From: Candidatus Daviesbacteria bacterium | GTDB taxonomy: Bacteria; Patescibacteriota; Microgenomatia; Daviesbacterales; UBA10151 | Direction: 5' to 3' | Assembly: GCA_016176335.1 (NCBI GenBank) | Contig: JACOXI010000003.1 | Location: 113,104 to 177,103 of the forward strand | Length of the DNA: 64,000 nt | Shown: positions 1 to 64,000 of the stretch, piece by piece | How the letters are laid out: every line of letters starts with the position of its first letter | How positions within the stretch are numbered: the first letter of the stretch is position 1 | Program-made: the position numbers and the translations under genes | Notes under the pieces: model-generated | Seen by the model: only the letters and a program-made list of their open reading frames with translations | What the model was told of the DNA's origin: nothing | Database searches by the model: none

Positions 1-14
1 TACTATGCGCATAA

Positions 15-118
15 CTTAATAATATCTCAAAACTCAAATGTCAAAACTATAACTTTTAACTGCCTTCGGCAGAACAAATCTTAAAACATTTGAGATTATT
101 TTAGATCTACAGAATAAA
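15..118 (+). repeat. Dispersed ~100-bp repeat R1, copy a (ATCTCAAAACTCAAATGTCAAAACTATAACT ... AAACATTTGAGATT ... TTAGATCTAC)
   Basis: Near-identical stretches recur at 18164-18262 (same orientation) and 45630-45735 (reverse complement). Seen directly in sequence. Confidence 0.55.
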
Positions 119-1937
119 TTTTACTCCCATCAAGCAAATATACTTTCTTCCCTACTTCATCCACCACCAAATCCGTTGATGTTGCGAATTTTTCTCCCTC
201 AATTTGTCCTTTATAACTGCCGGTCTTTGTTAAGATCAAGAGTCTGGAATTGCCGGAGTCCAGAAGATACAGATTCTCTGTATCGGATGAGACAAAAAAG
301 CTCTTAGGACCCAAAACTCCTCTATCCAAACCCTCATACCCAAAATGGTCTTTTTCTCCTCTCGTGAACCTTAACATCTCCCCACCGGATTTTAATACAT
401 AGACAGAAGACTCAATCTGCATCCTTAAGCTGCCGGCAAAATCCGGCTTTGTACCGGCAGTTAAATATTCTCTTTTGCCGGAATATCCTTCAGCAATCGG
501 CAGATATTTCCAAATCTGTCCATTATTTGGCGTATCTTTGCCGATAGTATCCAGCAAATAAACATTGCCGGCAAAACCATACAAATCTGCAATTTGTCCC
601 AAATCTTGATCTGTTTTGGCAACTTCGGTGATTTTTTGACTCCCTGTATCCACCCTTAATATCCCTTTATCTTTTGAGAAAACAAAAGCTAGCGCTCCGT
701 TTAGGGAAACAAAAGTGGCTTCACCCAATGTTTGGGATCCTGCTAAAATTTGATTTGTCTTCTTTCCGATATCAACCAACACCAGTGTTTTAACAGTCGG
801 ATCCAACAGCAAAATCTTGCCTGACGATAAACTCATCCTGGTGGCATTGAAGTTTTCTTTAACCAAGTTTAAATCCAAAAATATCGGGAATTCGGAAACT
901 TTAGATTGTTGCAAAATTGAGGCCGATTCCTGACTAATCTGCGCTTTCAAATTTTTGCCCTCCTCATCTTTAGGCTTTAAAGATAAGGCTTTATCAATCT
1001 CATCCTTGGCAGAGTCCAATCTGGCTTTTGCCTCAACCCGGTTTAGGGTGGACAGACCTTTGGCCGCATTAAAATCATCCCGGGCCTGCTTTAAAGTCTG
1101 GTTGAAAAGAGTCTGTTTTTGCTCATCTTTTGCGGATTTAAATCTTAAAGCCAATCCTCCTGCCAAAAAAATTAGCAAAATTGCCGCCAAAATAAGTTTT
1201 CCTCTGCCGCTTTTGGGGATAAAAGAATTGAGCTTGATTAAAAGAAAAAAAGTCTTTTCCGGTATTTTTGTCAGGAGAAATCTGGAAAATGTGATGCTTT
1301 CTCCCCTCATTACCGGCTGTTGCTCAACTTTCTGATCTAAACTTTCAATTGCCACACTCTCTACTTCCTTTTCCACCTCAACCAAAAGTCCTGCCAAACC
1401 ATTGCCTTCCGAATTCAGCGCACCAATTCTATCTGTTAAATCCCCCTCAAAAGCATCCATCGGCAAATTTAAGGACTGATGAATATCGTCTGATAAAACA
1501 TCAGTCAAATTTTTTGTGGCAAAAAATATCCTGTCTCCCTCTTGCAAGAATCCCGAGACAAGTTGGGCAGGAGCGCCGATTGAAAAAAGCGAAGAAATTT
1601 TTTCTGCTCTTTTGAGAAAAACTTCAACATTTCCCAACCCGATAAAATACAATACTTTTCCGAGAATGGATGCCACCAGAATATCAAATTCCGCTCCTTC
1701 AAACTTTTTCTTGGCTTCCTCGTAAGTAACATTAAGTTTTTCCGAAGGAGTACCTTCCGCCTCAAAATAAAAATCGGAAAGCTCGGATAAGGCCAATCTG
1801 CCTTTGGTAAAAGCGTCATCGGACACAAGCTCCAAAACTGCAAAAAAAGCATCATCCCCGTCCCTGATCAAGGAAGTTACTTGGGCAGCTTTTTGGTCGG
1901 TGTTCAGCCCGAGAACTTGAGCAACATTTAGTTTCAC
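96..1937 (-). CDS. Membrane protein: N-terminal cytoplasmic domain, one central TM helix (ILAAILLIFLAGGLAL), C-terminal repeat region with recurring YLLD motifs (beta-propeller-like)
   Basis: 613-aa uninterrupted ORF with a coherent domain layout. Repeats: NVYLLDTIG, NLYLLDSGN, KVYLLDGSK. Function not recognised. Confidence 0.7.
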   Translation of the reverse strand: MKLNVAQVLGLNTDQKAAQVTSLIRDGDDAFFAVLELVSDDAFTKGRLALSELSDFYFEAEGTPSEKLNVTYEEAKKKFEGAEFDILVASILGKVLYFIGLGNVEVFLKRAEKISSLFSIGAPAQLVSGFLQEGDRIFFATKNLTDVLSDDIHQSLNLPMDAFEGDLTDRIGALNSEGNGLAGLLVEVEKEVESVAIESLDQKVEQQPVMRGESITFSRFLLTKIPEKTFFLLIKLNSFIPKSGRGKLILAAILLIFLAGGLALRFKSAKDEQKQTLFNQTLKQARDDFNAAKGLSTLNRVEAKARLDSAKDEIDKALSLKPKDEEGKNLKAQISQESASILQQSKVSEFPIFLDLNLVKENFNATRMSLSSGKILLLDPTVKTLVLVDIGKKTNQILAGSQTLGEATFVSLNGALAFVFSKDKGILRVDTGSQKITEVAKTDQDLGQIADLYGFAGNVYLLDTIGKDTPNNGQIWKYLPIAEGYSGKREYLTAGTKPDFAGSLRMQIESSVYVLKSGGEMLRFTRGEKDHFGYEGLDRGVLGPKSFFVSSDTENLYLLDSGNSRLLILTKTGSYKGQIEGEKFATSTDLVVDEVGKKVYLLDGSKIYSVDLK

Positions 1938-1952
1938 GTTTTTTGAATCCTT

Positions 1953-2243
1953 TCAAAGAATTCCCCAAATCAAAATGATTAATCCTATGGCCAAGCCTGC
2001 GTGTACAATTGACACTGCCGAAACAATGGGGGAAACCTTGGTAATTAAAGTTTTGGACATAAGAGTTACTTGTCTGACAATCATTATGGCAAATATAGCG
2101 TAAAATAGTAAAATTATCAAAATTGCAGTCTTCAAAAAGACCAGTACTGCATCAGAATCAAAAAGATTAGTCGGGGTGGTGGTAGGCATCTCTCCCCCTT
2201 CCGTAAATTTTGTGCGCTTCATCCAAAACAAAATCCGCCACAT
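1953..2243 (-). CDS. Small hydrophobic membrane protein (two predicted TM helices)
   Basis: 96-aa ORF, strongly hydrophobic. Overlaps the 5' end of the next gene, so its true start is uncertain. Confidence 0.3.
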   Translation of the reverse strand: MWRILFWMKRTKFTEGGEMPTTTPTNLFDSDAVLVFLKTAILIILLFYAIFAIMIVRQVTLMSKTLITKVSPIVSAVSIVHAGLAIGLIILIWGIL

Positions 2244-2739
2244 GATGCGGCCTTGGTATAGAGTGCAAATCTATATTTTTTGTGGCACCTGCTGTCTGAA
2301 TAAAAACATCACCGTAATTAAAAACGGAATTTAGTATTCCGCCCATAGAAGATGAGGTATCTTCAATGTTTCTTAAGGGGGCTACATCAATATTTTTAAA
2401 AAGGATGGAATGAAAATCAACATCAACTATGTTTTTATCGGTCACTATATACACATTAAAATACCAATATAAGAAACCCTCAAAAGCAATAATTAGAATC
2501 AGCAGATAGTTAATAATTAAAAAAACTATTCCGTATGCGGGAGGAAGAAAGGATAAATCAATCCCTGCGGATGAAAATAATCCCGGCAGCAAAATTGGGA
2601 GAAAAAACAGCAGAACAGATGGTGCTATCCAAGACAAATTTGTAATGGGGTGCGCTCTTAAAAGTAAAAGGATCTTTTCGTCCGTGTCTTGACCTTCAAA
2701 GCGGCAATTGACAGGTCTTTCTATATAAGCAGAAAACAT
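2167..2739 (-). CDS. Membrane protein with bacterial PH-like (YdbS/DUF304-type) domain
   Basis: Two TM helices followed by a soluble domain, typical of bPH_2 proteins. A second member of the family is at 55307-55900. Confidence 0.5.
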   Translation of the reverse strand: MFSAYIERPVNCRFEGQDTDEKILLLLRAHPITNLSWIAPSVLLFFLPILLPGLFSSAGIDLSFLPPAYGIVFLIINYLLILIIAFEGFLYWYFNVYIVTDKNIVDVDFHSILFKNIDVAPLRNIEDTSSSMGGILNSVFNYGDVFIQTAGATKNIDLHSIPRPHHVADFVLDEAHKIYGRGRDAYHHPD

Positions 2740-2770
2740 GACAGTTGGAGTATATCACAAGTAGCTTAAG

Positions 2771-4507
2771 TTACTTGGTTTCCACATTAAACAATGGTCC
2801 CACTATTTGAATATTGGCAGGCGCTCTTTGGTTAAAGTAATTTTTAAAATCCGAACCTGAAAAAGTTATCCCGTTAATAGTAACTGAGGTCGTTCGTCCA
2901 CTTCCAAAATCAGCACTAACAGAAACTGAGGAAGCATTATCAATAGGAGTCCCTCCTCTTGATCTAAGTTCTTGTTTTACCCTATCAGAACTCCAGTTAT
3001 CCGTTAGGGGACAACCTTGTTTAGGATCAGGTGGAGGAGCTGGTTTATCAGGTTGGAAGACAAAACATCCTAAAGAGGAATCTTTTTGCATAAGCATGAT
3101 TACATTGGCAATATCTGCAACTTCATCTAACTTAAGCCAGGCAGATTTGGCATATTCATTTCTATACCCTTGTGCCGCATAAAAACAGGGAGAATCTTTA
3201 TCATAAGCTTTGGAAAACAGATCCCCAAAGTTGCCTACATCCCCACCTATATCCCTAATTCTTTTGGTGAAAGAAGTGCCGGATCCCCAAACATCAGCGG
3301 ATGAAAAAGTATACCCTCCGTCTGTGGAAGAATACCAGGCTTTAACCGCCGACCCACCCGATACCATGACTTTTCCGTTAGTTTCGTTGACAGCCCGCTC
3401 CCAGTTTCCTCCTTTGTTGCCGCCTTTGTAAACCTGACACTGTTGGGTGGTGCAAATCTCTCCTGACCCATTGTTGGTGTAAGCCAGGGCATAAGAGCGG
3501 GCAGCAGCGGCTTGAGCTTTTAAAGCCTCAATCGGCCAGGAATCAGGCATCTCGTAAATGCCCAAAAGATAGGTTTCTAAAGGTATAGAGCCGTATCCTT
3601 GGACAGAAATATTAATGTTTGGTCTTTGTTCAAAACTAAAATCTTGGAAATAAGCTCTTAAGATATCTTCATGGCTTTGTCCAGCTTGGGCTCTACCTAA
3701 AGCCCCATACTGGTTCATACCAACTCTGTGCGGGATACCGAAAGTAAAGAAGGCAAATGCCGGTCTAAAACCCGGGTCCAAATTCCGGTCATCAGTACAA
3801 AACAGGGGGCCTGCACCCAAAGAAGTAGGCAGATTTAAGGATGCCTGTCTTTGAGCAATGATGGCTTGTTGACGAGCAGTCAGTTGAGCAATTTTTGAGG
3901 ATAGCTCGGACTGGAAGGCTTTGGCTTTGCTTATCTCCCCTCCTAAAAATTTGGCATTTTTATCTACTTCTGCTTGCAGGATGGCCAACCTGGCTTTATC
4001 TTTTTCCAGTTTATCTTTTTGGGTCAACAGATCAATCACTTCTTGAGTTATTGAGGAAATAATTTGCCTGTCTTCTTTGGCAACTGTTTGGCGGTAGGAT
4101 AATTCTCTGAATAAATCACCGGCTTGAAAGGAAGAAAGAATGACAATTAAAGGGTCTGAAAGAAATGACCTGATGTAATAGGCCCTGACCCTCTCTTCCA
4201 AAAGAGCTTGCTGAAGAGCAATTTTATCTTCTCTGACATCTAACTCTTTTTGTTTAGTCTGAATATTGGCGGATAAAGTGTTTAAGCTTGCCTGGATTTG
4301 GGCCAGTTGTCTTTGTAAAGAAGAAAACTGTCCTTCCAAAGGCTTGGTGGCGGAAACAGACAGCTCTCTTTGCTTGTTTAAATCATTAATTTGTCTTTGT
4401 AAATCCTCTATCTCATCAGCATGGACAGTTGGTAGTAAGTAGTTAGTAGTAAGTAGTAAGGAAAAAAAGGTGAAGATAGCTATCAAAAACTTTTTGCCAG
4501 AAGACAT
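2771..4507 (-). CDS. SpoIID/LytB-domain protein with N-terminal signal/TM and long coiled-coil
   Basis: Matches the SpoIID/LytB amidase-enhancer family (VGMNQYGALGRA, AAAARSYALAYT, YSSTDGGYT). ATG at 4507; an alternative TTG start lies at 4537. Confidence 0.75.
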   Translation of the reverse strand: MSSGKKFLIAIFTFFSLLLTTNYLLPTVHADEIEDLQRQINDLNKQRELSVSATKPLEGQFSSLQRQLAQIQASLNTLSANIQTKQKELDVREDKIALQQALLEERVRAYYIRSFLSDPLIVILSSFQAGDLFRELSYRQTVAKEDRQIISSITQEVIDLLTQKDKLEKDKARLAILQAEVDKNAKFLGGEISKAKAFQSELSSKIAQLTARQQAIIAQRQASLNLPTSLGAGPLFCTDDRNLDPGFRPAFAFFTFGIPHRVGMNQYGALGRAQAGQSHEDILRAYFQDFSFEQRPNINISVQGYGSIPLETYLLGIYEMPDSWPIEALKAQAAAARSYALAYTNNGSGEICTTQQCQVYKGGNKGGNWERAVNETNGKVMVSGGSAVKAWYSSTDGGYTFSSADVWGSGTSFTKRIRDIGGDVGNFGDLFSKAYDKDSPCFYAAQGYRNEYAKSAWLKLDEVADIANVIMLMQKDSSLGCFVFQPDKPAPPPDPKQGCPLTDNWSSDRVKQELRSRGGTPIDNASSVSVSADFGSGRTTSVTINGITFSGSDFKNYFNQRAPANIQIVGPLFNVETK

Positions 4508-4594
4508 GTTTTTAATTTTACCATCACGAGCTACCAACTACCATCTACTGGCTACTGATTTTAACTTGTGGTAAGCTGAAACTAATGTCCAAAG

Positions 4595-4825
4595 TTACTT
4601 AAGAAGTTTGATAAATTTATCTTTTGTAATTTCTAAATCTCTTTTGATGATTTTTGTTAACAGCCCAATACCGATGGTATCCGATGGATGAATAGGTATG
4701 GTAGTTCTCCTTCCATCAGAATGTATATAAACTGCATGGCTGCCGCTCTGATCACGGAATTGAAAACCCAATTTTAAAGTCACTTTTACTAAGTCCCGTG
4801 CTTTAATTTGGGGTAATTTTGACAT
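4595..4825 (-). CDS. hicA: HicA-family type II toxin (mRNA interferase)
   Basis: 76 aa. GSHAVYIHSDGRRTTIPIHPSDTIGIGLLTKIIKRD matches the HicA consensus (GSHxxxxhpdgrrxtvPxH). Lies immediately downstream of hicB. Confidence 0.8.
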   Translation of the reverse strand: MSKLPQIKARDLVKVTLKLGFQFRDQSGSHAVYIHSDGRRTTIPIHPSDTIGIGLLTKIIKRDLEITKDKFIKLLK

Positions 4826-5068
4826 TTAGACGGTAACTTCAAGTGAAGTTAAACTGACAGGCTGGACTTTAGGAATTTCTTGTCTGTCTTCTTTAGAAAT
4901 CTTTAAATTAAGTTTGATAGCATCACGGATGTTGGTAATTGCTTCCTCCAGTGTCTTACCTTGAGTATGACAACCCTGTATTTCAGGACAATCGGCTACA
5001 AAAAAACCGTCTTCATCTTTCTCGATAATTACAGGAAAATTGTAGGTGGTAGTTTTAATCTTTTTCAT
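4826..5068 (-). CDS. hicB: HicB-family antitoxin (UPF0150 fold)
   Basis: MKKIKTTTYNFPVIIEKDEDGFFVADCPEIQGCHTQGKTLEEAITNIRDAI is the HicB N-terminal domain. ATG at 5068; adjacent to hicA with no gap. Confidence 0.75.
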   Translation of the reverse strand: MKKIKTTTYNFPVIIEKDEDGFFVADCPEIQGCHTQGKTLEEAITNIRDAIKLNLKISKEDRQEIPKVQPVSLTSLEVTV

Positions 5069-5138
5069 AGCCAAATTGTACCATAAAATATTTTCAATCA
5101 CTAGTCCCAAAACCCTAAAATATGCTAAGCTGAAAATA

Positions 5139-6290
5139 ATGTCCAAGGTTAATAAAATTCTCGCAATAATATTTTTATTTAGTTTTGGCCTACTGGTTTA
5201 TTTCCCTCAGACAGTAGCGGCAGCCAATTGTCCCTTTACTTTTGATCCTCCTGTACCTTACCAAAATATGGGTGATTTATCGGTAACTATTACACCTCGT
5301 GATATAAAAAGTGGAACTTACCAACTTGTGACTTACAAAGGAAATATCTCCAAACCTGAAATAAATACACGTGGTGATATTCAATTAATTACAGGAAAGG
5401 CTGTTACCACTCAGCTCAAAAAACCACTCTCTGGATGGGAAGCAGGCACTTACACACTCTACCTGAGAGACCGAGATGTTGAGGGTAGTGTTCAAGATGT
5501 GGCTGCTTGTAAAACAAGCTTTTCCTTATCAGATATCCCAGCCCAACCTACATGTACGGCTAGTATAGAAACAAAACCAATTGATCCTGATACTAAAGTC
5601 GTATTAAAAATCTCCGATATTGCATCAGGTAATTACGATATATTAATAAATAATGAGTTTGCCGAGACATATAACACAAGTACCGGTGAAACAGTGTTTT
5701 TATGTAAGGGTGGAACTGAAGATAAGAATTGCAAATTTAATGTTGGTACCTATACAGTCACTATTAAAAACCAATGCGGATTCGGCGATTTCACTTGCAA
5801 AAGCCGGCTGCAGTGCAAGCCAGTAGCTTTCCAGGTTGCTCCTTTAGGAAGTGCTGGAGGTGGGCAGGTAGATACAACTCAAGTAGGGACTGCGACTACA
5901 AAGCAATGTAAAAGTAAGGATGATCCAACTTTCAATAAGAACACCGATATGGTTTGTGCTCTAGCTGGAGGGATTCCATGCGAGAATAAAAACGATGGCA
6001 GAGGACCAGCTTTTGCTACTGCCATTGGCTGTATTCATACCTCTCCTGTTGAATTTATCAAGGACTTTTTAAAGTTTATCTTGGGGATTTCCGGAGGATT
6101 GGCATTTTTGATGATGCTTTTGGGAATATTTCAGATGCTGACTTCTGCCGGTAATCCGGAGACTTTATCAGCCGGCAGGGACAGGTTGCAATCTGCCGTC
6201 ATAGGACTTTTGTTTGTAATTTTTGCTGTTCTTCTGCTTCGAATTATTGGAGTTGATATACTGGGACTGGGAGGACAGTTTGGTTTATAA
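5139..6290 (+). CDS. Secreted Cys/Thr-rich protein with C-terminal VirB2/TrbC-like pilin domain (candidate pilus-tip adhesin or major pilin precursor)
   Basis: Signal peptide (MSKVNKILAIIFLFSFGLLVYFPQTVAAA) and many Cys. The C-terminus (GIFQMLTSAGNPETLSAGRDRLQSAVIGLLFVIFAVLLL) carries the same motif as the five small pilin-like proteins downstream. Confidence 0.65.
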   Translation: MSKVNKILAIIFLFSFGLLVYFPQTVAAANCPFTFDPPVPYQNMGDLSVTITPRDIKSGTYQLVTYKGNISKPEINTRGDIQLITGKAVTTQLKKPLSGWEAGTYTLYLRDRDVEGSVQDVAACKTSFSLSDIPAQPTCTASIETKPIDPDTKVVLKISDIASGNYDILINNEFAETYNTSTGETVFLCKGGTEDKNCKFNVGTYTVTIKNQCGFGDFTCKSRLQCKPVAFQVAPLGSAGGGQVDTTQVGTATTKQCKSKDDPTFNKNTDMVCALAGGIPCENKNDGRGPAFATAIGCIHTSPVEFIKDFLKFILGISGGLAFLMMLLGIFQMLTSAGNPETLSAGRDRLQSAVIGLLFVIFAVLLLRIIGVDILGLGGQFGL

Positions 6291-6299
6291 TTTAAACCC

Positions 6300-6617
6300 A
6301 TGGAAAAGCTTGGTGATTTATTAAAAGATTCCGGTGTGCCAAACTTTAGCGGTCAAAATGCCAAACTTGGAGTACTTTTATCCGGCCTTTTAAACATAGC
6401 TTTTTATATTGCTGTTTTTTTGGCTTTTTATTGGCTGGTGTGGGGGGCTTGGGCTTATCTTTTTGCTTCAGGTAAAAAAGAAGACCTGGCCAAAGCACGG
6501 GCGCGAATCAGTTGGGCCTTAATAGGGTTAATTGTGATCTTTTTGGCTTACTTTATAGCCAAATATGCTTCGGAGTTTTTCCCAACACAATTTGGTAAAG
6601 GAGGAGGACCGTTTTGA
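6300..6617 (+). CDS. VirB2/TrbC-like pilin paralogue 1
   Basis: 105 aa, two TM helices. Family motif WGAWAYLFASGKKEDLAKARARISWALIGL (family consensus [WF]GAFxW[ML]TSGG(x)7AR(x)2I(x)2AxIG). Confidence 0.6.
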   Translation: MEKLGDLLKDSGVPNFSGQNAKLGVLLSGLLNIAFYIAVFLAFYWLVWGAWAYLFASGKKEDLAKARARISWALIGLIVIFLAYFIAKYASEFFPTQFGKGGGPF

Positions 6618-7018
6618 GAGAATTTAGAATTAAGCTTTTTTTGAATTATTTTTTTATAGCTTTATTCTTGATTCTTACAGCTTTATTCTTACCAATCCCT
6701 GCTTATGCTGCATCTCCTGCTCCCGGGGTAGATATTAAAGAGTATTTTGGTTTTGGAAATATTGGCTCTTTGGGGGAAGGGACTACCAGACTGGTGGAGC
6801 CGGCTTTTCAGTTAACAGCAGCAGTGGTGGTGATCTACTTTCTTTTGGGGGCATTTAAATACTTAAGGGCAGGTGGCAACAAAGAGGAACTGGAGGGTGC
6901 AAGGCAAATGATTATCCATGCCATTATTGGGTTTATAATACTCATGTTTGCTTTTTTGGTGTTACAGTTTATATTATCGAACTTGTTTAAAGTAACTGAT
7001 TTTCAGATAATAGGGTAA
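6614..7018 (+). CDS. VirB2/TrbC-like pilin paralogue 2
   Basis: 134 aa. Signal peptide, then GAFKYLRAGGNKEELEGARQMIIHAIIG. Overlaps the previous gene by 4 nt (operon). Confidence 0.6.
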   Translation: MREFRIKLFLNYFFIALFLILTALFLPIPAYAASPAPGVDIKEYFGFGNIGSLGEGTTRLVEPAFQLTAAVVVIYFLLGAFKYLRAGGNKEELEGARQMIIHAIIGFIILMFAFLVLQFILSNLFKVTDFQIIG

Positions 7019-7020
7019 TT

Positions 7021-7353
7021 ATGGATTTTTCAAAAAATTTCGGCTCTATTAGTCCCCCGCCTGCTATAAAAGATTTTATTGGCAGTGACCCAACAGGCGC
7101 AGGTGGAATTAGTCAGTTTTTAAGTAATCTTGTGACCCTGATTTATGGTTTAGCTGCCATAGTTTTGCTTTTTATGATCCTTTGGGGAGCTTTTGACTGG
7201 ATGACTTCCGGAGGGGAAAAAGAAAAGTTAGAATCTGCCAGAAATAAAATCATCAGTGCCATAATCGGCATCATGCTTTTTGCAGTGGCTTTTGCTATCA
7301 TCCAGGTTTTAGGCCAATTTACAGGATTTACATTTTTCGTCGGCCAAAAGTGA
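7021..7353 (+). CDS. VirB2/TrbC-like pilin paralogue 3
   Basis: 110 aa. WGAFDWMTSGGEKEKLESARNKIISAIIG. Confidence 0.6.
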   Translation: MDFSKNFGSISPPPAIKDFIGSDPTGAGGISQFLSNLVTLIYGLAAIVLLFMILWGAFDWMTSGGEKEKLESARNKIISAIIGIMLFAVAFAIIQVLGQFTGFTFFVGQK

Positions 7354-7410
7354 CCCTAATTCAACCAGCACTTGACAAGTAGTTTATACTTTGAATAAGA
7401 TTAAGACATT

Positions 7411-7785
7411 GTGAAAAAATTAGTTGTTTTATTATCAACCATTATTGCGCTTGTAGCCCCCAAGATAGCCTTTGCCGCTACTCCACCACCAGTTGTTGTT
7501 AGTCCTCCTCCTCAAGGATATCAGAATTTGGGAAATTTTATTACCCAAGCCATCACTTTGATTTTCGGGTTCGCCATTCTGGTAGTTTTGGTCATGCTGG
7601 TTTGGGGAGCATTTGAGTGGATTACCTCCGGAGGAGACAAGGAAGCTGTTGGCAAAGCCAGAAATAGAATTATTAATGCTTTGATAGGATTGGCTGTGTT
7701 GGCTGTGGCATATGCCCTGACAAAAGTGGCTGCAGATTTTGTAGGCATCAATCTTCTCAATATCACAATACCCGGACCGCCATAA
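7411..7785 (+). CDS. VirB2/TrbC-like pilin paralogue 4
   Basis: 124 aa, GTG start. Signal peptide AFAATPPP. WGAFEWITSGGDKEAVGKARNRIINALIG. Confidence 0.6.
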   Translation: MKKLVVLLSTIIALVAPKIAFAATPPPVVVSPPPQGYQNLGNFITQAITLIFGFAILVVLVMLVWGAFEWITSGGDKEAVGKARNRIINALIGLAVLAVAYALTKVAADFVGINLLNITIPGPP

Positions 7786-7830
7786 TTTTTCTATTTGATC
7801 TTTACAGCCTCTTAATGTTAACCTTAAAAT

Positions 7831-8145
7831 ATGGGTCCTGATGCAGCCGGATTAGATCAGATTGAGCAAGTTTTTACAAGTGTTATATCTGTGATGGTAG
7901 GTTTGGGGTTTGTGGCGCTTTTGGTACTTTTGGTTTTGGCCGGGTTCAAATACCTGACCTCCGGAGGAGAGCAAAAAGCTGTACAGCAGGCTCATCTAAC
8001 AGTTACCTGGGCGCTTTTGGGAATACTTTTTATGGCCATTGCCTGGCTGCTGCTGCAGCTTATTGAAAACTTTACCGGAATAAAAGTCACTACTTTTGAT
8101 ATTAAAAGTTTGTGTGAAGTTGGTGGCAAGCAATTTTGTAAGTGA
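7831..8145 (+). CDS. VirB2/TrbC-like pilin paralogue 5
   Basis: 104 aa. AGFKYLTSGGEQKAVQQAHLTVTWALLG. Confidence 0.55.
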   Translation: MGPDAAGLDQIEQVFTSVISVMVGLGFVALLVLLVLAGFKYLTSGGEQKAVQQAHLTVTWALLGILFMAIAWLLLQLIENFTGIKVTTFDIKSLCEVGGKQFCK

Positions 8146-8216
8146 ATTGTTCCAGCAAGAATTCACTTGACAGTTTAATTTAAAACAACTTAATCTTAAG
8201 TTAGGTAAAAAACCTC

Positions 8217-9529
8217 ATGAGGGAACACTGGCAACCAACCATAGAAGCTAATCGGCCACCAAACCAGCGTGATTTGCTCACACAACTACCCAGACCACTT
8301 CGAATAGTTTCTGCTGCTTTATCAGCAGCCATCAGTTTAGCACTGGCTGCCTGTGGGCCTACCCCTGCGCCTACCCCTAAACCTAGTCCTGAACAACCAG
8401 GATCATCGCCTGCTGTGGCAACTAAAGTTGAGACCCCCCCTCCGCAAGGATTCTGCCTTTGGATGGAGAGGTATATTTTACACAAGGAACTCATCCTTCA
8501 GACGGTTCTTCTACTGGTATCAAAAGTGGCATTGACTTGGCCCCCAAAAGAGTGGTCAATTGTGCCTTGGGAACTAAAGCTTTAGTAGAGGAGCAAGCCG
8601 CCCTCGCTACTGCCTCCGGCATACTCACAATTGTAGGAAACGAGAAAGATGCCAATGACCCAAATCACAGTATTGTGGAAATACAAGAGAGTGGCACTGG
8701 ATTACGGTTCGGGCTGATGCATTTGAGTCAATTACCCGACCATGTCCAAGTTGGCGGTAGGGTCTTAGCAGGAGCCCCTATTGGTAAATCTTCTTGTGAG
8801 GTCCCGAAAGGAGGCAAGACTACCGGAGTCCACCTACACCAGTATGTCAAAGATAAAACGGGTAAATATCTTCCTATTAATGGATTCACTTTTTCCGGGT
8901 GGAGAGTTGCGGGAGACACTATGACTAAGGGGAATGAAAAAAGAGTGGCAGATCAAAGACGCTGCGCCACTGATCAAGCCTGTGGCGGAATCAGGAATGA
9001 TTTAGGAACATTTTGGAGGAGTTCAAAGAGTGGTCTAGTAGACTCTGTGAAAGTCGATCCCCTACCCACAGTTACTCCTACAAGAATAGTCCCAAAATCG
9101 CCACCTCGGCAGGCAGAGTCTATCCCTACCACCCCATCCGCAGCAGCTAGGTTATTCATCCAAGCACTCGTTTCTGGGGACAGCAACAAAGCCCTGCAAT
9201 TGATGCCAGTTCCTGGTCAGGCTACATACAAAGCGGTTATGCTTGGCATTTCAGATGCACTTCGTGCATGTTCAGGGAGCGTCACTGAAGCGTCACACGG
9301 TCTTCGAAGTTACTATAATATTAGTTTTACTCCTTCATGTGGAACATTTGGCAGTTATTACGACGCGCTGCCGTCACATGATGTTGGTAATGTTAAGGCG
9401 GCATTCGCGTTGCTTGGACAAATCGACCCCTTGCGTAATCGACGTTTGGTTGGATGTACGGTAACAGTCATGTCAGTCAATGACCAATGGAGGATTATGT
9501 ACTTACCTACATGCCTACCGTCTCAATAA
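8217..9529 (+). pseudogene. Lipoprotein M23-family (LytM-like) peptidase, split by a +1/-1 frameshift at a C7 homopolymer (8434-8440)
   Basis: Frame 0 encodes a lipobox signal (ISLALAACG) and a Pro/Thr linker. Frame 2 opens at 8432 and encodes M23 motifs (GIDLA...GTKALV; GVHLHQY). The two frames meet exactly at a cccccccc tract. The segment looks GC-richer than its neighbours. Confidence 0.55.
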
Positions 9530-9601
9530 GAGTTAAAAGTCGTGTTACTTAAAGAACTTTAAAACTTGCAAAAATAGATCGGTTTGTTTTACTGTTAGAG
9601 T

Positions 9602-11395
9602 ATGATACTTAGAATCAAGCGATTAGAATTAAGCAAAGCTTTCCTTTCGCATTTGCAAAACGTAAGAATTAAGCTTTTTGTATTCTTTATGCTTACTGCT
9701 TTATTCTTTTTGCTTATTCCTACTGCTTTTGCCCAAACCTCTACCCCCAGTGCAGTGCAGTCTACTGTCTACAGTCTACCGTCTACTGTCCAGCCCACCT
9801 CCCCTCTTTATACCGACCTTTTGGTAAATAATATGTTTCATACTTTTTCCTGTCTGGCTGTGGGGTCTTCTGTCATTGGCCAGCCATGTTTAACTTACCA
9901 GATGACCCAAAATGCCCAGGGTATGCTGCAAGGAGTACCTGTTTTATCCCAAACTAACCTGTCAGGAGGGGCTTTGGGGGCCACCACCTCTTTAATTGGC
10001 ATGTTGTATCTTAATCCGCCGGTTCGAACAGCTGATTATCTGGCATCTTTGGGAGAGCAGTTTGGAGTGGTAAAAGAAGCCCGGGCACAAGTTGGGGGAT
10101 CAGGAGCCCAGGTTTTAAGTCCAATTTTAAACCTTTGGCAGGTATCAAGAAATATATCTTATGTGATTATGATCATTATTTTTGTGATTATTGGGCTGAT
10201 GGTGATGTTTAGACAAAGAATCAATCCCCAAACAGTCATTACTGCCCAGGCAGCCCTTCCTGGATTGGTAATCGGCTTAATCTTAATTACTTTTAGCTAT
10301 TTTTTGGCAGGACTGATATCAGATACGGCATTTGTGGGAACCAATGTTGTGGGATATTATTTCTCTGCAGCACAGGGTATCCCTCCACAAAATTTGGTTG
10401 AAAATATGAAAGATAAGAATGTTTTGAGTATTTTCAGCCCGCTGACGGGAATTATTGACAAAGATAATGCCGCTAGTGCGCTGAGTTCTATATGGAACGG
10501 CTTAAGCGACGGAGCACAGCGCTTATTAACACTGTTGGCTATGTTTGTAACCGCCCAAACAATTTTGCAAGGCACAGAGTTTCTAAAGCTGATCAAAACC
10601 TTCGGAGAGCCCATTCAAGCGGCACTTACCACTATAGCAGTAGGCGCTACTTTGGCTAATCCTACAGCTCTTATAGGGCTTGCCTTAGCCTTTATAGCAA
10701 CTGCTGTATTGCTTTATTCCATGTTCAAATTATTGTTACGCTTAATCAATAATTATATAACCATCATATTTTTGACAATTACTGCTCCTTTCCAATTCCT
10801 GGCTGCATCGTTGCCTGGAAGACAAAGCATAGCCACAGGTTGGATCTTAAATATGCTTTGCAATGTTTTGGCATTCCCGGCGGTTTTTGCCGCTCTTTAT
10901 TTCGTGGCTTTTATTTTGGGACCAAATGTTGATGCTGTGAAAAAGCTACCTTTTCAAACCACTACCACTTCAATAACCGGAACTTCCACATTTCCTCTTT
11001 TTGGAGGTTTGGATCTTAACTTTATTAATATTCTTCTGGCATTTGGAGTTTTAGTGGCACTACCCAGTATCCCGGATATAATTTGCCGGACAATCGGCAG
11101 GGTGGGGGTAGCAGGACAGCTGATTGGCCAGGAAATTGGGGGCGGCATTGGCCAAGGCAGACAATATGCCGGTCAATTCCAGCAGGGCGTAGGAGCTGCC
11201 AGCGGTCAATTAGCCAGAGCCAGAGGCTTGTTTAATACTCCTGGGTATAAAATGGAGTTGATTCCCGGCACTATTGATCAATATAGGATTGTAGAAACAT
11301 ACGAGGCGGGAAGGGGTGCTACTTTTGGAGCTTTGACTAGACAAGGAATTCGCAAACCACCAAAATTAGAACCAGGCGTCAGGTCGGGAATATAA
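9602..11395 (+). CDS. VirB6/TrbL-like polytopic membrane protein of the type IV secretion-like system
   Basis: 597 aa. Signal peptide, periplasmic segment, then 6 or more TM helices. Gly/Gln-rich C-terminal tail. Its position after the pilin genes is typical for VirB6/TrbL. A possible later start is M at 9689. Confidence 0.55.
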   Translation: MILRIKRLELSKAFLSHLQNVRIKLFVFFMLTALFFLLIPTAFAQTSTPSAVQSTVYSLPSTVQPTSPLYTDLLVNNMFHTFSCLAVGSSVIGQPCLTYQMTQNAQGMLQGVPVLSQTNLSGGALGATTSLIGMLYLNPPVRTADYLASLGEQFGVVKEARAQVGGSGAQVLSPILNLWQVSRNISYVIMIIIFVIIGLMVMFRQRINPQTVITAQAALPGLVIGLILITFSYFLAGLISDTAFVGTNVVGYYFSAAQGIPPQNLVENMKDKNVLSIFSPLTGIIDKDNAASALSSIWNGLSDGAQRLLTLLAMFVTAQTILQGTEFLKLIKTFGEPIQAALTTIAVGATLANPTALIGLALAFIATAVLLYSMFKLLLRLINNYITIIFLTITAPFQFLAASLPGRQSIATGWILNMLCNVLAFPAVFAALYFVAFILGPNVDAVKKLPFQTTTTSITGTSTFPLFGGLDLNFINILLAFGVLVALPSIPDIICRTIGRVGVAGQLIGQEIGGGIGQGRQYAGQFQQGVGAASGQLARARGLFNTPGYKMELIPGTIDQYRIVETYEAGRGATFGALTRQGIRKPPKLEPGVRSGI

Positions 11396-11420
11396 GGAGA
11401 TAATAATCAACTTCGGTTTA

Positions 11421-14400
11421 TTAAAGAGCCATCTTATCAAATAACCACCCAGCCCAATCTCGACCATCAAACTTTTTGACCCATTTACCATCTTCAGATA
11501 CAAAATAGTAATACGGCTGCCTAAGTAATTTGTAGATTTCTGCCTCACCTTTATATGCCTGCACTCCACCTCCGGGCCCTTTATCCAGCAGCCAGTCTAC
11601 ATAAGCATTCCAAAACATTCTGGCAATATGCCTGGAACTCCCGGTATTCCTCTCCTTTTCTAGGGCTATAGCCGGATTAAACCTGCCATCCGGTAAAAAG
11701 ACATCTGTTTTCCTCAAATCCAATGCTCCGCCGGCATTTCTACTATCCGAGTACATTGTTCTAATAGTTTTTAATGTGTCCCAAACTCTGCCAAAAGAGT
11801 CCAATAGTATATGAAACACTTCTGTTTCTCCTTCAGGCTTCTGCAAAGCATCAGTTAATTTCTGCCTTATCTCTAACACTTTTTCAGCATTATTGGTTGG
11901 TTTCATAAATAACCCTTCATGATGAAGCCCTGTTTTAGGATCAATCCCACCAATCAAAGCAAACCACAAGGAGGTACCGCTATCCATCAGGTTAATAAAT
12001 TTAGTAATAGCAAACTGGCTGGCTATTCTTTGGCCTGTTAGTTCGTGAATTTTATCATCCATCATTGAAACAGCTCCTATTACTCCTTTGCGTCCTAAAT
12101 TACCAGCCATGGTGTCTGCATGTATAGGAGCCGCAGAGAGTGCTGCGGTAAATCTTCTGGCCCATCTTTTAGGCATTTTGGCAACTAAGGCTTCGATTTG
12201 CAAAGCAAACCTGAACTCCCCTCCTTGATCCTCTGTATAGTACCCAGTACCCATATATTCCGCATTACCATCCTTAGGTAAAAATCGTTCCTTGAAAGCA
12301 TCTCTGACATTGACCCAACCCAAAAGTGACTCTTCAACTGCAGCATCAAAAACAATCCCCTCTAAAGTCATCTGTTCTCCGGGAAACGCTTTGACCCTGC
12401 ATAAAGTCGGGTCCAAAGTCAAAAGTAACCCTGCGAGAATATCTGCATCTTCTGGCCGTATTAGTCCATCCCTGATTTGCCTGGCCTGGTCAAACACATA
12501 ATCAGGCAAAAGGGTATGGGTATTGTTGCTTTGATAAGCAAAATAGGTGTGGGCAGTATGTAAGGCTAAATAACTGTCTGCTGCAGTTGGGAAATCCAAA
12601 TCAACTTCTTCAGTAAAAACACCGACAACAACACCTTCCCCGTCATTACGTTCTGTTAACACATATTCACCTTTATAAATTTGGCTGTCCAGATTGACGC
12701 GCTGACGTTCCTTTCCTCCTGGTTTATCATAGACAATAGCTTTACCCAACTCATCAAAATCGCTCTCGCCTAAACCCACAGGTCTGCCATCTTGGCCAAA
12801 AACAATAATAGGTTGACCGTTTCGGGTGTAACCGAAAACATGCGGTCTTTTTAATTTTATTTGGCTAAGAGTAAGCGGTTGAGGTTCAACCTTCTCGGGC
12901 TTTAAATTACCGTCCTTATCGAAATAATCTAAGTAATCAGCTGCATAATCAGCATCAGAAAATTTTGCCGCAAAGCCTTTTTCACTAACCGCATCTAGAG
13001 CCCTTTCAAGCGCCTTCTGCACCATAGCTGACCTATATCTGGCTCTAAAGTTACCGTGCTTACCTTCGTCGTCTTTTTCATCCAGTCTTTTTTTAAAGTC
13101 CGGTTCATCCCAGATAGGCGAGTCGTCTCTGTATTTCATCCTAGTCCAATTCACCACAGCCATAACAGTCTTTTGAGCTAAATGAGCGGGTATTTGATCA
13201 ACAATTCTTTCCCTATCTTCCGGACTTAATCCGTTATATAAAGCTTGTTCCTCTGGGGAGAAAGTATCTCGTCTTTTACCCTTTGATATTCCATCCAAAA
13301 TCCACCCGATATGTTGATCCCTCGTAAATGTTGTTTTTCTTTTTTCAAGCGACCATTCGCTAATATCAGGATCTTCAGCTTTTTGATCCTTATGATTCTT
13401 TTGCCGGAACTTTAGGTACTCCCGGACGTATTTATTTCTCTCAATAAAGTAAACTGCTCCGCCTCTGATAGTTGTTTCATGAGTTACACCTTGCATCTGC
13501 ATAGCAACTTCAAAGCTGGCTTCTGAGATGGCATAAGCTTTCTCATATCGTTTCTTCTCTTTTTTTGTAATTCGTTTTAGACTCACCAATTTATCAATTA
13601 ACGTTTCCTTTCTTCCTAGAATTATTGTCCCTGTTCTAACTTCCTGCCTCAACGTATCCATCAAGACTTGAATCTTCCCTAATTTCACAGAATCCCGTAA
13701 TCTCTTAGGAAGACGGTCCGGATCTATACGTCTTTTACCAACATATTCCTGATAGTTGTTTCTATGAACATCACCGTTATCAAAACCTTCATACAAAGCC
13801 TTAAACGCCTCAGCAGATTGATGAATACCTATCCGCTCCTGATTAGTCCTGGTATGTAATTTTGCTTGCAAATAATATTTCCGATCTTCTTCCGTTAAAC
13901 TTTCCAAGTCATCATCATTTCTTTTAAGATGCTCATCGAGCTGCTCCAGGAATGTTGCTCTGTCTAAGCGTAATTTAGGATCAGAGTCAATCTCTGCATC
14001 ACGCCAGTCATAGTCTTTTAAGACAATACCTATTCCTCTTTCTTTCAATCTTTCATAAGTGATTCTTCTAATATACTCATGTACTTGAGTACTGTCTCCA
14101 AATTGTCCTCTTGAACCTTGGGCATTAAGAGCAAATTCTACCATTGCCAAATTATCCAGATTCCACGTATGAAATCCTACCCCTCCCTCTTCCCCTGAAC
14201 GGAGAGCTCTGGTCCATCTTTCCGGTCCTTCATGCATGGCCATGGCCATCGCACCCTGTTTAGCGCCTTCCTTGTTGTAATGCTCACTGTTATAAAAAGT
14301 GTGCCACAGGAAAGCCCTTCCTTCAAATTCCTGCCTCAACTCTTTCATAAAGCCAGCTGTCATCTTATCCGGCACATCATCCATACCTTCTTGCTCTAAT

Positions 14401-15671
14401 ACCAACTCATTTCCTCTTGCGCTCAACACTTTCTTGAAATTCAGCAAATTTTGCATTAACTCATTAGGATCATATCCCAGGGCACGATTTTTAAGCATTT
14501 GCAGAAAAGTTTCTTTTGCGATACGGAATTGGGCAGGAGTTTTAGCACTGATCGTGTAATAATCCGGATAACCGCCGTATGGTTCCCAATAAGTTTCTGT
14601 TCTCTCACCTTCCTCTTCTTCGCCCGGGATACGCCATTCGCCTTCCTTGTAAGGACCAGGGTTTTCACCATTAATTATTTTCCTAAGTTTTCCGCGCGTC
14701 CATACAATATATGCAGTTTCAATATCCAATAACCTGGGGTTAACCTGAGGATCTTTTGCTTTACCGAGCAGAGCATCCTCAAGGGCCTGTCGGGCTTCCG
14801 GCTCCCTTTGTGCCAATAAAGCCAAGGCCTGTTTTTTTGAATAGGTTTTATTCTTAAAACCCAAAAATATAGCGTTATAAACTTCATCAACTTCCTTGAA
14901 TAATCCTTTTCTATGAGCTTCCTTAAAATATATAAGTAAATCTTTTTCTACTTGTTCTCTTTCGGTAATTGGAAGACGCAGATTCAGATATTTGGCGGTT
15001 AAGGTTTCTAAATTCTCACCTCTTGTTTCAATCTCGGTGAAATCTTCAGGCCCGGGCCCGTCTGTCTTTTTTGCCAGTTCAACACCTCTAGCAATTCTCT
15101 CTGCATATGCCTCTTTTATTGCCTCAATGAGCGGCTTGTCAGGCTGCTTTGTGACTTGGTGCTCTTTCTCAAGATTTAAAGGATCTTGCAGGTATCTGTC
15201 TTTTTGCTCTCTCTCTACAAAAGCTTTTAACCCTCTAGACAATTCGTACAGCCTTGGACCATTTTCGGCATTCCATCTAACCTCATAAGACAGCTCCGTC
15301 TCCATATAGGTAATCTCCTCCACCAGCCATCTCCCTCTTTCCGGACTGACTTTCCATTCCGGTCCACTGGTTGGCTCTGGTAATACTGCAGTTTCAGCTC
15401 CTGCTATTTGTCTTATCCTGGCAACTTCTTTGCCTGTTGTTGGATCGGTAAAGACAGTAAAGCCGTCTCTTTCGCTCTTTAGATATTCTCCTGCTCTTTT
15501 AGGATCATAGTCCCTTGAAATATGCCAAGGTTTTTGAGGATTTTGCTCGCCGGAAGGTTGAACCGGAGGCTGGCTTTCAACGATTGCAAAACCTGTTTGA
15601 CCCTCGCCCCCCGGGGTTGCGCCTTCTGGTCCTAGTGTTCCTTCTGCCATATTTCTTTCTGGTTGTGCCAT
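11421..15671 (-). CDS. Very large (1416 aa) soluble protein of unknown function with acidic Pro/Glu-rich N-terminus; no recognisable catalytic motif
   Basis: Uninterrupted 4.25 kb ORF on the opposite strand to the flanking T4SS-like genes. No TM helices, P-loop, HExxH or methyltransferase motifs found by eye. Confidence 0.85.
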   Translation of the reverse strand: MAQPERNMAEGTLGPEGATPGGEGQTGFAIVESQPPVQPSGEQNPQKPWHISRDYDPKRAGEYLKSERDGFTVFTDPTTGKEVARIRQIAGAETAVLPEPTSGPEWKVSPERGRWLVEEITYMETELSYEVRWNAENGPRLYELSRGLKAFVEREQKDRYLQDPLNLEKEHQVTKQPDKPLIEAIKEAYAERIARGVELAKKTDGPGPEDFTEIETRGENLETLTAKYLNLRLPITEREQVEKDLLIYFKEAHRKGLFKEVDEVYNAIFLGFKNKTYSKKQALALLAQREPEARQALEDALLGKAKDPQVNPRLLDIETAYIVWTRGKLRKIINGENPGPYKEGEWRIPGEEEEGERTETYWEPYGGYPDYYTISAKTPAQFRIAKETFLQMLKNRALGYDPNELMQNLLNFKKVLSARGNELVLEQEGMDDVPDKMTAGFMKELRQEFEGRAFLWHTFYNSEHYNKEGAKQGAMAMAMHEGPERWTRALRSGEEGGVGFHTWNLDNLAMVEFALNAQGSRGQFGDSTQVHEYIRRITYERLKERGIGIVLKDYDWRDAEIDSDPKLRLDRATFLEQLDEHLKRNDDDLESLTEEDRKYYLQAKLHTRTNQERIGIHQSAEAFKALYEGFDNGDVHRNNYQEYVGKRRIDPDRLPKRLRDSVKLGKIQVLMDTLRQEVRTGTIILGRKETLIDKLVSLKRITKKEKKRYEKAYAISEASFEVAMQMQGVTHETTIRGGAVYFIERNKYVREYLKFRQKNHKDQKAEDPDISEWSLEKRKTTFTRDQHIGWILDGISKGKRRDTFSPEEQALYNGLSPEDRERIVDQIPAHLAQKTVMAVVNWTRMKYRDDSPIWDEPDFKKRLDEKDDEGKHGNFRARYRSAMVQKALERALDAVSEKGFAAKFSDADYAADYLDYFDKDGNLKPEKVEPQPLTLSQIKLKRPHVFGYTRNGQPIIVFGQDGRPVGLGESDFDELGKAIVYDKPGGKERQRVNLDSQIYKGEYVLTERNDGEGVVVGVFTEEVDLDFPTAADSYLALHTAHTYFAYQSNNTHTLLPDYVFDQARQIRDGLIRPEDADILAGLLLTLDPTLCRVKAFPGEQMTLEGIVFDAAVEESLLGWVNVRDAFKERFLPKDGNAEYMGTGYYTEDQGGEFRFALQIEALVAKMPKRWARRFTAALSAAPIHADTMAGNLGRKGVIGAVSMMDDKIHELTGQRIASQFAITKFINLMDSGTSLWFALIGGIDPKTGLHHEGLFMKPTNNAEKVLEIRQKLTDALQKPEGETEVFHILLDSFGRVWDTLKTIRTMYSDSRNAGGALDLRKTDVFLPDGRFNPAIALEKERNTGSSRHIARMFWNAYVDWLLDKGPGGGVQAYKGEAEIYKLLRQPYYYFVSEDGKWVKKFDGRDWAGWLFDKMAL

Positions 15672-15699
15672 GGTTTTGTATAGAAAAGTTTTCCAAAAC

Positions 15700-15790
15700 C
15701 TATGGACTGATTCCCTTCGACTTCGTCCTTCGATTTCACTCAGGACTTCGCTCAGGGTTATAATCAGTGTAGAGCTTCGGTCAACTAACT
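15700..15790. repeat. R2 GC-rich motif cluster (AGTCGAAGG / CCTGAGCG direct repeats) in the 5' leader of the 1416-aa gene
   Basis: Minus-sense reads CCCTGAGCGAAGTCCTGAGTGAAATCGAAGGACGAAGTCGAAGGG. The same motifs are found at 17975-18060 and 43600-43712, always just upstream of a gene and in the same relative orientation. Confidence 0.55.
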
Positions 15791-15884
15791 GTCAATCCTT
15801 CGACACTATGCTTCGGACTGATCTCCTTTCTAGATTGTTTATCGTAACGCCTTGCGGCTCTTCGTATATCGAATATCGCGGATT

Positions 15885-15930
15885 GCCGATAAACGATAAC
15901 CGATTAACGATAAACCATTAACCAATTACC
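15885..15930. repeat. R3 module CGATAAACGATAACCGATTAACGATAAACC (degenerate tandem 8-9-bp units) in upstream region of 1416-aa gene
   Basis: 29 of 31 nt identical to a segment inside tsaD (40402-40432). Related CGTATATCG / GTTTATCGT motifs flank the gene at 46768-47130. Confidence 0.55.
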
Positions 15931-16004
15931 TGCTTGATTTAATTCTGATTAAATCCTGATGATTTTGAGGCTAAATAATAGGCCTTCTACCTGCATATAT
16001 CTAT

Positions 16005-16283
16005 CTACTTTTCTTCTTGGTATAACTGGTCGTGAGTTCCCAATAAGACAAAGTAAACAACAACAACTTCTCCTTCACTCTTCTCTGCATAAATTGCCCG
16101 CCAATTTGCAGTTATATCAATGCTTCGCAGTCCTTGGTATGGTTCTTTTAACAGGTGGTTATCTAATTCAAAGTCATTAGGGTTTCTGGAGAAAATCAAA
16201 ACTTTTTCCTTGAAGCTCTTGCGAACTCTCACATCTGCTTTTTTCAGAGTGCGTAAAAAGATAGGGGAATATCTGATGATCAT
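16005..16283 (-). CDS. yafQ: YafQ/RelE-family type II toxin (ribosome-dependent mRNA interferase)
   Basis: 92 aa. HLLKEPYQGLRSIDITANWRAIY...LLGTHDQLY parallels E. coli YafQ (HPLQGSWKGYRDAHVEPDWILIY...RTGTHAALF). Overlaps the upstream dinJ by 4 nt. Confidence 0.75.
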   Translation of the reverse strand: MIIRYSPIFLRTLKKADVRVRKSFKEKVLIFSRNPNDFELDNHLLKEPYQGLRSIDITANWRAIYAEKSEGEVVVVYFVLLGTHDQLYQEEK

Positions 16284-16564
16284 ATTCCCTGTTTTTCAAG
16301 CCAAGCAACCGCTTCCTCTCCGGTTTTAAATGCCGGGGATGTTCTGCCTGCCTTCCAATCTTTCTCTGCTTGGCGGATAGCGTTTTTTAAGTACTCGCTC
16401 GGTTCTTCATCTCTGGCGCTAAACTCCACAGACTTTGTCCTAATAAACTGTTTTAAGAATGCCTTAATGACAACAGATAAAGGCATGCCAAGCGCTTCAG
16501 CTGTGGCTTGGGCTTCTTTTTTAGTTTTGGGGTCAACTTTGGCAACAACTACTGCATAACTCAT
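16280..16564 (-). CDS. dinJ: DinJ/RelB-family antitoxin
   Basis: 94 aa. N-terminal ribbon-helix-helix region (MSYAVVVAKVDPKTKKEAQATAEALGMPLSVVIKAFLKQF) typical of DinJ. Forms an operon with the toxin. Confidence 0.75.
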   Translation of the reverse strand: MSYAVVVAKVDPKTKKEAQATAEALGMPLSVVIKAFLKQFIRTKSVEFSARDEEPSEYLKNAIRQAEKDWKAGRTSPAFKTGEEAVAWLEKQGI

Positions 16565-16607
16565 GGTATACTAAAGTATATACATTGGTACACCCATTTG
16601 TCAACAG

Positions 16608-17963
16608 CTAAATTAACGTCCCATTGCATACATAACACTTTTCAGTGCAGTAATTTACCTCTCCACAACTGATACAGCTTTTACCTTTCTTGCCTGCTTC
16701 TCCTCCAAAAACACTGCTTATGCTTCTAACTATTCCTGAAATCAAATTGCCGATCTTACTGGCAATACCTCCAACTGAAAATCCTGCTGATAATCCGCAT
16801 CCTCCTGCAACTACCCTGACTGCCTGATAACCCAGCCAGTTAACCTTCTCTTCCAAAGTCTTAAAAATAGGCATGATTTTATTTACAATTTTAGATGTCA
16901 TGCTTACCACTTTATCTTTTATACCAACTAAACCCTCCCAAATATAATCTGCTCCATTCAAAACAGCATTTAGGGCAACTTTTACCTGCTCGGGTGCAAA
17001 AACTGATCCACATATTCTATCTACCAAACAATGTATAAGGTCTGAACTCCCCTGGGCAATTTTTTGAAAACCCTCTTCTTTTAAAGCATTTTTCCTTTGT
17101 ATTAAGATCTCACCGCTACTTTCAAAAATAGGATTAGCCAGCAACCACTGATCTTTTGACCCTACCCTTCCATTAAAATAATCCGGTCTTGAAGCGGTTA
17201 TCATCTCTTCTGCCTGCTCATAACTTAAGTCTGAGGCAAAACGAGTCATTTGAACTATTCTTCTTCGAGTAAATGGGTCTTCTAAAAGCTCGTAACGATC
17301 CAAGAAATTATCAGTGAATATAGTACCTTCTACTAAACCAGGCCCTGAGATAACTTCAACTTTTAAATCTACTGGGGCGTTTGGATCTGCAAAAGCTTTC
17401 TGTATTTTTACAATACCAACCTTCTCTTGTTCTATTCTTGGAACATCATGTGATCCCATTTGCCTGTAATATTCAATGCCAACTGTTAAAACGTCTTCAA
17501 AAGCTTGATTGGGTAAATCCCTACTTCTTAACTTGCCATCATCATCAATATCATAAATAACAATACTGGTGGCTACATGGTAGCGTTCTCTTAGAGCAGT
17601 TTCTATCTGCTTTATTTCATGAAGTTTAAACTGTTTTCTTTCTTCTTCGGTTTGCAGAGTCTCAAACATTGCTCTTTCTAAAACAGGATTATAATTTCTA
17701 ACAGGCCCTCTTGCTTTTGTTTCTAAACTTCCATCAAATTGATTTTGTAATCTTGCTACTCTTGCTAAATATTCTTCAGTATCGAGTTTTTGTGTGTTAG
17801 AAACCCCTGTAGGGGGTAAGATTCGCTCGATTGGTCGCGCAATAACTATTGTATTATTAAAAGGGGAAACCTGTTCTCGTCTACCTCCTACATCCGGTTG
17901 AATTAAAATATCTAACTGCTTAAGATTTGGGGGTGTTAAATGTTGAAGTGTCTCTACTGACAT
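16608..17963 (-). CDS. Hypothetical 451-aa protein with Gly-rich segment and C-terminal Cys4 zinc-ribbon-like tail (CISCGEVNYCTEKCYVCNG)
   Basis: Long ORF. SD-like AGGAG lies 4 nt upstream of the ATG. No recognisable enzymatic motif. Confidence 0.7.
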   Translation of the reverse strand: MSVETLQHLTPPNLKQLDILIQPDVGGRREQVSPFNNTIVIARPIERILPPTGVSNTQKLDTEEYLARVARLQNQFDGSLETKARGPVRNYNPVLERAMFETLQTEEERKQFKLHEIKQIETALRERYHVATSIVIYDIDDDGKLRSRDLPNQAFEDVLTVGIEYYRQMGSHDVPRIEQEKVGIVKIQKAFADPNAPVDLKVEVISGPGLVEGTIFTDNFLDRYELLEDPFTRRRIVQMTRFASDLSYEQAEEMITASRPDYFNGRVGSKDQWLLANPIFESSGEILIQRKNALKEEGFQKIAQGSSDLIHCLVDRICGSVFAPEQVKVALNAVLNGADYIWEGLVGIKDKVVSMTSKIVNKIMPIFKTLEEKVNWLGYQAVRVVAGGCGLSAGFSVGGIASKIGNLISGIVRSISSVFGGEAGKKGKSCISCGEVNYCTEKCYVCNGTLI

Positions 17964-17974
17964 ATTGCTCCTGC

Positions 17975-18060
17975 AACGGGACCCTTCGACTACGCTCAGG
18001 GTAAATTGTGGTCGGTCTCCTGGCTCTTCGACTCGCTTCGCTCGCTCAGAGCTATAGCTT
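17975..18060. repeat. R2 GC-rich motif cluster upstream of the 451-aa gene
   Basis: Minus-sense reads TCTGAGCGAGCGAAGCGAGTCGAAGAG ... CCCTGAGCGTAGTCGAAGGG, directly before the RBS and ATG. Confidence 0.55.
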
Positions 18061-18163
18061 ACCGAATCACAGTTGCGGCACAGCCCCGGACTTACACCGG
18101 GTTCCCTTTTTGTATCTTCTCCCGCTTAAAGGCGGCATGATACACCACGTTTTAAGAATAACA

Positions 18164-18262
18164 ACTCAAAACTCAAATGTCAAAACTCAAAATTACAAAT
18201 CAAATCTCAAAACTTTTTAGATTTAAGATGTAGATTTGCGATTTGAGATCTAAGATTGAGAT
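18164..18262 (+). repeat. Dispersed ~100-bp repeat R1, copy b
   Basis: CTCAAAACTCAAATGTCAAAACT ... GATGTAGATTTGCGATTTGAGATCTAA. Matches 15-118 and the reverse complement of 45630-45735. Lies about 80 nt upstream of the gene at 18341. Confidence 0.55.
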
Positions 18263-18340
18263 TAGTAGAGATTGTCCCATAATGATCCCTTTTGTGCTGC
18301 TTGCCATCATTTTTTTCACATTGTATACATTTAAGTAATT

Positions 18341-19384
18341 ATGGAATCGCACCCAATCCCACAAAATGTCACCACTTTCCAGTTCCACCTGGTTGGGGAT
18401 ATGACCTTAAAGCAATTTATATACCTTGCCACAGGCTCCGGATTAGCCTATTTTGTGTTTATTTTTTTTGTGGCGGATTATCCATATTTTGCTTGGCCGC
18501 TGATCTTGACTGCTGCCGGGTTGGGAACAGCTTTTGCCTTCTTGCCTATAAATTCCAGACCATTGGATTATTGGACTGCAGCTTTTTTAAAAGCAATTTA
18601 TTCACCCACCAAAAGAGTCTGGAAGAAAAATAATAAATCTTACCAGGAAGATCCTACCTTTAACAGCAGGCTTTTCACATATTTAGCAGGTCTTCAGCCT
18701 ATTCAACAGCAACCTGTACCTCCCGTCTATAATCCACCGCATGTTGCAAAGTCTGTCACCGCAGAAGCTCCACCCCTGCCCACCCCCGAACAGTTGGGAA
18801 AAACAGTTGATCTGGCAAGACAGGCACAAAACCTGCAAATGAAAATAATCCAAACCGAGCGAACCCTAAATCAGATTAAGACAGCCGCACAAAGTCCAAC
18901 CCAAATACCTGTTGATTACACGCAACAAGTTAATACCGTGCTGTCAGATTTGCAAAATCTGGTCACCCAAGCATCTCAAATCAAACAACAGATTGAGTTT
19001 GTTCATCAGCCTGAACCTACAAACACCCTTCCTTTGCCAATTGCCCCAAGGCCGAAGGTGACAGTAATTGTTCCTACCAAAGCAAAAGTGACCCAAGTGG
19101 CCCTGACCACATTCCCCAATGTCATAAACGGCATAGTTAAAGATGCCAATGCCAATTACCTGGAAGGAGTGGTGGTGGTAATTTATGATAAGGAAGGATT
19201 GCCTGTCAGAGCGCTGAAAACAAACAAATTAGGTCAGTTTACAGGTTCTACCCCCTTGCCAAACAGTATTTACACTGTTGAGCTGGAGAAAGATGGATTT
19301 GCTTTTGATGTTTTGCAGGTTGAATTAACAGGCACAACTTTACCGCCTTTAACAATTACGGCAAAGGGGCCGGGAGTTTCCTGA
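18341..19384 (+). CDS. VirB3/PrgI-like membrane protein with extended Gln/Pro-rich C-terminal region
   Basis: N-terminal pair of TM helices (LAYFVFIFFVADYPYFAWPLILTAAGLGTAFAFL) resembles the VirB3/PrgI family. Lies immediately upstream of the VirB4 genes. Function is inferred from position and topology. Confidence 0.4.
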   Translation: MESHPIPQNVTTFQFHLVGDMTLKQFIYLATGSGLAYFVFIFFVADYPYFAWPLILTAAGLGTAFAFLPINSRPLDYWTAAFLKAIYSPTKRVWKKNNKSYQEDPTFNSRLFTYLAGLQPIQQQPVPPVYNPPHVAKSVTAEAPPLPTPEQLGKTVDLARQAQNLQMKIIQTERTLNQIKTAAQSPTQIPVDYTQQVNTVLSDLQNLVTQASQIKQQIEFVHQPEPTNTLPLPIAPRPKVTVIVPTKAKVTQVALTTFPNVINGIVKDANANYLEGVVVVIYDKEGLPVRALKTNKLGQFTGSTPLPNSIYTVELEKDGFAFDVLQVELTGTTLPPLTITAKGPGVS

Positions 19385-19385
19385 A

Positions 19386-20135
19386 ATGAGTACAACGCAA
19401 CAACATCTGTCCATATCTGACATCAAAGACAATATAATTTTGCTAAAAGACGGCGGCGGGGCCTTGGTTTTGCAAATTTCCGCCGTAAACTTCAGGCTTC
19501 TATCTGAACGTGAGCAAATTGCCATCATCAGTAGCTTTGCCCAAATGTTAAACTCGCTTTCTTTTTCTATCCAAATCCTAATTTTTTCAGAAAGATTAAA
19601 TATCAACTCTTATCTTGTGCTTTTGGATAAAGCCCAAAAATTACAGTCTAATCCGATGCTTTCCAATATGATCATAAATTACCGCCAGTTTATCCAAAAT
19701 ACCATCAAGGAAAACGAGGTCCTGGATAAAAAATTCTATCTAGTGATCCCGCTTTTTAATCTGGAGCTGGGGCTTGCACCCACCAGAGTTATTTTGCAAC
19801 AAAAAATCAAAACCATACTGCTTCCCAGAAGAGATCAAATAATAAGACAGCTTTCAAGAGTGGGGCTGGCAGCAATCCAACTGAACACAAATGAGCTGAT
19901 TGAACTATTTTATGATATTTACAATGGCCAGTTTGTGGAAAGTATGGCCTCAAAGCCAATTAGCGCCGATACAATGCAGGTCCAATTAAACCAACCTCAA
20001 GAGGCTGTTAAAACTTCAACATACAAATCTCAAGTTGTTGATCAACCCCAAGCTCCGCTACAACCAAGCCCTGCTACTACCCAGTCATCAAGAACACACC
20101 CGTTTGTGGTGGAGGAGTTAGATGAAAATACCTAA
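19386..20135 (+). CDS. VirB4 N-terminal-domain-like protein (no ATPase motifs)
   Basis: SISDIKDNIILLKDGGGALVLQISAVNFRLLSEREQ resembles the N-terminus of Gram-positive VirB4/TraE/PrgJ homologues. Overlaps the next ORF by 14 nt in a different frame. Confidence 0.45.
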   Translation: MSTTQQHLSISDIKDNIILLKDGGGALVLQISAVNFRLLSEREQIAIISSFAQMLNSLSFSIQILIFSERLNINSYLVLLDKAQKLQSNPMLSNMIINYRQFIQNTIKENEVLDKKFYLVIPLFNLELGLAPTRVILQQKIKTILLPRRDQIIRQLSRVGLAAIQLNTNELIELFYDIYNGQFVESMASKPISADTMQVQLNQPQEAVKTSTYKSQVVDQPQAPLQPSPATTQSSRTHPFVVEELDENT

Positions 20136-21879
20136 TCCTTTTAAAAAACAACCTGACGAGCAATCCACTCCTACCCAACTAACTATTGAGGATGTGCTTG
20201 CTCCGCAGGAGATTGAGGTTGATTTCCATAACTTAAGGATCAATGACCGTTTTTTTAGGACTTACTTTATCTCCAATTACCCGCGGTTTGTGGAACCGAA
20301 CTGGCTGGAGCCAATAATATCTTTTGATCACTCGCTTTTGATATCGATGTTTATATACCCTTCCCAATCTGCCGGTGTATTGGATGATTTAAAAAGAAAG
20401 ATTGCCGAGATGGAAGCAACAATACAAACGGATTTTGAGCGGGGAAGAGCCATAGACCCGTCTGTTGAGGTGGCTTTGGAAGACGCCAGGGGTTTACAGG
20501 AACAGTTGGTCAAAGGGGTTGAGAGATTTTTCCAGTTTGCCCTTTATGTGACCATTCCCTCCGCAAGCTTAGAAGAATTACACAATACCTCAAAACTGGT
20601 TGAATCAACGCTTGCATCTTTATCTATGAGCGCAAAAGTGACATCTTTGCAGATGGAAGACGGGTTCAAATCAACTCTCCCGCAAGGAACGGATTTGTTA
20701 AATCTAACCTATAATATGGACACTACCTCCTTGGCAACAACCTTTCCTTTTGCCTCATCGGAGCTGACAGCTAATGAAGGTATTATGTATGGAATCAACG
20801 AACATAATGATTCGCTCATACTTTTTGACAGGTTTAGCTTGGAGAACGCCAATTCTGTGATTTTTGCCAAAGCCGGAGCCGGGAAATCATATCTGGTTAA
20901 ACTTGAAGCCTTACGTTCTTTGATGTTTGGGACGGAGATTATTATCATCGATCCTGAACAGGAATACTTACCTTTATCGCAAGCTGTGGGAGGAGAATTT
21001 ATTAACTTTTCCGCCTCATCTCCTATTAAAATAAACCCGTTCGACTTAAATCCGCAACTGGCATCCGGTGAAAATGAGTTGGGGAGGAAAATTCTATCTT
21101 TGACCGCATTCTTAAAACTGGTTTTGGGTAATTTAAGCGCAACAGAGGCGGCAATACTGGACAGATCCTTAAAACAAACATACCAGCAAAAGGGAATTAC
21201 GGATGATCCTAAAACGCAAGATCGACAACCACCTTTAATGGAGGATTTGTACAAAGTTTTAATGGGCATGGAAGAACCATCTGCCCTGGAACTTGCGGCA
21301 AGATTGGAAAGATTTATTAAAGGCTCTTTGACCGGAATATTTTCTGCCCAATCAAATGTGGCAATTGCCAATGCCTTTACGGTTTTTTCGGTCAGAGACT
21401 TGCCGGACCAACTACGACCTTTGGCAATACACATGATTTTGGAGTATGTTTGGACCAAAATAAGAAGCAGGCTTAAAAAAAGAATCCTGATTGTTGATGA
21501 AGCCTGGTATCTGATGAGAAATGCTGACAGCGCAGATTTTTTGGTGGATATGGCCAAAAGGTCAAGAAAATACTATTTGGGTTTAACCACTATAACGCAG
21601 GATGTTGAGGATTTTTTGACAACGGAGAGAGGAAAAGAAATCATCTCAAATTCCTCAATTCAAGTTCTTTTAAAACAAGCGCCTGTTTCAATTGACCTTT
21701 TGGCCAAGGTGTTTAATCTGTCCGAGGGCGAACAAAGACTGCTGCTGTCAGAGGGAATAGGACAAGGATTGTTTTTTGCAGGCAATACTCATGTTGCCAT
21801 GAGAGTGGTTGCCTCACCGAAGGAACACCAACTCATCACCTCAAACCCGCAAGAGATTTTGGCAAGACAAAGTGTTTAA
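20122..21879 (+). CDS. VirB4/TraE-like conjugal-transfer-type ATPase
   Basis: Walker A FAKAGAGKSY and Walker B ILIVDEAWYLM. The N-terminal YFISNYPRFVEPNWLEPI motif is typical of VirB4. Confidence 0.75.
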   Translation: MKIPNPFKKQPDEQSTPTQLTIEDVLAPQEIEVDFHNLRINDRFFRTYFISNYPRFVEPNWLEPIISFDHSLLISMFIYPSQSAGVLDDLKRKIAEMEATIQTDFERGRAIDPSVEVALEDARGLQEQLVKGVERFFQFALYVTIPSASLEELHNTSKLVESTLASLSMSAKVTSLQMEDGFKSTLPQGTDLLNLTYNMDTTSLATTFPFASSELTANEGIMYGINEHNDSLILFDRFSLENANSVIFAKAGAGKSYLVKLEALRSLMFGTEIIIIDPEQEYLPLSQAVGGEFINFSASSPIKINPFDLNPQLASGENELGRKILSLTAFLKLVLGNLSATEAAILDRSLKQTYQQKGITDDPKTQDRQPPLMEDLYKVLMGMEEPSALELAARLERFIKGSLTGIFSAQSNVAIANAFTVFSVRDLPDQLRPLAIHMILEYVWTKIRSRLKKRILIVDEAWYLMRNADSADFLVDMAKRSRKYYLGLTTITQDVEDFLTTERGKEIISNSSIQVLLKQAPVSIDLLAKVFNLSEGEQRLLLSEGIGQGLFFAGNTHVAMRVVASPKEHQLITSNPQEILARQSV

Positions 21880-21894
21880 TGATACTCTACTAAT

Positions 21895-24135
21895 ATGGCT
21901 GGTCAAGATGTTAATTTTTATAAATATCTAGAAGCTGCTTTTAGGTTTAAATTATTTAATCCCGAAGGTCAAAGAGCCGGTTTTGATACTCATTTTAATC
22001 ACTTAAATTATAACCTGACTTACAAGCAGATTTTCTTTTATGCCAGAAAAATTCTGCCCAAATTTTATACCAGTGAATTCCCCGATACTGAAGAAGGTAA
22101 TCTGCAAATGGCCAAAAAGGTTTTGGAACAGCTGGACAAACATCAAGATACCCAGCTTGAGAATCAATTTAAATCAGTTACTGTTTCAGAGGAAAATACT
22201 CAAATCATAACTGAAGCGCAAGCACAGTCACAACAAACTGAAGCGATATCCACACAAACACCAGTTGGTACATCCGAAGGTATGATGAGTGGGCCAGGTT
22301 TACCTTCTGCTCCATCTAAATCTTTCGGGCCGCGGCGTGTTTTTATTGCCAACCAGACCCCTCCACCTGCAGGAGGCATGGAGGGAGGAATAGGCCAAGG
22401 CACGGCTGCTACTAATAAAGCAAATGCCAAAGCAAGCAGGCTGGAAGCTGAAACAAACCGGCTAAATGTGCAAACTGCTGCTCCCCGAAGATTTAACTGG
22501 GGTGGCTTTAAAATACCTGCCTCATTTACAAATGCAGCCAAAAATTTTGGTTCTGAGTCCCAAAGATTTATCGGTACAAATTTAGGGAGAATTGGCAAGG
22601 GTCTTGGAGAAATAGCCGGAGGATTAGGCAGAGGGATTGCCGGCCCTGCTCTTACCGGTACATACAATCTCCTGGGAAAAGCAGGCAGTGGCAGCCTTAA
22701 TGCTTTTGAAAGAATAACCAGACCAGGAGGCACAGGAGGAGGCGGAATAGGCAGAGGATTATCCAAATCCTCAAACAAATTAGCCTGGGGTTTGATCGGG
22801 ATAATGTTGTTTTTTGTCTTATTCGGCAGTATGTTAGGCGGCCTGGCAGGAACTACACCCACCGGTCAAGCCAGCCCAATTGGATCCATTGGATCTTTTG
22901 ATATTAGTAGTTGTAAATTTACAAGAGGCCAAGAAAATCCCAAAGAAGCCACTTTTAAAAGCAATAAACTTCTTTCGTATATTCAAGAGGCATCCCAAAA
23001 ATCAAACATCCCTCCTGCAGTACTTGCAGCCTTTATCAGGGTAGAGTCCCCCTCTTCATCCAATATGTCAGACGATCAGATTTCCAATTATTCTGCAAAT
23101 TGTGTACAAAGCTCTACAGGAGCACTGGGAATTATGCAGATCCAACCTTCTGGTACAACTTCTGCTAGAGGAGACCCGGCAAGTTGCGATGACTGCATTG
23201 ATGCGGGAGCCAAACTGATGGGTAAAACTGTTTCCACTATGACTAGGCAGGATTATTGTGATCCAAGAACAAATATCATTGTAGGAGCTGGTTGGATTTT
23301 AAAAAAAATGAGCAAATTAGGTTATGGCGATAGCACAAAATGGGATACTGCATGGACTAATGACAGAAAAGCAATTGAAGCCTTGGTCAATACTTACTAT
23401 GGATGCTTGCAATATGGAGACGCAACAAAAGACTGCGCCGGCCCCTATAACTATGCCGATGATGTTTCCACTAGTATCCAAAACTGCCAAGCGCAATCCC
23501 AAACAGTTCCGCCCCCACTAGCAGATGGAAATTATAAAAAATGGGTTCAGGATTTTGGAATCAATATTAATGACGGCTTTGTGCCGGATGTTTATAAATG
23601 GGCTTATGAAGTTTTAGCTTCTACATCTAGTATAGCGCCCAAATTTAAAGACCGCCTGGGTAGTACTCTCATTGAGATCAAACCAACCTGCGATATTTCC
23701 AAAACTAGCGGACGGATAATCTTTCTAAGAAATAAAATTCAATTCTGTCCCGGAGCAACTAAAGATGGGCCAACCGCTGATGAAAAACTGTTTAAACAAG
23801 TCTTTATTCACGAACTGGGACATATTATTAATGGATCATCCAGACCAGGCAAATATGGAGATCAAATCAAACAAGCTATTGCTGCTGAGGGATATCTCAC
23901 TGCTTATTCTCAAAAAGCAGCTACTGCAGATGATGAAATCTGCGGAGCCGCCGACTTAAATACCAGAGCTGATGAAGACTTTGCAGAAAGTATCTCTTAC
24001 TTTGTTAACCAAGGAATCAAAGAACAAGATTATGGGTGTGGTACAAACCTTAATCAAAACCCCATCTATGCTCAAGATAACAATCATCCTTTATACCTTA
24101 AGCATATTCAACTAATGATTGATTTGTTAAGATAA
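21895..24135 (+). CDS. Bifunctional cell-wall hydrolase: Gly-rich region + TM + lytic transglycosylase (SLT) domain + C-terminal HExxH metallopeptidase-like domain (VirB1/PrgK-type role)
   Basis: SLT signature ES...GALGIMQIQP, and FIHELGHIING. Position directly after virB4 matches T4SS-associated muramidases. Confidence 0.65.
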   Translation: MAGQDVNFYKYLEAAFRFKLFNPEGQRAGFDTHFNHLNYNLTYKQIFFYARKILPKFYTSEFPDTEEGNLQMAKKVLEQLDKHQDTQLENQFKSVTVSEENTQIITEAQAQSQQTEAISTQTPVGTSEGMMSGPGLPSAPSKSFGPRRVFIANQTPPPAGGMEGGIGQGTAATNKANAKASRLEAETNRLNVQTAAPRRFNWGGFKIPASFTNAAKNFGSESQRFIGTNLGRIGKGLGEIAGGLGRGIAGPALTGTYNLLGKAGSGSLNAFERITRPGGTGGGGIGRGLSKSSNKLAWGLIGIMLFFVLFGSMLGGLAGTTPTGQASPIGSIGSFDISSCKFTRGQENPKEATFKSNKLLSYIQEASQKSNIPPAVLAAFIRVESPSSSNMSDDQISNYSANCVQSSTGALGIMQIQPSGTTSARGDPASCDDCIDAGAKLMGKTVSTMTRQDYCDPRTNIIVGAGWILKKMSKLGYGDSTKWDTAWTNDRKAIEALVNTYYGCLQYGDATKDCAGPYNYADDVSTSIQNCQAQSQTVPPPLADGNYKKWVQDFGININDGFVPDVYKWAYEVLASTSSIAPKFKDRLGSTLIEIKPTCDISKTSGRIIFLRNKIQFCPGATKDGPTADEKLFKQVFIHELGHIINGSSRPGKYGDQIKQAIAAEGYLTAYSQKAATADDEICGAADLNTRADEDFAESISYFVNQGIKEQDYGCGTNLNQNPIYAQDNNHPLYLKHIQLMIDLLR

Positions 24136-24143
24136 AACTTACA

Positions 24144-24611
24144 ATGAGGCAAAAAACAATAGTTATATTGGGGATTTTGGGAGCGATAATTTTACTGTTA
24201 ATCTCTCAAAAAGTTTTGCTTGTCAGACCGATTTCTCTTCCATCCGGCACCCAGCCATCATCAACGCCTTCCCAGAACTCAACTCAACCAAATGAATCCC
24301 CCAAAATTTTATCCACCAAACCAGATCCTTTGGATCAGGCTGTTATATCATCGGATCAGCAGATTGAAATTGTATTTAACAGAGGCTTGGAAAACGAGGG
24401 CGAGTTTAAGATCAGAATAGAACCAAAAGTAAAGTATAAAATAACTCTTTCCGGGGATCATAAAACCGCCAAAATTACCCCAGAGGAATCATATGAGCTG
24501 GGAGTTGGCTACACCATGTTTATCACAGGAGATACCAAATTCGAAGGTGTGGGGCCTTGGGGGGAGGAAAAAACCTTCCATTTCCAAACCATAAAATACA
24601 GAGGTATCTAA
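24144..24611 (+). CDS. Small membrane-anchored protein with Ig-like beta-rich ectodomain
   Basis: 155 aa. N-terminal TM anchor and a Ser/Thr/Pro linker. Last gene of the + strand T4SS-like block. Confidence 0.5.
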   Translation: MRQKTIVILGILGAIILLLISQKVLLVRPISLPSGTQPSSTPSQNSTQPNESPKILSTKPDPLDQAVISSDQQIEIVFNRGLENEGEFKIRIEPKVKYKITLSGDHKTAKITPEESYELGVGYTMFITGDTKFEGVGPWGEEKTFHFQTIKYRGI

Positions 24612-25708
24612 TTGGTCCTGACCGGCATTACAATATATTCCAACCCCTCAACTCCGACAGGTTTTACTCGCGCAGCAGAAAGAGATCCTGAAAATTCAAT
24701 CATAATTTGTAAAGACGGAGAATTTGTCACTGCATCCAGCAAAAACTTTGAATTAAAAGCAATCTGAAGGTTGTCACCCTCAACATTTGCCTCAATCTCG
24801 TTTTGTTGGCTGCCCAATTCTTTGGCAGAGGATTCGATTTTCATTCTGCTTTTTTCCAGGGTCAAAATAACAATATTGGTTTCGTTTTTGGCAAAAACAG
24901 CTGCCAATTTTACGGCCTTTAAAAGCTCTTCTTTATCCACCATCACTCTTGTGACTATTTCTGTCGGGATGATTTTTTCCCAAGAGGGGAATTGACCTTC
25001 AATCAGCCTGGAGGAAAGTAATGTTTTCCCTAAATTAAAAACCACCTGGTTTTGATCACTAGAGGCTGCAAGCTCAATCTTATCCACCTCTGTTTCCGAA
25101 ATAATCCGCAATACTTCCTCAAATGTTCTTCTTGGGATCAAGCTTTTAAACTGAATCTCTTTACCTTGAAGTTTAACTCTCCTGTGAGCCAGCCTAAAGC
25201 CGTCTGTTGCCACAAAATCAACCTTTCCCCCTGAAACATCAGTCAAAACTCCTGTTAAAACAGGACGCCCTTCGTCAACAGCCGCTGCAAAAAGGATTTG
25301 GGAAGAAGACAAAACTATTTCTTTTGACAGCTCTACCCCGTCTTTGGCAGATAAAGGAATAGCAGGGAATTCTGTTGCCGGAATACAGTTTATACTAGCC
25401 TTAAACTTGTTGCTTTCAACCACCAGACCCTCTCCTTCTGTTGTAACAGTCACTTTGGATTGACCCAAGCCGGAGACCAGTTCAATCAGGGTTTTTGCGG
25501 GAACCGTGATACTGCCTTCCTCAAAAACCTCCACATTAATAGACCGTATAACCCCAATCTCCAAATTGGTGGCAGCAACTTTCAGCTTTTTACCTTCTGT
25601 CGAAAGCAGAATATTATCCAAAACAGGCAGGGTGGATCTTATTCCTACAGACCTCCCGACAGCTTGCAAGTGCGGCAATAAATCCTGTTGTAAAGTGGAA
25701 AATTTCAT
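24608..25708 (-). CDS. dnaN: DNA polymerase III beta sliding clamp
   Basis: 366 aa. Typical DnaN start (MKFSTLQQDLL..LQAV) and three-domain length. Follows dnaA with one gene in between. Confidence 0.9.
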   Translation of the reverse strand: MKFSTLQQDLLPHLQAVGRSVGIRSTLPVLDNILLSTEGKKLKVAATNLEIGVIRSINVEVFEEGSITVPAKTLIELVSGLGQSKVTVTTEGEGLVVESNKFKASINCIPATEFPAIPLSAKDGVELSKEIVLSSSQILFAAAVDEGRPVLTGVLTDVSGGKVDFVATDGFRLAHRRVKLQGKEIQFKSLIPRRTFEEVLRIISETEVDKIELAASSDQNQVVFNLGKTLLSSRLIEGQFPSWEKIIPTEIVTRVMVDKEELLKAVKLAAVFAKNETNIVILTLEKSRMKIESSAKELGSQQNEIEANVEGDNLQIAFNSKFLLDAVTNSPSLQIMIEFSGSLSAARVKPVGVEGLEYIVMPVRTN

Positions 25709-26166
25709 TCCCGACCTTCTTTCTTGGCAGTAACAAATTTTTGTATCTCTTCTTCGGTAACCTTTATTAATCTGAAGTTAACACGACCGGCAGCAATTAG
25801 GTTTTTAATGTGTTTTTCCTCGTCTGTCAAGAGGAAACTTTGTCCACTCTTTACTTCGATAAAATCAATTTTGTCCCCGTTTTTTATACCGATAAAATCA
25901 ATAGGCCAGCCAAGCGGGATGATTCTGTCGTAATCATAGCGTAGTTCGGCGTAGGTCAAAAGTTCTGCCATTCTTCCTTTTTGAGGGTTGATAGAACCCT
26001 GAATTGTTTGTAAAATCCTCAAAGGTAAATCCTGCACTCCTTTGTACAAATCTATTAAATCTTGTGGTATATCGGTTTTCCCTCTTCCGTGTAGTCTTCC
26101 AAAAAGATAAGTAATGATAAGTGCTGAGACAATTAAGATGATAACAACCCAGTTAAAATTATCCAC
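25705..26166 (-). CDS. Membrane-anchored NERD/Hjc-like PD-(D/E)xK nuclease-fold protein
   Basis: N-terminal TM (VVIILIVSALIITYLF). Catalytic-core-like AELLTYAELRY...PIDFIGIKNGDKIDFIEVKSG (E...D...EVK). Sits between dnaA and dnaN. Confidence 0.55.
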   Translation of the reverse strand: MDNFNWVVIILIVSALIITYLFGRLHGRGKTDIPQDLIDLYKGVQDLPLRILQTIQGSINPQKGRMAELLTYAELRYDYDRIIPLGWPIDFIGIKNGDKIDFIEVKSGQSFLLTDEEKHIKNLIAAGRVNFRLIKVTEEEIQKFVTAKKEGRE

Positions 26167-26298
26167 CGCGTCTTCCGATTATACTACAGCTTATTAATAT
26201 TAATAGTAGTAAATAATATGTTCGGTGGATATGTTGAGAACTTAAAACTTTGTGTTTGGGATTCGCCAAAAATTCGTGTTGATGCTCGGTTTATTTTT

Positions 26299-26338
26299 AG
26301 TGGATAACTTGTGGACAAACTAATTTGTATGTGGATAA
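26299..26338. promoter_or_regulatory. Cluster of three DnaA boxes (aGTGGATAA, TGTGGACAA, TGTGGATAA) with adjacent AT-rich tract (26195-26220); candidate oriC / DnaA-regulated region
   Basis: Matches the 9-mer consensus TTATCCACA / TGTGGATAA at 26299-26307, 26310-26318 and 26330-26338. A further 8/9 box lies at 26159-26167. Confidence 0.6.
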
Positions 26339-26343
26339 ATCAG

Positions 26344-27660
26344 TTAATTTGTAATTCTGTTTTTTATCTCAATAAGCATCCGCTGTACTTCTCTGTCTGT
26401 GGCGACAAGTTTTTTTATCTTGTCCCTGCCGTGCATGACAGTGGTATGGTCCCTGCCGCCTAAAATTTGTCCGATTCTTTCAACAGTCATTTTAAGATGT
26501 TCGCTTAAGATAAACATGGTGATGTGTCTTGGTAAGACCAACTCTTTTTGTCTTTTGGAGCCGGCCAGTTCTTTTTGAGTCAGGTTGAAGTAACCGCATA
26601 CTGTTGCCAAGACCTGTTTAGAGTCAACCTTGGGGTTGTTTTTGGGGGGGCTTTGTAAATACCTGCCTATATTTTCTGTTGTAGGAGGTAAATTTTGAGT
26701 TTTTAACATCTGTAAAATCCCAACAAGTTTCCCCTCAAGCTCTCTGATATTGGTATCAAAAGATGAGGCTAAAAGCTGCAGGGCTTCTTCTTCCAAAATT
26801 ACTCCTTGTTCCAAGCATTTTGCCCGGAGAATTGCCACCCGGGTGTCAAAATCAGGTTGTTGTATATCAATCATTAAGCCTCCGGCAAAGCGTGATTTTA
26901 ATCTGTCTTCGATTTTTGCTATTTCGTTGGGAGATCTGTCAGATGTTAAAACTATCTGGGAGTTTTTGCCGATTAGTTCGTTAAATGTATGAAAAAACTC
27001 CTCCTGTGTTCCTTCTCTGCCTGAAAAGAATTGGATGTCATCTACCAACAGAACATCCGAAGAACGGTATTTTTTTCTTAAATCCCCCATTTTATGAGTT
27101 TGTATGGCCTCAACATAATCGTTCATAAATTTTTCAGAAGAGCAGTAAATAATTTTGCCATGAGGTTTCTTAGATAAAATTGCATTGCCGATACCAAGCA
27201 TAAGATGCGTTTTGCCAACACCGGTTCCGCCATAAATAAACAAAGGATTGTATGATGCTCCGGGGCTTGTGACAACTGCCAAAGCTGCGGCATATGCAAC
27301 ATTGTTGGAAGGCCCCACCACAAAATTTTCCAAGCTATATTTGGGGTTTAGGTAAGAAGTTTGCCTTTGTGCCGGCTGGAAAAAATCTTCATCGTTCGTT
27401 TCTGGTTGTTTATCAACCTCTTTTACAATAAACTCAACATTTATTTTTTTATCTAAAAGTTTTTCAAAAGTATCCGCAATAATTTCTTTATATTTTTGCT
27501 GCAGAGTTTCTTTTATAAAAGCTGAAGGCGTGCTTAAAATAATTTTGTCCCCCACATAACTTTTTACAGTGGTTTTTATAAAATAGGCCTTAAAATTATC
27601 AGCTCCTGCCAAGGGTTTGATAAGTTGTAAAAATTTATGCCAGAGCCTTAAATTATCCAT
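26344..27660 (-). CDS. dnaA: Chromosomal replication initiator DnaA
   Basis: 438 aa. AAA+ Walker A GGTGVGKTHLMLGIGNAI and Walker B LLVDDIQFFSG. C-terminal DNA-binding helix-turn-helix. Confidence 0.95.
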   Translation of the reverse strand: MDNLRLWHKFLQLIKPLAGADNFKAYFIKTTVKSYVGDKIILSTPSAFIKETLQQKYKEIIADTFEKLLDKKINVEFIVKEVDKQPETNDEDFFQPAQRQTSYLNPKYSLENFVVGPSNNVAYAAALAVVTSPGASYNPLFIYGGTGVGKTHLMLGIGNAILSKKPHGKIIYCSSEKFMNDYVEAIQTHKMGDLRKKYRSSDVLLVDDIQFFSGREGTQEEFFHTFNELIGKNSQIVLTSDRSPNEIAKIEDRLKSRFAGGLMIDIQQPDFDTRVAILRAKCLEQGVILEEEALQLLASSFDTNIRELEGKLVGILQMLKTQNLPPTTENIGRYLQSPPKNNPKVDSKQVLATVCGYFNLTQKELAGSKRQKELVLPRHITMFILSEHLKMTVERIGQILGGRDHTTVMHGRDKIKKLVATDREVQRMLIEIKNRITN

Positions 27661-27680
27661 GGTTCGGTAAACTCTTCACA

Positions 27681-27713
27681 TGTGTGGAAAACTTATCCAC
27701 AATTTAATCCACA
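27681..27713. promoter_or_regulatory. DnaA-box cluster upstream of dnaA (TTTTCCACA on minus strand, TTATCCACA, TAATCCACA)
   Basis: Consensus 9-mers at 27682-27690 (reverse complement), 27693-27701 and 27705-27713. Likely a dnaA autoregulation site or an alternative oriC half. Confidence 0.55.
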
Positions 27714-27815
27714 AAATAAAAAGAGGCAATATGCAGAAACTATTAAAAAGTAGATCAAAAATTTTTATTAGGAAAATATTGGATAAACCACTAAAGTCTG
27801 TTATAATTTTTCTTG

Positions 27816-28085
27816 ATGGACGAATCGAAGCCTGTTGGAAGCCAACAAATAACGGTAAGAGTTCCGGATAGTGTTGGGGGTGGAGTTTACGCAACCGTGG
27901 TTAAAGTGAACATAACGGATAATGAGGTTGTATTAGATTTTATCTTCAATACAAATAATCCAGGGGAACAAGCAATGCTGGTTAGTAGGACTGTAGTTTC
28001 TATCAAGACGGCGCAGCAATTATCTGATATACTAGAAGCCCTTCTTAGGAAACGAGAGCATGCATTGAAAGGAGATGAAAAATGA
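27816..28085 (+). CDS. DUF3467-like small protein
   Basis: ITVRVPDSVGGGVYATVVKVNITDNEVVLDFIFNT...AMLVSRTVVSIKTAQQL fits the DUF3467 pattern (GVYaN...EFVlDF...vvSRi.mSp.hAk.L). ATG at 27816. An extended -10 TGTTATAAT lies at 27799-27807. Confidence 0.5.
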   Translation: MDESKPVGSQQITVRVPDSVGGGVYATVVKVNITDNEVVLDFIFNTNNPGEQAMLVSRTVVSIKTAQQLSDILEALLRKREHALKGDEK

Positions 28086-28300
28086 CACAAGTAATGATTG
28101 TACCTACGAATATCGGGAAAATAAACTATAAACCCTCTTTAAATCAATACACCCTTACATACCCAGCAGCAGTCGATCCTGAAACCCGCAAAGATTTAAG
28201 CGACAAAAAACACCTGTCTGCTGTTAAAAGCGCGAGAAAGGATTACGGAAAAGGATTATTAGTAGAAGAGGATAAGATTATTAAAAAGCTAAAGGGTTAA
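28082..28300 (+). CDS. Putative antitoxin partner of the downstream RelE/ParE-like toxin
   Basis: 72-aa ORF ending 10 nt upstream of the toxin gene. Assigned by operon context only. Confidence 0.4.
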   Translation: MTQVMIVPTNIGKINYKPSLNQYTLTYPAAVDPETRKDLSDKKHLSAVKSARKDYGKGLLVEEDKIIKKLKG

Positions 28301-28309
28301 CGGTTAAAA

Positions 28310-28582
28310 GTGACTGCTAATGATTTTCGAATCAATTATACAAAATCCTTTACTAAAAATTTATTCAAATTAGTTAAAGGTGATCCCCCGCTAAATAAAA
28401 AATTTTTAAAAGCAATTGGTAAGCTAAAAAGAGATCCTTACCAAGGACAAAGACTTGAGGATGTAAGCTTAGGCGAGAGACGTATTTGGGTAGGAGATAA
28501 TTATAGACTCTTTTATGATATTGAGGGAGGAGATATCGTTTTACTTTATCTAAAGAAGAAAGATAAAAAGACTTACAGGTGA
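28310..28582 (+). CDS. RelE/ParE-family type II toxin
   Basis: 90 aa. C-terminal RIWVGDNYRLFYDIEGGDIVLLYLKKKDKKTY matches the RelE/ParE core (RIxxGDYRhhYxI.....I.hL.h.hRKD.Y). Confidence 0.7.
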   Translation: MTANDFRINYTKSFTKNLFKLVKGDPPLNKKFLKAIGKLKRDPYQGQRLEDVSLGERRIWVGDNYRLFYDIEGGDIVLLYLKKKDKKTYR

Positions 28583-28618
28583 TTGATTTTTTTCAAGTAA
28601 GTTTGTAAACTTACGCAT

Positions 28619-28756
28619 ATGCCAAAGAGAACGTATCAGCCTAAAAAATTAAAAAGAAAAAGAAAACACGGTTTCCGCTCAAGGATGGCAACCCGGGACG
28701 GAGCTAAAGTTTTACAAAGAAGAAGAGCCCGCGGCAGGAGAAAGTTAACAGTCTGA
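28619..28756 (+). CDS. rpmH: 50S ribosomal protein L34
   Basis: Translation [45 protein letters not shown] (45 aa). It is below the ORF-track cutoff and was found by manual translation. Directly precedes rnpA. Confidence 0.85.
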
Positions 28757-29094
28757 TGCTTCCAAAATCCAAACGCCTTAACCTCAAAAAAGATTTTAAA
28801 TGGGTTGCATCTGGCAAAAAAATAGAAAGCAAGTACGCAAAACTTTTTATTAAGATCGGGGATAATACAAATCCTCGGGTTAGTATTGCTGTTTCATCCA
28901 GTCTTTTTAAAAAAGCGACTGAACGAAACAGAGCTAGACGACTTGTTGCCGAAGCTTTCCATAATACATACTACTTACTACCTAATACTATTAATATAGT
29001 GGCTCTTCCCAAACATAAGGTACTTGAGGTAAAATCATCTGACGTGTTTTTGGATTTGCAGAAACTATTAAAGGATGAAAAGATTATTGGGTAG
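28756..29094 (+). CDS. rnpA: RNase P protein component
   Basis: 112 aa, basic. Start overlaps the rpmH stop (TGATG). Canonical rpmH-rnpA-yidD-yidC order. Confidence 0.85.
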   Translation: MLPKSKRLNLKKDFKWVASGKKIESKYAKLFIKIGDNTNPRVSIAVSSSLFKKATERNRARRLVAEAFHNTYYLLPNTINIVALPKHKVLEVKSSDVFLDLQKLLKDEKIIG

Positions 29095-29275
29095 TTTAAT
29101 TTCGGTTTATCAAACTTATCTTTCTTTTGACAGAGGGCTGCTGTCTGTATTTGCTCCGGGAGGTGCTTGTAGATTTTCTCCAACTTGTTCGGAGTACACA
29201 AAACTGATGATCGGGGAATTCGGGGCATTCAGAGGAAGTTGGATGGGGTTAAAAAGACTGTGGAGGTGTCGTTAA
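29075..29275 (+). CDS. yidD: Membrane protein insertion efficiency factor YidD
   Basis: 66 aa. FAPGGACRFSPTCSEYTKLMIGEFGAFRGSWMGLKRLWRC is the conserved YidD core. Confidence 0.85.
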   Translation: MKRLLGSLISVYQTYLSFDRGLLSVFAPGGACRFSPTCSEYTKLMIGEFGAFRGSWMGLKRLWRCR

Positions 29276-29280
29276 TAAAA

Positions 29281-30126
29281 ATGGGCGGGATTGTTGATCT
29301 TTTTAATTTAGTTTTCATGGGGCCTGTAATCAATCTCTTGGTACTTATATTCCAGGGATTGCAAGCTGTGCATATTCCCGGAGCCCTGGGCTTTGCGATA
29401 GTAATTTTAACTGTTGCTATAAGGATTTTGGTGTGGCCTTTTATGTCAAGTCAGATCAAAGCTACAAAAAAAATGAGTGATTTAAAGCCTCACTTGGATG
29501 AGTTAAAGAAGCAACACAAAGACGACAAAAAAGCCTTAGCTTCTGCACAAATGGCTTTATATAAAGAGCACGGAGTCAATCCTGCCGGCGGTTGTTTGCC
29601 GGCTCTGATCCAAATTCCGGTATTCATTGCACTATATCAATCAATAATCAATATCTTGCCGGGGGCAGGTGGACATATTGATCGGATTAACTCGCTGTTG
29701 TATTTTCCGCAGTTGAAGCTTCCTGCAACTTTAGATCCTAATTTTTTAGGACTTAATTTAGGATTTAAGCCGTCTGAATTTGGGAACCATGGGGCGTATC
29801 TTCTTTTAGTCCCCCTTATTACAGCCCTTTTAACATTTGTTCAATCTAAAATGGCTTTGCCTGTACCGATCAAGCATCATGTGGGTGAACCGGCTAAGGA
29901 GACCAAAGAAAAAGAAGGACTGGAGGAGAGTATGGGTCAGGTGCAGTCGCAAATGGTTTATATGATGCCTTTGATGATTGGGTATTTTGCTTTCTCATTT
30001 CCAATAGGGCTTGCAATTTATTGGAATACATATACAATACTGGGAATTATCCAGCAGCATAGAATATCAGGCTGGGGAGGGATATCCGGCTTCGCTGGAA
30101 AGTTCAAAATTTTAAGCATAAAGTGA
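29281..30126 (+). CDS. yidC: Membrane protein insertase YidC (short Gram-positive-type form)
   Basis: ATG at 29281, after the yidD stop. Five TM helices and the conserved C-terminal region. In the rnpA-yidD-yidC operon. Confidence 0.85.
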   Translation: MGGIVDLFNLVFMGPVINLLVLIFQGLQAVHIPGALGFAIVILTVAIRILVWPFMSSQIKATKKMSDLKPHLDELKKQHKDDKKALASAQMALYKEHGVNPAGGCLPALIQIPVFIALYQSIINILPGAGGHIDRINSLLYFPQLKLPATLDPNFLGLNLGFKPSEFGNHGAYLLLVPLITALLTFVQSKMALPVPIKHHVGEPAKETKEKEGLEESMGQVQSQMVYMMPLMIGYFAFSFPIGLAIYWNTYTILGIIQQHRISGWGGISGFAGKFKILSIK

Positions 30127-30133
30127 AAAGTTT

Positions 30134-30646
30134 ATGGAACAGCAACTATCTGAAGTTTTAGATAATATATTGGGGTTGTTACTTCTTGAGGGAAGTTATG
30201 AAATAGAGGAGACCGAAGACGGATTTATTGTTTCCATAGAAACACAAGATGCAGGGAGGCTGATTGGGGTCAGGGGGGAATCTTTAGATGCTCTCCAGTT
30301 AATTATTAACCAAATTATGTCCCGTGGTCAAAAGATCGGTGAGTTTAAAAGGATGATTTTGGATGTTTCCGGTTGGAGAAAGCAGAGGGAAGAAGATTTA
30401 AAAAGGAGTGCAGAGGATTGGGGTAAACAAGTTCTGGATTCAGGTAAGGAAATGGAGCTTGAGCCAATGAGTTCTTGGCAAAGAAGAGTTGTGCATATGG
30501 TGGTGGGTGAGATGAAAGGATTGGAGACTGAAAGTTTGGGAGAGGGTAGAGACAGACATGTGGTGATAAAACTCAAATCTCAAAATTCAAAACTCAAAAC
30601 TAAAAAAGAAGAGCCAAATACAGATGCTGAAACTAAAGAAGATTGA
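30134..30646 (+). CDS. jag: Jag/KhpB-like RNA-binding protein (KH + R3H domains)
   Basis: RLIGVRGESLDALQLII (KH motif) and a C-terminal R3H-like region (WQRRVVHMVVGEM). Conserved partner immediately downstream of yidC. Confidence 0.8.
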   Translation: MEQQLSEVLDNILGLLLLEGSYEIEETEDGFIVSIETQDAGRLIGVRGESLDALQLIINQIMSRGQKIGEFKRMILDVSGWRKQREEDLKRSAEDWGKQVLDSGKEMELEPMSSWQRRVVHMVVGEMKGLETESLGEGRDRHVVIKLKSQNSKLKTKKEEPNTDAETKED

Positions 30647-31817
30647 AGGTTTTCTTCTCTTCCTAACAATCCTTTTTCTGCCAACACAACTGGGACGACA
30701 TTTTTGGCCGGAGTTTGCTTTCGTATATTCCCTGCCAATAGATTACCTATCTCCTACAATTTATTTTTGGGATGTGTTAGCTATTACGCTTTGTATTTTT
30801 TTCATCCTACAAAAAAAACATATTAATAGACTGGCTTTGAACTTGTTCTATTTTTTTATTTTGACTCAAACCTTATCCCTGTTGCAAAACTTCACCAACA
30901 CAGGTTCGGGGCTGGTCAGATTAGAACAATACCTGATAGCTGGTTTGTTTGGAGTTTATCTTGCTTCTTCAAAGTTGTCCGAAATAAGATCAGTAATTTT
31001 TTGGGCGTTGGCATTGTCCATATTAGGTGAAAGTATTTTGGCAATTGCACAATTTATAAAGGCGGGAACTTTAGGCCTTTGGATTTTGGGCGAAAGAACA
31101 TTTAGCATCTCAACTCCGGCGATTGCCAAGTTTGATTTTCATGGAAGCGAATTTTTAAGACCGTATGCCACTTTCCCCCACCCAAATGTGTTGGCTGCTT
31201 TTATGATAATCGGTATTTTGCTGATTGACCAATTGTCCCGAAAGGGTAGCTTAACAAAAACAGGTATTTTTATTGCAGCTTCCGCCACGACCATTTTGAG
31301 TTTTTCCAGAGTTTCAATAATGACACTTGTAGTTGTACTTGTTTCAGCTGGGAAAAGGTGGATCATTTTTGCGGCCCTCATATTTTTACTGGCCTCCCCC
31401 TTTTTGTATACTCGTTACTACTCCTTGCTTAATTTTGATAACTTGGCTTATTTTAGAAGAGAGGAGCTTTTAGAGATAAGTTTGAATCTTTTCAAACACT
31501 ATCCATTTTTTGGGGTGGGCTTGAATCAATTTATCATCGAGGCTTCGGATCAGATATTGGTAGGTCCGAACCGTTTTTTGCAACCGGTGCATAATATATT
31601 TCTTTTAACGCTCGCTGAAACAGGTGTAGTAGGGTTGGTAGGTCTTTTGGGCTTAATAGGTTATCCGGTCTTAAGACTTTTTAAACATAGGACTACAGTT
31701 TTGCTTTGGGGGACTGTTTTATTTCTAGGGTTGTTTGATCATTATTTTTTAACCTTACCCCAAGGTCAAAGAATGCTGTTTTTGGTATGGGGTTTAACTC
31801 TATCCGTGTTAAAATAA
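30624..31817 (+). CDS. O-antigen ligase/polymerase-like polytopic membrane protein
   Basis: 397 aa with about 10 TM helices and a periplasmic loop, matching the Wzy_C/O-antigen ligase family layout. Confidence 0.55.
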   Translation: MLKLKKIEGFLLFLTILFLPTQLGRHFWPEFAFVYSLPIDYLSPTIYFWDVLAITLCIFFILQKKHINRLALNLFYFFILTQTLSLLQNFTNTGSGLVRLEQYLIAGLFGVYLASSKLSEIRSVIFWALALSILGESILAIAQFIKAGTLGLWILGERTFSISTPAIAKFDFHGSEFLRPYATFPHPNVLAAFMIIGILLIDQLSRKGSLTKTGIFIAASATTILSFSRVSIMTLVVVLVSAGKRWIIFAALIFLLASPFLYTRYYSLLNFDNLAYFRREELLEISLNLFKHYPFFGVGLNQFIIEASDQILVGPNRFLQPVHNIFLLTLAETGVVGLVGLLGLIGYPVLRLFKHRTTVLLWGTVLFLGLFDHYFLTLPQGQRMLFLVWGLTLSVLK

Positions 31818-31831
31818 TTTTTAAGGCGCCA

Positions 31832-33028
31832 ATGTTTTTAAAAATCTTTCAGCAAACTTCTTGGCAAATTTTCGGTAAGGCAGTAACCGTTATCTCAACT
31901 TTTATTATTTTGGGAACAATCACCAGAAATTATGGTGAGGTGGGAACAGGGGTTATAACTTTGGCCTTAACCTACATAAATATGTTTTTTCTTCTGGCGG
32001 ATTTTGGATTAAATGCTCATATCCAAAGAACCATGGAGCATTTGGATAAGGATCAACAAGAGCAAATTTTTAGAAAGCTCTTAGGCACCAGATTACTGTG
32101 GGCTTGTGCTTTGGTTGTGTTATCAATGATTTTATTACCTTTTTTCAAATTCGCATCAGGACAATTTAGCGTCCTGGTAATTTTTGGCAGTCTGGCAATT
32201 GTCGGATCCGCTGTTTTTTTGACAGCAAATTTAATCTTCCAAAGAAAATTCAGATATGATCTGTCCATTTTGGCCTCAATTGCCGGAACCTTTATATATC
32301 TTGGGCTTGTGCTTTGGTTTGCACGATTCAGATTACCGCTGTATTTTTTAATACTCGCACAAACCATCAACTGGATTTTGACGGCTGTCATAGCTCTGAT
32401 TTTTATCAGAAAATTTTTTCGTACAATCACGCCTTGTTTTGACGGCAGTTTTATTTTGAAGGAAGTTAAAAGTGCTTGGCCAATAGGCATAACTTTAATT
32501 TTGAATGTTATATATTTTAGGGCTGATTCATTTATAATTGCCTACTTCCGTTCCGTTTCCGAATCGGGAATTTACAATGTGGCTTTTCAGTTTTTTCAAT
32601 CTGTTCTGGTTTTACCGGCATTTATTATGAATGCTTATTACCCAATGATGCTTAAATCTTTTAAAGACATAAAAATTGTAGGTCTGGGGCTTTTTGGTGC
32701 AGCATTTTTAGGTACACTCATAACTTTTATGTTCTCACCTGTGATTTTATCTGTTTTAACCGGAGGAGGTTTCGCTGGGTCTTCTCAAAGCTTACAAATT
32801 TTATCACTGGGATTTCCTGCATTTTTTTTATCAGCACTTTTTATGTGGATTTATGTAACTCGCGGGATGTATAAAAAATTATTTATAATTTATGCGTTCG
32901 GGCTTTTAGTAAACTTGGTTCTGAACTTTATATTTATTCCGCAGTATTCTTTTTATGCAGCTGCAACAACAACGGTTATTTCCGAGTACTTGATTTTGCT
33001 TTTGTTGGTTGTTAGTCTTTTTCTATGA
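31832..33028 (+). CDS. Polysaccharide biosynthesis/flippase-type transporter (MOP/Wzx-like)
   Basis: About 12 TM helices with the length and topology of the polysaccharide-biosynthesis protein family. ATG at 31832, preceded by AAGG. Confidence 0.6.
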   Translation: MFLKIFQQTSWQIFGKAVTVISTFIILGTITRNYGEVGTGVITLALTYINMFFLLADFGLNAHIQRTMEHLDKDQQEQIFRKLLGTRLLWACALVVLSMILLPFFKFASGQFSVLVIFGSLAIVGSAVFLTANLIFQRKFRYDLSILASIAGTFIYLGLVLWFARFRLPLYFLILAQTINWILTAVIALIFIRKFFRTITPCFDGSFILKEVKSAWPIGITLILNVIYFRADSFIIAYFRSVSESGIYNVAFQFFQSVLVLPAFIMNAYYPMMLKSFKDIKIVGLGLFGAAFLGTLITFMFSPVILSVLTGGGFAGSSQSLQILSLGFPAFFLSALFMWIYVTRGMYKKLFIIYAFGLLVNLVLNFIFIPQYSFYAAATTTVISEYLILLLLVVSLFL

Positions 33029-33438
33029 ATTTACATATATACACAGACGGTGCATCTCGGGGAAATCCCGGCCCTGCATCCTACGGATTTGTGGTTTTGG
33101 ACGGGATGGGAAATATATTACACAAAGAGGGTAGGGCAATTGGAATTACCACCAACAATGTGGCGGAATACACAGCAGTTTATGAAGCTTTAAAATTTGT
33201 CAAAAACAGCCTGCCTTCTAAATACTCCTCAATAATTTTAAAGGCAGACTCCAAATTAGTGGCCGAACAACTGTCAGGTAATTTTAAAGTTAAAAGCAAA
33301 CATTTAAAGCCGATCATTGAGCAGATTAAGATTTTAGCACTGGAGCTTGGCGGAATAACTTTTAGTCATATTCCTCGCCAGAAAAATGCTCTGGCAGATT
33401 CAATGGCGAATCGAGCTTTAGACTCCCCCACACTTTAG
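33025..33438 (+). CDS. rnhA: Ribonuclease HI
   Basis: IYTDGASRGNPGPASYGFVV, followed by conserved acidic catalytic residues. 137 aa. Confidence 0.85.
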   Translation: MNLHIYTDGASRGNPGPASYGFVVLDGMGNILHKEGRAIGITTNNVAEYTAVYEALKFVKNSLPSKYSSIILKADSKLVAEQLSGNFKVKSKHLKPIIEQIKILALELGGITFSHIPRQKNALADSMANRALDSPTL

Positions 33439-33484
33439 TTACTTATACCACTTTGTTATCTTTTAGCTATCTTGCAAATCTTAC

Positions 33485-36358
33485 TTGCGGTGCTACGATT
33501 TACTCGTGGGCGATTATATTGAATCTATCAATAAAAAAACTATTATTTCTCTTGCACGAAACGTGCCTTCGGCTTTAGTCGTGGGGGCGGCAGGTTTTTT
33601 GGGATCGCATTTGGTTGACAGACTGTTGGGCCTTGGTATTCAGGTCATTGGTGTTGATAATCTTTCAAGCGGGGATAAGAAGAATTTGTCAGGAGCGGTA
33701 AAAAATAGGAACTTCCATTTGTTGATTGAAGATGCAAAGGATTTGAGTATTGAGGTTGTAAGGCTGGACTATGTTTTTATTACAGCAGGTCAGGGCTGGG
33801 ATTTGGATAATCTTTTAAAAATAATTAGGGACAAGGACACGAAATGTTTATTTGTATCAAAAGTAGAATTATATGATGAAGAGAGGGCCAAAGATTTTGA
33901 GTGGTTCAAAAAATCAGAGGTAAAGATTGCCAGATATGCTTCCGAAAAAGGACTTAATGTTAGAGTTTTAAGATTAGGTACTGTTTTCGGCCCCAGAATG
34001 AACTTTCACACCAAGGATCCGATTGTCAAGCTAATTCAGGCTGCGCTCAACAATCAACTACAAAAAGACGTTTCTTTGGAATTTTCCACCAGGGCCCTAT
34101 ACATTATGGATGCCTGTGATTTGTTAATCAAAGCTGTGCTTTCCGGCGCAACTGCTCTTAAAATCTTTGACGGAGTGCTGCCCACTCCGATCAAAGTAGC
34201 GGAGATCAAGCAGGTGCTTTTGGATCCTGTTTGGTATGAAACAAAAAATTTCGCGCCCTCGGAACTTCCTCCTTGGCCAACACCCAATTTAGTAAGGACC
34301 ATGAAATTTTTAAGCTGGCATCCGAGGGCCAATATAGTTGAGCAGCTTAAGAAAACTCTGACTTTTTTCAAGGATAACGAAATCACAGTTCCCAAAATTG
34401 ATCGGGAAGAAAAGGAGATGGTTGGGGCACAGACTTGGAAAGAAGAAAAAAGCAAGGAGATAAGGGGTTTTAAAAAAGAGGTTTTAGAAACAAAACAGAC
34501 CATAAAAAAAATTAGATTTAGCTGGGGCAGAATTGTTGCGGCAGGGGTAATTCTGTTGGTTTTTTTCGCTTTGGTGTTTCCGGTTATTGAGATTGGATTT
34601 GGGATTGCCACATTTAGGTTCCAACTGGCCGATGCTTTGAATAATTTGGGGAAGGGGGAGTTTGAAAAAAGCAAATCCAGCCTGGAGGCTGCGCAAAAGG
34701 GGGTTTTGGGGGCAAAATCCGTTTTTGATTCATTTGAACCAATCAGAAGGACAGGACAATTTAAAAAAGTCTTTGAGCTTGGTGACAATCTTTACAATTT
34801 AGCCTCACTTTCCTTGTCTTCATCTAAATCAACTGTGGCGGGGATTCAGGCTTTGTATGGCGGTGTTTTGGCAGTCACGGGGGAAAGCAACGAGGCGCCG
34901 AATGATTATTTTTTACTGGCCCAATCTCAACTGACGAGCGCTTTTGAGGACCTGTCGAAGGTGGAACTGCTTTTGTCGAATCCGGATTTTGGCCGATCAA
35001 TTCCGCAAATCTTACAGGGGAGGTTGAACAGTCTGAAGATGAGGCTGGCCTTATATTCAAAGTTGGTGGAGAAAGGCAGGGCTGCCAGTGTACTTTTGCC
35101 TGAAATAGTTGCCTTAGACGGAAGTAAAAACTATCTGGTGCTTTTGCAAAATAATAATGAGCTTCGGCCGACAGGAGGTTTTATAGGATCATTTGCCAAA
35201 ATTTCCTTTGCCGGCGGAAAGCTCAAGAATATTGATGTCAACGATATCTATGCAATTGACGGGCAACTTAATATTCATGTTGAGCCGCCGCAGGATATAA
35301 AAAACGATTTAGGTCAAAAGGATTGGTATCTTAGGGATTCAAATTGGGAGAGTGATTTTCCGTCTTCTGCCAAACAGGCAGAGTGGTTTTTCACCAAAGA
35401 AACAGGGGAAAAAGTATTGGGTGTGGTTGCCGTAGATGTTTCGGCAATAGAAAAACTGCTGCAGGCCACAGGGCCTTTGGACATTGCTGATTATGATGAA
35501 AAAATTACTGCTGATAATTTGTTTGAGCGGGCAATAACGCATGCAGAAACTTCGTTCTTTGCCGGATCACAGGCGAAGAAAAACTTTTTAACTGCGCTGA
35601 CTAATACTTTGTTTAACAAAATCTTTTTTTCCAAAAATCCCAACTGGCCGGGGATTGTCAAAGCTTTAGGAGATTCTTTGGAAACAAAGCACATGAGTAT
35701 ATTTTTGGATGATCCAAAACTGTTCTCTTACCTTGTTGCCCAAAATTGGGCAGGGGTGCTACCTCGGGAAATTCAACAGGATGGGGTATTTGATGATTTT
35801 ATAGCCCCTGTTGAGGCAAATCTGGGAGCCAATAAAGCCAACTATTACCTGGACAGAAGCTATAATCTGGAAACTGTGATAGGCAAAGAAGGAGAAATTA
35901 AGCATAGGTTGAGGATTACTTATATAAATAACAGCCCGTCCGATACTTGGCCTGCCGGAAAGTATAAGAACAGGTTAAGAATATATCTTCCTTTTGGGTC
36001 AAAGTTGACCAGGGTTTTGTGGGGGGAAACAAATATCACCAAGGAGACGAGCGCATTTGTGGATTACGGCAGATCAGCCTTCTCAATGTTATTGGAAGTG
36101 TTGCCTAAACAGCAGAGGATTTTAGTTTTTGATTATGAGGCGCCGAGAAAATTACAATTTAAACAAAATGCGGCAACCTATAAGCTGAATGTGGTTAAAC
36201 AAGCAGGAACACTTAAGGATCCTTTTATCTGGAGAGTGTCTTTCCCAATAAATTATAGTCTGGCTTCAGAACAAACTAAAAAATTAGGCCCGCAGGAGCA
36301 GACAATTCAAACTGATTTATCCACTGATCGGAGTTTTGAGGTAGAATTTAAAAAATAA
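33485..36358 (+). CDS. Fusion protein: N-terminal NAD-dependent epimerase/dehydratase (Rossmann GAAGFLGSHL) + TM + large DUF4012-like extracytoplasmic domain
   Basis: 957 aa. VVGAAGFLGSHLVDRLL is the SDR/epimerase glycine motif. A TM helix is at about aa 350. The C-terminal 600 aa resemble DUF4012 proteins from cell-envelope polysaccharide loci. Confidence 0.65.
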   Translation: MRCYDLLVGDYIESINKKTIISLARNVPSALVVGAAGFLGSHLVDRLLGLGIQVIGVDNLSSGDKKNLSGAVKNRNFHLLIEDAKDLSIEVVRLDYVFITAGQGWDLDNLLKIIRDKDTKCLFVSKVELYDEERAKDFEWFKKSEVKIARYASEKGLNVRVLRLGTVFGPRMNFHTKDPIVKLIQAALNNQLQKDVSLEFSTRALYIMDACDLLIKAVLSGATALKIFDGVLPTPIKVAEIKQVLLDPVWYETKNFAPSELPPWPTPNLVRTMKFLSWHPRANIVEQLKKTLTFFKDNEITVPKIDREEKEMVGAQTWKEEKSKEIRGFKKEVLETKQTIKKIRFSWGRIVAAGVILLVFFALVFPVIEIGFGIATFRFQLADALNNLGKGEFEKSKSSLEAAQKGVLGAKSVFDSFEPIRRTGQFKKVFELGDNLYNLASLSLSSSKSTVAGIQALYGGVLAVTGESNEAPNDYFLLAQSQLTSAFEDLSKVELLLSNPDFGRSIPQILQGRLNSLKMRLALYSKLVEKGRAASVLLPEIVALDGSKNYLVLLQNNNELRPTGGFIGSFAKISFAGGKLKNIDVNDIYAIDGQLNIHVEPPQDIKNDLGQKDWYLRDSNWESDFPSSAKQAEWFFTKETGEKVLGVVAVDVSAIEKLLQATGPLDIADYDEKITADNLFERAITHAETSFFAGSQAKKNFLTALTNTLFNKIFFSKNPNWPGIVKALGDSLETKHMSIFLDDPKLFSYLVAQNWAGVLPREIQQDGVFDDFIAPVEANLGANKANYYLDRSYNLETVIGKEGEIKHRLRITYINNSPSDTWPAGKYKNRLRIYLPFGSKLTRVLWGETNITKETSAFVDYGRSAFSMLLEVLPKQQRILVFDYEAPRKLQFKQNAATYKLNVVKQAGTLKDPFIWRVSFPINYSLASEQTKKLGPQEQTIQTDLSTDRSFEVEFKK

Positions 36359-36429
36359 TTCCTGCACGTGAGAAAACTATGGGTTTTATTTGGATTGCCT
36401 CTTTCCTCTGAAAAACCAACAAGGGTTAA

Positions 36430-36437
36430 TGTATAAT
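36430..36437 (+). promoter_or_regulatory. Extended -10 promoter element TGTATAAT upstream of SemiSWEET gene
   Basis: TGnTATAAT lies 8-14 nt upstream of the ATG at 36445/36451. No properly spaced -35 was found. Confidence 0.3.
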
Positions 36438-36444
36438 TTAAAGA

Positions 36445-36705
36445 ATGAATATGTTTTTTATTCAAACTTTGGGGTTAATTGCAGGGGGCTTTGTAGTGTT
36501 TGCCTCATTACCACAGATTGTTAAAATTATTAAAACCAAAAGAACAAGCGATATTTCCCTGCCCATGTATATTATCTTAAATATCGGCATTTTTCTGTGG
36601 GTAGTATATGGTTTTCTGACTCAACAGGTGGCAATAATTATTACTAATGTTATTTTCCAACTGGTTAATCTGATAATACTTTTCCTCAAGATTAAACACG
36701 GATAA
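36445..36705 (+). CDS. SemiSWEET / PQ-loop sugar transporter (3-TM unit)
   Basis: 86 aa with three TM helices. The PQ motif (ASLPQIVKIIKTKRTSDIS) is characteristic of bacterial SemiSWEETs. Confidence 0.7.
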   Translation: MNMFFIQTLGLIAGGFVVFASLPQIVKIIKTKRTSDISLPMYIILNIGIFLWVVYGFLTQQVAIIITNVIFQLVNLIILFLKIKHG

Positions 36706-36756
36706 TTAGGCCTTGCCGAGTGAGCTTGAATATGATAAATTACCCTAGTCAAAAAC

Positions 36757-37575
36757 ATGGATAGATTAAGTTTGCATGCTGACGAGAGGGAAATTTTAGG
36801 CAAAAAGGTCAAACAGCTTCGTCGTAAGGGCAGCTTGCCAGCTCACGTTTTTGGTAAAGGTCTTGATACCGAGCCTGTTACTGTTTCAACCCATGACTTC
36901 TTGGAAACTTTTCAGCTGGCAGGGGAGACTGGCTTAATTGATCTTAAGATTGGCTCTGAAAAAGTCCGACCGGTTTTGGTGCGTGATGTCCAATATGACC
37001 CGATTACAGGTGAGCCTATTCATATTGATTTTTATCAGGTGAACCTGACTGAAAAAGTTAAGGTGCCTGTGCCTTTGGTATTGGTGGGGGAACAGCCGGA
37101 GTCTGTTCATTTGGGTGAAACCATAGTGTTACAGACTTTGAATGAAGTTGAGGTAGAAGCACTGCCTATGGATTTGGTAGAAAAAATTGAAGTTGATATA
37201 ACTTCGCTGAAAAACATTGATGATCAGATAAACATTGGGCAATTGGATTACAACAGAAGTAAATTAACTATTAACGCGGATGCGGAAGAAATTGTGGTGA
37301 AACTGGCTCCGGCTGTGTCTAAAGAAACGGAGAAGCTGCTGGAGGAGGAAGCTGCGGAGCAAGCTGCCGCCGCTCAAGAAGCTGTGACAGAGGAGGGTGT
37401 TACTGAAGGTGAACCAGCCTCCGCTGAAGCTGCGGCGGGCAAGGAAGGTGAACAAGCTCCAACTGAAGGAGCAGCCGGTGCCGAAGGCTCCGGCCCGCTT
37501 CGCCAAAGCTCCAGCGAGGCGAGCGAGCCAAAGGCAGGTGGAAAGAAGCCAGCAGAAGATGTACAGGAGAAGTAG
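36757..37575 (+). CDS. rplY: 50S ribosomal protein L25/general stress protein Ctc, with acidic Ala/Glu-rich C-terminal extension
   Basis: N-terminal L25 beta-barrel (LHADEREILGKKVKQLRRKGSLPAHVFGKG) and the Ctc-type second domain. Confidence 0.85.
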   Translation: MDRLSLHADEREILGKKVKQLRRKGSLPAHVFGKGLDTEPVTVSTHDFLETFQLAGETGLIDLKIGSEKVRPVLVRDVQYDPITGEPIHIDFYQVNLTEKVKVPVPLVLVGEQPESVHLGETIVLQTLNEVEVEALPMDLVEKIEVDITSLKNIDDQINIGQLDYNRSKLTINADAEEIVVKLAPAVSKETEKLLEEEAAEQAAAAQEAVTEEGVTEGEPASAEAAAGKEGEQAPTEGAAGAEGSGPLRQSSSEASEPKAGGKKPAEDVQEK

Positions 37576-37622
37576 TTTAAATTTTATGCGGCTAATTTGC
37601 GGTAATTCTGCGGGAAACTAGC

Positions 37623-38063
37623 TTAAACCTTAGGAAATTCAAAAGTTTTTGTGTTTTGTGGGTTGGTGAGCGCGACCGAGCGCCAATGTGGTAAATCCGG
37701 ATGGCCATTTATAGCGATTTGCAAGAAGGGTAAACCCAAAGTCGAATCTGGATTGCGGTGAGAAAACGTTACCGAGCTGATAAACTTTTCAGTCAGTTCG
37801 TGTGTTGGTAAACCTTGTTCATCAATGGCCTGGCGTTGCAGCAACAATTCAGTGGATCCTATTGTTAGATGCCAATAGCCTGACCTGGGAGTTGCTCTGA
37901 GTCGATAAGGCGCTCCAACATCTTCTACTAGCTGTGTTGCAAATTGCCCAAAAACCTCAAGATCTGGCTTTGGGGATGGATCCCCGGGTGTAGTTGCTGG
38001 TGCCTGATGCAAGAGTGATTCGGCATTGGCTATTACCCTATCAACCTGTTCTGGGGTTACCAT
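37623..38063 (-). CDS. Hypothetical protein (GC-rich ORF downstream of valS)
   Basis: The ORF runs to 38150 and overlaps the valS 3' end. An internal ATG at 38063 would avoid the overlap. Composition is coding-like, but there is no homology cue. Confidence 0.3.
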   Translation of the reverse strand: MVTPEQVDRVIANAESLLHQAPATTPGDPSPKPDLEVFGQFATQLVEDVGAPYRLRATPRSGYWHLTIGSTELLLQRQAIDEQGLPTHELTEKFISSVTFSHRNPDSTLGLPFLQIAINGHPDLPHWRSVALTNPQNTKTFEFPKV

Positions 38064-38086
38064 AAATAATATCTTATCATGTCCGG

Positions 38087-40237
38087 TCAAGTGGCAGATG
38101 GCCAATTGGCCAGCATGATACTTTTTCCTGTATGTGGAAGACGCTGCCATAATTCCTCGGTTATAAAAGGCATGAATGGATGGAGAAGCTCCAGGCTGGT
38201 CTTAAAAACATATTCCAAAACAGGTTGAGCTTCGGCCCGGCGGTTTTTGGTGGATTCAATATACTTATCTGCAAACTGGTGCCAGATAAACTCATATAAA
38301 GAATCAGTAGCAAGATGAAGCTGGAATGAGTCAAGATTACTGGTGACTTGTTTGATGGTTTTTTTAAGTTTTCCTAAAATTGCCTGGTCATCTGGATGAT
38401 TCATTTTGTTTTCGATTGAAGAGTTGTTGTCGAGGTGGCGAGCATCTTGGGGAGCCAGATCGACAATAAAACGGGCAATATTTATCAGTTTGGTTCCAAA
38501 GTTCCTAAAGTTTTTAGCCCTCTCATCCATAGTTTGCTTGGAGGCTCTGCCGTCTCTTCCAGGAATGGAATATGTGTAAAGTGCCATTCTGGTTGCGTCT
38601 GTGCCCCACTGATTGCGCAGTTCATTGGGATCAATGCCATTACCTAAAGATTTGGAAAACTTCCTGCCTTGCAAATCTCTTAACATGCCATGGAAAAACA
38701 TATTTTTAAAAGGAATATCATCAGCAAACCAAAGTCCCAACATAATCATTCTGGCAATCCATAAAAACTTTATTTCAGGAGCAGAGATTTCAAAGCTCCA
38801 GGGATAGTATTTTTTAACTTCTTTGGTGTCGGAGGGCCAGCCTAAAGTAGACAGCGGCCATAACCCCGAAGAAAACCAGGTATCCAAAACTTGTTCGTCT
38901 TGTATCCAATGTTTTTGACTACAACTCTGGCAGGTTTTACCGGGTTCATCCATTGAGACCATCATATCTTTATCCTTACCAACTAGATGGTTAGGATTGC
39001 ACTTTTGGCAATACCAAACAGGAATGCGATGGCCCCACCAAAGCGAGCGCGAAATGGACCAGTCGTGAATCTCTTTAATCCACAAGGAGATGATTTTTAA
39101 GAAAGTTTTGGGCACAAAATTGACCTTTTTTATTTTTTTTAAGCCCCTTTGGGCCAAGGGTTTCATTTTAATAAACCACTCCTCGGAAATAAGCGGCTCA
39201 ACTGTAGTTTTGCATCTTTCACAAACAGGCACAGAATGAATGTAATCTTTTGTTTCTTCAACCAGGATATGACCTTTTTCGGCTAAGTATGTGACTATTT
39301 TAGCGCGAGCTTCATCAACTTTTAGACCACCTATAATTTGAGTATCCTCTACAATTCTCCCATCTTTACCTATGACTTGAAGTATACGAAGATTATTTTC
39401 TTTTCCTATCGCATAATCTAATAGATCATGGCCTGGCGTAATTTTTAATGCACCAGTGCCAAAATTTTTATCTACTCGCTCATCTTGGATAATGGGGATT
39501 TCATTGTGTGTTATTGGATTTTCGGCCTGTTTACCATAGAATTTACTAAATTCTGGGTGATTAGGATAAATAGCTATGGCCACATCAGCTGGAATTGTTT
39601 CTGGTCGAGCAGTAGCAACAGTTATATAACCACCCACACCCGAAACTTTATATCTTACAAAGTAAAGCTTTTCCTTTCTTTCTTCATACTCCATTTCAAT
39701 GTCTTCAATGGCACTGCCGCATTTGGGGCACCACTGGACAATGTAGGCTCCTTTATAAAGTAAATCCTGTTCCCAAAAGGTTTTAAATTCTTCAAAGGTG
39801 GCTTTTTGTACTTTTTCCTCCAAAGTAAAAACTTCCCGCTCCCAGTCGGCAGACAGCCCCATAAATCTCCAGGTAGAGGAAACAGAATTATAAACTTCTT
39901 CCTTAAACTGCCAGGCTTTTTTAAGCCACTCATCCCTGCCTAGTTTTTGTTTGGATAAACCCTCTTTGGCCAAGCATTTATCAAAAGTGCCTTCAAATTG
40001 TATTCCGGCATGGTCAACTCCGGGAAGAAGGAGTACATCAAAACCCTGCATTCTCTTGAAACGAGCTATGGCATCCAAAATTGAATGTTGCATGGCATGG
40101 CCTAAATGCAGATCTCCTGTTAAATTGGGAGGGGGAACCAATAATCCATAAGGGGGACTGGGAGATTTCGGATTTGCTCTAAAAAAGCCATTCTCTTCCC
40201 AGAATTTGTACCATTTTTCTTCCTTATTACTATCCAT
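38087..40237 (-). CDS. valS: Valyl-tRNA synthetase (short form lacking C-terminal coiled-coil)
   Basis: Class I HIGH (PPPNLTGDLHLGHA) and KMSKS (KFSKSLGN) motifs. CP1 editing-domain region present. 716 aa. Confidence 0.9.
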   Translation of the reverse strand: MDSNKEEKWYKFWEENGFFRANPKSPSPPYGLLVPPPNLTGDLHLGHAMQHSILDAIARFKRMQGFDVLLLPGVDHAGIQFEGTFDKCLAKEGLSKQKLGRDEWLKKAWQFKEEVYNSVSSTWRFMGLSADWEREVFTLEEKVQKATFEEFKTFWEQDLLYKGAYIVQWCPKCGSAIEDIEMEYEERKEKLYFVRYKVSGVGGYITVATARPETIPADVAIAIYPNHPEFSKFYGKQAENPITHNEIPIIQDERVDKNFGTGALKITPGHDLLDYAIGKENNLRILQVIGKDGRIVEDTQIIGGLKVDEARAKIVTYLAEKGHILVEETKDYIHSVPVCERCKTTVEPLISEEWFIKMKPLAQRGLKKIKKVNFVPKTFLKIISLWIKEIHDWSISRSLWWGHRIPVWYCQKCNPNHLVGKDKDMMVSMDEPGKTCQSCSQKHWIQDEQVLDTWFSSGLWPLSTLGWPSDTKEVKKYYPWSFEISAPEIKFLWIARMIMLGLWFADDIPFKNMFFHGMLRDLQGRKFSKSLGNGIDPNELRNQWGTDATRMALYTYSIPGRDGRASKQTMDERAKNFRNFGTKLINIARFIVDLAPQDARHLDNNSSIENKMNHPDDQAILGKLKKTIKQVTSNLDSFQLHLATDSLYEFIWHQFADKYIESTKNRRAEAQPVLEYVFKTSLELLHPFMPFITEELWQRLPHTGKSIMLANWPSAT

Positions 40238-40258
40238 GGGCTAAGTATATTGGCTTTA

Positions 40259-41500
40259 TCAGGCGAGCGCAAGACTGGGGTCTGCTTGTAATTTTAAGGG
40301 AGTAGCAATAGGTTTTTGACCCGCCTTGCCGCGAGGCAGGAAAAAAGCAGCTGCTGCTATCATGGCAGCGTTATCAGTGCAAAGATGTGGTGGAGGAACC
40401 GCCAGGTTTATCGTTAATCGTGAATCGTTTATCGTTTTTAGAAATTGTTCACGAAGCTTTTTATTAGAGGCAACGCCGCCGGCAATCATAATATTTTTTA
40501 CCTTATAAATTTTGGCAGCCTTTATGGTTTTGGCAACTAAAACATCAACAATGGCAGATTCAATGGAAGCGGCCAAGTTAGCCAGCTCGTCACGGCTGAA
40601 AAAACCGCTCGCGCGACCAGATCGCTCGCTTGGAGTTTGTTTCGTGCCAAGCTCTGGATTCGTGGTTTCGATAGTTTGTGGTGCGCTCAACTGCACTACA
40701 TTTTTTCTAGCTCGCGACTTCGCTGTCTTTTCGTGTTCGCTTAAAAAATTTGCTACGGATGTTTTGAGCCCGGAAAAGGAGAAGTCAAAGTCTTTAGAAT
40801 CTATCATGGGTCTAGGTAGATCAAAAGCTTTGGGATTTCCTTTTTGGGCAAGTTTGGAAATTTGGGGTCCGCCCGGATAAGACAGTCCCAGCAGGCGGGC
40901 GCATTTGTCAAAACACTCGCCAGCAGCATCATCTCTGGTGCCACCCAGGTATTTATATTTACCATGATCTGTGAAGAGTACCAAATCTGTATGCCCGCCG
41001 GAAACTAGTAAGCCTATGCAGGGAAAGGATGGTTTATCGGTTATCGTTAATCGTGAATCGTTTTTTTCTTCCGATATACGATATTCGATATCCGATTGAC
41101 TAATTTCGACCCAGTTTGCATAAAAGTGTCCAATAAGATGATTTACAGGAATTAGGGGTCTATTCCAAACAAGAGCCAGTGTTTTGGCTGTTTCCACTCC
41201 CACTAGAAGGGAGCCGATCAGCCCTGGACCATAGGTAACAGCTATAGCATCAATTGGCGGGTAGTTGGTAGTTGGTAGTTGGTAGTTGGGAAAGGCTTGA
41301 GTTAATGCCTCTTGTATCACTGGTATTATCGACCGCAACTGTTCTCTGGCTGCCTGTTCCGGAATGATCCCACCATATTTAGCTTGTAAGGAGGCCGAGG
41401 ATGCCACCACATTGGATAAAATTGTTATTCGATTATCGTTATTCGTCAACACAGCTGCTGCTGTTTCATCACAAGAAGTCTCAATACCCAAAATAATCAT
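40259..41500 (-). CDS. tsaD: tRNA N6-adenosine threonylcarbamoyltransferase TsaD (Kae1/Gcp family) with three short in-frame insertions
   Basis: MIILGIETSCDETAAAV start (ATG at 41500; the ORF extends to 41539) and conserved His/Asp metal ligands. Inserts NDSRLTI (x2) and NDNRITI are encoded by CGATAAACG-type repeat DNA. Confidence 0.85.
   Translation of the reverse strand: MIILGIETSCDETAAAVLTNNDNRITILSNVVASSASLQAKYGGIIPEQAAREQLRSIIPVIQEALTQAFPNYQLPTTNYPPIDAIAVTYGPGLIGSLLVGVETAKTLALVWNRPLIPVNHLIGHFYANWVEISQSDIEYRISEEKNDSRLTITDKPSFPCIGLLVSGGHTDLVLFTDHGKYKYLGGTRDDAAGECFDKCARLLGLSYPGGPQISKLAQKGNPKAFDLPRPMIDSKDFDFSFSGLKTSVANFLSEHEKTAKSRARKNVVQLSAPQTIETTNPELGTKQTPSERSGRASGFFSRDELANLAASIESAIVDVLVAKTIKAAKIYKVKNIMIAGGVASNKKLREQFLKTINDSRLTINLAVPPPHLCTDNAAMIAAAAFFLPRGKAGQKPIATPLKLQADPSLALA
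40400..40437. repeat. R3 module copy inside tsaD coding sequence (rc: CGATAAACGATTCACGATTAACGATAAACC)
   Basis: 29 of 31 nt identical to 15889-15919. Encodes TINDSRLTIN in the tsaD frame. Confidence 0.6.
41036..41072. repeat. R3 module copy (permuted) inside tsaD coding sequence (rc: AACGATTCACGATTAACGATAACCGATAAACC)
   Basis: Encodes KNDSRLTITDKP. A weaker third copy lies at 41428-41450 (NNDNRITI). Confidence 0.55.
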
Positions 41501-41539
41501 TTGTGGTATTGTAGCAAATTTGGGTGTAGAATTTGACAA

Positions 41540-42385
41540 ATGATTGCAAAACAGGAAGATAAGTTTATAAAAGGGGCTTTATTTCTCTCGTATACTTCAT
41601 TAAAAGATTTTGAAAAATGTCCGCGTTCTTTTTATTTGAAAGATATCTATCGCGACCCAAAAACAGGTTTTAGGATGCAAATACCTGCTTCTTATATGAC
41701 CTTGGGGGCTTTGGTTCACGATGCTATAAAGTGGTTTTTGCAAAAAGACAGACTTCCCGGTAAAGATGAGATGATAGATCAGTATAGAAATCATTGGCGC
41801 AAGTATAGAGGCAAAAGAGGCGGCTTTACATCTTTAGAGGATGAGGCCGCTTTAGGTAAAAGGGGTTTGGAAATGCTGGATAATTTTTACCGGAATTTTA
41901 CACAGCTGGAACCTAATATGCCTGCGTATGGTTTTCTTAGATATATACTTGATGAAAAAATAATACTGAACGGAAAGGTTGATTTTCTTGGTTTGTTGCC
42001 AGATGACAGCTTGCGTGTTGTGGATTTCAAAACTGGAAAAAATGACGAGAAGGATCCGATACAGCTTCATATTTATGCGATATTGGCAGAATCGAATTTC
42101 CAAAAATCAGTATCGAAGATAGGTTATTGGTATTTAGATAGAGAGGACTCACCTAAAAATGCAGTTTTAGATCCTTTAGAGGGTGAGTTGGCACAACTGG
42201 AAAAGAAAGCCCGAGAAATAGAACAAGCTGTTGGAGAGGGTAATTGGGTATGCGTAAAAGGAGACACATTATGTGATGATTGTAGAAACTATCAGGCGAT
42301 AATTGATGGTAAGGGAGAATATTTATTTTCAGATGAAGAGTTCCGTAAGGATATATTCTATTTAGACAAATCTAAGATAACTTAA
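41540..42385 (+). CDS. PD-(D/E)xK nuclease, Cas4/RecB-like with four-Cys cluster
   Basis: VVDFKTGK (D..K) and QLHIYA (QxxxY). One N-terminal Cys (FEKCPRSF) plus CVKGDTLCDDC at the C-terminus, the Fe-S arrangement seen in Cas4/AddB nucleases. No CRISPR array nearby. Confidence 0.55.
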   Translation: MIAKQEDKFIKGALFLSYTSLKDFEKCPRSFYLKDIYRDPKTGFRMQIPASYMTLGALVHDAIKWFLQKDRLPGKDEMIDQYRNHWRKYRGKRGGFTSLEDEAALGKRGLEMLDNFYRNFTQLEPNMPAYGFLRYILDEKIILNGKVDFLGLLPDDSLRVVDFKTGKNDEKDPIQLHIYAILAESNFQKSVSKIGYWYLDREDSPKNAVLDPLEGELAQLEKKAREIEQAVGEGNWVCVKGDTLCDDCRNYQAIIDGKGEYLFSDEEFRKDIFYLDKSKIT

Positions 42386-42932
42386 CTTCTGCCAAGGTGT
42401 TGTGTTTGTGGAGGCCGTTTTGGGGTTCAGATTCAAAAAGTTTTATGGAGGTTATTTTGATAGGGTCAAATGAGGCAGCCATCATTTTTTCTAAGCTCAC
42501 TTCCAGATTTCTGTCAATTCGGAAATGATTATTAAATTTGGCTATGGTAATATGTGGAATAAATCTACGTTCATCAGCTGGCAAGTGTAAACCTTCTAAT
42601 CCATCCTTGACTCTTTCTCTGATTAGTAAAATTTTATCAATGTCACCTTTGACTCCTACCCAAAGTACAAGGGGGTGATGAATATTAGGAAATCCATCAA
42701 GGTAGGCCGGAGTGACTTCAAAGGCGGGTACACCTTGAGCAGCTTGTTTGATGATGGCGATTAAGCGGTTTTTCACTACCTCAGGTTGTTCGCCAACAAA
42801 GGCTAAAGTGAGGTGAATTTTATCCAAATCAGTTAATCTGGCTTGAGGAATTAATGTATGCAAACTATCCTGAATAGTCTTAAACTGAAGCAAATTCTCA
42901 CTCGGAATTTCTAAAGCTACAAAGAATCTCAT
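42372..42932 (-). CDS. thpR: RNA 2',3'-cyclic phosphodiesterase / 2'-5' RNA ligase (2H family)
   Basis: Two H-x-T-x motifs (IHLTLAFVG; PHITIAKF) typical of LigT/ThpR. ATG at 42932. Its 3' end overlaps the convergent nuclease gene by 14 nt. Confidence 0.75.
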   Translation of the reverse strand: MRFFVALEIPSENLLQFKTIQDSLHTLIPQARLTDLDKIHLTLAFVGEQPEVVKNRLIAIIKQAAQGVPAFEVTPAYLDGFPNIHHPLVLWVGVKGDIDKILLIRERVKDGLEGLHLPADERRFIPHITIAKFNNHFRIDRNLEVSLEKMMAASFDPIKITSIKLFESEPQNGLHKHNTLAEVKLS

Positions 42933-42999
42933 ACCACCCAGTATTGTATCTGAAAGAACATCATTTGACAAAGATGTTAAATCTATTATATGACTAAAT

Positions 43000-43455
43000 A
43001 TGCCCTATAACTTTATGATAGAGATTGCTAGAAGGCTACAAGACGTAGCTGATATGCTTGCTAAGGTAGAACCGGGTGTAACTGTGGCTGGACCTGATTT
43101 GAATGGGGGCTTTGGTCTTACTACCCGACATAATAGATATATTGTCCATTTGGGAATTGAGCAGTTACGCCCGTGTCATGAAGGTGATAGTACAACATTT
43201 ATAGCTTTGGGGAAACTTTACTTAGATCCAAAGCCTCCAGATGACGGGCCTCCTTTCGTTGATCTTGTGAGAAAGGGATTGCCTGGTAATTGTGGTCTAT
43301 ATTCCCTACCTGATCATGTAATATCAACAGATCTTTTTGGAAGAGACCAAGTCGAATGGCCGGTGGGGATTATTGTCACAGGACCAGGGATGGCAGCATC
43401 AAACCCGGGACAAAATAGTTTCTTCATTACACCTCGACAATCTTGGATATACTAA
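43000..43455 (+). CDS. Hypothetical protein (GC-rich islet gene 1)
   Basis: 151-aa ORF with no TM helices. The segment is about 50% GC against about 40% for its surroundings. Confidence 0.5.
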   Translation: MPYNFMIEIARRLQDVADMLAKVEPGVTVAGPDLNGGFGLTTRHNRYIVHLGIEQLRPCHEGDSTTFIALGKLYLDPKPPDDGPPFVDLVRKGLPGNCGLYSLPDHVISTDLFGRDQVEWPVGIIVTGPGMAASNPGQNSFFITPRQSWIY

Positions 43456-43599
43456 GAAAATTATTCTTTTGCATTTGCATTGCTTACTTGACAGAGCGGA
43501 TAAATTCAGCTAATGTTTTATATACAATTGAATATTAATCAAGAGTGATGGGGAGAGATTTGGCTTGATGATCCATCCAGCAACTGATTCGAACGGAGT

Positions 43600-43712
43600 G
43601 AGAATCATCCTGAGTACTGAGCGTAGTCGAAGTATCGAAGGACCTCTATTTGACCGCGGTGCTAAACCCAAACCCTGTAAAGGGAAGGATTAGTCCTGAG
43701 CGTAGTCGAAGG
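43600..43712 (+). repeat. R2 GC-rich motif cluster (CCTGAGTACTGAGCGTAGTCGAAGTATCGAAGGACC ... CCTGAGCGTAGTCGAAGG) in leader of gene at 43773
   Basis: Same motifs, in the same gene-relative orientation, as those upstream of the 1416-aa and 451-aa genes. Confidence 0.55.
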
Positions 43713-43721
43713 AAAAATTTT

Positions 43722-43750
43722 AACCTCTCTTTACAAGAGAGGTTTTTTAA
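43722..43750 (+). terminator. Rho-independent terminator-like hairpin (AACCTCTC-TTTACAA-GAGAGGTT + TTTTTT) placed 12 nt before the RBS of the next gene; possible attenuator or sRNA 3' end
   Basis: Perfect 8-bp stem, 7-nt loop and a T6 tract. RBS AAAGGAG at 43762-43768 and ATG at 43773. Confidence 0.6.
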
Positions 43751-43772
43751 TGGTTAAAAAGAAAGGAGATAA

Positions 43773-44015
43773 ATGTCTACGGAGATAAATGTAAGGGAGA
43801 TATCGGATCCTGCAGGTATAAGTAGGGTGGATGAAACTGTGGGTACAGCGTGTCCCATTCACAGGCAGGGACAGAGCTTAAATGTTGTTGGGGGTGTACT
43901 CGATCCAGATGCCTTGTGGTTTGACGGCCCAGATTTGGAACTTCGGCCTGGGATTGATGTTGACTGGTCGATTCCTCAAGTAGGTCGGGAGGAAAGTTGG
44001 GCAATAGAGGACTGA
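43773..44015 (+). CDS. Hypothetical 80-aa acidic protein (islet gene 2)
   Basis: Good RBS (AAAGGAG, 5-nt spacer). GC-rich coding composition. Confidence 0.5.
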   Translation: MSTEINVREISDPAGISRVDETVGTACPIHRQGQSLNVVGGVLDPDALWFDGPDLELRPGIDVDWSIPQVGREESWAIED

Positions 44016-44045
44016 GAATTATATGTTTGAAGGGAGGTGATTTTA

Positions 44046-44366
44046 ATGCCAATTTCAAAAGAAGTAATTGCAAGGATTATAGATTTTCATCCTGGGGAAG
44101 CGGCTAAAGGAGGAAGAGCAATAGACTTAGGAGAGATTGAGGAAGGTATAAAAGTAGTTTATGATTTATTCCCTTACCAGAGAAGAGCTGTAGCACTTCA
44201 AGGAGAACCATTAGTTTTAGCTTGGACTAGACAACCGGTTGTAGCTTTGATAACAAGAGCAGGTATTACCCCACTTCCTTATGCTGCAGACGTTAGAGCT
44301 ATAGGAGAGGAATTAGCTGTCAAAGTAGTCGATCGTTTAGATGCTGTAAGGGCAAGACAAATTTAA
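44046..44366 (+). CDS. Hypothetical 106-aa protein (islet gene 3)
   Basis: Strong SD GGGAGGTGA at 44025-44033, with the ATG at 44046. Confidence 0.55.
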   Translation: MPISKEVIARIIDFHPGEAAKGGRAIDLGEIEEGIKVVYDLFPYQRRAVALQGEPLVLAWTRQPVVALITRAGITPLPYAADVRAIGEELAVKVVDRLDAVRARQI

Positions 44367-45619
44367 GTGCCTTCGTTCCAGGAGGATAAATAACGTTTTT
44401 GCTCATCAGTCAACTGATCAATCTTAATCCCTAATGATTCCAATTTTAATTGAGCAATCATCTGATCCAATTCCTCTGGTACAGTGTGGACACCCTTTTT
44501 GAGCTTGCCGCGGTTTTGTACCAGATATTCTGCTGCCAAAGCCTGATTGGCAAAGGACATATCCATCACATCAGGCGGATGTCCTTCTGCCACCACCAGA
44601 TTAACCAGTCTTCCTTCTGCCAAAAGATAAATCTTTTTGTTATCTGGTAATAGATATTCCTCAACGCCGTCTCGCACAAATTTTTTTGATTTTTTGACTT
44701 TTTCCAGATACAAAACATCAATCTCCACATTAAAATGTCCGGTATTGGCCAAAATAACTCCGTCTTTTAAATTTTTAATGATACTCTCATCAACTATATG
44801 TTTATCTCCTGTGGCTGTGACAATGATCTCTGCCATCTTGGCTGCATCAGCAAGTGGCATGACTTGGTACCCGTCCATGATCGCCTCGAGGGCTCTGACA
44901 GGATTGACTTCCGTCACGATAACATGTGAGCCCATTCCTCTGGCCCGCATGGCCACTCCTCTGCCGCACCAGCCGTATCCTGCTACCACAAATACTTTTC
45001 CTGCCAAAAGAATGTTTGTGGCCCGTATGATTCCGTCAATTGTTGATTGGCCTGTGCCGTAGCGGTTATCAAAAAGATATTTGGTTTGGCTTTCATTAAC
45101 AGCCATAACAGGGATAGCCAGTGTTTTATCCTTTTCCATGGCTTTCAGGCGCAACACTCCTGTGGTTGTTTCCTCTGATGAGCCAATCACATCTTTAAGC
45201 TGGGATCTTCTCTCTGTATGCAAAAGTGTGACTAAATCCGCCCCGTCATCCATGGTAATGTGAGGATGGGTATCAAGGACCTGATTCAGATGCTGATAAT
45301 AAGTTTTCTTATCCTCTCCTGATATGGCAAAGGTGGGAATTGCAAAGTCTTCCACAAGGGACGCTGCAATATCATCTTTGGTTGATAGCGGATTACAAGC
45401 ACAAAGCGAAACTTGGGCACCCCCTGCCTTAAGAGTCAGCATCAGATTGGCAGTTTCCGAACTGACATGCAGACAGGCTGCTATGCGGATACCGTCAAAA
45501 GGTTTTTCTTTGGTAAAGCGTTCTTTTATCAGCTGGAGCACTTTCATTTGAGATCCGGCCCACTCAATTTTGAGTTTTCCCTTAGCAGCTAATTTTTTAT
45601 CCTTAATATCGTATTTCAT
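44363..45619 (-). CDS. ahcY: Adenosylhomocysteinase (S-adenosyl-L-homocysteine hydrolase)
   Basis: 418 aa. NAD-binding GYGWCGRG (Rossmann) and conserved substrate-domain motifs (HVSSETANL, CNPLSTKDD). Confidence 0.9.
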   Translation of the reverse strand: MKYDIKDKKLAAKGKLKIEWAGSQMKVLQLIKERFTKEKPFDGIRIAACLHVSSETANLMLTLKAGGAQVSLCACNPLSTKDDIAASLVEDFAIPTFAISGEDKKTYYQHLNQVLDTHPHITMDDGADLVTLLHTERRSQLKDVIGSSEETTTGVLRLKAMEKDKTLAIPVMAVNESQTKYLFDNRYGTGQSTIDGIIRATNILLAGKVFVVAGYGWCGRGVAMRARGMGSHVIVTEVNPVRALEAIMDGYQVMPLADAAKMAEIIVTATGDKHIVDESIIKNLKDGVILANTGHFNVEIDVLYLEKVKKSKKFVRDGVEEYLLPDNKKIYLLAEGRLVNLVVAEGHPPDVMDMSFANQALAAEYLVQNRGKLKKGVHTVPEELDQMIAQLKLESLGIKIDQLTDEQKRYLSSWNEGT

Positions 45620-45629
45620 ATCTTCAATC

Positions 45630-45735
45630 TTAAATGTTAGATCTCAAATCGCAAATCTACATCTAAAATCTCAAATGTTTTAAAAGTTTTAAGATTTGAG
45701 TTATAGTTTTGACATTTGACATTTGAGTTTTGAGA
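45630..45735 (-). repeat. Dispersed ~100-bp repeat R1, copy c (reverse orientation), immediately upstream of ahcY
   Basis: The reverse complement matches 18164-18262 over about 90 nt, including CTCAAAACTCAAATGTCAAA and GATGTAGATTTGCGATTTGAGATCTAA. Confidence 0.55.
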
Positions 45736-45738
45736 TAC

Positions 45739-46707
45739 CTATAGATTAAGTTCTCCTCCAAAATTCTCTTTGTATCTTTCACAGAACTCTTGGATTGTGA
45801 AGGTGTGATTACTTGTACCATATTTTTCTATAGCGTAACAAGCAGCAACTGATCCCATTTGTCCGCAAGTTTTTAAATTTAAACCCCTACTGTATCCTGC
45901 TAAAAATCCAGCCCGGTAAGCATCTCCTGCGCCTGTTGGGTCAACAACCCCCGTGTCATTGCGAGGAGCCGCAGGCGACGTGGCAATCTTTTCGTCTTTA
46001 GTTTCTATAACTGATCCTTTTTCTCCTAAGGTTGTAATTACAACTTGCGCATTTTCCAACAGATTTGACATCTGACATTTGCCGCCCCTGGCGAGCCTCG
46101 CCTCTGGCGGGAGTTTTGACATTAATAACTCTATTTCATAATCATTACCTATTAAAATAGTTGCTCCATTTATCATGCTTTTTAACTCTTCTGTATTTAG
46201 CGTAGGAAGTTGCATGCCCGGATCCAGCATGTAGGGGATTTTTGCATCTTGGCATTCTTTTGTGAACTTAACCATAGATTTTGGATCATTTGGAGAAATG
46301 ACTACTAAAGTGGGATTACCCTCTAAAGAAAGTTGGGAATTTTTAGTCATGGCCCCAGGATAAAAAGCTGAAATCTGGTTATCAGATGAATCAGTCATAA
46401 TATAGGCAGAAGAGGTGGTTTCACCCTCAAGAATTTTTATTTTAGAAATATCCACTCCAGCATTTTTCAAAAAATTACCATATTCTGCAAAATCAGATCC
46501 AGCTGCACCTAATATAGACACAGGAGACTGTAAAAGCGCTAGATTATAGGCAATATTGCCGGCTGTGCCACCTTTTTGTTTTTGTAAAGTGTTTACCAAA
46601 AAGGAGAGGTTAATTTGATGGATTTTATCAGGCATGATGTGATCTGAAAACTTGCCTGGAAAATCCATAATATGATCAAAAGCCAAAGAACCAGTTACAG
46701 TAATCAT
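45739..46707 (-). CDS. PfkB-family carbohydrate/nucleoside kinase (ribokinase-like)
   Basis: 322 aa. N-terminal GG motif region and C-terminal DPTGAGDAYRAGFLAG anion-hole motif, as in ribokinase/adenosine kinase. Confidence 0.8.
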   Translation of the reverse strand: MITVTGSLAFDHIMDFPGKFSDHIMPDKIHQINLSFLVNTLQKQKGGTAGNIAYNLALLQSPVSILGAAGSDFAEYGNFLKNAGVDISKIKILEGETTSSAYIMTDSSDNQISAFYPGAMTKNSQLSLEGNPTLVVISPNDPKSMVKFTKECQDAKIPYMLDPGMQLPTLNTEELKSMINGATILIGNDYEIELLMSKLPPEARLARGGKCQMSNLLENAQVVITTLGEKGSVIETKDEKIATSPAAPRNDTGVVDPTGAGDAYRAGFLAGYSRGLNLKTCGQMGSVAACYAIEKYGTSNHTFTIQEFCERYKENFGGELNL

Positions 46708-46716
46708 TTCAAATCT

Positions 46717-46765
46717 AGTATATCGTATATGGTTTATCGTATATCGTAAAGAGCAAATAAATTCT
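46717..46765. repeat. R3-type AT-rich motif block (TATCGTATATGGTTTATCGTATATCG ... TTATCGTTTATCGG) flanking four-helix-bundle gene (left)
   Basis: Shares the 13-mer GTTTATCGTATAT with the right flank (47136-47148). Confidence 0.5.
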
Positions 46766-46767
46766 AC

Positions 46768-47130
46768 TTATCGTTTATCGGATTTCAAGAATTTCTTGTA
46801 AGAACGTATTTTACGGATTATCTTTTCAGCCGCCTCATAGAGTTGATTCCTGACTGATTTATCTAAATAATTTAATTCAAGTGCTATCTGGATTTCAGAA
46901 GTAGTTTCCAGTGCAGACTTAACTGCAATATCCAAATAATGCATTTTATCAGTAACGCTGCTGGCTCCTGAGCCTTCGGCAATATTTGCTGAAATAGATA
47001 CAGCTGCACGTCTAAGTTGATTAGTCAGACCATAAATTTCAGATCTGGGGAATTTATCAGTTACTTTGTAGATGGTGCGAGCATACTCTATGGCAAGTTT
47101 CCAAATATCAAGCGATTCGTAGGTAAACAT
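46768..47130 (-). CDS. Four-helix-bundle protein (23S rRNA intervening-sequence protein family, TIGR02436-like)
   Basis: MFTYESLDIWKLAIEYARTIYKVTDKFPRSEIYGLTNQLRRAAVSISANIAEGSG matches the family core. ATG at 47130 (the ORF runs to 47325 and overlaps the vanW-like gene). Confidence 0.75.
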   Translation of the reverse strand: MFTYESLDIWKLAIEYARTIYKVTDKFPRSEIYGLTNQLRRAAVSISANIAEGSGASSVTDKMHYLDIAVKSALETTSEIQIALELNYLDKSVRNQLYEAAEKIIRKIRSYKKFLKSDKR

Positions 47131-47134
47131 ATTT

Positions 47135-47190
47135 AGTTTATCGTATATTGAATAAACGATATACGAAGAACGAAGTGTTACGATAAACGA
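47135..47190. repeat. R3-type motif block flanking four-helix-bundle gene (right): GTTTATCGTATAT + 8-bp inverted repeat TCGTATAT/ATATACGA + ACGATAAACGA
   Basis: Direct repeat of the left-flank 13-mer, plus an internal palindrome. Seen directly in sequence. Confidence 0.5.
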
Positions 47191-47192
47191 AT

Positions 47193-48995
47193 TTACTCCT
47201 TTGTCCCTACCAAGTATACAGCTTGCCAGGGTTTGTAGGAAGAGTTCCAAGTTTCTTTTATTAAAACTTGCCCATCTCTTGTGACAGTTCTTGTAAAAGA
47301 GACCTTTGCCCCCCAAGCTGCCCAATCTACTTGTTTTACAGTGCCTTTTGGCAAAGTGGGATCATCCTGCCTTAGTTCCGGAGGCGGAGGAGTTTGATCG
47401 GCAACCACAGATTTGGAGATGGCGGCGATTCTGCCGTCGGATGTACCATATAAATCAACATAAAGGGTAGCTCCTTCGGTGTATGCCTGGATTAAGATGT
47501 GAGCTGGGGTATCATTTTGGAACTGAAAATCAACTGATGGATAAAAAACAGTGGCATCCAAACCAGGGGGAAAACCCTGTTCATAATAGCCAACTCGGTA
47601 AGTATGGGCTGTTCTTTTTACAACAGGTAATCCGGCATTTAAAACTGCCCGGAAAAGAGTGGTGGAATCCTGACAAACCCCGCCCCCGTCATCCAAAACA
47701 GTTCTGCCTTCTTTGATGACATAGGCCTGTTTAAAGCCGGTGGCAGCTGTGATGTCACCCACTGTTTGATTAAAAGAAAAGATTTCACCCGGAGGAACTA
47801 AGACCCCGTTAATTTTTTGGGCAGTGAGGTTAATATTATAGATTCTGTTGGGAATTGATCCGGCAAAATTGGAGATACCCTGGCCGATCAATTCCTTGAT
47901 CCCCAAGGAATTGACATCTGAGGTTTGAATCTTGGGTTTGATAATTACAACAGGCAAAACAATTGTTTTTGAAGAAGGCGAGGTCAGTGCTTCTGTAATT
48001 AAGTTGTAAGTTTTTTCTATATCAAGCTTTTGCCCTTCTTGTGAGGGCCTGAAAGTAATGACTCTTTTGGTTTTGGGATTAAATTCGAATAAGCCTTCTT
48101 GAACTTCCTGGTCTATTTCTTTGGCAATCTTGCTTATATAAGTTTTGGTTTTCCCCTGGTCCAAAAGCAAGTCCCCGCCGCTTGTTAAATCCAAAAGAGC
48201 AAGCAGTTGTTTTGTATCTAAAAAATATGAAGTTTTTTCAAAAGTAAGTCTGATTGGTTGTTTTTGGGTTTGTTCAAGTGCCTGTTTTGCTCTTTTGACG
48301 TGTTCTGTGGTGATTTTTGGTGGGACAACTTTTGTGGGCAGCAAAGATTGGTATTTGCCAAAAAGCAGATAATCTGCAATGGCTTTTTCAACTGATAATC
48401 TATCTAAGCTTAGGCCATCTTTTCCTTCTTTGATTTGAATACGGGCTGAAGGACTGCCTTCTGTGTTGGGGCTTTCATCAAAAAGCAGTTGGGCATCAGT
48501 ATATGGTTTATCAACAATCTTGGCAATTTGCTCAAGTTGAGATTCCAAAGACATGTTAACTGTCAGTAAGATTTGTTGAGGGTAAAAAAGGGTAGAAAAT
48601 TGCCTTAAAATCTTATCCCAAACAAAACCTGCTTGCTGCTTTGCCAAACTTTGATCAAGTAAAGAGTAATCAATTCTGGCAGAAGAGGTGGCGAGGTCTA
48701 TGGTGAATGATTGGTTCTGGTAAACAAAAGCTAGTTTTTGGGCAGATCTTTGCTGGAGGCTGCTTTCCACCTGTCTTATGGCTTGACCTTGAGTGAGGAA
48801 TGAGATATTGGAAGAACCAATATATGTCAGAGGATAGAACTTATCTGTTATGAAGGCTGAATATAAAAAAATGAGTAAAAGTAACAAAATTATCGACAGA
48901 ACAGAAGGTAAACTGTTTTTTTTAAAAAAGACCACTGTTTTTTTAAAGGGATTGCTTTTAATTTTTTCCTTTTTCGAAGATTTTTCTTTGGCCAC
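47193..48995 (-). CDS. VanW-family protein with N-terminal TM anchor
   Basis: Signature GGGVCQDSTTLFRAV (VanW GGGVCQxSTTLY) and a preceding PG-binding-like region. 600 aa. Confidence 0.75.
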   Translation of the reverse strand: MAKEKSSKKEKIKSNPFKKTVVFFKKNSLPSVLSIILLLLLIFLYSAFITDKFYPLTYIGSSNISFLTQGQAIRQVESSLQQRSAQKLAFVYQNQSFTIDLATSSARIDYSLLDQSLAKQQAGFVWDKILRQFSTLFYPQQILLTVNMSLESQLEQIAKIVDKPYTDAQLLFDESPNTEGSPSARIQIKEGKDGLSLDRLSVEKAIADYLLFGKYQSLLPTKVVPPKITTEHVKRAKQALEQTQKQPIRLTFEKTSYFLDTKQLLALLDLTSGGDLLLDQGKTKTYISKIAKEIDQEVQEGLFEFNPKTKRVITFRPSQEGQKLDIEKTYNLITEALTSPSSKTIVLPVVIIKPKIQTSDVNSLGIKELIGQGISNFAGSIPNRIYNINLTAQKINGVLVPPGEIFSFNQTVGDITAATGFKQAYVIKEGRTVLDDGGGVCQDSTTLFRAVLNAGLPVVKRTAHTYRVGYYEQGFPPGLDATVFYPSVDFQFQNDTPAHILIQAYTEGATLYVDLYGTSDGRIAAISKSVVADQTPPPPELRQDDPTLPKGTVKQVDWAAWGAKVSFTRTVTRDGQVLIKETWNSSYKPWQAVYLVGTKE

Positions 48996-49036
48996 GGCGC
49001 TATTTTAGCGTTTTTGGGATATAATTGAAAGAAGAC

Positions 49037-49060
49037 TGGTGGTGAGCGGAGTCGAACCAT
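49037..49060. repeat. tRNA 3'-end-like 23-mer (rc CATGGTTCGACTCCGCTCACCAC: T-loop GGTTCGACTCC + acceptor-like) abutting the start codon; direct-repeat copy 1
   Basis: Repeated at 51743-51767 with 1 mismatch. No complete tRNA cloverleaf can be drawn. Confidence 0.5.
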
Positions 49061-50357
49061 GAAACGAATTATCATAATTGTTCTTTCTTTGGCAATTGTT
49101 GTCGGATTTTTGTTTTGGAAATTTGGTCCGAGCATTACTCTATTTAAGAAAGAGCCACAACAAGGCCCGATACGCTTGGTTTATTGGGGTCTTTGGGAAG
49201 AGGAAAGCTTGCTGCGGCCCCTGTTTGCAGAATACCAAAGACAAAATCCTAATGTGAGTATCACATACGAGAGAAAATCCTCAATAAATTACAGAACCAG
49301 GGTGCAAGCTCAAATACAGGAAGGGAGCGGTCCGGATGTTTTCCGCCTTCATAATTCCTGGTTGCCGATGTTTTTAAAAGATAATTTTTTATCTCCTGCT
49401 CCGGCAGATATATTTGGTTTACCTGAATATCAAGGTCTTTTTTACCCGGTGGCTTTAGAGAGTTTTGTCAAAAACAGTCAAATTTATGCAGCGCCTTTGG
49501 AGATTGACGGATTGGCGCTTTTTTATAATGAAGAACTTTTACATAATGTTGGAGGAAAGGTCCCCGGGAATTGGCAGGAATTTATAGACTCGGCAACCAA
49601 GATGACTGTGAGGAATGCCGATGGTATTCAAACAGCAGGGGCCTCAATGGGCACTGCTTCAAACGTAGATCATTGGTCGGATATTTTGGGTCTTCTGCTA
49701 CTGCAGCAACCGGGAGTGGATCTTTCCAATCTTGCATCGGAGTCTGTTTCGGAAATTTTCAGGTTTTATACCGAGTTTGTGACAGATCCGAGAAAAAAAA
49801 CCTGGGATGTTAATCTTCCCAACTCAACTTCCATGTTTGCCCAAGGAAGATTGGGATTTTATTTTGCTCCTTCTTGGAGAGCACATGAACTGCGGATTGC
49901 AAATCCCAATCTAAAGTTCAAAGTTGTAAGCGTGCCGCAACTTGCCGGAAAACAAGTTGGCTGGGCCAGCTTTTGGGGAGAGGCAGTATCTGCCAAAAGT
50001 AGAAATGCCAAGGAGGCCTGGAAGTTTGTCAAATATCTCACTTCCGCGCCATCTCAAAGATTGTTATATCAGGAAGCCTCCAAGGTGAGACTGTTTGGGG
50101 AGCCCTATTCTCAAACCTCTTTATCAGGAGAATTGATTTCTGATCCGATTGTGGGAGCATTTGTTGCCCAAGGGCCTGTATATAAAACCTGGTATCTTTC
50201 CTCCAACACTTTTGACAACGGCATAAATGATGAGATGATCAAATACTTCGGAGATGGCATCAATGCCACACTGGCCGGGACTGATCCGCAAGTGGCTTTA
50301 CAAACAGTGGATCGTGGAGTAAAACAAGTGTTGGATAAATATACTGGAAAACTATGA
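49059..50357 (+). CDS. ABC transporter extracellular solute-binding protein (family 1, sugar-type)
   Basis: 432 aa. N-terminal TM/signal anchor and the SBP_bac_1-like fold length. No permease or ATPase genes are adjacent. Confidence 0.7.
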   Translation: MKRIIIIVLSLAIVVGFLFWKFGPSITLFKKEPQQGPIRLVYWGLWEEESLLRPLFAEYQRQNPNVSITYERKSSINYRTRVQAQIQEGSGPDVFRLHNSWLPMFLKDNFLSPAPADIFGLPEYQGLFYPVALESFVKNSQIYAAPLEIDGLALFYNEELLHNVGGKVPGNWQEFIDSATKMTVRNADGIQTAGASMGTASNVDHWSDILGLLLLQQPGVDLSNLASESVSEIFRFYTEFVTDPRKKTWDVNLPNSTSMFAQGRLGFYFAPSWRAHELRIANPNLKFKVVSVPQLAGKQVGWASFWGEAVSAKSRNAKEAWKFVKYLTSAPSQRLLYQEASKVRLFGEPYSQTSLSGELISDPIVGAFVAQGPVYKTWYLSSNTFDNGINDEMIKYFGDGINATLAGTDPQVALQTVDRGVKQVLDKYTGKL

Positions 50358-50779
50358 AGATAGTGGTTGCCTCTGATGAAAGAAATAAAGTGACTGATGC
50401 GGTGGTGGATTACTTAACATCCAAAGAACACAAACTCATACTATTGGGAGCCTTGGGTGAGTCTGCCTCTGATAAATGGGTAGAGATTGGTAAAAGAGCA
50501 GCTTTAATGGTGGTAGAAGGTAGAGTAGAGAGGGGTATACTTTTTTGTTGGAGTGGGACTGGTATTTGTATGGCAGCCAATAGAGTGAAAGGGGCCAGAG
50601 CAGCTCTCTGTTGGAACAAAGACATTGCCAGACTATCAAGGAAATGGGATGATGCCAATATTTTGTGCATGGCCCTGGTCAATACCAAAGAGGAAGCAGC
50701 CAAAGAGATGGTAGATGTTTTCTTCTCCACTCAATTTAATGAAGAAGGCCTAAATGAAGCACATAAATTAGATGAATGA
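50354..50779 (+). CDS. rpiB: Ribose-5-phosphate isomerase B / sugar-phosphate isomerase RpiB-LacAB family
   Basis: 141 aa. CWSGTGICMAANRVKGARAA contains the catalytic Cys motif of the RpiB family. Confidence 0.8.
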   Translation: MKIVVASDERNKVTDAVVDYLTSKEHKLILLGALGESASDKWVEIGKRAALMVVEGRVERGILFCWSGTGICMAANRVKGARAALCWNKDIARLSRKWDDANILCMALVNTKEEAAKEMVDVFFSTQFNEEGLNEAHKLDE

Positions 50780-51721
50780 TTAAGTAAGAGGTGGTAAGTT
50801 GATTAACTGCACTTCTGGTTCCAAAGTAATGCCAAATTTTTGTTTGACTTTTTGGGCATAAGTTTTGGCCAGATCATAAAAAGCTTTGGCAGTGCCACTG
50901 CCCTGATTTACAAATAAATTAGCATGATAGTCTGCTATATAAATTCCATCCAAAGTCTGCCCTTTTGCACCAACACTTTCCAATAAAAATCCGGCAGATA
51001 ATTTTCCATAAACAATTGCTTCTTTGGGAATTTTATCTAAAATTTCTTTTGGTAAAGTTTCAGCAACTATATTTTTGAAAAAAGATCCAGGACATTTTAT
51101 GCCTTTGGGGTATTTAACCAAACGTTTTGACAACACATCATCTGCTTCTTGCTGCAGGGTTTTTGGATCTCCATTTTCCAGCTGAAAAGTTACTTCTAAA
51201 ATGTGGTCTTTAGTTTGTTTAAAAATGCTGTTTCTATAATTAAAACCGCATTGATCTTTTGATAAAGTCTTGAGATCTTTTGCGGAGTTTAAGATGACAA
51301 TGGAGGTGATATAATCAGAAATGGTTTGTCCGTATGCTCCGGCATTACCATAAACTGCCCCTCCAACTGTTCCCGGAATTCCTGTTAATTTCTGGAGACC
51401 GGATAGTCCGTGAGAAATGGAATAATCAACTATATTTTGTAAAAGGGTACCGCTTTTCACTATTAAAGTTCCGTTTCTTTCCTGGATTCCTGTTATTTCA
51501 TTTTTAATAACCAGGCAATCAATACCATGATCGTTTACCAATAAATTACTTCCTCCGCCAATCAAAAGATAATCCATTTTGTTTTGTTTGGCATAATCTA
51601 TGGCCTCTTGTAGTTCCTCTTCTGATTTAACAGCTACAAACTTTTCGGCAGACCCACCAATTTGCAGGGTGGTTACATTACTCATGGGATAGTTTTTCCT
51701 AAATTTGAGCATGTATTGCAT
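50780..51721 (-). CDS. murB: UDP-N-acetylenolpyruvoylglucosamine reductase
   Basis: FAD-binding LQIGGSAEKF...LLIGGGSNLL and the C-terminal MurB domain. An alternative ATG lies at 51685. Confidence 0.85.
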   Translation of the reverse strand: MQYMLKFRKNYPMSNVTTLQIGGSAEKFVAVKSEEELQEAIDYAKQNKMDYLLIGGGSNLLVNDHGIDCLVIKNEITGIQERNGTLIVKSGTLLQNIVDYSISHGLSGLQKLTGIPGTVGGAVYGNAGAYGQTISDYITSIVILNSAKDLKTLSKDQCGFNYRNSIFKQTKDHILEVTFQLENGDPKTLQQEADDVLSKRLVKYPKGIKCPGSFFKNIVAETLPKEILDKIPKEAIVYGKLSAGFLLESVGAKGQTLDGIYIADYHANLFVNQGSGTAKAFYDLAKTYAQKVKQKFGITLEPEVQLINLPPLT

Positions 51722-51742
51722 TTTAACAGATCACTGCTAAAC

Positions 51743-51767
51743 TTGTGGTGAGCGAAGTCGAACCATG
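51743..51767. repeat. tRNA 3'-end-like 23-mer direct-repeat copy 2 (GTGGTGAGCGAAGTCGAACCATG) abutting start codon of next gene
   Basis: See copy 1 at 49037-49060. Confidence 0.5.
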
Positions 51768-52652
51768 GAAAAAGCTATTTTAAAAACTTTAATTTATGCT
51801 GATATTTTTGATTATCCGCTAAATACTTACGAAATTCATAAATGGTTGATTGGTAAAAAGGCTCGACTTCGGCAGGTAGAATCCGCCTTAGGCGGATTAG
51901 TGCAAAGTGCAAAGCTCAAAGTACAAAGTGGATATTATTTTCTTCCCAGAAGAGATGGGTTGGTAGTAAAAAGGAAGCGTAGAGAAGAACAGTCAGAAAA
52001 GTATTTGCGAAAAGCACAGGTTTTAGCCTCACTTTTAAAGATCGTGCCCTGGATTAAACTGATAGGTGTTTCTGGTGGATTGGCGATGGGGAATGCCAGT
52101 AAGAGTGATGATATTGACCTTTTTATTATTACCAGTAAAAATCGCCTGTGGATTTCAAGGCTTTTGGCATTAGGATTGCTATCTTTAACAGGACAAAGGA
52201 GAAAAGTTGGGGATTTTGGCAGAAAAATTGCCGGAAAATTATGTTTAAATATCTTACTCGAAGAGGATAGATTAGAGCAAAACAATAAAGATATCTATCT
52301 TGCACATGAGGTTTTACAAATGAGGGTTTTATGGCAAAGGGATGGGATTTATTCAAAATATCTTTCCGATAATGAATGGGCTTTCAAGTTTTTACCGAAT
52401 TGGGTGGGAGAAAGAATCAAGAATAATGAATTAAGAATTAAGCATAAAAAGCATAATTCTTTATTCTTACCGCTTAATTCTACTTTGAACATTTTCGAGA
52501 GAATGGCACAAAAATTCCAACTTTGGTATATGCAAACTCCGCAAGGCATGGAGAGGATAGAAGATGGGGCGCTATATTTCCATCCGTTGGATTATAGGAG
52601 CAGAATACTTGATGCATACCAAAAGAAAGTAGTAAAACTTATCAGTCCTTGA
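51765..52652 (+). CDS. Nucleotidyltransferase-fold (Pol-beta superfamily) protein
   Basis: GVSGGLAMGNASKSDDIDLFIIT fits the GS...D.D nucleotidyltransferase motif. 295 aa. Confidence 0.5.
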   Translation: MEKAILKTLIYADIFDYPLNTYEIHKWLIGKKARLRQVESALGGLVQSAKLKVQSGYYFLPRRDGLVVKRKRREEQSEKYLRKAQVLASLLKIVPWIKLIGVSGGLAMGNASKSDDIDLFIITSKNRLWISRLLALGLLSLTGQRRKVGDFGRKIAGKLCLNILLEEDRLEQNNKDIYLAHEVLQMRVLWQRDGIYSKYLSDNEWAFKFLPNWVGERIKNNELRIKHKKHNSLFLPLNSTLNIFERMAQKFQLWYMQTPQGMERIEDGALYFHPLDYRSRILDAYQKKVVKLISP

Positions 52653-52712
52653 CAAGTAGTGCTAAGTTCTGGTATAAATCATACTCGATCCTGCTCCACT
52701 GTCGTCATTCAT

Positions 52713-53033
52713 ATGCCAAAAGTAAATAAAGGAAACAGTTCTAAAGTTTCGATCAAGCCCTTAATGGGTTATGTGTTAGTGCAACCTAGTGAGGCAGATA
52801 CCAAAACTGCATCAGGAATTATTTTGCCGGAATCTGCTCAAGAAAAACCAGCCCAAGGGAAAGTGTTGGCTTGTGGAGATGAGATGGTGATGGAAAATGG
52901 CAAAACAGTCAAATGCCCGGTTAAAGTTGGAGATAAAGTAGTTTATAAAAAATGGGGTGGAGATGAGATAAAAGTGGAAGGAAAAGAATTAAAGCTAGTT
53001 AAGTTTGATGACTTAATGGCAATTTTGGAGTAA
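52713..53033 (+). CDS. groS: Co-chaperonin GroES
   Basis: IKPLMGYVLVQPSEADTKTASGIILPESAQEKPAQGKVLACG is the canonical GroES mobile-loop region. ATG at 52713. Confidence 0.9.
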   Translation: MPKVNKGNSSKVSIKPLMGYVLVQPSEADTKTASGIILPESAQEKPAQGKVLACGDEMVMENGKTVKCPVKVGDKVVYKKWGGDEIKVEGKELKLVKFDDLMAILE

Positions 53034-53038
53034 AAAAT

Positions 53039-53326
53039 ATGGGAGAAAGTATTAACAGACAACTTATAACACGAGAACAACAGGAGCAAGTATTTAAGAG
53101 GGCGGATGAGTTAATTGAAGGTGTTAACCATCGGCAGAGACTTCTGGGGCCAGATGATCCAGCGGGGCATGCTTACCGTTCTATAGTAGCTACACTGGCT
53201 GGTTTCAAATTAGGAATATTGGCAGCTTCCGGAGCACTAGATCCTGAGGCTTTTCTTGGAATGAAAGCAAATGATGTAGAGATAGTCAGTTTAGTAGCTA
53301 AATATCCAGAGGTATTAAAAAGGTAA
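53039..53326 (+). CDS. Hypothetical 95-aa protein inserted between groES and groEL
   Basis: Clean ORF that fills the intergenic space exactly. GC-richer than the flanks. No homology cue. Confidence 0.45.
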   Translation: MGESINRQLITREQQEQVFKRADELIEGVNHRQRLLGPDDPAGHAYRSIVATLAGFKLGILAASGALDPEAFLGMKANDVEIVSLVAKYPEVLKR

Positions 53327-53330
53327 AAAT

Positions 53331-53660
53331 ATGGCAGAAAGAAGAGGAGCACAAATGAGATCAGGAGCAGAAATTGAAGAAGCATTGAAGGCCTTAAAAA
53401 TGGATTTGGGTCCTTTGGATCGCTTAGGTGATGTTGTATTGGGGGTTGTTCCAGGGATAGGTGACCCTGGTAGACAAAGAAGATTGGGGCGAATAGAAGC
53501 TTTAGAATGGGTTATGAAACAAAGAGGAAGCGGACCAACAGCTATAAATGATGTTATAAAGGGAGCAGGAAGAAGCGCTCTTTTAACAGGAAGTTTACCA
53601 AAGATAGCAGTTCTGGGTTCAGAAGCCCAACTTGAGATTATGGGAGGAGGCCACGCATAG
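53331..53660 (+). CDS. Hypothetical 109-aa Gly/Arg-rich protein inserted between groES and groEL
   Basis: Clean ORF ending 3 nt before the groEL start. No homology cue. Confidence 0.45.
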   Translation: MAERRGAQMRSGAEIEEALKALKMDLGPLDRLGDVVLGVVPGIGDPGRQRRLGRIEALEWVMKQRGSGPTAINDVIKGAGRSALLTGSLPKIAVLGSEAQLEIMGGGHA

Positions 53661-55286
<1,626 letters not shown>

Positions 55287-55306
55287 ATCTGCTACAATGT
55301 AGCTAA

Positions 55307-55900
55307 ATGGCCAAGTTTCATTATCGCGATTCTCCAATTCAGAAGCAAAAGGATGCTTTTAAAAAGTATCTGTCAGAGGATGAAGAGTTGGTTTTGGCAG
55401 CAGGTTTCTCCCAAGCTTACATCCGTTCAAAATTTATCATTTATCTTTTGTTTCCGGGTCTGCTTTTTGCAGGAATTGGTTTGGGATTAGGATGGCTTTT
55501 GGGTCTGGATAAAATTTGGGCTGCTATTTTGGCAGCAGGATTTTGGAGCGCAGCTGCCATCTTAAAAACAATGCATACATACCATTCAAACAGATATTTA
55601 TTAACAACAAGAAGGGTAATTATTAAAAAAGGAATTTTTGGGGTAAAACTTACCACAACATTATATGATAAAATTACCCACTTGGAGGTTGACCAAACCA
55701 TTATGGATCGTCTACTTTTGCACCACGGAAGTATTATTATCAATACAGCAGGAGTGACCAAAGGTGAAATTATTTTAAAATATGTGGATTACCCGCTAGA
55801 GCTTAAAAATCTTTTGGAAAGACTGATCAATCGCGAAAGGGAACAGTTTGGTTTGAGGAGTAGTCCTCTGCAAGCTGTTGAGGGAGAAATTATTTCGTAG
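55307..55900 (+). CDS. Membrane protein with bacterial PH-like (YdbS/DUF304) domain
   Basis: Two TM helices followed by LLTTRRVIIKKGIFGVKLTTTLYDKITHLEVDQTIMDRLL, typical of the bPH_2 family. Confidence 0.6.
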   Translation: MAKFHYRDSPIQKQKDAFKKYLSEDEELVLAAGFSQAYIRSKFIIYLLFPGLLFAGIGLGLGWLLGLDKIWAAILAAGFWSAAAILKTMHTYHSNRYLLTTRRVIIKKGIFGVKLTTTLYDKITHLEVDQTIMDRLLLHHGSIIINTAGVTKGEIILKYVDYPLELKNLLERLINREREQFGLRSSPLQAVEGEIIS

Positions 55901-56438
55901 AAGCGGGCATATTGGGAATATCAGGAAGGATAGTTTGCGGATCAATATAATCCCCATCTTTAGTAATCTCCAAATGAGTGTGGGGGCCAGAAGTGCGACC
56001 AGTTAAACCAACCTCACCAAGGGTATTCTGGGAGGTGATTTTATCTCCGACCTTAACATAAATCTTTCCCATATGGGCATATTTAGACTTAAAGCCGTTT
56101 TGGTGCACAACTTCCACAAAGTTGCCTAGACCAAAAAAGTCTCTGCCTACTTGAGAAACCTCGCCTGAAGTGACGGGATGAATCGGCATTCCCAAACCAG
56201 CGGCAATATCTATTCCAGGATGCCAGGTAGAAAATCTGGTTGATAGGTAACCAGGATGCGGTAAGACCAAAGGTTGGGAAAAGGAAGCGGCAATGATTTC
56301 TGCTTTTTGCTCTTGGTTTGAAGCTTGCACCAAAGATTGTTTAACAGGGGGTATCGCAAAAGTCGGATAATATCCTAATGATAAAATTCCAAAACAGATA
56401 ATTATTGACAGCCATCGAACTTTTTTTTGAGAAAACAT
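55890..56438 (-). CDS. M23-family (LytM-like) peptidase with N-terminal anchor
   Basis: HPGIDIAAGLGMPIHPVTSGEV and GRTSGPHTHLEI are the M23 HxxxD and HxH motifs. Confidence 0.8.
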   Translation of the reverse strand: MFSQKKVRWLSIIICFGILSLGYYPTFAIPPVKQSLVQASNQEQKAEIIAASFSQPLVLPHPGYLSTRFSTWHPGIDIAAGLGMPIHPVTSGEVSQVGRDFFGLGNFVEVVHQNGFKSKYAHMGKIYVKVGDKITSQNTLGEVGLTGRTSGPHTHLEITKDGDYIDPQTILPDIPNMPASTK

Positions 56439-56561
56439 TTTTCAAAACAAATCCCGTACCAGACGTGAGCTCATCGCCCAAAGACGGTACAGGACAGGTG
56501 CGTATAATAGCAAACTTGGGCTTAAAGGTCAAGTGTTTAGGGTATAATTAAAATACTTCAA

Positions 56562-57362
56562 ATGAAAAAAACTATAGTTTATATTCTAATTTTTATTAGT
56601 ATTTTAGCTTTGGTTTTAAGATTTAGCAGTGTGATAGTTGATATGTTGGGATTCAGGCAAAAAAGCGGTATTTCCGTTACTTCAACTCCAAAAGATGCAA
56701 CAGTCTTTCTAAATAAGCGGGAAGTTGGCAAAACTCCTTATGAGATAGGAGATTTGGAAGTTTCGGAATATATCGTTAGATTGGAAAAAGATCAGGCTGT
56801 TTGGCAGGGAAATGTGAAATTGCACGGAGGGACCATGACTATTATAAATAGGGATCTGGCAAAAGATCTCACCTCTTCTGCGGGAGAAGTATTAACTTTA
56901 ACTCGTGGTAAGGGGTTAACCATAATATCAAATCCAAATAATGCCAAAGTTTATATTGACAGTAAAGAGGAGGGGAATACTCCTTTGGATGTTGGTTCGG
57001 GAAATGGTGAACATACTATTTTAGTAGAGCACCCAAACTACGTCAAAAGAAGTATCAGAGCAACTTTGCCTGAAGGTTTTAACTTAACTATCTTTGTTGA
57101 TTTGGCACTTTCCGAGGCTGATTTAAGTACTATCTCAACACCGGTAGTAAGAACTACCCCGGAGGTAATTGTGAAAACTACCCCAACGGGATTTTTAAGG
57201 GTTAGAGAGAAACCCTCGCTTGCTGGCCAAGAAATAGCGCAGGTAAGCGCAGGCGACACCCTGATCCTTTTGGAGGAATTAAGCGGTTGGGATAGAGTAA
57301 GACTGTCCGGTGGATTGGAAGGGTATGTCGCCTCAACCTATGTGGAAAAGAAAAATCCCTAA
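56562..57362 (+). CDS. PEGA-domain / SH3b-domain envelope protein
   Basis: N-terminal TM. Two PEGA-like repeats (TSTPKDATVFLNKREVGKTPYEI; ISNPNNAKVYIDSKEEGNTPLDV). C-terminal SH3_3-like region (GFLRVREKPSLAGQEIAQVSAGDTLILLEELSGWDRV). Confidence 0.6.
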   Translation: MKKTIVYILIFISILALVLRFSSVIVDMLGFRQKSGISVTSTPKDATVFLNKREVGKTPYEIGDLEVSEYIVRLEKDQAVWQGNVKLHGGTMTIINRDLAKDLTSSAGEVLTLTRGKGLTIISNPNNAKVYIDSKEEGNTPLDVGSGNGEHTILVEHPNYVKRSIRATLPEGFNLTIFVDLALSEADLSTISTPVVRTTPEVIVKTTPTGFLRVREKPSLAGQEIAQVSAGDTLILLEELSGWDRVRLSGGLEGYVASTYVEKKNP

Positions 57363-58291
57363 GCACCCAAGTAATAGTTAATACCGATTACCAAAAAAAG
57401 CCACAAAACTACTGTTGTCAGTAGAGGTTTGTCAGAAAGCAAGACTCGTTCAGGCGATTCCCCTTCCTTTTTTTCATAAATAATATACAGATATCTCATG
57501 ACTGCATAAATTACAACCGGGATTGTGACCATCAAAAATTTCGCCTCGGTAAAAGGTAAAGCAAGACCTCCTAATAAATTTGACACTAATTTGGTTGTTT
57601 GGATGGGAGGTTGCAAAAAGGCGAAGAAAGCATAAGTTAGCCAGGCAGCTGTTGCAAACATTGAAGTTAATATATCCAATAAGTTTTCCGGATAATGCAG
57701 TAAAGTTTCCCTATGACTTGGGGCTTGGCCCTGCATTAAAGTAAGTTCTGAACGTCTTTTTCCAATTGCCAAAAATAAGGCAAAGGAAGTAACAGACAAA
57801 AGGAACCAGACATTCAAGTGTGCATCTATTGCCCAAACACCGCCGTACACTCGTAAAACAAATCCAGCGGCAATTACCAAAACATCTATTAAAATGATCT
57901 GTTTCAAGATTACGGAATAGAACAGTTGTAGGATCAGATACGCCAAAGATGCAAAGAAAAATGCGGGAGAGAGTTTATAGGAAAGAGGAAGGGCAACTAT
58001 AATTGTAAAAAGAGCTAAACTGGTGGCTAAGGGAACAGGTACCAATCCTGATGCAATCGGCCGCTTTCTTTTAAAAGGATGTAACTTATCTCTGTCTATG
58101 TCAAAAACGTCATTTAACAAATAGGTTGCGGAGGAGAAAGCGCAAAACAGGACAAAGGCAATGATACTGGTTGTTAGCGCATTTTGATCAAAAAGAGTAC
58201 CTGAAAAAATCACAGCCGCAAAAACCGCAAAGTTTTTTATCCATTGTCGGGGCCTTGTTGATTTGATAATCCCCCAAAGAAGTTTAACCAT
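57359..58291 (-). CDS. UbiA-family prenyltransferase (decaprenyl-phosphate phosphoribosyltransferase-like)
   Basis: NDVFDIDRDKLHPFKRKRPIASG is the UbiA Asp-rich motif. 8-9 TM helices. Confidence 0.8.
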   Translation of the reverse strand: MVKLLWGIIKSTRPRQWIKNFAVFAAVIFSGTLFDQNALTTSIIAFVLFCAFSSATYLLNDVFDIDRDKLHPFKRKRPIASGLVPVPLATSLALFTIIVALPLSYKLSPAFFFASLAYLILQLFYSVILKQIILIDVLVIAAGFVLRVYGGVWAIDAHLNVWFLLSVTSFALFLAIGKRRSELTLMQGQAPSHRETLLHYPENLLDILTSMFATAAWLTYAFFAFLQPPIQTTKLVSNLLGGLALPFTEAKFLMVTIPVVIYAVMRYLYIIYEKKEGESPERVLLSDKPLLTTVVLWLFLVIGINYYLGA

Positions 58292-59322
58292 AGTATTGCG
58301 CCCAAAGTTACTGTTGCAATGACAATGCCTGCAAAGAGTTTGCCGGAAGAGGACAAACTTAAGGCCGCTGCCCCTAAGATAGCAGATGCCAATATATAAA
58401 ACAAGGATATCATCTTGTGAGATAACCCCTGTTCTAAAAGTTTATGGTGTAGGTGTCCCCTGTCTCCCCAAACAGGTGATTTGCCCTGTAGAACTCTTCT
58501 TACAAAAGTGTAGGCAAAATCAGTTGCAGGGATTAAAAGTACCAGTCCTGCTGTTGCCAATTTTGCCCCCGAAAGAATTGCCAGCGTTGCTATCATAAAC
58601 CCTAAAATTGTTGAGCCTGAAAAACCGGGAAATATTTTTGCCGGATACCAATTAAACAACAGGAGGGAAAAGGAGACACCTGCCGTAATAAAAGAAAGTT
58701 TGGCAACGTTTGATTGAACAGGGTCCCCCAAAAGGTAGAGTTTTACAGATAAAAGACCCAAGATTAAACTGGCAATTGTTACAATTCCCGGCATCTGACC
58801 ATCCACACCTTTGGACCAGTTAATCATATTCATGACCCAAACGATCCAGATGATAGTTAACAAACTTGCCAAATTTATATCTATGGAGACCCCTAAAAAA
58901 TTTAGGGAAAATGTGATGGTATCAAGATAAAGAATTCCTCCTAAGGGGTTGGTGATAAATTTTATGCCCACACCGCTTATTACCATCATTAGGCTCGCTA
59001 TGAATTGAACAACTAATCTGATATAAGGGGAAAGATTTTGATACTTATCATCTAAAAGACCAATGATAAGTAAAATGATGAGGCCGGCAATTAAACCTGG
59101 CGTATAAGTTTGAAAAGGAATAAAAATTAAAATAGAAATCAAAAGACCAATGAAACAAGCTAAACCTCCTGCCCTGGGAACTATTCTTTTTTGCACATGA
59201 GCAGGGTGCAATCTGACCTTTGGGTTGTCCAAAAGATTAAACTTATTGGCAATTTTTATTGTTGGAAAAAACGATAAGGAAGTTATCAGGAATGAAAAAA
59301 TAGCTGGGATAAGAAATTCCAT
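58237..59322 (-). CDS. Glycosyltransferase family 4 polyprenyl-phosphate sugar-1-phosphate transferase (WecA/MraY-like)
   Basis: NMINWSKGVDGQ corresponds to the NxxNxxDGxDGL motif. About 10 TM helices. The likely ATG at 59322 avoids overlap with the upstream small ORF; the ORF extends to 59436. Confidence 0.8.
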   Translation of the reverse strand: MEFLIPAIFSFLITSLSFFPTIKIANKFNLLDNPKVRLHPAHVQKRIVPRAGGLACFIGLLISILIFIPFQTYTPGLIAGLIILLIIGLLDDKYQNLSPYIRLVVQFIASLMMVISGVGIKFITNPLGGILYLDTITFSLNFLGVSIDINLASLLTIIWIVWVMNMINWSKGVDGQMPGIVTIASLILGLLSVKLYLLGDPVQSNVAKLSFITAGVSFSLLLFNWYPAKIFPGFSGSTILGFMIATLAILSGAKLATAGLVLLIPATDFAYTFVRRVLQGKSPVWGDRGHLHHKLLEQGLSHKMISLFYILASAILGAAALSLSSSGKLFAGIVIATVTLGAILWLNFFGGLSNQQGPDNG

Positions 59323-59705
59323 TATGCAAAAATTAAAAATATTTTTATCACAGTTGTCAAAAAGATTAAAGTAATTATAAGTGATGCCAATATCAAGATA
59401 TTTTTGAAGAACCCTTGGGAAGGATGGAGATGCCAAATTAAAATTAAGTTTATCAGGTCAATTAAAGCAATAGTTGCAGGAATAATAAAAAATTGCTGGT
59501 GATAAACAAGCTGTGCATTACCCCAGGGAAGTGAGTAAAAGAGCGGAAGTTTGGGGGGTAAAAACTGAAAAAAGATTAAAATAAAAAAAGTAAGCAGTAA
59601 AGATAAACCTAAAGGTAAAGATGCAAGATAGAGGTATAAATTCTTATTTAAATTTTCAATGTAGAATTCGTTTTTAAACTGGGACATAACTTCAGGCTTT
59701 CTCAA
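59322..59705 (-). CDS. Small polytopic membrane protein
   Basis: 127 aa with 3-4 TM helices. Lies between the GT2 and GT4 genes on the same strand. Confidence 0.4.
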   Translation of the reverse strand: MRKPEVMSQFKNEFYIENLNKNLYLYLASLPLGLSLLLTFFILIFFQFLPPKLPLFYSLPWGNAQLVYHQQFFIIPATIALIDLINLILIWHLHPSQGFFKNILILASLIITLIFLTTVIKIFLIFA

Positions 59706-61470
59706 GTAAACGTGCCTTGTTGGTGACCCTAAATTCTAATTTTTTACCGAACATTAAAGAGGTTTGGGCATCTATTGCAGGAAGAGACGAAATGGTGATC
59801 AGTATGATTGGCACCAAAATCCATTGCAAAAAAGACCAAATTTTTCTAAAAATTGACCAATTTTTTGGCCTTTTTGGAACTAATTTTTCATGAATATAGA
59901 TGGTGGCAAAAAGCCCTAAAAAGGCGGCAGTCAAAATCCAGGAAGAAACAATAGGTAAGTTAACCGATAGAACTGATTCTTTAAAATTGGGGTTGACTAT
60001 CGGGATTAAAATACTGCCGAAAGTGACGAAAATTGCCAAAAACCCCCACTTTAAGTCACCCCAAATTTTAAACAATACCTTATCAGTTTTGTCCCAAAAA
60101 TCAATTTCTTTGGTAAAGTATTGCCTGATAATAAAGGGGATATGTTCAACCCCGTACGCCCATCTTCTAATTTGTAAATACTGATTTTGAAAGGTTTTAA
60201 GTAAGGTGGTGTCTTGTACAGCATCAGCTGAAATCGGCAAAAAATGTGGGATCACCTTGTAGTCTCCGTTGAAGTGAAAATAGGCTTTCCAATAGAAACC
60301 GTTATCATCATTTACTTTATCCGGTATCCAACCACCAATATCCAACAAAGCTTTTAAACTTATAGACATTGAGGAGTAGTTCATATATTTGTCAGATCCT
60401 ACCATTTCCGCAAGTTGCCAAAACGATGTCCCAACAGCCATCAGTCTCATAGGGGTGGGGGTTTGCCAATAGTTATTGTGATATAAAAATACTCCGGTGA
60501 AAGTCCGCTGATCTCTTTGGTTTTGTGGTAAAGACAAATACTTGTGTAGAGCCCCGGAAAGAAATTGGGGGTGCATAACAAAATCAGCATCCAATGTTGT
60601 GACAAAAACGTCTTCTATTTTTACATCCATTTTTTTGAGATCTTCTACTATATGTTTGATCATCCAGTTTTTATTTGATCCCTGACCCGGTACCTCACCT
60701 GCCAATCCAAAGGGGTGGATTGTGGTAAAAACCTTGGCAATTTTTCTCTCTATATTTTTTTTAAGGTATTCTTTAGTTTGTTCAATTTTTTCCGGATTAT
60801 CCCTTTCTTCAAATCCTACTGCTAAAAAAATTTTATCTTTCGGGTAATCGGATTTAGTAATTGCATCAAATGTTGGACCGAGAATATACGGAGCTTCCTT
60901 ATATGTTGGGACCAGTATCAGATGATAGTATTTATTCCAATCATTGGGAAAATCTTTTTGTAATCTTTTAAACCAATCTTGTTTTTTGGCCCATTCCATT
61001 TTTTTGTAACCTATCAAGATAAATCCCCCTATTCTCAAAGCAACCAACAGCCAGTAAACATCAGCTATAAGTATCAGATATGCCACAGCATAAGGTAACG
61101 TAAAAGATAGCCAGATAGGGGAGGTGAGGGCAAGCCAGGTGAGTGATCCCGGCAAAATTTCCAACAATCTTTCAAAAGCAGTTTCGTGTTTTAAAACAAA
61201 CTCCTTTTCAGGGCCCTCGAAGAAAACAAATTTTTGTGAAAGGAGGTGGTGGATTATCATCCCAAGACCTGACCCGATCAACAAAGAAGATAACAAAACA
61301 TTTAGTCCTCCCTCAAGGAGAGATCCGCCAAAAAGACCTACTACAAACCCTAAAATAACCAACATGAGTCCCAAAATGGAATATCTGATACCTGAAATCA
61401 GGCGGTGGATAATTTCTGAAATATAAAAAAAAGATAAAAACCCGAGAAAAAAGAATAATAAAAAGCGCAT
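59692..61470 (-). CDS. Membrane-embedded family 2 glycosyltransferase (processive synthase-like)
   Basis: FVTTLDADFVMHP (DxD) and QIRRWAYG (QxxRW-like, characteristic of processive GT2 synthases). Multiple N- and C-terminal TM helices. 592 aa. Confidence 0.75.
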   Translation of the reverse strand: MRFLLFFFLGFLSFFYISEIIHRLISGIRYSILGLMLVILGFVVGLFGGSLLEGGLNVLLSSLLIGSGLGMIIHHLLSQKFVFFEGPEKEFVLKHETAFERLLEILPGSLTWLALTSPIWLSFTLPYAVAYLILIADVYWLLVALRIGGFILIGYKKMEWAKKQDWFKRLQKDFPNDWNKYYHLILVPTYKEAPYILGPTFDAITKSDYPKDKIFLAVGFEERDNPEKIEQTKEYLKKNIERKIAKVFTTIHPFGLAGEVPGQGSNKNWMIKHIVEDLKKMDVKIEDVFVTTLDADFVMHPQFLSGALHKYLSLPQNQRDQRTFTGVFLYHNNYWQTPTPMRLMAVGTSFWQLAEMVGSDKYMNYSSMSISLKALLDIGGWIPDKVNDDNGFYWKAYFHFNGDYKVIPHFLPISADAVQDTTLLKTFQNQYLQIRRWAYGVEHIPFIIRQYFTKEIDFWDKTDKVLFKIWGDLKWGFLAIFVTFGSILIPIVNPNFKESVLSVNLPIVSSWILTAAFLGLFATIYIHEKLVPKRPKNWSIFRKIWSFLQWILVPIILITISSLPAIDAQTSLMFGKKLEFRVTNKARLLEKA

Positions 61471-61590
61471 AATTTTCTAAGAAAATTAACAGGTTCTGCG
61501 AGCACGAAGTATAATATTTCATACTGAAGTGCGAAGCAGGTCCTTATGATTTATTGTTAAGTTTAAGGTTTACTCTGGTAAAAAGCAAAT

Positions 61591-62427
61591 TTAGTTTAGC
61601 TTCAAAAGTTTCTTAACGTTTTCTGTTGTTTGAATTCCTATTTCCTTCAAAGATATTCCTTTTTCTTCTGCAATAAGTTGGGCAATTTCTAAAACATTTA
61701 CAGGTTCATTTCTTTGGCCCCGCTTGCTTTGAGGGGGTAAAAACGGGCAATCTGTTTCCAACACTATTCTACCCAATGGTAGTATCTTGACAGCTTCTCT
61801 TAAGTAATCATTTTTAGGATAAGTTAGAGTTCCTGCAAAAGAAACCAGAAACTTGGTGGTTTGTAGTATGTAGTCGGTAATTTGGGGTAAACCACTGTAG
61901 CAATGGAATATGCCAAAATGATCTTGGGTCATATTAATTATCTCTTCCCAAGCCTCTGAAGTTTGGGGGTTTTGAGATCGGTCATCACGACAGTGAACTA
62001 TTAAAGGTAAGTTTAATTTTTTAGCCAAGTCAATTTGGGCTTGAAAAAGCTTTCTTTGTGAATCTTTTTGTTGATCGATTGATAGGGAAGATGGCAGGTA
62101 ATCCAAACCGCATTCGCCAACAGCCACCACCTTGGATGTACTAGAAAGATATATTTGTTCTAACCTCTCCATGTCCTTATGTATGGATACAGCATTAGGA
62201 TATTTAATAGATTCATGTGGATGAATACCAATTGTGGAATAAGCAGAAAAACCTGGCATTGTTGCCAGTTTACCCTGAACCTGTTGCAGTGCTATCTGAC
62301 TTTTCTCAACATCAACACCGACATTTATTATAGTTGTTACGCCAGCATCCACAGAGCGCTTTATAACCTCATCTAGATCATCTTTATATGAATCCCAATA
62401 TAAATGAGCATGAGTATCAATTAACAT
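61591..62427 (-). CDS. tatD: TatD-family metal-dependent hydrolase/DNase
   Basis: MLIDTHAHL start and conserved His/Glu/Asp ligands (IGECGLD, HCRD). 278 aa. Confidence 0.85.
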   Translation of the reverse strand: MLIDTHAHLYWDSYKDDLDEVIKRSVDAGVTTIINVGVDVEKSQIALQQVQGKLATMPGFSAYSTIGIHPHESIKYPNAVSIHKDMERLEQIYLSSTSKVVAVGECGLDYLPSSLSIDQQKDSQRKLFQAQIDLAKKLNLPLIVHCRDDRSQNPQTSEAWEEIINMTQDHFGIFHCYSGLPQITDYILQTTKFLVSFAGTLTYPKNDYLREAVKILPLGRIVLETDCPFLPPQSKRGQRNEPVNVLEIAQLIAEEKGISLKEIGIQTTENVKKLLKLN

Positions 62428-62428
62428 T

Positions 62429-63841
62429 TTAGATTCTAGGAAAAAGTGGAGTACCTGATTTAATATGGCCTTTGAATTGTTCTAGGATTTTTTCTACAGT
62501 TTCCGGCAAAAATGGTTGGAGGTTAAAAGCTATATGTTGGATTCTTTTAACTAATTCCACTAAAACTTCTTCTAACTTTTCACCAGATAATTCCCAGGGT
62601 TTTTCTTCGTTAACCTGTTTATCTGCTTGGGTTATTTCTCCCCAAATATGGTTCAATGCCTCGTTAAACTTAAAAGATGCAAGATAAACTGTCATCTTTG
62701 GGTCAAACTCTGTTGGTAAATTGGGAGCATTTAAATTAACTTTCTCACAAAGCTTGGCAACTCTGGCCACCAAATTCCCCAAACCATTGGCCAAATCTGC
62801 ATTGTAAATTTCTCTGAATCTTTCTTCAGTAAAATCTCCATCAGCATCTATTGGAATTTGGGAGAGCATATAGTAGCGAAGAGGTTCCAGCCCATATTGT
62901 TTTACCACATCTTGCGGAGAAATAACATTCCCCACTGACTTACTAATCTTTTCTCCTTTTAAATTAACAAATCCATGAATTAAAATTTGTTTTGGCAAGG
63001 GAAGCCCTGCTGATAAAAGCATAGCCGGCCAATAAACTGTATGGAATCGATTGATATCTTTACCGATAATATGCAAATCCGCAGGCCACCATTTTTTCCA
63101 TTTTTCCTCATCCCAGCCAAACCCTATTCCTGTCATATAAATATTTAAAGCATCAAACCAGACATAAATTTTTTGAGTTGGATCTTCCGGGACTGGTACA
63201 CCGACGCCTCTGGCACGCTCATTTGATCTGGAAACACTGAAATCTTCTAGACCGGATTTAATAAAGGATAAGACTTCTCTCTTTTTGTTTTCTGGAATAA
63301 TTTTAAATTCATTTGTTTCAATTGCATGAATCAATTTATCCTGATATCTTGATAATCTGAAAAAATAATTTTCTTCTTTCACCGGTTCTGGTTTTTTCTG
63401 ATGGGTTGGACAAATTCCATCAACCAATTCTTCAGCGGTTTTAAAAGATTCACATCCAACACAATAAAGCCCCGCATATGCTTTTTTATAAATATCGCCA
63501 TTTTTTTCGCAAAGTTTCCACAGTTTTTGTACACCGGGCCAGTGTTTTTTTTGATCCGAACCTCTTTGAAAAACATCCAAATGCACTCCTAAAAATTCAT
63601 AAGTGTCATGCCAGATTTTGGAATTTCTATCTAAGAATTGCTGGACTGGTAAACCTTCTGTTTCTGCTGCCTGTACGTTTTTCAAAGCGTTTTCGTCAGC
63701 ACCAGAAAGCAGCAGTGTTTGGTAACCTTTTAATCGGTAATATCTTCGGACAGTATCTGCCTGAAAATATTCCAATGAATGACCGACATGGGGTAACCCG
63801 TTTACATACGGTATTGCTGTTGTTAAATAGAATTTTTTCAT
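62429..63841 (-). CDS. metG: Methionyl-tRNA synthetase (minimal form, no C-terminal tRNA-binding domain)
   Basis: HIGH-type motif PYVNGLPHVGHS and KMSKS-type motif GEKISKSVGN. Zn-knuckle CVGCESF. Confidence 0.9.
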   Translation of the reverse strand: MKKFYLTTAIPYVNGLPHVGHSLEYFQADTVRRYYRLKGYQTLLLSGADENALKNVQAAETEGLPVQQFLDRNSKIWHDTYEFLGVHLDVFQRGSDQKKHWPGVQKLWKLCEKNGDIYKKAYAGLYCVGCESFKTAEELVDGICPTHQKKPEPVKEENYFFRLSRYQDKLIHAIETNEFKIIPENKKREVLSFIKSGLEDFSVSRSNERARGVGVPVPEDPTQKIYVWFDALNIYMTGIGFGWDEEKWKKWWPADLHIIGKDINRFHTVYWPAMLLSAGLPLPKQILIHGFVNLKGEKISKSVGNVISPQDVVKQYGLEPLRYYMLSQIPIDADGDFTEERFREIYNADLANGLGNLVARVAKLCEKVNLNAPNLPTEFDPKMTVYLASFKFNEALNHIWGEITQADKQVNEEKPWELSGEKLEEVLVELVKRIQHIAFNLQPFLPETVEKILEQFKGHIKSGTPLFPRI

Positions 63842-64000
63842 GCTTTACTTTCGTACATGCGTCAGTTTAGGGATTTTTGGCAGTTTAGTCAAATTTTTAA
63901 ATCCTGAGTTTATCGAAGGACTTCTTTTTTTCATTTTCCTAAAATAGCTTATCGAAAGGATAATCATCACCGCGGCAATACCTCCGGTTACTAAATTTAG

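Follow-up and report, generated by a model that had tools for sequence, protein, structure and literature searches.

Gene content of the two plus-strand modules

The locus lies in the chromosome of Candidatus Daviesbacteria, class Microgenomatia, within the 64 kb stretch of DNA that was analysed (the window). A protein match at 100% identity belongs to a 456,706-bp contig of Ca. Daviesbacteria. PrgI/VirB3, TrsD and VirB4 form an energising and inner-membrane module, and the genes for an SLT/HExxH hydrolase and a small Ig-like protein with a membrane anchor come after it. The other module on the plus strand holds the genes for six VirB2-like pilins of divergent sequence and for a polytopic membrane protein, the strongest candidate for VirB6. 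Profile-HMM searches, proposed as a check in the original prediction, placed the pilins and VirB4 above the family cut-offs and PrgI just below its cut-off, and left VirB6 without a match.

As predicted, the array at 5139–8145 (+) consists of six VirB2/TrbC-like pilins; all six ORFs exceeded the gathering cut-off of PF18895 T4SS_pilin (28.2–43.1 bits, cut-off 26.6). Each pilin contains a two-helix hydrophobic hairpin, and in pairwise comparison the pilin domains are on average 28% identical, the most similar pair reaching 43%. Pilin 1 (383 aa, 5139–6290; 34.9 bits, residues 302–369) has a signal/TM segment and a large N-terminal extension that contains Cys, and it carries its T4SS_pilin domain at the C-terminus, with hydrophobic segments at residues 1–29, 309–335 and 348–381. 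Arrays in relatives are likewise headed by a long first pilin. The shorter pilins that follow on the same strand also matched NF045849, a Mycoplasma-ICE pilin-like family: pilin 2 (105 aa, 6300–6617; PF18895 37.4 bits, NF045849 E = 7.6e-6), pilin 3 (134 aa, 6614–7018; 34.6 bits, E = 2.7e-4), which overlaps pilin 2 by 4 nt, pilin 4 (110 aa, 7021–7353; 43.1 bits, E = 4.7e-7), pilin 5 (124 aa with a signal peptide, 7411–7785; 36.7 bits, E = 3.2e-7; TrbC PF04956 E = 0.0027) and pilin 6 (104 aa, 7831–8145; 28.2 bits, E = 6.7e-7).

Downstream of the array is an M23-like lipoprotein gene (8217–9529, +) that is frameshifted as assembled. The lipobox and the M23 domain of the expected lipoprotein peptidase were both found, but in two ORFs in different frames rather than in one: ORF 8217–8585 carries an LAAC lipobox signal, and ORF 8459–9529 carries the M23 domain, at 22.4 bits under a cut-off of 28.7. 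One extra C in the run of seven C residues at 8434–8440 would fuse the two frames. The GC content of this gene is 46%, compared to 40% for the window, and in three relatives the interval from pilin 6 to the VirB6-like gene lacks it. It is an accessory, lineage-specific gene.

The next gene (9602–11395, +) encodes a 597-aa polytopic membrane protein, and in Daviesbacteria-type loci it comes after the pilin array. The VirB6/TrbL-like call made for this protein agrees with its approximately seven hydrophobic segments and a weak fold similarity, but not with the family searches, as Pfam, NCBIfam and PDB gave no sequence match. The protein family is large (3,223 representatives at E ≤ 1e-3), and TrbL was matched by 1 of 44 of its distant members (E = 0.009). 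The top Foldseek PDB matches of the AF2 model (pLDDT 68) were R388 TrwI/VirB6 chains (8rt9, 8rtd and 7o3v), at values below significance (E = 0.023, prob 0.98, TM 0.20/0.36). Like R388 TrwI/VirB6, the 597-aa protein is a polytopic membrane protein encoded with pilin genes. Unlike TrwI/VirB6, it is about twice as long, lacks sequence similarity and contains poorly modelled residues (40–172) after the first helix. VirB6 was described as ‘scarce’ in Microgenomatia (PMC12102498). This protein is the best candidate for VirB6, although its identity is not established.

The energising module (18341–24611, +) contains the VirB3/PrgI-like protein, VirB4 N-domain protein, VirB4 ATPase, SLT+HExxH wall hydrolase and small anchored protein of the original prediction, all of which were corroborated. 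The PrgI/VirB3-like protein (18341–19384) scored 26.8 bits against a PrgI cut-off of 27, has two TM segments (26–45 and 50–68) and ends in a beta-sandwich domain (CarboxypepD_reg, E = 5e-6); its orthologues in the three relatives carry PF12666 in precomputed Pfam annotation. PrgI directly precedes TrsD-VirB4 in 78 of 83 related loci, that is, wherever upstream sequence was present. The TrsD-like protein (19386–20135), a homologue of the VirB4 N-terminal domain, matched positions 108–280 of the VirB4 model NF045975 (E = 1.2e-8) as well as TrsD NF041427 (E = 2.9e-5), and its orthologues in the same relatives carry PF26593 TraC-like. The adjacent VirB4-type ATPase (20122–21879), which is of the MPF_FATA/CD1110 kind, scored 383.6 bits with NF045971, the NCBIfam CD1110 family (cut-off 325), and 82.5 bits with the Pfam TraG P-loop PF19044. 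It aligns to model positions 180–734 only, the N-terminal ~180 positions being missing, and it contains a Walker A-like AGAGKS motif in the translation and a Walker B motif, ILIVDE, at residue 455. The VirB1-like wall hydrolase (21895–24135) has a TM segment (295–321), an SLT transglycosylase domain (28.5 bits, cut-off 21.3) and a C-terminal HExxH region with HELGH at residue 639, and the protein also gave a weak match to the metalloprotease NF038122 (E = 0.0096). The last gene of the operon (24144–24611) encodes a 155-aa membrane-anchored Ig-like protein with an N-terminal TM segment (1–33) and a Big_5 domain (26.4 bits, cut-off 23.6), and it is conserved at 40–62% identity in Daviesbacteria-level loci.

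Next to this operon is the origin region, with dnaN, a Holliday-junction-resolvase-like nuclease gene and dnaA (24608–27660, −; Pfam matches), and the cumulative GC-skew minimum of the window is at 24–26 kb. In our synteny sample of 83 related loci, dnaN/dnaA follow VirB4 at a distance of 2–7 kb in almost every locus whose sequence extends far enough to include them. The T4SS locus is flanked by SpoIID/SmpB-side housekeeping genes and dnaN/dnaA, with housekeeping genes all around, and dozens of species-level genomes whose VirB4 identities are 60–86% share this position. The predicted lack of VirD4 and relaxase genes was borne out: family profile scans of all window ORFs of at least 300 aa and most smaller ones identified no T4CP, relaxase or integrase.

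Genes between the modules

Convergent with the VirB6-like gene is a gene for a giant soluble protein of 1409 aa from its MAEGT start (11421–15650, −). No match was found in Pfam, NCBIfam or PDB, nor any significant fold match, and its 21 homologues are all named ‘hypothetical’ or unnamed. Against its positional equivalents the giant shows identities of 75%, of 23–28% and below detection, whereas the corresponding values for the VirB6-like protein are 78, 65 and 59%. A large convergent minus-strand ORF (531–1582 aa) directly follows the VirB6-like gene in 38 of 38 Microgenomatia loci, these being the loci that show both a VirB6-like gene and PrgI. By these sequence comparisons, the giant evolves fast but keeps its position, and across Microgenomatia it is paired convergently with the VirB6-like gene without exception; a link to the T4SS, either as substrate or as accessory factor, is probable. 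The neighboring RelB/ParE-type toxin-antitoxin pair (16005–16564, −; RelB E = 8e-6, YafQ/ParE E = 1e-4 to 2e-3) is a variable insert; relatives have PIN/HTH_17 or other small ORFs in its place, or no gene at all. This pair is movable.

The block also contains a cobalamin riboswitch aptamer (17993–18164, −; RF00174 62.2 bits, gathering score 31.5, E = 5e-13) that had been missed previously. This aptamer occupies the 5′ leader of the gene that encodes a 451-aa protein (16608–17963, −). A promoter-like sequence, TTGACA-17-TATTCT, is present at 18183–18155, with AGGAG at 17972–17968 and the ATG at 17963. Bound B12 would probably cause the riboswitch to repress translation of the 451-aa gene. The protein contains a disordered N-terminus, a PAS-like core, a Gly-rich linker and a C-terminal Cys-rich zinc ribbon, and no family or significant fold match was obtained.

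RF00174 was found at the equivalent site in the three relatives, and a purpose-built covariance model identified the riboswitch in 28 of 80 further loci. AdoCbl-II occupies the equivalent site in four more loci, and one other locus has a sub-threshold AdoCbl match. The unit of riboswitch and 451-aa-type gene is conserved in ~34/35 Daviesbacteria-level loci and absent from several more distant Microgenomatia loci, and the riboswitch-adjacent gene always ends in one common Cys/Zn-ribbon tail. Homologues of the 451-aa gene also occur singly among glycolysis genes, beside an operon for ribosomal proteins and within the dcw cluster, and two of these three copies away from the T4SS have their own cobalamin riboswitch. 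Thus the tight link is between the riboswitch and the gene family rather than between the riboswitch and the T4SS; since the unit also occurs away from T4SS genes, its tie to secretion is unproven. It is a self-contained unit of riboswitch and zinc-ribbon-tailed protein gene that also exists outside T4SS loci. As in known cobalamin riboswitches (RF00174; AdoCbl-II RF01689), the aptamer is in a 5′ leader ~30 nt from the start codon, but the controlled gene falls outside the known B12 transport, salvage and B12-independent enzyme families, and in Daviesbacteria the unit is embedded in a T4SS locus.

Alternative explanations for the locus

The original prediction held that the halves formed one contiguous locus before the 7-kb minus-strand cassette was inserted. 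The toxin-antitoxin pair does differ between relatives, and the riboswitch unit is missing from several distant Microgenomatia loci and found elsewhere in genomes, so that at least ~2.3 kb of the block looks accessory; moreover, in Levybacteria-like loci PrgI comes directly after the pilin array. However, the proposed search for relatives with contiguous halves found the VirB6-like gene adjoining PrgI in 0 of the 38 loci. The smallest gap between them, 1,982 bp, corresponds to one convergent gene, and every one of these loci has a counterpart of the largest cassette gene in the same position after the VirB6-like gene. Gene order in Daviesbacteria is stable at VirB4 identities of ~77–86% and recurs as giant(−), small variable genes, a ~300–535-aa gene(−), riboswitch and PrgI(+), the only variable parts of the locus being toxin-antitoxin pairs and the M23 gene. 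We consider insertion into a contiguous locus unlikely, and the comparisons suggest that the intervening genes are mostly old, conserved neighbors rather than a recent insertion. Another possibility is that cobalamin supply tunes the production of two T4SS substrates or effectors, the giant and the 451-aa protein under riboswitch control; the status of a host-derived cofactor would then be tied to manipulation of the host. Both are nested between the T4SS modules in ~34/35 Daviesbacteria-level loci, both diverge far faster than the core machinery and neither has a signal peptide or TM segment. By-eye comparison also indicated that the 451-aa family combines a variable body with a conserved C-terminal module, as in T4SS effectors with C-terminal signals. 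The riboswitch-bearing homologues outside T4SS loci argue against this reading, as do the absence of a T4CP to recognise substrates and of fold or family evidence for effector activity in either protein, and it is unlikely.

An ordinary conjugative element, either an ICE or a plasmid remnant with relaxase and coupling protein genes just outside the window, would account for a VirB4 of the CD1110 family, which takes its name from conjugative elements. The view here is 64 kb, and many Patescibacteria genomes have T4CP homologues elsewhere, most of them far from virB4 (PMC12102498), so this genome may also carry a T4CP at a distance. This explanation is nonetheless highly improbable: the locus keeps its position between SpoIID/SmpB and dnaN/dnaA across dozens of species-level genomes, the scanned ORFs contained none of the integrase, relaxase or T4CP genes, and relaxases were found in only 103 of 3,035 Patescibacteria genomes, rarely near virB4 (PMC12102498). 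A ComB/Ced-like DNA-uptake machine, instead of a secretion or attachment apparatus, is also quite unlikely. VirB4 weakly matches archaeal CedB (E = 1.3e-13, far under the CedB cut-off), a relaxase is absent from the window, and class ABY1 has its T4SS co-localised with genes for competence (PMC12102498). However, the window contains no competence genes. According to the FEMS review PMC12857230, the S. epibionticum T4SS is essential, whereas deletion of comEC abolishes competence and leaves viability intact; uptake, which had been offered as an alternative to attachment, fits this poorly and gained no positive support.

Relationship to known type IV secretion systems

Patescibacteria T4SSs combine VirB4, TrsD, PrgI and arrays of 2–11 PF18895 pilins with a mean identity of 25%; a relaxase is absent, and the loci are close to dnaA/dnaN in Microgenomatia (Quinonero-Coronel et al. 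2025, PMC12102498). The Southlakia epibionticum ML1 system (SEML1_0006-0019; Wang et al. 2023, PMC10633639) is essential and contains a pilin array without T4CP or relaxase (PMC10633639, PMC12857230). Our locus resembles both references in having VirB4 with a separate TrsD, PrgI/VirB3, six VirB2-like pilins (PF18895) of divergent sequence, a gene for a wall hydrolase after virB4 and dnaA/dnaN adjacency, in a cluster without relaxase or T4CP. It differs from the S. epibionticum locus in that it belongs to Daviesbacteria (Microgenomatia) rather than Saccharimonadia, is known here from genes alone, and has the giant, toxin-antitoxin and riboswitch genes separating the pilin/VirB6-like module from PrgI-TrsD-VirB4. 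A further difference is that standard profiles missed its VirB6 candidate.

Similarity extends to the monoderm MPF_FATA conjugative T4SSs of pGO1 (TrsD), CTn2/CD1110 (VirB4) and pCF10 (PrgI): VirB4 passes the CD1110 threshold of NCBIfam, the locus has homologues of TrsD and PrgI, and the outer-membrane core VirB7/9/10 is lacking. Those systems transfer DNA using a T4CP and relaxase and, according to reviews, lack VirB2 pilins, whereas the Daviesbacteria locus has six pilins and zero DNA-processing genes. In the Mycoplasma ICE module (Mbov_0395, NF045849; Mbov_0397 VirB4, NF045975), the pilin-like family was matched by five of the six pilins (E = 3e-7 to 3e-4), and the N- and C-terminal parts of NF045975 were matched by the TrsD-like protein and VirB4, respectively. 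All of these scores were under the equivalog cut-offs, which therefore indicates relatedness rather than membership; the ICE differs in being a mobile element that has only one pilin-like gene and whose VirB4 is not split.

From these data we conclude that the region is very probably a chromosomal, origin-proximal, relaxase-less and pilin-rich T4SS typical of the ultra-small Patescibacteria, of the MPF_FATA-derived ‘Patescibacteria clade’. The minimal non-conjugative pilus or attachment apparatus of the original prediction is supported, and a non-conjugative role in host interaction has been proposed for Patescibacteria T4SSs (PMC10633639, PMC12102498). As the locus matches a system published in 2023–2025, the finding, including the non-conjugative reading, is not new. 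Because Microgenomatia T4SSs are known from their genes only, we infer pilus formation and a transported substrate from Saccharimonadia and conjugative systems. By analogy, PrgI would anchor VirB4 and TrsD, which would pull pilins out of the membrane and polymerise them on a VirB6-like platform, and the SLT/HExxH hydrolase would clear a passage across the wall. The product may be a pilus or conduit for host-cell contact, or for transfer to or from the host, rather than for conjugation.

Components and genomic setting of the secretion locus

The original prediction described a type IV secretion system (T4SS) with six VirB2-like pilins, and profile scans bore this out. All six plus-strand ORFs at 5139-8145 exceeded the Pfam gathering threshold for PF18895 (T4SS_pilin), and each contained a two-helix hydrophobic hairpin. 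Pairwise identity among the pilin domains ranged from 18 to 43%, with a mean of 28% compared with a mean of 25% for published Patescibacteria arrays, which contain 2-11 genes and turn up particularly often in Microgenomatia and Saccharimonadia (PMC12102498). Five of the pilins (within 6300-8145, +) also matched the NCBIfam model of a Mycoplasma ICE pilin-like protein (NF045849) below cut-off, and the TrsD/VirB4 pair (19386-21879, +) matched that of the Mycoplasma ICE VirB4 (NF045975), also below cut-off. Given these matches, pilin-like proteins do occur on the MPF_FATA side, and VirB2-like pilins would not be foreign to this lineage. A 23S rRNA-intervening-sequence-protein gene (PF05635) occurs in the window at 46768-47325 (-), and one lies inside the pilin array of the Daviesbacteria relative L002 (7133-7489).

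The second group of plus-strand genes also agreed with the calls made for it. The PrgI/VirB3-like protein (18341-19384) consists of two TM helices and a C-terminal beta-sandwich; it scored 26.8 bits against PF12666 (cut-off 27) over profile positions 1-90 of 91, and its orthologue in the relative L001 matched PF12666 at an unmarked level. The predicted VirB4 N-domain protein (19386-20135, 249 aa) matched positions 108-280, in the N-terminal part, of the VirB4 model NF045975 (E 1.2e-8) and the TrsD model NF041427 below its subfamily cut-off (E 2.9e-5), and its orthologues in the three Daviesbacteria relatives carry PF26593. This trsD-like gene overlaps virB4 (20122-21879) by 14 nt. The 585-aa VirB4 ATPase passed the cut-off of the CD1110 family model NF045971 (383.6 bits versus 325) over model positions 180-734 only and matched PF19044 at 82.5 bits, both as in VirB4 proteins of the MPF_FATA lineage. 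Since the TrsD-like protein matches the N-terminal part of VirB4 and the ATPase only the remainder of the model, VirB4 is split into two proteins. Profile scans and ORF analysis confirmed the genes predicted downstream of VirB4: a wall hydrolase with SLT and HELGH (HExxH) motifs (21895-24135, +) and a small anchored Big_5 protein (24144-24611, +).

The 597-aa protein (9602-11395, +), predicted to be VirB6/TrbL-like, is a VirB6 candidate on weaker grounds than the original prediction gave. No sequence-family match was obtained in Pfam, NCBIfam or PDB sequence searches, and when 37 close and 44 distant family members were scanned against Pfam, no usable TrbL signal emerged; one of the 44 touched Pfam TrbL at E 0.009. 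Weak TrbC and TcpE matches in the family probably reflect TM hairpins. The top Foldseek PDB matches of the AF2 model (pLDDT 68) were R388 TrwI/VirB6 chains, but at E 0.023 and TM 0.20/0.36 they fall below significance. VirB6 is scarce in Microgenomatia (PMC12102498), and this widespread polytopic family (3,223 representative clusters) is likely to be the 'missing' VirB6 of the class.

The VirB6-like protein has a counterpart of 100% identity in Candidatus Daviesbacteria, encoded on a 456,706-bp contig. The dnaN gene overlaps the last gene of the locus, dnaA lies 0.6 kb beyond, and the cumulative GC-skew minimum falls at 24-26 kb of the window. Pfam scans of every ORF of at least 300 aa and most smaller ones in the 64-kb window revealed no T4CP, relaxase or integrase, in agreement with the predicted lack of VirD4 and relaxase; the rest of the scanned window encodes housekeeping proteins (YidC, LeuS, MetG, GroEL, MurB, TsaD and others). 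An oriT is definable only alongside a relaxase. The linkage of relaxase, T4CP and oriT to the mating-pair-formation genes that marks a conjugative element or ICE was not found in the 64-kb window. Instead, the cluster is chromosomal, lies near dnaA/dnaN and gave no relaxase or T4CP hit in the scanned ORFs, as in the Patescibacteria clade. From the 64-kb window we conclude that the locus is chromosomal and origin-proximal and is not a mobile element. Upstream of the pilin array, a block conserved in Daviesbacteria (the window and the three relatives) at 96-4537 (-) encodes a family-less protein of ~600 aa, a DUF5657 protein, a ~190-aa protein and a SpoIID-domain protein with a PcsB-like coiled coil; in the relatives, SmpB and tmRNA lie beyond this block.

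These features correspond to a published system. In a survey of 3,035 Patescibacteria genomes, Quinonero-Coronel et al. (2025) found that VirB4 forms a monophyletic clade nested in MPF_FATA, accompanied by TrsD, PrgI/VirB3 and PF18895 pilins, with relaxases almost absent and the locus near dnaA/dnaN (PMC12102498). The window shares VirB4, TrsD, PrgI/VirB3, the PF18895 array, the lack of relaxase and T4CP and the dnaA/dnaN neighborhood. Using Tn-seq, Wang et al. (2023) showed that Southlakia epibionticum cannot grow epibiotically without the equivalent locus, and noted its pilin array, its missing coupling and relaxase proteins and its probable non-conjugative role (PMC10633639); a 2025 review restates these findings (PMC12857230). 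The non-conjugative interpretation is therefore right but not new, having appeared in all three papers. As a T4SS the locus adds nothing to the 2023-2025 literature: it typifies, for Microgenomatia, a system already surveyed across about 2,400 genomes.

Gene order and the convergent partner of the VirB6-like gene

The original prediction suggested that the 7 kb of minus-strand genes between the two plus-strand groups had inserted into an ancestral contiguous locus. We compared the window with three Daviesbacteria relatives found via the VirB6-like protein (78, 65 and 59% identity) and 80 Microgenomatia loci retrieved via VirB4 (60-86% identity), with genes mapped by BLAST and ORF calling. Wherever record titles were informative, the 80 closest VirB4 relatives were Microgenomatia. 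In many of the MAG records the title reads 'uncultured Gammaproteobacteria' or 'Pseudomonadales', even though the loci are of the Microgenomatia type with VirB4 identities of 60-86%; such taxonomic labels look like placeholders or errors.

PrgI, TrsD and VirB4 are contiguous in 78 of the 83 loci, that is, wherever upstream sequence is present, and minus-strand dnaN/dnaA follow this module in almost every locus whose sequence extends far enough. The VirB6-like gene adjoined PrgI in none of 38 loci, the smallest gap being 1,982 bp. In 38 of 38 loci the next gene after the VirB6-like gene, at -3 to +64 nt, was a minus-strand ORF of 531-1582 aa convergent with it. The order in Daviesbacteria is pilins, VirB6-like gene, giant gene (-), variable small genes, a gene of ~300-535 aa (-) and PrgI; more distant lineages have a convergent gene of 560-850 aa in place of the giant, and Levybacteria-like loci retain the VirB6-like/convergent pair with the pilin array directly upstream of PrgI. 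The following items vary among loci: toxin-antitoxin pairs, including the minus-strand HicA/HicB pair at the edge of the locus upstream of pilin 1 (4595-5146), and an M23 gene. Where the window has a RelB/ParE-like pair inside the locus (16005-16564, -), relatives carry PIN/HTH_17, other small ORFs or nothing. Since relatives carry other pairs or none, the HicAB and RelB/ParE sites tolerate or attract toxin-antitoxin insertions. A simple insertion of the whole segment fails because the variable items are the toxin-antitoxin pairs and the M23 gene, and the largest intervening gene is the conserved partner of the VirB6-like gene. The observation was largely correct and its main interpretation, already in the literature, was correct, but the insertion hypothesis was not supported.

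The predicted lipoprotein M23 peptidase (8217-9529, +) did not prove to be intact. Its lipobox signal and M23 domain lie in different frames across a C7 run (8434-8440), such that one added C would join them, and the M23 domain scored 22.4 bits, under the Pfam cut-off of 28.7. The gene is absent from relatives and has a GC content of 46%, against 40% for the window. The split reflects an assembly error, a pseudogene or a phase-variable gene.

The giant (11421-15650, -; 1409 aa) is a large soluble protein; its gene and the positional equivalents in 38 Microgenomatia loci are without exception convergent with the VirB6-like gene. It shares 75%, 23-28% and no detectable identity with its three positional equivalents, compared with 78, 65 and 59% for the neighboring VirB6-like protein; the giant and its equivalents evolve very fast. 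Jackhmmer united the convergent proteins only within sub-clades (a Daviesbacteria cluster, an L036-L040/L046 cluster and singletons), and the family had no match in Pfam, NCBIfam or PDB. Inspection by eye showed an M-x-E-G...P-E start in most members and a C-terminal hydrophobic helix in the shorter forms. PDB sequence and profile searches with the VirB6-like, TrsD-like, 451-aa and giant proteins or their families returned nothing significant. The convergent protein could be an undescribed T4SS component or substrate, and the giant is the best candidate in the locus for an accessory factor or substrate, being about as likely as not to be one.

A cobalamin riboswitch and the 451-aa protein family

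The Rfam covariance model RF00174 identified a cobalamin riboswitch at 17993-18164 (-) (62.2 bits versus a gathering score of 31.5, full model 1-189 matched). It occupies the 5' leader of the 451-aa gene (16608-17963, -), between a promoter-like site and AGGAG/ATG. With only 30 nt between the aptamer end and the ATG, translational control is suggested; folding the leader by MFE added no information (z -0.41), and apparent pairing of AGGAG with the 5' leader only hints at this mode. The riboswitch is kept at the same site in the three Daviesbacteria relatives and, with our own covariance model, was found in 28 of the 80 VirB4-anchored loci. The shorter AdoCbl-II class replaces it in 4 loci, a sub-threshold AdoCbl match occurs in 1, and it is absent from 7 more distant Microgenomatia loci.

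The gene behind the riboswitch is hypervariable. Its product always ends in the same kind of tail, G-[S/C]-C-[P/G] followed by a Gly/Ser-rich linker and a Cys-rich zinc ribbon, seen in 35 loci; 33 of these have a riboswitch above threshold, 1 has a sub-threshold match and 1 (L035) has none. The AF2 model of the 451-aa protein (pLDDT 76.6, pTM 0.71) contains a PAS-like core with no significant structural neighbor. A class I cobalamin riboswitch, or AdoCbl-II in some genomes, is predicted to control the family.

Literature searches returned no publication that connects cobalamin riboswitches to Patescibacteria T4SS. One reading, which we consider unlikely, is that in Daviesbacteria a co-located, hypervariable protein with a zinc-ribbon tail is under B12 control and links the supply of cofactor from the host to the host-interaction machinery. 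Three homologues, all on long contigs, have no T4SS gene nearby: one sits among glycolysis genes, another next to a ribosomal-protein operon and the third within the dcw cluster. Two of the three are directly preceded by a cobalamin riboswitch of their own. A T4SS-specific regulatory role was dropped, the unit being found at three unrelated genomic sites. Because homologues outside the T4SS carry the riboswitch, the firm association is with the 451-aa family and not with the T4SS. The unit more likely serves a B12-related function and merely resides in the locus, and its place in the Daviesbacteria T4SS locus may reflect inherited position rather than function. We consider it unlikely that the full combination holds, in which the embedded minus-strand genes are not passengers, the giant is a T4SS component or substrate, the riboswitch ties B12 supply to the host-interaction machinery and a new B12-regulated family is present. 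The riboswitch unit was also recorded in loci L084 and L085. L085, from a related genome, has in addition a SAM-I/IV riboswitch (583-698, -; 41.6 bits, just above gathering score); a phosphoglucomutase-family gene (718-2124) separates it from the gene with the cobalamin riboswitch.

Proposed function and implications

The locus is conserved, chromosomal and origin-proximal, and its parts list would, by analogy with homologous systems, fit the following scheme. PrgI would anchor TrsD and VirB4 at the membrane, where VirB4 would extract the VirB2-like pilins and build a filament on the VirB6-like platform while the SLT/HExxH enzyme opens the wall. The resulting structure would contact the host cell and mediate transfer of something other than relaxase-bound DNA. 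The divergent pilins, together with the long first pilin and its large extracellular extension, may diversify the surface or host specificity.

Two modest new leads emerge: the family under riboswitch control and the conserved gene convergent with the VirB6-like gene. The giant is a candidate for a substrate or accessory factor of the secretion machinery. Independently of the T4SS, the riboswitch may mark a new B12-regulated protein family in bacteria unable to make B12. This family is uncharacterised and occurs in organisms that must scavenge the cofactor, and its riboswitch control offers a starting point for asking how B12 is sensed or acquired by ultra-small episymbionts.

Follow-up and report, generated by a model that had tools for sequence, protein, structure and literature searches.

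Six divergent VirB2-like pilin-domain proteins in fixed order at a type IV secretion locus of Candidatus Daviesbacteria

Candidatus Daviesbacteria are uncultivated, ultra-small members of the Patescibacteria/CPR. The window analyzed here, a stretch of 64,000 nucleotides from one of their genomes, contains six co-oriented open reading frames (ORFs) on the + strand (5139-8145), packed with gaps of -4 to 57 nt between genes and located beside genes of a type IV secretion system (T4SS). What do these six ORFs encode, and why are there six of them? A sequence-only reading had proposed a six-member pilin-domain family and suggested that its tandem diversification reflects either antigenic or host-range variation or a multi-subunit pilus. 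The six genes are listed below, with classes numbered by position; the exact class 1 protein is NCBI HYS96_00785 (Candidatus Daviesbacteria).

5139..6290, + strand: class 1, long pilin of 383 aa; PF18895 at residues 302-369, 34.9 bits
6300..6617, + strand: class 2, short pilin of 105 aa without signal peptide; PF18895, 37.4 bits
6614..7018, + strand: class 3, short pilin of 134 aa; PF18895, 34.6 bits
7021..7353, + strand: class 4, short pilin of 110 aa; PF18895, 43.1 bits
7411..7785, + strand: class 5, short pilin of 124 aa; PF18895, 36.7 bits
7831..8145, + strand: class 6, short pilin of 104 aa without signal peptide; PF18895, 28.2 bits

All six proteins score above the gathering cut-off of the Pfam family PF18895 (T4SS_pilin; 26.6 bits), with 28.2 to 43.1 bits and E values of 2e-6 to 4e-11, and the family is also matched by 43/43 orthologues of classes 4/5 and 33/33 orthologues of class 1 (E ≤ 0.01). 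Alignment of the six C-terminal modules revealed fixed spacing and invariant G/A/G/A/G columns, and the charged "AR" position is occupied by Arg in five of the proteins and by His in ORF6. In a hydropathy scan, each module contained exactly two hydrophobic helices separated by a polar, charged loop of 13 to 26 residues, and AF2 models are helical hairpins with pLDDT values up to >95; this is the shape of VirB2/TrbC-type pilins. The motif originally proposed for the family, [WF]GAFxW[ML]TSGG(x)7AR(x)2I(x)2AxIG, is exact in ORF4, one position off in ORF5, and matched more loosely by the other four; it does not precede a transmembrane helix, as had been read, and instead runs from the last part of helix 1 through the loop into the beginning of helix 2. 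The proteins have short, hydrophobic sequences and also give weak, spurious matches to many membrane families, as might be expected if the shared motif were a compositional artefact of hydrophobic segments in unrelated ORFs, the failure that the sequence-only reading had itself foreseen. Because all six ORFs exceed a curated Pfam cut-off, and in view of the conserved spacing, the invariant columns, the hundreds of homologues, and the syntenic orthologues in at least 33 genomes, we rule this artefact out as having practically no likelihood. The array also corresponds to a VirB2 array as published (at least two PF18895/PF04956 genes, in tandem or one non-pilin gene apart, in a virB4 assembly, ±20 CDS; PMC12102498), with six consecutive genes and VirB4 about seven CDS downstream. 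The data support the assignment of the array as VirB2-like T4SS pilin-domain paralogues. Both termini of the hairpins are predicted to lie outside the cytoplasm, given the conserved, even-numbered Cys residues of the class 1 N-terminal domain and the class 6 C-tail.

The surroundings of the array are consistent with this assignment, and comprise the following genes.

2771..4537, - strand: SpoIID-domain/PcsB-like coiled-coil cell-wall protein; PF08486, E = 9e-20
8217..9529, + strand: lipoprotein M23 peptidase, cell-wall hydrolase; Peptidase_M23, E = 1.4e-4
9602..11395, + strand: polytopic membrane protein of 597 aa; 7-8 hydrophobic segments
11421..15671, - strand: protein of 1416 aa with unknown function, encoded convergently to the array; no Pfam or NCBIfam match
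18341..19384, + strand: PrgI/VirB3-like membrane protein; PF12666 PrgI, borderline at 26.8 bits (cut-off 27)
19386..20135, + strand: TrsD-like protein; NF041427 TrsD, E = 2.9e-5
20122..21879, + strand: VirB4-family T4SS ATPase; NF045971 conju_CD1110, 383.6 bits (cut-off 325)
21895..24135, + strand: SLT-domain lytic transglycosylase with a VirB1-like role; PF01464, 28.5 bits (cut-off 21.3)
24608-25708: dnaN
26344-27660: dnaA

The VirB4 protein matches the TraG P-loop and AAA_10 domains and the Mbov_0397 family (E = 2e-79), and the TrsD-like protein corresponds to the N-terminal portion of VirB4 (it matches VirB4_plasma positions 108-280). The PrgI/VirB3-like protein carries a C-terminal beta-sandwich with a CarboxypepD_reg match. 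The genes dnaN, dnaA, rnpA, and yidC adjoin the T4SS locus, which is chromosomal and close to oriC; the hallmarks of a Patescibacterial T4SS locus (chromosomal location, VirB4 with TrsD and PrgI/VirB3, proximity to dnaA/dnaN) are found together here. The array itself is separated from virB4 by ∼12 kb that contain unrelated genes. Upstream, the SpoIID-domain gene is a conserved neighbour, found at the same position in the related loci L001-L003. Frame analysis showed that a frameshift within a C7 run (8434-8440) interrupts the M23 gene, and its orthologues are intact at the same position in loci L009 and L041. The gene for the 597-aa protein follows the array in 28/30 loci; this protein gave no Pfam match and no PDB sequence match, and 28 orthologues gave no Pfam match apart from two weak TcpE matches (E = 0.0045), and so none to a VirB6, TrbL, or PrgH profile. 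From its polytopic topology and synteny, it is a candidate for a channel or assembly platform of the VirB6/PrgH type. The 1416-aa protein is also syntenic in relatives (1299-1474 aa).

If the six genes were interchangeable paralogues, of which one or a few are used at a time for antigenic or host-range variation, some turnover of copies would be expected. Across 33 species-level genomes, the array genes instead fall into six ancient orthologous classes in the fixed order 1-2-3-4-5-6, an order seen in about 40 species-level loci. Members of one class are 54-61% identical, compared with about 25-30% for members of different classes, and same-position best matches are 53-73% identical versus 18-48% for different positions. 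In a neighbor-joining tree of 198 cores from the 33 genomes, the cores of every position separate cleanly from the rest (33/33), and 198/198 cores have a nearest neighbour from their own array position. Among the 33 species, no recent duplicates were found, and the 64-kb window contains no DNA repeats, tandem repeats, silent cassettes, invertible segments, or switching-type inverted repeats; a search with a profile built from the six genes found no further pilin copy in it, and the only DNA similarity among the paralogues extends over 51-80 nt of the motif-coding region (61-80% identity). The marks of antigenic variation, namely, near-identical DNA tracts, invertible elements, and copy turnover, were thus absent.

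The short proteins have the lengths originally read (104-134 aa), and the classes differ in fixed structural features. Signal-peptide-like N termini are present only in classes 1, 3, and 5 and absent from classes 2, 4, and 6. Class 2 (53-66% identity among orthologues at position 2) has transmembrane helices at residues 25-43 and 70-88 and a conserved C-terminal GG(L/P)PF tail. Class 3 (57-60% identity among orthologues) starts with TTG, overlaps class 2 by 4 nt, and has a signal peptide ending AYA|AS. Class 4 is represented here by a short form without signal peptide and without Cys; in other species, class 4 proteins of 140-434 aa occur whose N terminus is extended by a Cys-rich region. Class 5 starts with GTG, and its signal peptide ends AFA|AT, followed by a Pro-rich N terminus and a hairpin modeled at residues 40-72/77-110 (AF2, pLDDT >95). 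Class 6 has a C-terminal CX(6-12)C loop, whose Cys pair is present in 23/32 orthologues.

Some observations do point toward paralogue switching: the six tandem copies are divergent (∼25% mutual identity), more distant Microgenomates have 2-9 pilin copies, and variation has been suggested in PMC12102498 by analogy with the VirB2 paralogues of Bartonella and Anaplasma. Promoter-like hexamers also precede classes 5 and 6, but their count does not exceed that in shuffled sequence. Given the fixed classes and the lack of repeats and cassettes, and with variability concentrated in the outer domain of a single class and not spread across the copies, we regard ongoing antigenic variation as improbable. 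The same observations argue for heteromeric assembly, and the multi-subunit pilus that the sequence-only reading had offered as an alternative fits the data. The array thus holds six separate pilin classes of ancient divergence in fixed order, not interchangeable copies, with a copy number that is stable across the species-level genomes.

The variability in question resides in class 1, whose parts are as follows (+ strand).

5139-5225: signal peptide, residues 1-29
5226-5528: beta-sandwich 1, residues 30-130
5529-5843: beta-sandwich 2, residues 131-235
5844-5906: Thr/Gly linker, residues 236-256
5907-6038: four-Cys stalk, residues 257-300
6039-6287: pilin helical hairpin, residues 301-383

The long protein was correctly read as secreted and as ending in a pilin module, as borne out by the PF18895 match and the AF2 model (pLDDT 86), but it has 383 aa and not 384, and 12 Cys and not ∼20; it contains 37 Thr (9.7%) and a short linker rich in Thr and Gly. 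Fold matches of the ectodomain are to tandem Ig/FN3/macroglobulin-like domains, as found in surface and adhesion proteins; Ig/FN3-like folds, being generic, are no proof of adhesion. The Cys pairs C31/C124 and C139/C226, together with the stalk residues C257, C273, C281, and C298, are kept in 29-30/30 homologues. Across species, the ectodomain has a mean identity of 16%, with 24/465 pairs detectable by BLAST, while the C-terminal module has a mean identity of 59%; in the closest homologues, the hairpin is 74% identical and the first beta-sandwich 30%. The class 1 hairpin (74-82% identity) is the most conserved among the hairpins of the six classes, which suggests that it packs against partners and is not a passive anchor. 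The class 1 module (E ≤ 1e-30) was found in 217 clusters at 50% identity; in all of the best 150 of these clusters it occupies the extreme C terminus, preceded by N-terminal regions of variable length, and the proteins in these 150 clusters are mostly ∼290-620 aa long.

We considered whether the ectodomain could be the target of a diversity-generating retroelement and found no sign of this: no second copy of ectodomain-coding DNA is present anywhere in the 64-kb window, and insertions in related arrays contain no RT. The class 1 gene is flanked by bAvd-like genes only in loci L001 and L003.

The sequence-only reading had suggested that the long protein is either a tip adhesin or a variable major subunit. 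As the major subunit, it would present its ectodomain on every subunit of the filament, and its first place in the operon and strongly conserved pilin module would suit that role. A ∼270-aa outer domain on every ∼80-aa hairpin would be sterically extreme, judging from F/T pilus geometry, and five further conserved classes would be left without a role. In addition, related lineages have minimal class 1 homologues with a length of 118-135 aa, indicating that the ectodomain is an add-on. Together with the exceptional conservation of the hairpin, this makes a major-subunit role highly improbable. A tip adhesin, on the other hand, is compatible with a variable Ig/FN3-like ectodomain on a disulfide stalk, and we infer that class 1 serves as a pilin-anchored adhesin or host-specificity module.

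How might the six proteins work together? We consider it probable that the array, the VirB2-like pilin set of a chromosomal T4SS, is assembled as a heteromeric pilus or conduit, in which class 1 provides adhesion or host recognition. In this model, each of the six proteins would insert into the cytoplasmic membrane as a helical hairpin and expose both ends on the outer side; classes 1, 3, and 5 would use cleavable signal peptides, in place of which classes 2, 4, and 6 have short N-tails. Extraction from the membrane would fall to the VirB4/TrsD ATPase together with the PrgI/VirB3-like protein and the polytopic protein encoded downstream, and the hairpin proteins would join into a single envelope-spanning pilus or conduit, while the neighbouring hydrolases (M23, SLT, and SpoIID type) would open the cell wall. 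Classes 2-6 would be structural subunits with non-redundant places, comparable to the minor pilins of type II secretion and type IV pili. The class 1 hairpin would anchor its protein in the assembly, with the disulfide stalk and species-specific ectodomain facing outside, where class 1 could mediate adhesion or host recognition for the system. As a counterpoint to a pilus, three of the six classes have no signal peptide, unlike classical VirB2/TraA precursors. A filament has never been seen for any Patescibacterial T4SS and is treated in reviews only as a possibility (PMC12857230).

The hairpin proteins might instead be membrane-embedded channel or platform subunits (VirB3-/VirB2-like) that never polymerize, with class 1 as an anchored surface protein. 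The six modules align to positions ∼3-79 of the 80 positions of NF045849, the "pilin-like conjugal transfer protein" (Mbov_0395) family of Mycoplasma ICEs and their nearest curated relative outside Pfam (17.8-29.9 bits, E values of 3e-7 to 2e-3, with class 5 at 3.2e-7), and 41/43 orthologues also match it; the equivalog cut-off of 40 bits is not reached, making the modules homologues of this family and not members. Mycoplasma ICEs have the gene order small 2-TM protein, 8-TM protein, VirB4, their hosts are wall-less with no known pilus, and the small proteins are called "VirB3-like" (PMC12857230). Pili are also generally absent from Gram-positive type T4SSs (PMC12102498, PMC10633639), and the array proteins gave no sequence match to any solved conjugative pilin, while fold comparison singled out none of them (TraA, VirB2, CedA1). 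However, six non-redundant hairpin classes would be a large number for a channel accessory, the conserved class 1 hairpin suggests partner packing, and a membrane-held ectodomain of ∼270 aa would lie beneath the cell wall. The curated Pfam/NCBI names and the structure-based annotation of Southlakia (PMC10633639) point to pilins, as do weak TrbC matches: PF04956 (TrbC/VirB2) is matched at E < 0.01 by 9/43 class 4/5 orthologues (best E = 2.6e-5), which is remote similarity only, and the best array protein, ORF5, stays below the cut-off (18.3 bits, E = 0.0027, versus 27.9). On this evidence, a non-polymerizing channel is unlikely, and we retain the heteromeric pilus or conduit as the preferred model.

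A more specific and rather speculative version of that model is that class 1 is the missing adhesin or host-specificity determinant of the Patescibacterial T4SS, probably seated by its conserved hairpin at the tip of a heteromeric, six-subunit VirB2-type pilus of a monoderm, with modular, disulfide-stabilized ectodomains exchanged between lineages to suit different host cells. If so, ectodomain type would predict the host range of these uncultivated episymbionts, and the stable set of six classes would represent the first case of "minor pilin" logic described for a T4SS pilus.

VirB2-like arrays have already been published for Patescibacteria (441 arrays of 2-11 genes; PMC12102498), in a survey that takes in Daviesbacteria genomes, so the present array is a clean example and not a new kind. 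What is new is the presence of six ancient orthologous classes in fixed order across 33 species-level genomes and, in class 1, the combination of a conserved stalk and hairpin with an ectodomain almost unalignable between species. Neither strict class-by-position orthology nor a class of pilins bearing a large, swapped ectodomain is described in the Patescibacterial array literature covered. The arrays of Southlakia epibionticum ML1 (SEML1_0006-0019) and TM7x (the "Sec secreted array") and those in PMC12102498 resemble ours in their PF18895 domains, tandem copies with ∼25% identity, and chromosomal location near virB4 and dnaA/dnaN, with no relaxase or coupling protein seen nearby, as reported for most Patescibacterial loci. 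Six copies are reported for Southlakia, as here, and its pilin series is essential (PMC10633639, PMC12857230). In those papers, in contrast, divergence is read as possible host-adaptation versatility.

The pilins VirB2, TrbC, and TraA of diderm bacteria (PF04956) share with the array proteins small size, two hydrophobic helices, a short charged loop, signal peptides in some members, linkage to VirB4 and VirB3-type genes, and weak, recurrent profile matches. The Daviesbacteria differ in being monoderm, in having six classes (three of them leaderless) instead of one major pilin, and in lacking VirB5; the ORFs of the locus that were scanned include no peptidase of the TraF/TrbF (S26) type. Mycoplasma ICEs (Mbov_0395, ICE CDS15 region) likewise combine a hairpin protein, a polytopic membrane protein, and VirB4, but the hairpin protein is single copy, and these elements are conjugative and encode a VirD4 homologue. 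Bartonella and Anaplasma also carry several tandem virB2 copies in non-conjugative T4SSs; there, the copies are thought to serve antigenic variation (PMC12102498), whereas here they are ancient classes without signs of turnover.

The minor pilin sets of type II secretion systems and type IV pili (GspH-I-J-K; FimU-PilVWX with PilY1) are ordered, divergent small subunits that are conserved across species, with one tip-located member bearing a large additional domain. The Daviesbacteria array resembles them, by analogy only, as a fixed, ordered set with one large-domain member; type IV pilins belong to an unrelated fold and family, with one N-terminal helix, a globular head, and a prepilin peptidase, and no homology is claimed. 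In a published survey, Patescibacteria yielded no adhesin of the PrgB type. VirB5, at the pilus tip, and PrgB, a Gram-positive surface adhesin, would be functional analogues of class 1 in the proposed contact of the T4SS with target cells; they have no sequence or fold relation to it, and in the Daviesbacteria the adhesin-like domain is fused to the pilin module itself.

The six pilin genes of the array, termed classes 1 to 6 by position, lie on one strand at the head of the following locus (window coordinates).

5139-8145 (+): six pilin ORFs of 383, 105, 134, 110, 124, and 104 amino acids (aa), with gaps of -4 to 57 nt
8217-9529 (+): M23 peptidase gene
Downstream of the array: gene for a 597-aa polytopic membrane protein with 7 to 8 hydrophobic segments
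11421-15671 (-): convergent 1416-aa ORF
16608-17963 (-): 451-aa ORF
17993-18164 (-): cobalamin riboswitch
18341-19384 (+): PrgI/VirB3-like protein
19386-21879 (+): TrsD-like ORF and VirB4 ATPase
21895-24135 (+): SLT transglycosylase
Further downstream: dnaN; dnaA, rnpA, and yidC

All six ORFs matched the Pfam family PF18895 (type IV secretion system pilin) above its curated cutoff (28.2 to 43.1 bits versus 26.6 bits). In the six-way alignment, the register is fixed, the Gly/Ala columns are invariant, and the short pilins (classes 2 to 6) are 24 to 28% identical to the long class 1 protein. A hydropathy scan of the six ORFs showed exactly two hydrophobic helices in each pilin module (termed the hairpin) with a polar, charged loop between them, and an additional N-terminal signal-peptide-like segment in ORFs 1, 3, and 5. 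The Pfam scores, the fixed register, and the two-helix hydropathy therefore demonstrate that the shared feature is due to homology and not to composition, in line with the relationship proposed in the sequence-only reading, and we identify the array as pilins with high confidence. The same reading had named as the alternative a compositional artefact of transmembrane segments with no conserved spacing; given that all six ORFs pass the PF18895 cutoff and align in one register with invariant Gly/Ala columns, such an artefact is barely conceivable. Some of its details needed correction: the long protein has 383 residues instead of 384 and contains 12 Cys instead of about 20, with 37 Thr, and the shared motif exactly as it had been written fits ORF4 alone. 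No further pilin copies were found in the 64-kb window with class profiles built from the six genes.

Upon inspection, a clear Shine-Dalgarno sequence was seen only at class 3 among the six genes, and a scan of the array for promoters and terminators gave counts no higher than in shuffled controls. The best two + strand sigma-70-like hexamer pairs (10/12 matches; 7372-7401 and 7801-7830) lie in the array's only gaps longer than 40 nt, the two that precede classes 5 and 6; because the hexamer count does not exceed that of shuffled sequence, they are only a hint of internal promoters.

The long protein is identical to NCBI entry HYS96_00785 of Candidatus Daviesbacteria bacterium, which assigns the window to Microgenomates/Patescibacteria (CPR). 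The VirB4 ATPase scores 383.6 bits, over the NF045971 cutoff. With VirB4, the TrsD-like ORF, the PrgI-like protein, and dnaN/dnaA as neighbors, the array therefore belongs to a chromosomal, origin-proximal, monoderm-type T4SS locus, as has been described for Patescibacteria (PMC12102498). A VirB6 identity was considered for the 597-aa protein and gained no support from a per-member Pfam scan or a PDB profile search. VirB4 is present in two parts, the 249-aa TrsD-like ORF and a 585-aa ATPase, which overlap by 14 nt, and the PrgI/VirB3-like protein carries a CarboxypepD_reg-type beta-sandwich at its C terminus. A one-base frameshift at a C7 run (8434-8440) breaks the M23 lipoprotein peptidase gene into two overlapping ORFs, the first (frame 0) with the lipobox LALAAC and a Pro/Thr-rich linker and the second (frame 2) with the M23 domain. 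Two related loci (L009 and L041) have intact orthologues in the same slot; assembly error, pseudogene formation, and slipped-strand phase variation could each explain the break. The 2-kb stretch around this gene has the maximum GC content of the window (0.45). Immediately upstream of the 451-aa ORF is the cobalamin riboswitch (RF00174, 62 bits). This ORF matched nothing in Pfam or NCBIfam, lacks a signal peptide, and is located between T4SS-associated genes; a B12-regulated gene without an assigned function is unexpected in so reduced a CPR genome.

Three long contigs on which the long protein has homologues share the layout of the window: a SpoIID-like gene (-), the long pilin followed by four or five short ones, a gene for a membrane protein of ~600 aa, and a convergent gene for 1300 to 1470 aa. 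The last corresponds to the 1416-aa ORF, which is the convergent neighbor of the array in all long relatives (1299 to 1474 aa); it has no detectable domain and no hydrophobic segment, its N terminus is acidic and of low complexity, and the product may be a partner or a substrate of the T4SS. The best match of each window paralogue in other genomes occupies the same array position (53 to 73% identity), and matches to other positions reach 18 to 48% with far lower scores. With each GTDB species represented by a single genome, a scan yielded 76 loci. The copy-number comparison that the sequence-only reading had proposed gave, by class-profile assignment, six genes in the order 1-2-3-4-5-6 in about 40 Daviesbacteria-like loci, and 2 to 9 pilin genes in Woesebacteria, Shapirobacteria, and other more distant Microgenomates, whose arrays start with a class-1-like gene and, when longer, finish with a class-6-like gene. 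In a neighbor-joining tree built from the 198 pilin cores of 33 genomes, labeled by array position only, every position formed a clean 33/33 split, and the nearest neighbor lay at the same position for 198/198 cores (mean distance, 0.34 for the same versus 0.74 for different positions). Identity within classes 2 to 6 is 54 to 61%. The array thus comprises six conserved classes in a fixed order.

The sequence-only reading had offered tandem diversification, as antigenic variation, and a multi-subunit structure as explanations for the array. DNA similarity among the paralogues is limited to 51 to 80 nt over the motif (61 to 80% identity), and the array showed neither tandem repeats nor cassettes, nor any inverted repeat that was convincing. 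Position-wise orthology across 33 genomes and the absence of repeats argue against ongoing tandem diversification or switching and so against the antigenic variation proposal; variation by switching among paralogues is accordingly improbable. The multi-subunit alternative gains from the same data: fixed order and positional orthology favor a set of non-redundant subunits, that is, judging from sequence, a fixed heteromeric set and not interchangeable variants.

The classes also differ in individual features. Predicted signal peptides end at VAAA|N (class 1), AYA|AS (class 3), and AFA|AT (class 5), and classes 2, 4, and 6 of the window have none. Class 6 has a CX(6-12)C loop at its C terminus in 23/32 species. 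Class 4 occurs in short forms of 110 to 127 aa, nearly all Cys-free (the window member included), and in long forms of 140 to 434 aa, most with 2 to 29 Cys. VirB2/TraA proteins have an N-out/C-out topology, and the conserved Cys pairs of the pilins, which sit on the N side of helix 1 and the C side of helix 2, would agree with it.

Class 1 carries most of the variation. The AF2 model of class 1 (pLDDT 86) consists of a signal helix, two beta-sandwiches (residues 31-130 and 140-233), a small Cys-containing beta module (242-300), and the helical hairpin (303-335/340-374). Compared with its 29 closest full-length homologues, the window protein shows identities of 30% in sandwich 1, 43% in sandwich 2, 33% in the linker, 47% in the stalk, and 74% in the hairpin; Cys residues C31/C124, C139/C226, C257, C273, C281, and C298 are conserved in 29 to 30 of these 30 proteins. 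Across 31 species, mean identity is 16% for the ectodomain, the outer part before the stalk (24/465 pairs detectable by BLAST), and 59% for the C-terminal module. Among the best 120 database matches, 85 have only the C-terminal part in common with class 1, and similarity mostly starts at residues 240 to 280, the ectodomain/stalk boundary. A phmmer search of 1.84 billion cluster representatives with the class 1 C-terminal module gave 9203 matches at E<=0.001, of which 217 reached E<=1e-30; in all of the best 150, mostly proteins of ~290 to 620 aa, the module is at the extreme C terminus. Minimal class 1 forms of 118 to 135 aa in related lineages comprise a signal peptide, a "C...TAIGC" loop, and the hairpin, and other lineages have very large forms, of 566 and 1248 aa, or carry Cys-rich repeat ectodomains. 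Since ectodomains vary and the hairpin is conserved, class 1 is a mosaic, a conserved pilin base that has gained or exchanged lineage-specific outer domains, and the ectodomain is predicted to be an extracytoplasmic, disulfide-bearing beta-sandwich.

Fold searches with the long protein matched only Ig/FN3/macroglobulin beta-sandwiches of a generic kind and pointed to no specific adhesin family. A DGR or cassette source of the ectodomain variability was rejected: the window has no template repeat, and insertions in related arrays contain no RT. Nearly all variability lies in one class, within the predicted exposed ectodomain, which makes class 1 a concrete candidate for host recognition; the idea that this class is instead the major subunit is very improbable. 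Large N-terminal fusions to the hairpin also occur in other classes, in L030 (class 3, 5153, 756 aa; class 4, 9639, 434 aa with 29 Cys) and L024 (class 6, 6192, 304 aa). More distant lineages have large fusions (L058, 2478-6224, 1248 aa; L075, 7564-9264, 566 aa), and in Woesebacteria-like loci L054 and L056 the hairpin is joined to Cys-rich repeat ectodomains; it has the look of an all-purpose anchor for displayed domains.

The short interval separating the SpoIID-like gene from the long pilin is a hot spot for insertions, with HicA/HicB in the window (4595-5146, -) and PIN/MazE in L003; bAvd/23S-IVP-like four-helix-bundle genes flank the long pilin in L001 (9578-9934, 11203-11559) and follow it in L003 (the L003 genes of both kinds are at 9215-9920 and 10996-11385). 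Many related arrays (L004, L011, L012, L013, L015, L019, L024, and L026) carry 1 to 5 kb of cargo between classes 3 and 4, including AAA_14/DUF4143 ATPases, AbiEi/AbiEii-like pairs, a Fic protein, and, on the minus strand, a recurring gene whose Pro/Thr-rich, coiled-coil product is anchored in the membrane by its C terminus; the class 3/4 junction of the window is free of insertions. Many records with a Microgenomates-type locus (L009-L011, L015, L016, L019-L022, and others) are titled "uncultured Gammaproteobacteria bacterium," and L048 and L071 bear the titles Bathyarchaeia and Methanoperedens; placeholder naming or mis-binning of contigs is the probable cause, and not a real occurrence outside CPR.

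As a mechanism, we propose that the six hairpins would be inserted N-out/C-out and that VirB4/TrsD, the PrgI-like protein, and the polytopic protein would extract and assemble them into one heteromeric envelope-spanning structure, with help from the local wall hydrolases (M23, SLT, and SpoIID-like). Class 1 would present its variable ectodomain as an adhesin or host-recognition module. A heteromeric filament with an adhesin is a tentative mechanism, with a probability a little under one half; identity and mechanism taken as a whole are somewhat better than even.

Patescibacteria, which live attached to the cells of their hosts, account for a large part of bacterial diversity. A published survey reported 441 arrays of 2 to 11 VirB2-like genes among 383 assemblies, above all those of Microgenomatia and Saccharimonadia, with a mean within-array identity of about 25%, and its authors suggested that array variability might aid adaptation to different hosts; its supplement includes Daviesbacteria genomes and PF18895 matches, in passages that give no lengths or architectures (PMC12102498). 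A T4SS and a predicted pilin series are essential for epibiotic growth of Southlakia epibionticum, the only species in which this has been examined (Wang et al. 2023, PMC10633639), a 2025 review describes six VirB2-like pilins of conserved structure and divergent sequence and treats a pilus-like structure as a possibility only (PMC12857230), and the role of the Patescibacterial T4SS has been called completely unknown (PMC11665869). In view of these arrays and the essential pilin series, our finding is a rediscovery of a documented kind; the array is no new kind of system and will not surprise a specialist. Positional orthology, variability in one decorated class, and the link to Mycoplasma ICEs, which we did not find in the literature searched on Patescibacterial T4SSs, are incremental additions. 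The class 1 adhesin hypothesis makes what this T4SS touches somewhat more testable, and a host-recognition role is accessible to Saccharibacteria genetics or co-occurrence analysis.

Compared with known systems, the logic of the six-class set is similar to that of T4P/T2SS minor-pilin and pseudopilin sets, as an analogy only. Membership in TrbC/VirB2 (PF04956) is not supported for the window, with ORF5 at 18.3 bits versus a cutoff of 27.9; 9/43 class 4/5 orthologues match this family (best E, 2.6e-5). A class 4/5 profile against all PDB sequences gave only chance matches (light-harvesting protein, E 0.13). All six modules, and 41/43 class 4/5 orthologues, align over the whole of NF045849 ("Mbov_0395 family pilin-like conjugal transfer protein," from Mycoplasma ICEs), with scores under the equivalog cutoff. 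To our knowledge, MPF-FATA-like monoderm systems are usually said to be without pilins; these profile comparisons suggest that a VirB2/VirB3-like hairpin protein is present in at least some of them. In Mycoplasma ICEs, the genes beside the small protein code for an eight-TM VirB6-like protein and VirB4, and the small proteins themselves are described as VirB3-like (PMC12857230). This relationship raises a real rival to the heteromeric filament, namely, that the hairpins are T4SS subunits that stay embedded in the membrane without ever building a filament; the VirB3-like description of the NF045849 kin favors it, and we consider it unlikely. Relatedness to Mycoplasma ICEs also bears on whether the pilins are native to monoderm-type T4SSs or borrowed from diderm systems, which the survey of arrays left open (PMC12102498), and it may indicate that the hairpin protein is native to monoderm-type T4SSs and not a loan from diderms.

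Follow-up and report, generated by a model that had tools for sequence, protein, structure and literature searches.

The gene of a predicted M23 peptidase lipoprotein, located in a T4SS context in the genome of a Candidatus Daviesbacteria bacterium, is interrupted by a frame break at a run of seven cytosines (C7). The reading that we put forward, and to which we give about an even chance, is that this is a real OFF allele which arose through slipped-strand mispairing in a hypermutable run of C's, a tract that would probably act as a reversible ON/OFF switch. The window, i.e. the whole stretch of DNA that was analysed, covers 64,000 nucleotides of the assembly GCA_016176335.1 (contig JACOXI010000003.1, positions 113,104 to 177,103 of the forward strand), and all coordinates below refer to it.

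Gene architecture and reading frames

The features of the locus are the following:
5046..8145, + strand: six tandem T4SS_pilin genes (PF18895, VirB2-like; Pfam), directly upstream of the M23 gene
8167..8196, + strand: promoter-like TTGACA (8167-8172), 18-nt spacer and TAATCT (8191-8196), read by eye, putative function
8217..8433, + strand: frame-0 5' portion of the gene, with positively charged n-region, hydrophobic core, LAAC lipobox and Pro/Thr/Ser linker (translation)
8352-8354, + strand: codon of the lipobox Cys46 (translation)
8433, + strand: end of the frame-0 part before the tract (Glu72 and first base of the Thr73 codon)
8434..8440, + strand: C7 homopolymer and frame break; frame 0 reads ACC CCC CCT, a C_CCC_CCU heptamer
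8441..8585, + strand: out-of-frame tail (...PQGFCLWMERYILHKE...WELKL, stop), the nonsense end of the stub (translation)
8450..9004, + strand: zinc peptidase domain of the M23 type (LytM/lysostaphin fold), -1 frame, LPLDGEVYF through CGGIRNDL
9113..9529, + strand: C-terminal module (AAARLFIQALVSGD...), helices then strands (alignments)
9602..11395, + strand: polytopic membrane protein of 597 aa, next gene downstream, its pairing with the M23 gene being conserved

As read from the sequence, CCCCCCC at 8434-8440 is the frame break of the M23 lipoprotein gene. In frame 0, the ORF starting at ATG 8217 (8217-8585, + strand, 122 aa) begins with MREHW...IVSAALSAAISLALAAC46 followed by GPTP..., that is, a LAAC lipobox and then a Pro/Thr/Ser linker, and it adds 47 out-of-frame residues 3' of the tract before its stop. 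The -1 frame, which encodes the M23 domain and the C-terminal module, opens at 8432, right behind TGA 8429-8431 and 2 nt ahead of the run; TTG 8459 is the first start codon in it, and TAA 9527-9529 the stop. The sequence therefore confirms the initial annotation, which had placed the lipobox and linker in one frame and the M23 domain in another opening 2 nt before the C7. One added C (C8) fuses the two frames, as had also been proposed, but into 437 aa and not 430; the loss of two C's (C5) would give 436 aa. The run occupies codons 73-75 of the 437, being an in-ORF G/C homopolymer of at least 7 in which a unit change alters the frame. It lies inside the linker, where the intact reading codes Thr-Pro-Pro, with the flanks ACTAAAGTTGAGA(C)nTCCGCAAGG; the junction peptide of the fused frame is VETPPSAR(I/T)LPLDGEVYFTQGTHPSDGSSTGIK and the out-of-frame peptide of the stub is PQGFCLWMER.

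The signal peptide carries a lipobox of the type [LVI][ASTVI][GAS]C (RPLRIVSAALSAAISLALAAC46-G). This N-terminus is shared by the intact proteins P0002, P0003, P0004, P0008 and P0009, and the ...AAAC/LAAC motif is kept among relatives in the alignment. The tail of the 122-aa ORF is not conserved as protein in the relative L008, whose stop falls elsewhere. To judge from its sequence, this is one gene. Its product is predicted to be a membrane-anchored lipoprotein in which the signal peptide with its lipobox (Cys46) is followed by a Pro-rich linker, then by the M23 domain and finally by an exchangeable C-terminal module. The GenBank/NCBI annotation is limited to a 356-aa 'hypothetical protein' with the internal TTG start (MBI2018223.1 / HYS96_00815), a record that conceals both the lipoprotein nature and the frameshift of the gene.

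Assignment to the M23 peptidases

The Pfam model PF01551 scored 21.8 bits (E 2.2e-4) on the window sequence, below its cut-off of 28.7, and a precomputed PF01551 match exists for the relatives P0007-P0010 and P0012. When the family profile was compared with solved structures, zoocin A was the best match (6.6e-7), followed by LasA, lysostaphin and ShyA (range 6.6e-7 to 1e-3). The AlphaFold model has a block-mean pLDDT of 74-89 across most of residues 1-160, dropping to 52-62 in places, and Foldseek retrieved lysostaphin, LytM, LytU and Csd3 at probability 1.00 (E 3e-5 to 9e-4, target TM 0.5-0.6). The modelled gene product has an M23 fold, and we consider it a predicted peptidoglycan endopeptidase, peptidoglycan being its presumptive substrate.

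Six residues (H93, D107, H151, H169, H206 and H208, fused numbering) are invariant in 11 family members. The HLH (H206/H208) is the HxH motif and the Asp of GIDLA is D107, so that the M23 domain, the HLH and the Asp noted earlier all stand. The HxxxD-like motif noted with them probably does not: for the His partner of the Asp, the better candidate is H93, which is invariant and lies 13 residues before it, in a putative ligand role. This H93...D107 spacing presumably resembles that of the LasA subfamily (M23A). The protein thus shares with lysostaphin, LytM, zoocin A and LasA the fold, the HxH and further invariant His/Asp, but differs from them by a score below the Pfam cut-off and by H93...D107 instead of HxxxD; compared with known M23 peptidases, the family also has a conserved Cys-rich extension, RRCATDQACGGIRNDL, behind the M23 domain. 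No family was matched in the NCBIfam search with the fused protein.

For the C-terminal module, the block-mean pLDDT is mostly below 50 (50-61 at model residues 221-260), and the model with Foldseek gave no identification of its fold, an NTF2-like match not being significant. In the alignments, the closest relatives carry unrelated modules in its place, and P0011 has the module of the window (50% identity) joined to an unrelated N-terminal part.

Tract alleles among relatives

Five alleles were compared, those of the window, L007, L008, L009 and L010. The closest intact relative, L007 (P0002), carries C8 in this position (GAGA-C8-TCCGCAAGG) and is read as ...VETPPSARTLPLDGEVYF..., with ATKVETPPSARTLPLDGEVYF within a single 472-aa ORF. 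Instead of the tract, L009 and L010 have the non-repetitive ACCACTCCC; both are intact and their proteins, P0004 (L009) and P0003 (L010), read GAGACCACTCCCGAAAGG. L008 shows C7 and the frame break as in the window, with about 86% nucleotide identity over the M23 domain, and differs from the window in N-terminal length and in the C-terminal module. The tract is thus C7 (OFF) in the window and L008, C8 (ON) in L007 and absent from L009 and L010, with 3/5 alleles in frame; the states of L007 and L008 come from one short Logan contig each, L007-like and L008-like populations being present in SRR22388204 and SRR22388350. Across the five alleles (~1.3 kb), no other frameshifting indel was found.

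Since the pairwise distances between the window, L008 and L007 are about equal, any tree requires at least two tract-length changes, and tract-length change is, on this comparison, recurrent among relatives. With a second relative broken at this very run, the locus has the appearance of an on/off site prone to slippage, here in its off state. Scans with the family alignment returned one distant relative from the GTDB species genomes (L011, Levybacteria, 40% identical) and one from the JGI metagenomes (L012, 40% identical); both are without the tract, so that these scans yielded no further tract alleles. The orthologues also bear on the earlier suggestion of two separate genes, which they contradict: they are single ORFs whose junction corresponds to the C8 reading of the window, and the gene is, by this alignment, ancestrally single.

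The presence of a C7 alone is not above chance. The window contains 2 such runs against 9.1 +/- 3.8 in dinucleotide-preserving shuffles, and because they are depleted the genome does not look enriched in contingency tracts. What does go beyond chance, from the aligned alleles, is that the sole frame break of the gene falls exactly on the run, and likewise in a second lineage. CCC, with 21% of the Pro codons, is an ordinary codon here, and the retention of three synonymous C's in three lineages (P ~0.2, estimated from dS) is not remarkable. Selection maintaining the run was considered and is unsupported by the codon usage, by this probability and by the loss of the tract in L009/L010.

Selective constraint on the broken alleles

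Over the M23 domain, pairwise dN/dS ranges from 0.26 to 0.39, the lowest value being that of the window and L008. Lineage-specific synonymous/nonsynonymous changes are 13/12 for the window, 18/16 for L008 and 10/10 for the intact L007. The resulting N/S values of 0.92, 0.89 and 1.0, respectively, are to be compared with a neutral expectation of 3.26 (binomial P of 0.002, 0.0002 and 0.009). Purifying selection persists on the broken lineages. No stop was found within the 356 (or 357) codons of the broken alleles, nor any second lesion. The idea of a decaying gene consequently finds no support as far as long decay is concerned, constraint being equal to that of the intact lineage, and the sequences indicate that this is not an old pseudogene.

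Possible reversible switching or recent loss

The proposed mechanism is as follows. With seven C's, compared with eight in the intact relative, translation from ATG 8217 would end as a 122-aa stub, and the peptidase domain would be deprived of its export signal. One C gained or lost during replication would toggle the frame, at least two such events having taken place among close relatives. A stochastic switch of the contingency-locus type would then set whether a cell displays the wall-cutting enzyme, which would serve the passage of a pilus or secretion channel or act on the host cell wall. Reversibility within the population and an adaptive value of the tract change are what we infer beyond the alleles themselves.

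Homopolymeric-tract phase variation of surface and envelope genes has been reported (PMC1891110, PMC5084427 and PMC8355987). The window gene is like the contingency loci of Neisseria, Haemophilus, Campylobacter, Helicobacter and Bordetella in several respects: (i) a poly-G/C of at least 7 within the 5' portion of an ORF whose product is exported and surface-related; (ii) a one-unit length difference between related strains that sets ON/OFF, the ORF being otherwise intact and under selection; and (iii) adjoining pilus/secretion genes. It is unlike them in that its tract is short, occurs in only two lengths and belongs to a genome not enriched in such tracts, and in that it comes from a CPR bacterium of groundwater that has not been cultivated, in contrast to the host-adapted pathogens in which these loci are known. 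In a full-text literature search, nothing on phase variation mediated by repeats came up for Patescibacteria. In M. tuberculosis, frameshifts that arise in homopolymer tracts and can revert are reported, glpK being one of the genes (bioRxiv 10.1101/717272; PMC10334774). As in glpK, a short coding homopolymer would gain or lose a base with a transiently heritable loss of function, recognised there by its recurrence across isolates; glpK encodes a metabolic enzyme, compared with a wall hydrolase here. The glpK tract is reportedly 7 C long and its reversion has reportedly been shown experimentally and across thousands of genomes, compared with five alleles in the present case. The mechanism is of a known kind, in a new lineage.

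The phase variation proposed by the initial annotation is supported in part, being favoured by the C7/C8 difference across relatives and by the constraint on the OFF alleles, and disfavoured by C7 in 7/7 libraries. This uniformity, with no in-frame variant on record, counts against a switch, as do the length of 7-8 C's, at the short end for high-rate switching, and the loss of the tract in L009/L010 together with its unremarkable retention elsewhere. The in-frame C8/C5 products of the window strain and L008 were absent from ~15 billion predicted proteins, and no C8 variant of the window strain was seen among the 7 consensus assemblies, which would miss minority variants. Neither did the assembly graph give a signal of heterogeneity: Logan contigs end at 8191, 8196, 8399, 7594/7596, 7653, 8772, 9634, 9804, 9974 and 10249/10254, not clustered around the ~8411/8463 expected for a k=31 branch.

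The strong rival is a recent and plain inactivation, in which the window and L008 strains would have independently lost the enzyme by a fixed, effectively irreversible one-base deletion, the run being a mutational weak spot and decay just starting. We regard it as a serious possibility, well short of an even chance. The uniform C7 in seven libraries, the lack of an in-frame variant in the records and the short tract fit it as well, and so does the depletion of C7 runs in the window, as if they were costly rather than used. The enzyme may moreover be dispensable given the wall hydrolases nearby, namely an SLT protein (21895-24135) and a SpoIID protein (2771-4537), and the family as a whole is fluid: its modules have been exchanged, and L009 and L010 no longer have the tract. 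Against plain loss stand two independent lesions on the same 7-8 nt and zero elsewhere in ~1.3 kb of five alleles, which imply a very high local indel rate acting in both directions. Furthermore, since neither broken lineage has a second lesion or a raised N/S, plain loss would require the coincidence of two very recent events. If the allele were only a fresh loss of function, it would be an ordinary strain-level pseudogene.

We retain slippage at a probably reversible switch as the preferred reading. The bolder form of it, a true contingency switch that would be the first repeat-mediated phase-variable locus in CPR and would stochastically control a surface-anchored wall-cutting enzyme acting together with the secretion pilus, with the C-terminal module setting the target wall, seems to us rather unlikely. 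If the switch is true, CPR/Patescibacteria, with their tiny genomes and few regulators, would vary T4SS/pilin-linked envelope functions via hypermutable repeats; subpopulations of this ultrasmall, probably host-dependent bacterium would differ in attaching to or breaching the host, and this family of M23 lipoproteins, whose C-terminal modules vary, would be a likely host-interaction factor.

Possible recoding at the heptamer

A further explanation, which we find improbable, takes C7 as the working form: -1 frameshifting on C_CCC_CCU, or RNA polymerase slippage adding a C, would yield a low, fixed ratio of full-length enzyme to 122-aa stub. The run in frame 0 is indeed a perfect X_XXY_YYZ heptamer on which a -1 slip gives exactly the C8 protein, and two diverged lineages share this C7, with purifying selection acting on the frame behind it. 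Efficient transcriptional slippage, for its part, is known mainly for longer A/T runs, which argues against that route here. As to the ribosomal route, C_CC.Y tetramers are among the few shift-prone ones in E. coli and C_CCC_CCC is among the efficient heptamers; without stimulators, the motif-less background is ~0.06% and stimulator-free motifs are 2.1- to 10-fold higher (PMC4066793), so that such motifs shift at a very low frequency. At the window site no downstream stimulatory RNA structure was found, the fold of 8425-8560 (136 nt) being weaker than that of shuffles (-28.1 kcal/mol against a mean of -34.1, z = +1.65), and the sequence has no Shine-Dalgarno-like element 5' of the run. Nor is the frameshift conserved, L007 being in frame by its C8 and L009/L010 being without the motif. 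The site thus resembles the programmed -1 frameshifting of dnaX and of IS3/IS911 transposases by a heptamer at a frame overlap and a trans-frame product that is the fused protein, but departs from it by the missing stimulator, the non-conserved frameshift and a 0-frame product without conserved C-terminus. With the C7 allele seen as an OFF state, C_CCC_CCU may still permit rare -1 slippage, and we infer that the OFF allele may leak exactly the C8 protein.

Authenticity of the tract and number of genes

Homopolymers are classic sites of indel errors and the window comes from a metagenome-assembled genome. An assembly indel had been considered at the outset; such an error, with a true C8 tract and an intact gene, is now very improbable. 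Seven independent Logan assemblies, produced by a pipeline different from that of the deposited genome, are 100% identical to the window and all have C7 (7/7). Six of the contigs encode the 356-aa ORF and one the 122-aa ORF; the runs belong to two accession series (SRR4343428/30/35 and SRR12113383/420/424/430), and there is an indirect hint that the SRR121134xx series is from groundwater. The seven concordant assemblies stand for one clonal strain, i.e. they are sequencing replicates and not independent evolutionary samples. The same pipeline recovered C8 in L007, and the other C7 run of the window, in dnaA (26644-26650), is in frame.

That two real genes are present, a small lipoprotein and a cytoplasmic M23-like protein translated from TTG 8459 as in GenBank, is hardly credible: the annotation of the 356-aa ORF alone by NCBI and an AAGGA 8 nt ahead of the TTG speak for it, but intact homologues read through the same AAGGA...TTG as ordinary codons, conserved (R)ILPL residues lie 5' of the TTG, the tail of the 122-aa ORF is not conserved and an M23 wall peptidase without signal peptide cannot reach its substrate.

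Three other places in the window were checked as possible split genes, to gauge the quality of the assembly. The class-I aminoacyl-tRNA synthetase at 38087-40237 and the 175-aa ORF that overlaps it at 37623-38150 have no homopolymer at their junction and are not taken as a frameshift; the 175-aa ORF had no match in the family search. Translational coupling of the normal kind accounts for the TrsD-like ORF (19386-20135) and the VirB4-like ATPase (20122-21879), GGAGGAG preceding the ATG and the TrsD-like ORF matching the separate TrsD family. The ORFs at 46768-47325 and 47193-48995 are unrelated genes.

T4SS context of the locus

Genomic position, as read from sequence and gene order, places the M23 gene in a T4SS context. 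PrgI-like, TrsD-like and VirB4-like ATPase pair, and SLT protein genes occupy 18.3-24.1 kb, i.e. 9-15 kb downstream of the M23 gene, and adjoin dnaN/dnaA. According to PMC12102498, the T4SS clusters of Patescibacteria are found close to dnaA, and Microgenomatia often have VirB2 arrays, a layout that the gene order of the window matches. What had been called a pilus locus does contain a pilin array, but one of VirB2-like (PF18895) T4SS pilins and not of type IV pili. Pilin genes also precede the M23 homologues in L007, L009 and L010. In the Levybacteria relative L011, the gene behind the M23 homologue (3992-5563) encodes a 648-aa protein with 26% identity (E 2e-32) to the 597-aa membrane protein of the window, for which no Pfam or NCBIfam match was found.

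M23 domains have been reported among the VirB1-like proteins of Patescibacteria (PMC12102498). The same paper cites one genetically tractable relative in which the T4SS/pilin apparatus is essential for epibiotic growth. Like the wall hydrolases of T4SS (VirB1, PrgK of pCF10, TraG of pIP501), the window protein is a predicted peptidoglycan-degrading enzyme in a T4SS/pilin neighbourhood, of monoderm type, and the arrangement is also like that of Ca. Southlakia epibionticum, where peptidase and lysozyme homologues adjoin virB4. Unlike the VirB1 class, it is a predicted lipoprotein whose C-terminal module varies, the SLT domain belongs to a different gene (21895-24135) and any part that the protein has in secretion or pilus assembly would be a prediction from context. 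Pfam and NCBIfam searches of the M23 protein for SLT/CHAP (VirB1/TrsG/CD419) domains gave M23 only. Functionally it may be an analogue of VirB1, but by these searches it is not a member of the VirB1 family.

The promoter-like element sits in the 71-nt gap behind the last pilin gene, and the same TTGACA-N18-TAATCT is present in L008 and L007. A scan for promoter and terminator consensus flagged nothing for the M23 gene, the element being passed over because its -10 matches 3/6; it offers weak evidence of a putative promoter. As noted at the outset, the M23 gene is GC-richer than the pilin genes (0.484 against 0.398, the window being at 0.403), and other 1-kb bins in the window reach a GC of 0.45-0.48.

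Structure of the interrupted peptidase gene

The M23 peptidase lipoprotein gene (8217-9529, + strand) carries its lipobox leader and its catalytic domain in separate frames, as the initial annotation had reported together with the run of seven C's (C7) near the junction, and the following elements were delimited:

8217-8585, +: upstream ORF from ATG 8217 to the stop at 8585, 122 aa; in its 5' portion, a charged n-region precedes a hydrophobic core and the lipobox LAAC (Cys46), with a Pro/Thr/Ser-rich linker behind them
8434-8440, +: CCCCCCC
8432-9529, +: -1 frame containing the M23 domain, opening directly after the TGA at 8429-8431
8459, +: TTG, earliest start codon of the -1 frame, giving a 356-aa protein
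26644-26650, minus-strand C7: the sole other C7/G7 run in the window, inside dnaA and in frame (…LQSPPKNN…)

Past the run, the 122-aa ORF continues for 47 unconserved codons, and the 356-aa protein corresponds to the GenBank entry HYS96_00815 / MBI2018223.1 of the Candidatus Daviesbacteria genome. One added C joins the frames into a continuous ORF, as had been foreseen, the fused product being of 437 aa and not the 430 aa predicted; in practice, this corrects the gene model. Separated from the leader, the M23 domain would have no export signal, and the product starting at TTG 8459 would be cytoplasmic, away from the peptidoglycan.

The gene is indeed GC-richer (0.484) than the pilin array (0.398) and the whole window (0.403), values of 0.45-0.48 being attained elsewhere in the window too. 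The C7 run by itself is unremarkable, and such runs are depleted in the window, since two are present versus 9.1 +/- 3.8 in dinucleotide-preserving shuffles. In read pileups, the dnaA run could serve as an internal reference against which homopolymer error or slippage is judged.

The Pfam M23 match of the single sequence is below threshold (21.8 bits for a cut-off of 28.7). The family profile, compared with solved M23 enzymes, retrieved zoocin A (6.6e-7), then LasA, lysostaphin and ShyA, and an AlphaFold model of the domain (block-mean pLDDT 74-89 for most of residues 1-160, with dips of 52-62) was matched to lysostaphin, LytM and LytU with a probability of 1.00. Residues H93, D107, H151, H169, H206 and H208 (numbered in the fused protein) are invariant in the family. 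The HLH noticed earlier is the HxH motif (H206-L-H208), whereas the proposed HxxxD-like motif is replaced by an H93-x13-D107 spacing, which we take to be closer to the LasA subfamily. The M23 domain is followed by a conserved Cys-containing segment, RRCATDQACGGIRNDL, and then by a C-terminal third that is wholly different between close relatives. This third (window 9113-9529; P0002-P0005 and P0011) is swapped among alleles approximately 86-96% identical in the catalytic domain, and the module of the window recurs in P0011 (553 aa, 50% identity), where the N-terminal part is unrelated. The homologous loci L007, L009 and L010 have a 28-residue insert following MREHWQPTI that is absent from the window and from L008.

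The C7 run in independent assemblies and in relatives

The 356-aa product was found on six Logan contigs (independent assemblies) from six sequencing runs and the 122-aa product on a seventh contig. Each of these contigs matches the window at 100% identity across 1.1-4.3 kb and has exactly seven C's. Since these assemblies come from one clonal strain, they replicate the sequencing and not the evolution of the site. An assembly indel, the alternative raised initially, is essentially excluded by these seven contigs and by the recovery of an eight-C run (C8) in a relative, L007, by the same pipeline.

When the repaired protein was searched against 5.8 billion protein clusters, only 12 relatives were obtained, and the encoding DNA was read for four of them.

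Sequence at the frame junction in the window and in four homologous loci
Window allele: GAGA-C7-TCCGCAAGG; frameshifted
L007 (P0002, 472 aa): GAGA-C8-TCCGCAAGG; in frame, translated ATKVETPPSARTLPLDGEVYF
L008 (P0005): GAGA-C7-TCCGCAAGG; frame break as in the window, lipobox leader in one frame and M23 domain in the -1 frame
L009 and L010 (P0004, P0003): GAGACCACTCCCGAAAGG; without the run, in frame

The residues translated in L007 are those of the C8 reading of the window, except for Thr replacing Ile. L008 shares approximately 86% nucleotide identity with the window over the M23 domain; its N-terminal region is shorter, and its C-terminal module is unrelated to that of the window. Pairwise distances between the window, L008 and L007 are about equal (85.6-86.7% nucleotide identity, dS 0.32-0.37), and more distant relatives are in frame without the run. 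Two genuine genes are likewise essentially excluded, L007, L009 and L010 reading through the site as single ORFs. Under any tree, the alleles imply that the tract length must have been altered at least twice, and no frameshifting indel was found elsewhere among the five alleles; the run is therefore an indel hotspot.

Over the 184-codon M23 domain, no pair has a lower dN/dS than the window and L008 (0.26). Lineage-private substitutions, evaluated against a nonsynonymous/synonymous ratio of 3.26 under neutrality, amounted to 13 synonymous and 12 nonsynonymous in the window (binomial P 0.002), 18 and 16 in L008 (P 0.0002) and 10 and 10 in the intact L007 (P 0.009). No stop interrupts the downstream frame in 356 or 357 codons (window and L008). 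The suggestion of a decaying gene does not agree with these data, neither allele being an old pseudogene. As constraint persists in both broken alleles, either each frameshift would be very recent by comparison with the divergence of the alleles, or the gene would be functional much of the time.

A putative contingency switch

Because one tract is ON (C8, frames joined) in one lineage and OFF (C7, frames split) in two, the ORFs being otherwise intact and selected, the run may behave as a contingency switch, a reading to which we give an even chance. The phase variation proposed by the initial annotation is thus supported by a tract lying inside the ORF, by ON/OFF polymorphism among strains and by constraint on the OFF alleles, but neither genome-wide enrichment nor maintenance of tracts was found (such runs are scarcer in the window than in its shuffles, and L009 and L010 are without the run). 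Slipped-strand mispairing would add or remove one C. In the ON state, a lipid-anchored M23 endopeptidase would be exposed on the external face of the membrane, where it would most likely open the cell's own wall locally for a pilus or secretion channel, or act on the wall of a partner, its target presumably being set by the variable C-terminal module. In the OFF state, that of the window strain, a 122-aa lipoprotein stub and no exported enzyme would be produced.

The main rival, a recent and effectively permanent loss of function at a weak spot, is a less likely but serious explanation of the C7 alleles. The uniformity of C7 in the seven libraries, the failure to find an in-frame version of the window strain among approximately 15 billion proteins, the shortness of the run, the depletion of such runs and the disappearance of the tract from L009 and L010 all argue for it. 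Recoding as the main mode, by -1 ribosomal frameshifting, would draw on the frame-0 sequence C_CCC_CCU, of a class that is shift-prone in E. coli (PMC4066793), and a -1 slip would yield exactly the C8 protein; it is nevertheless unlikely, since no stimulatory structure was found (z = +1.65) and the frameshift is not conserved among orthologues. With a contingency switch, such slippage could still provide a leak of the C8 protein from the OFF allele.

Homopolymer phase variation is well known in Neisseria, Campylobacter, Helicobacter and Bordetella. In M. tuberculosis, reversible frameshifts at such tracts have been reported, among them glpK, whose tract is of 7 C; the mechanism considered here is of the same kind. 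For CPR bacteria (Patescibacteria), no earlier report of repeat-mediated phase variation was found in the full-text literature searched, the nearest case being a hypervariable repeat gene in a Gracilibacterium.

Genomic context

The surroundings of the gene comprise:

5046-8145: six tandem T4SS_pilin genes (PF18895, VirB2-like), directly upstream of the M23 gene
9602-11395: 597-aa polytopic membrane protein, directly downstream
18341-27660: T4SS core beside replication genes
18341-19384: PrgI-like protein
19386-20135: TrsD-like ORF, translationally coupled to the VirB4-like ATPase
20122-21879: VirB4-like ATPase
21895-24135: SLT-domain protein, 746 aa
24608-25708: dnaN
26344-27660: dnaA

The pilus locus announced initially is confirmed by the adjoining pilin genes, with the precision that these are of the T4SS type; pilin genes also lie upstream of the homologues in L007, L009 and L010. 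The first pilin product (414 aa) has a long N-terminal extension ahead of the pilin domain. The M23 gene is also paired with the polytopic protein in a Levybacteria genome (L011 5613-7559; 26% identity, E 2e-32), so that this protein of approximately 600 aa follows the M23 gene each time, in Daviesbacteria as in Levybacteria. It matches no Pfam or NCBIfam family and may be a VirB6-like channel component. Given the coupling of the TrsD-like ORF to the ATPase, the VirB4 split is natural rather than a frameshift. In Patescibacteria, VirB2 arrays are frequent in Microgenomatia, T4SS clusters are located close to dnaA, and the associated wall hydrolases include some with M23 domains (PMC12102498); the window has the same layout, with its VirB2-like array, dnaA proximity and M23 enzyme.

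Just upstream of the pilin array, 2771-4537 (-) encodes another wall-remodelling protein (588 aa, SpoIID domain and PcsB-like coiled coil). A 1416-aa ORF without Pfam/NCBIfam match (11421-15671, -) converges on the pilin/M23 block, and a RelB antitoxin and ParE/YafQ-like toxin pair (16005-16564, -) is located between this block and the T4SS core. A 175-aa ORF without family (37623-38150, -) and a class-I aminoacyl-tRNA synthetase of 716 aa (38087-40237, -) share 64 nt at the end of the latter, and the anticodon-binding domain match of the synthetase ends at profile position 106/148; considered as a possible second split gene, the pair was rejected, the junction having neither a homopolymer nor evidence of a frameshift. 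At 46768-47325 (-), adjoining a VanW/G5 protein, a protein is encoded that matches PF05635 (110 bits), the family of 23S rRNA-intervening-sequence proteins.
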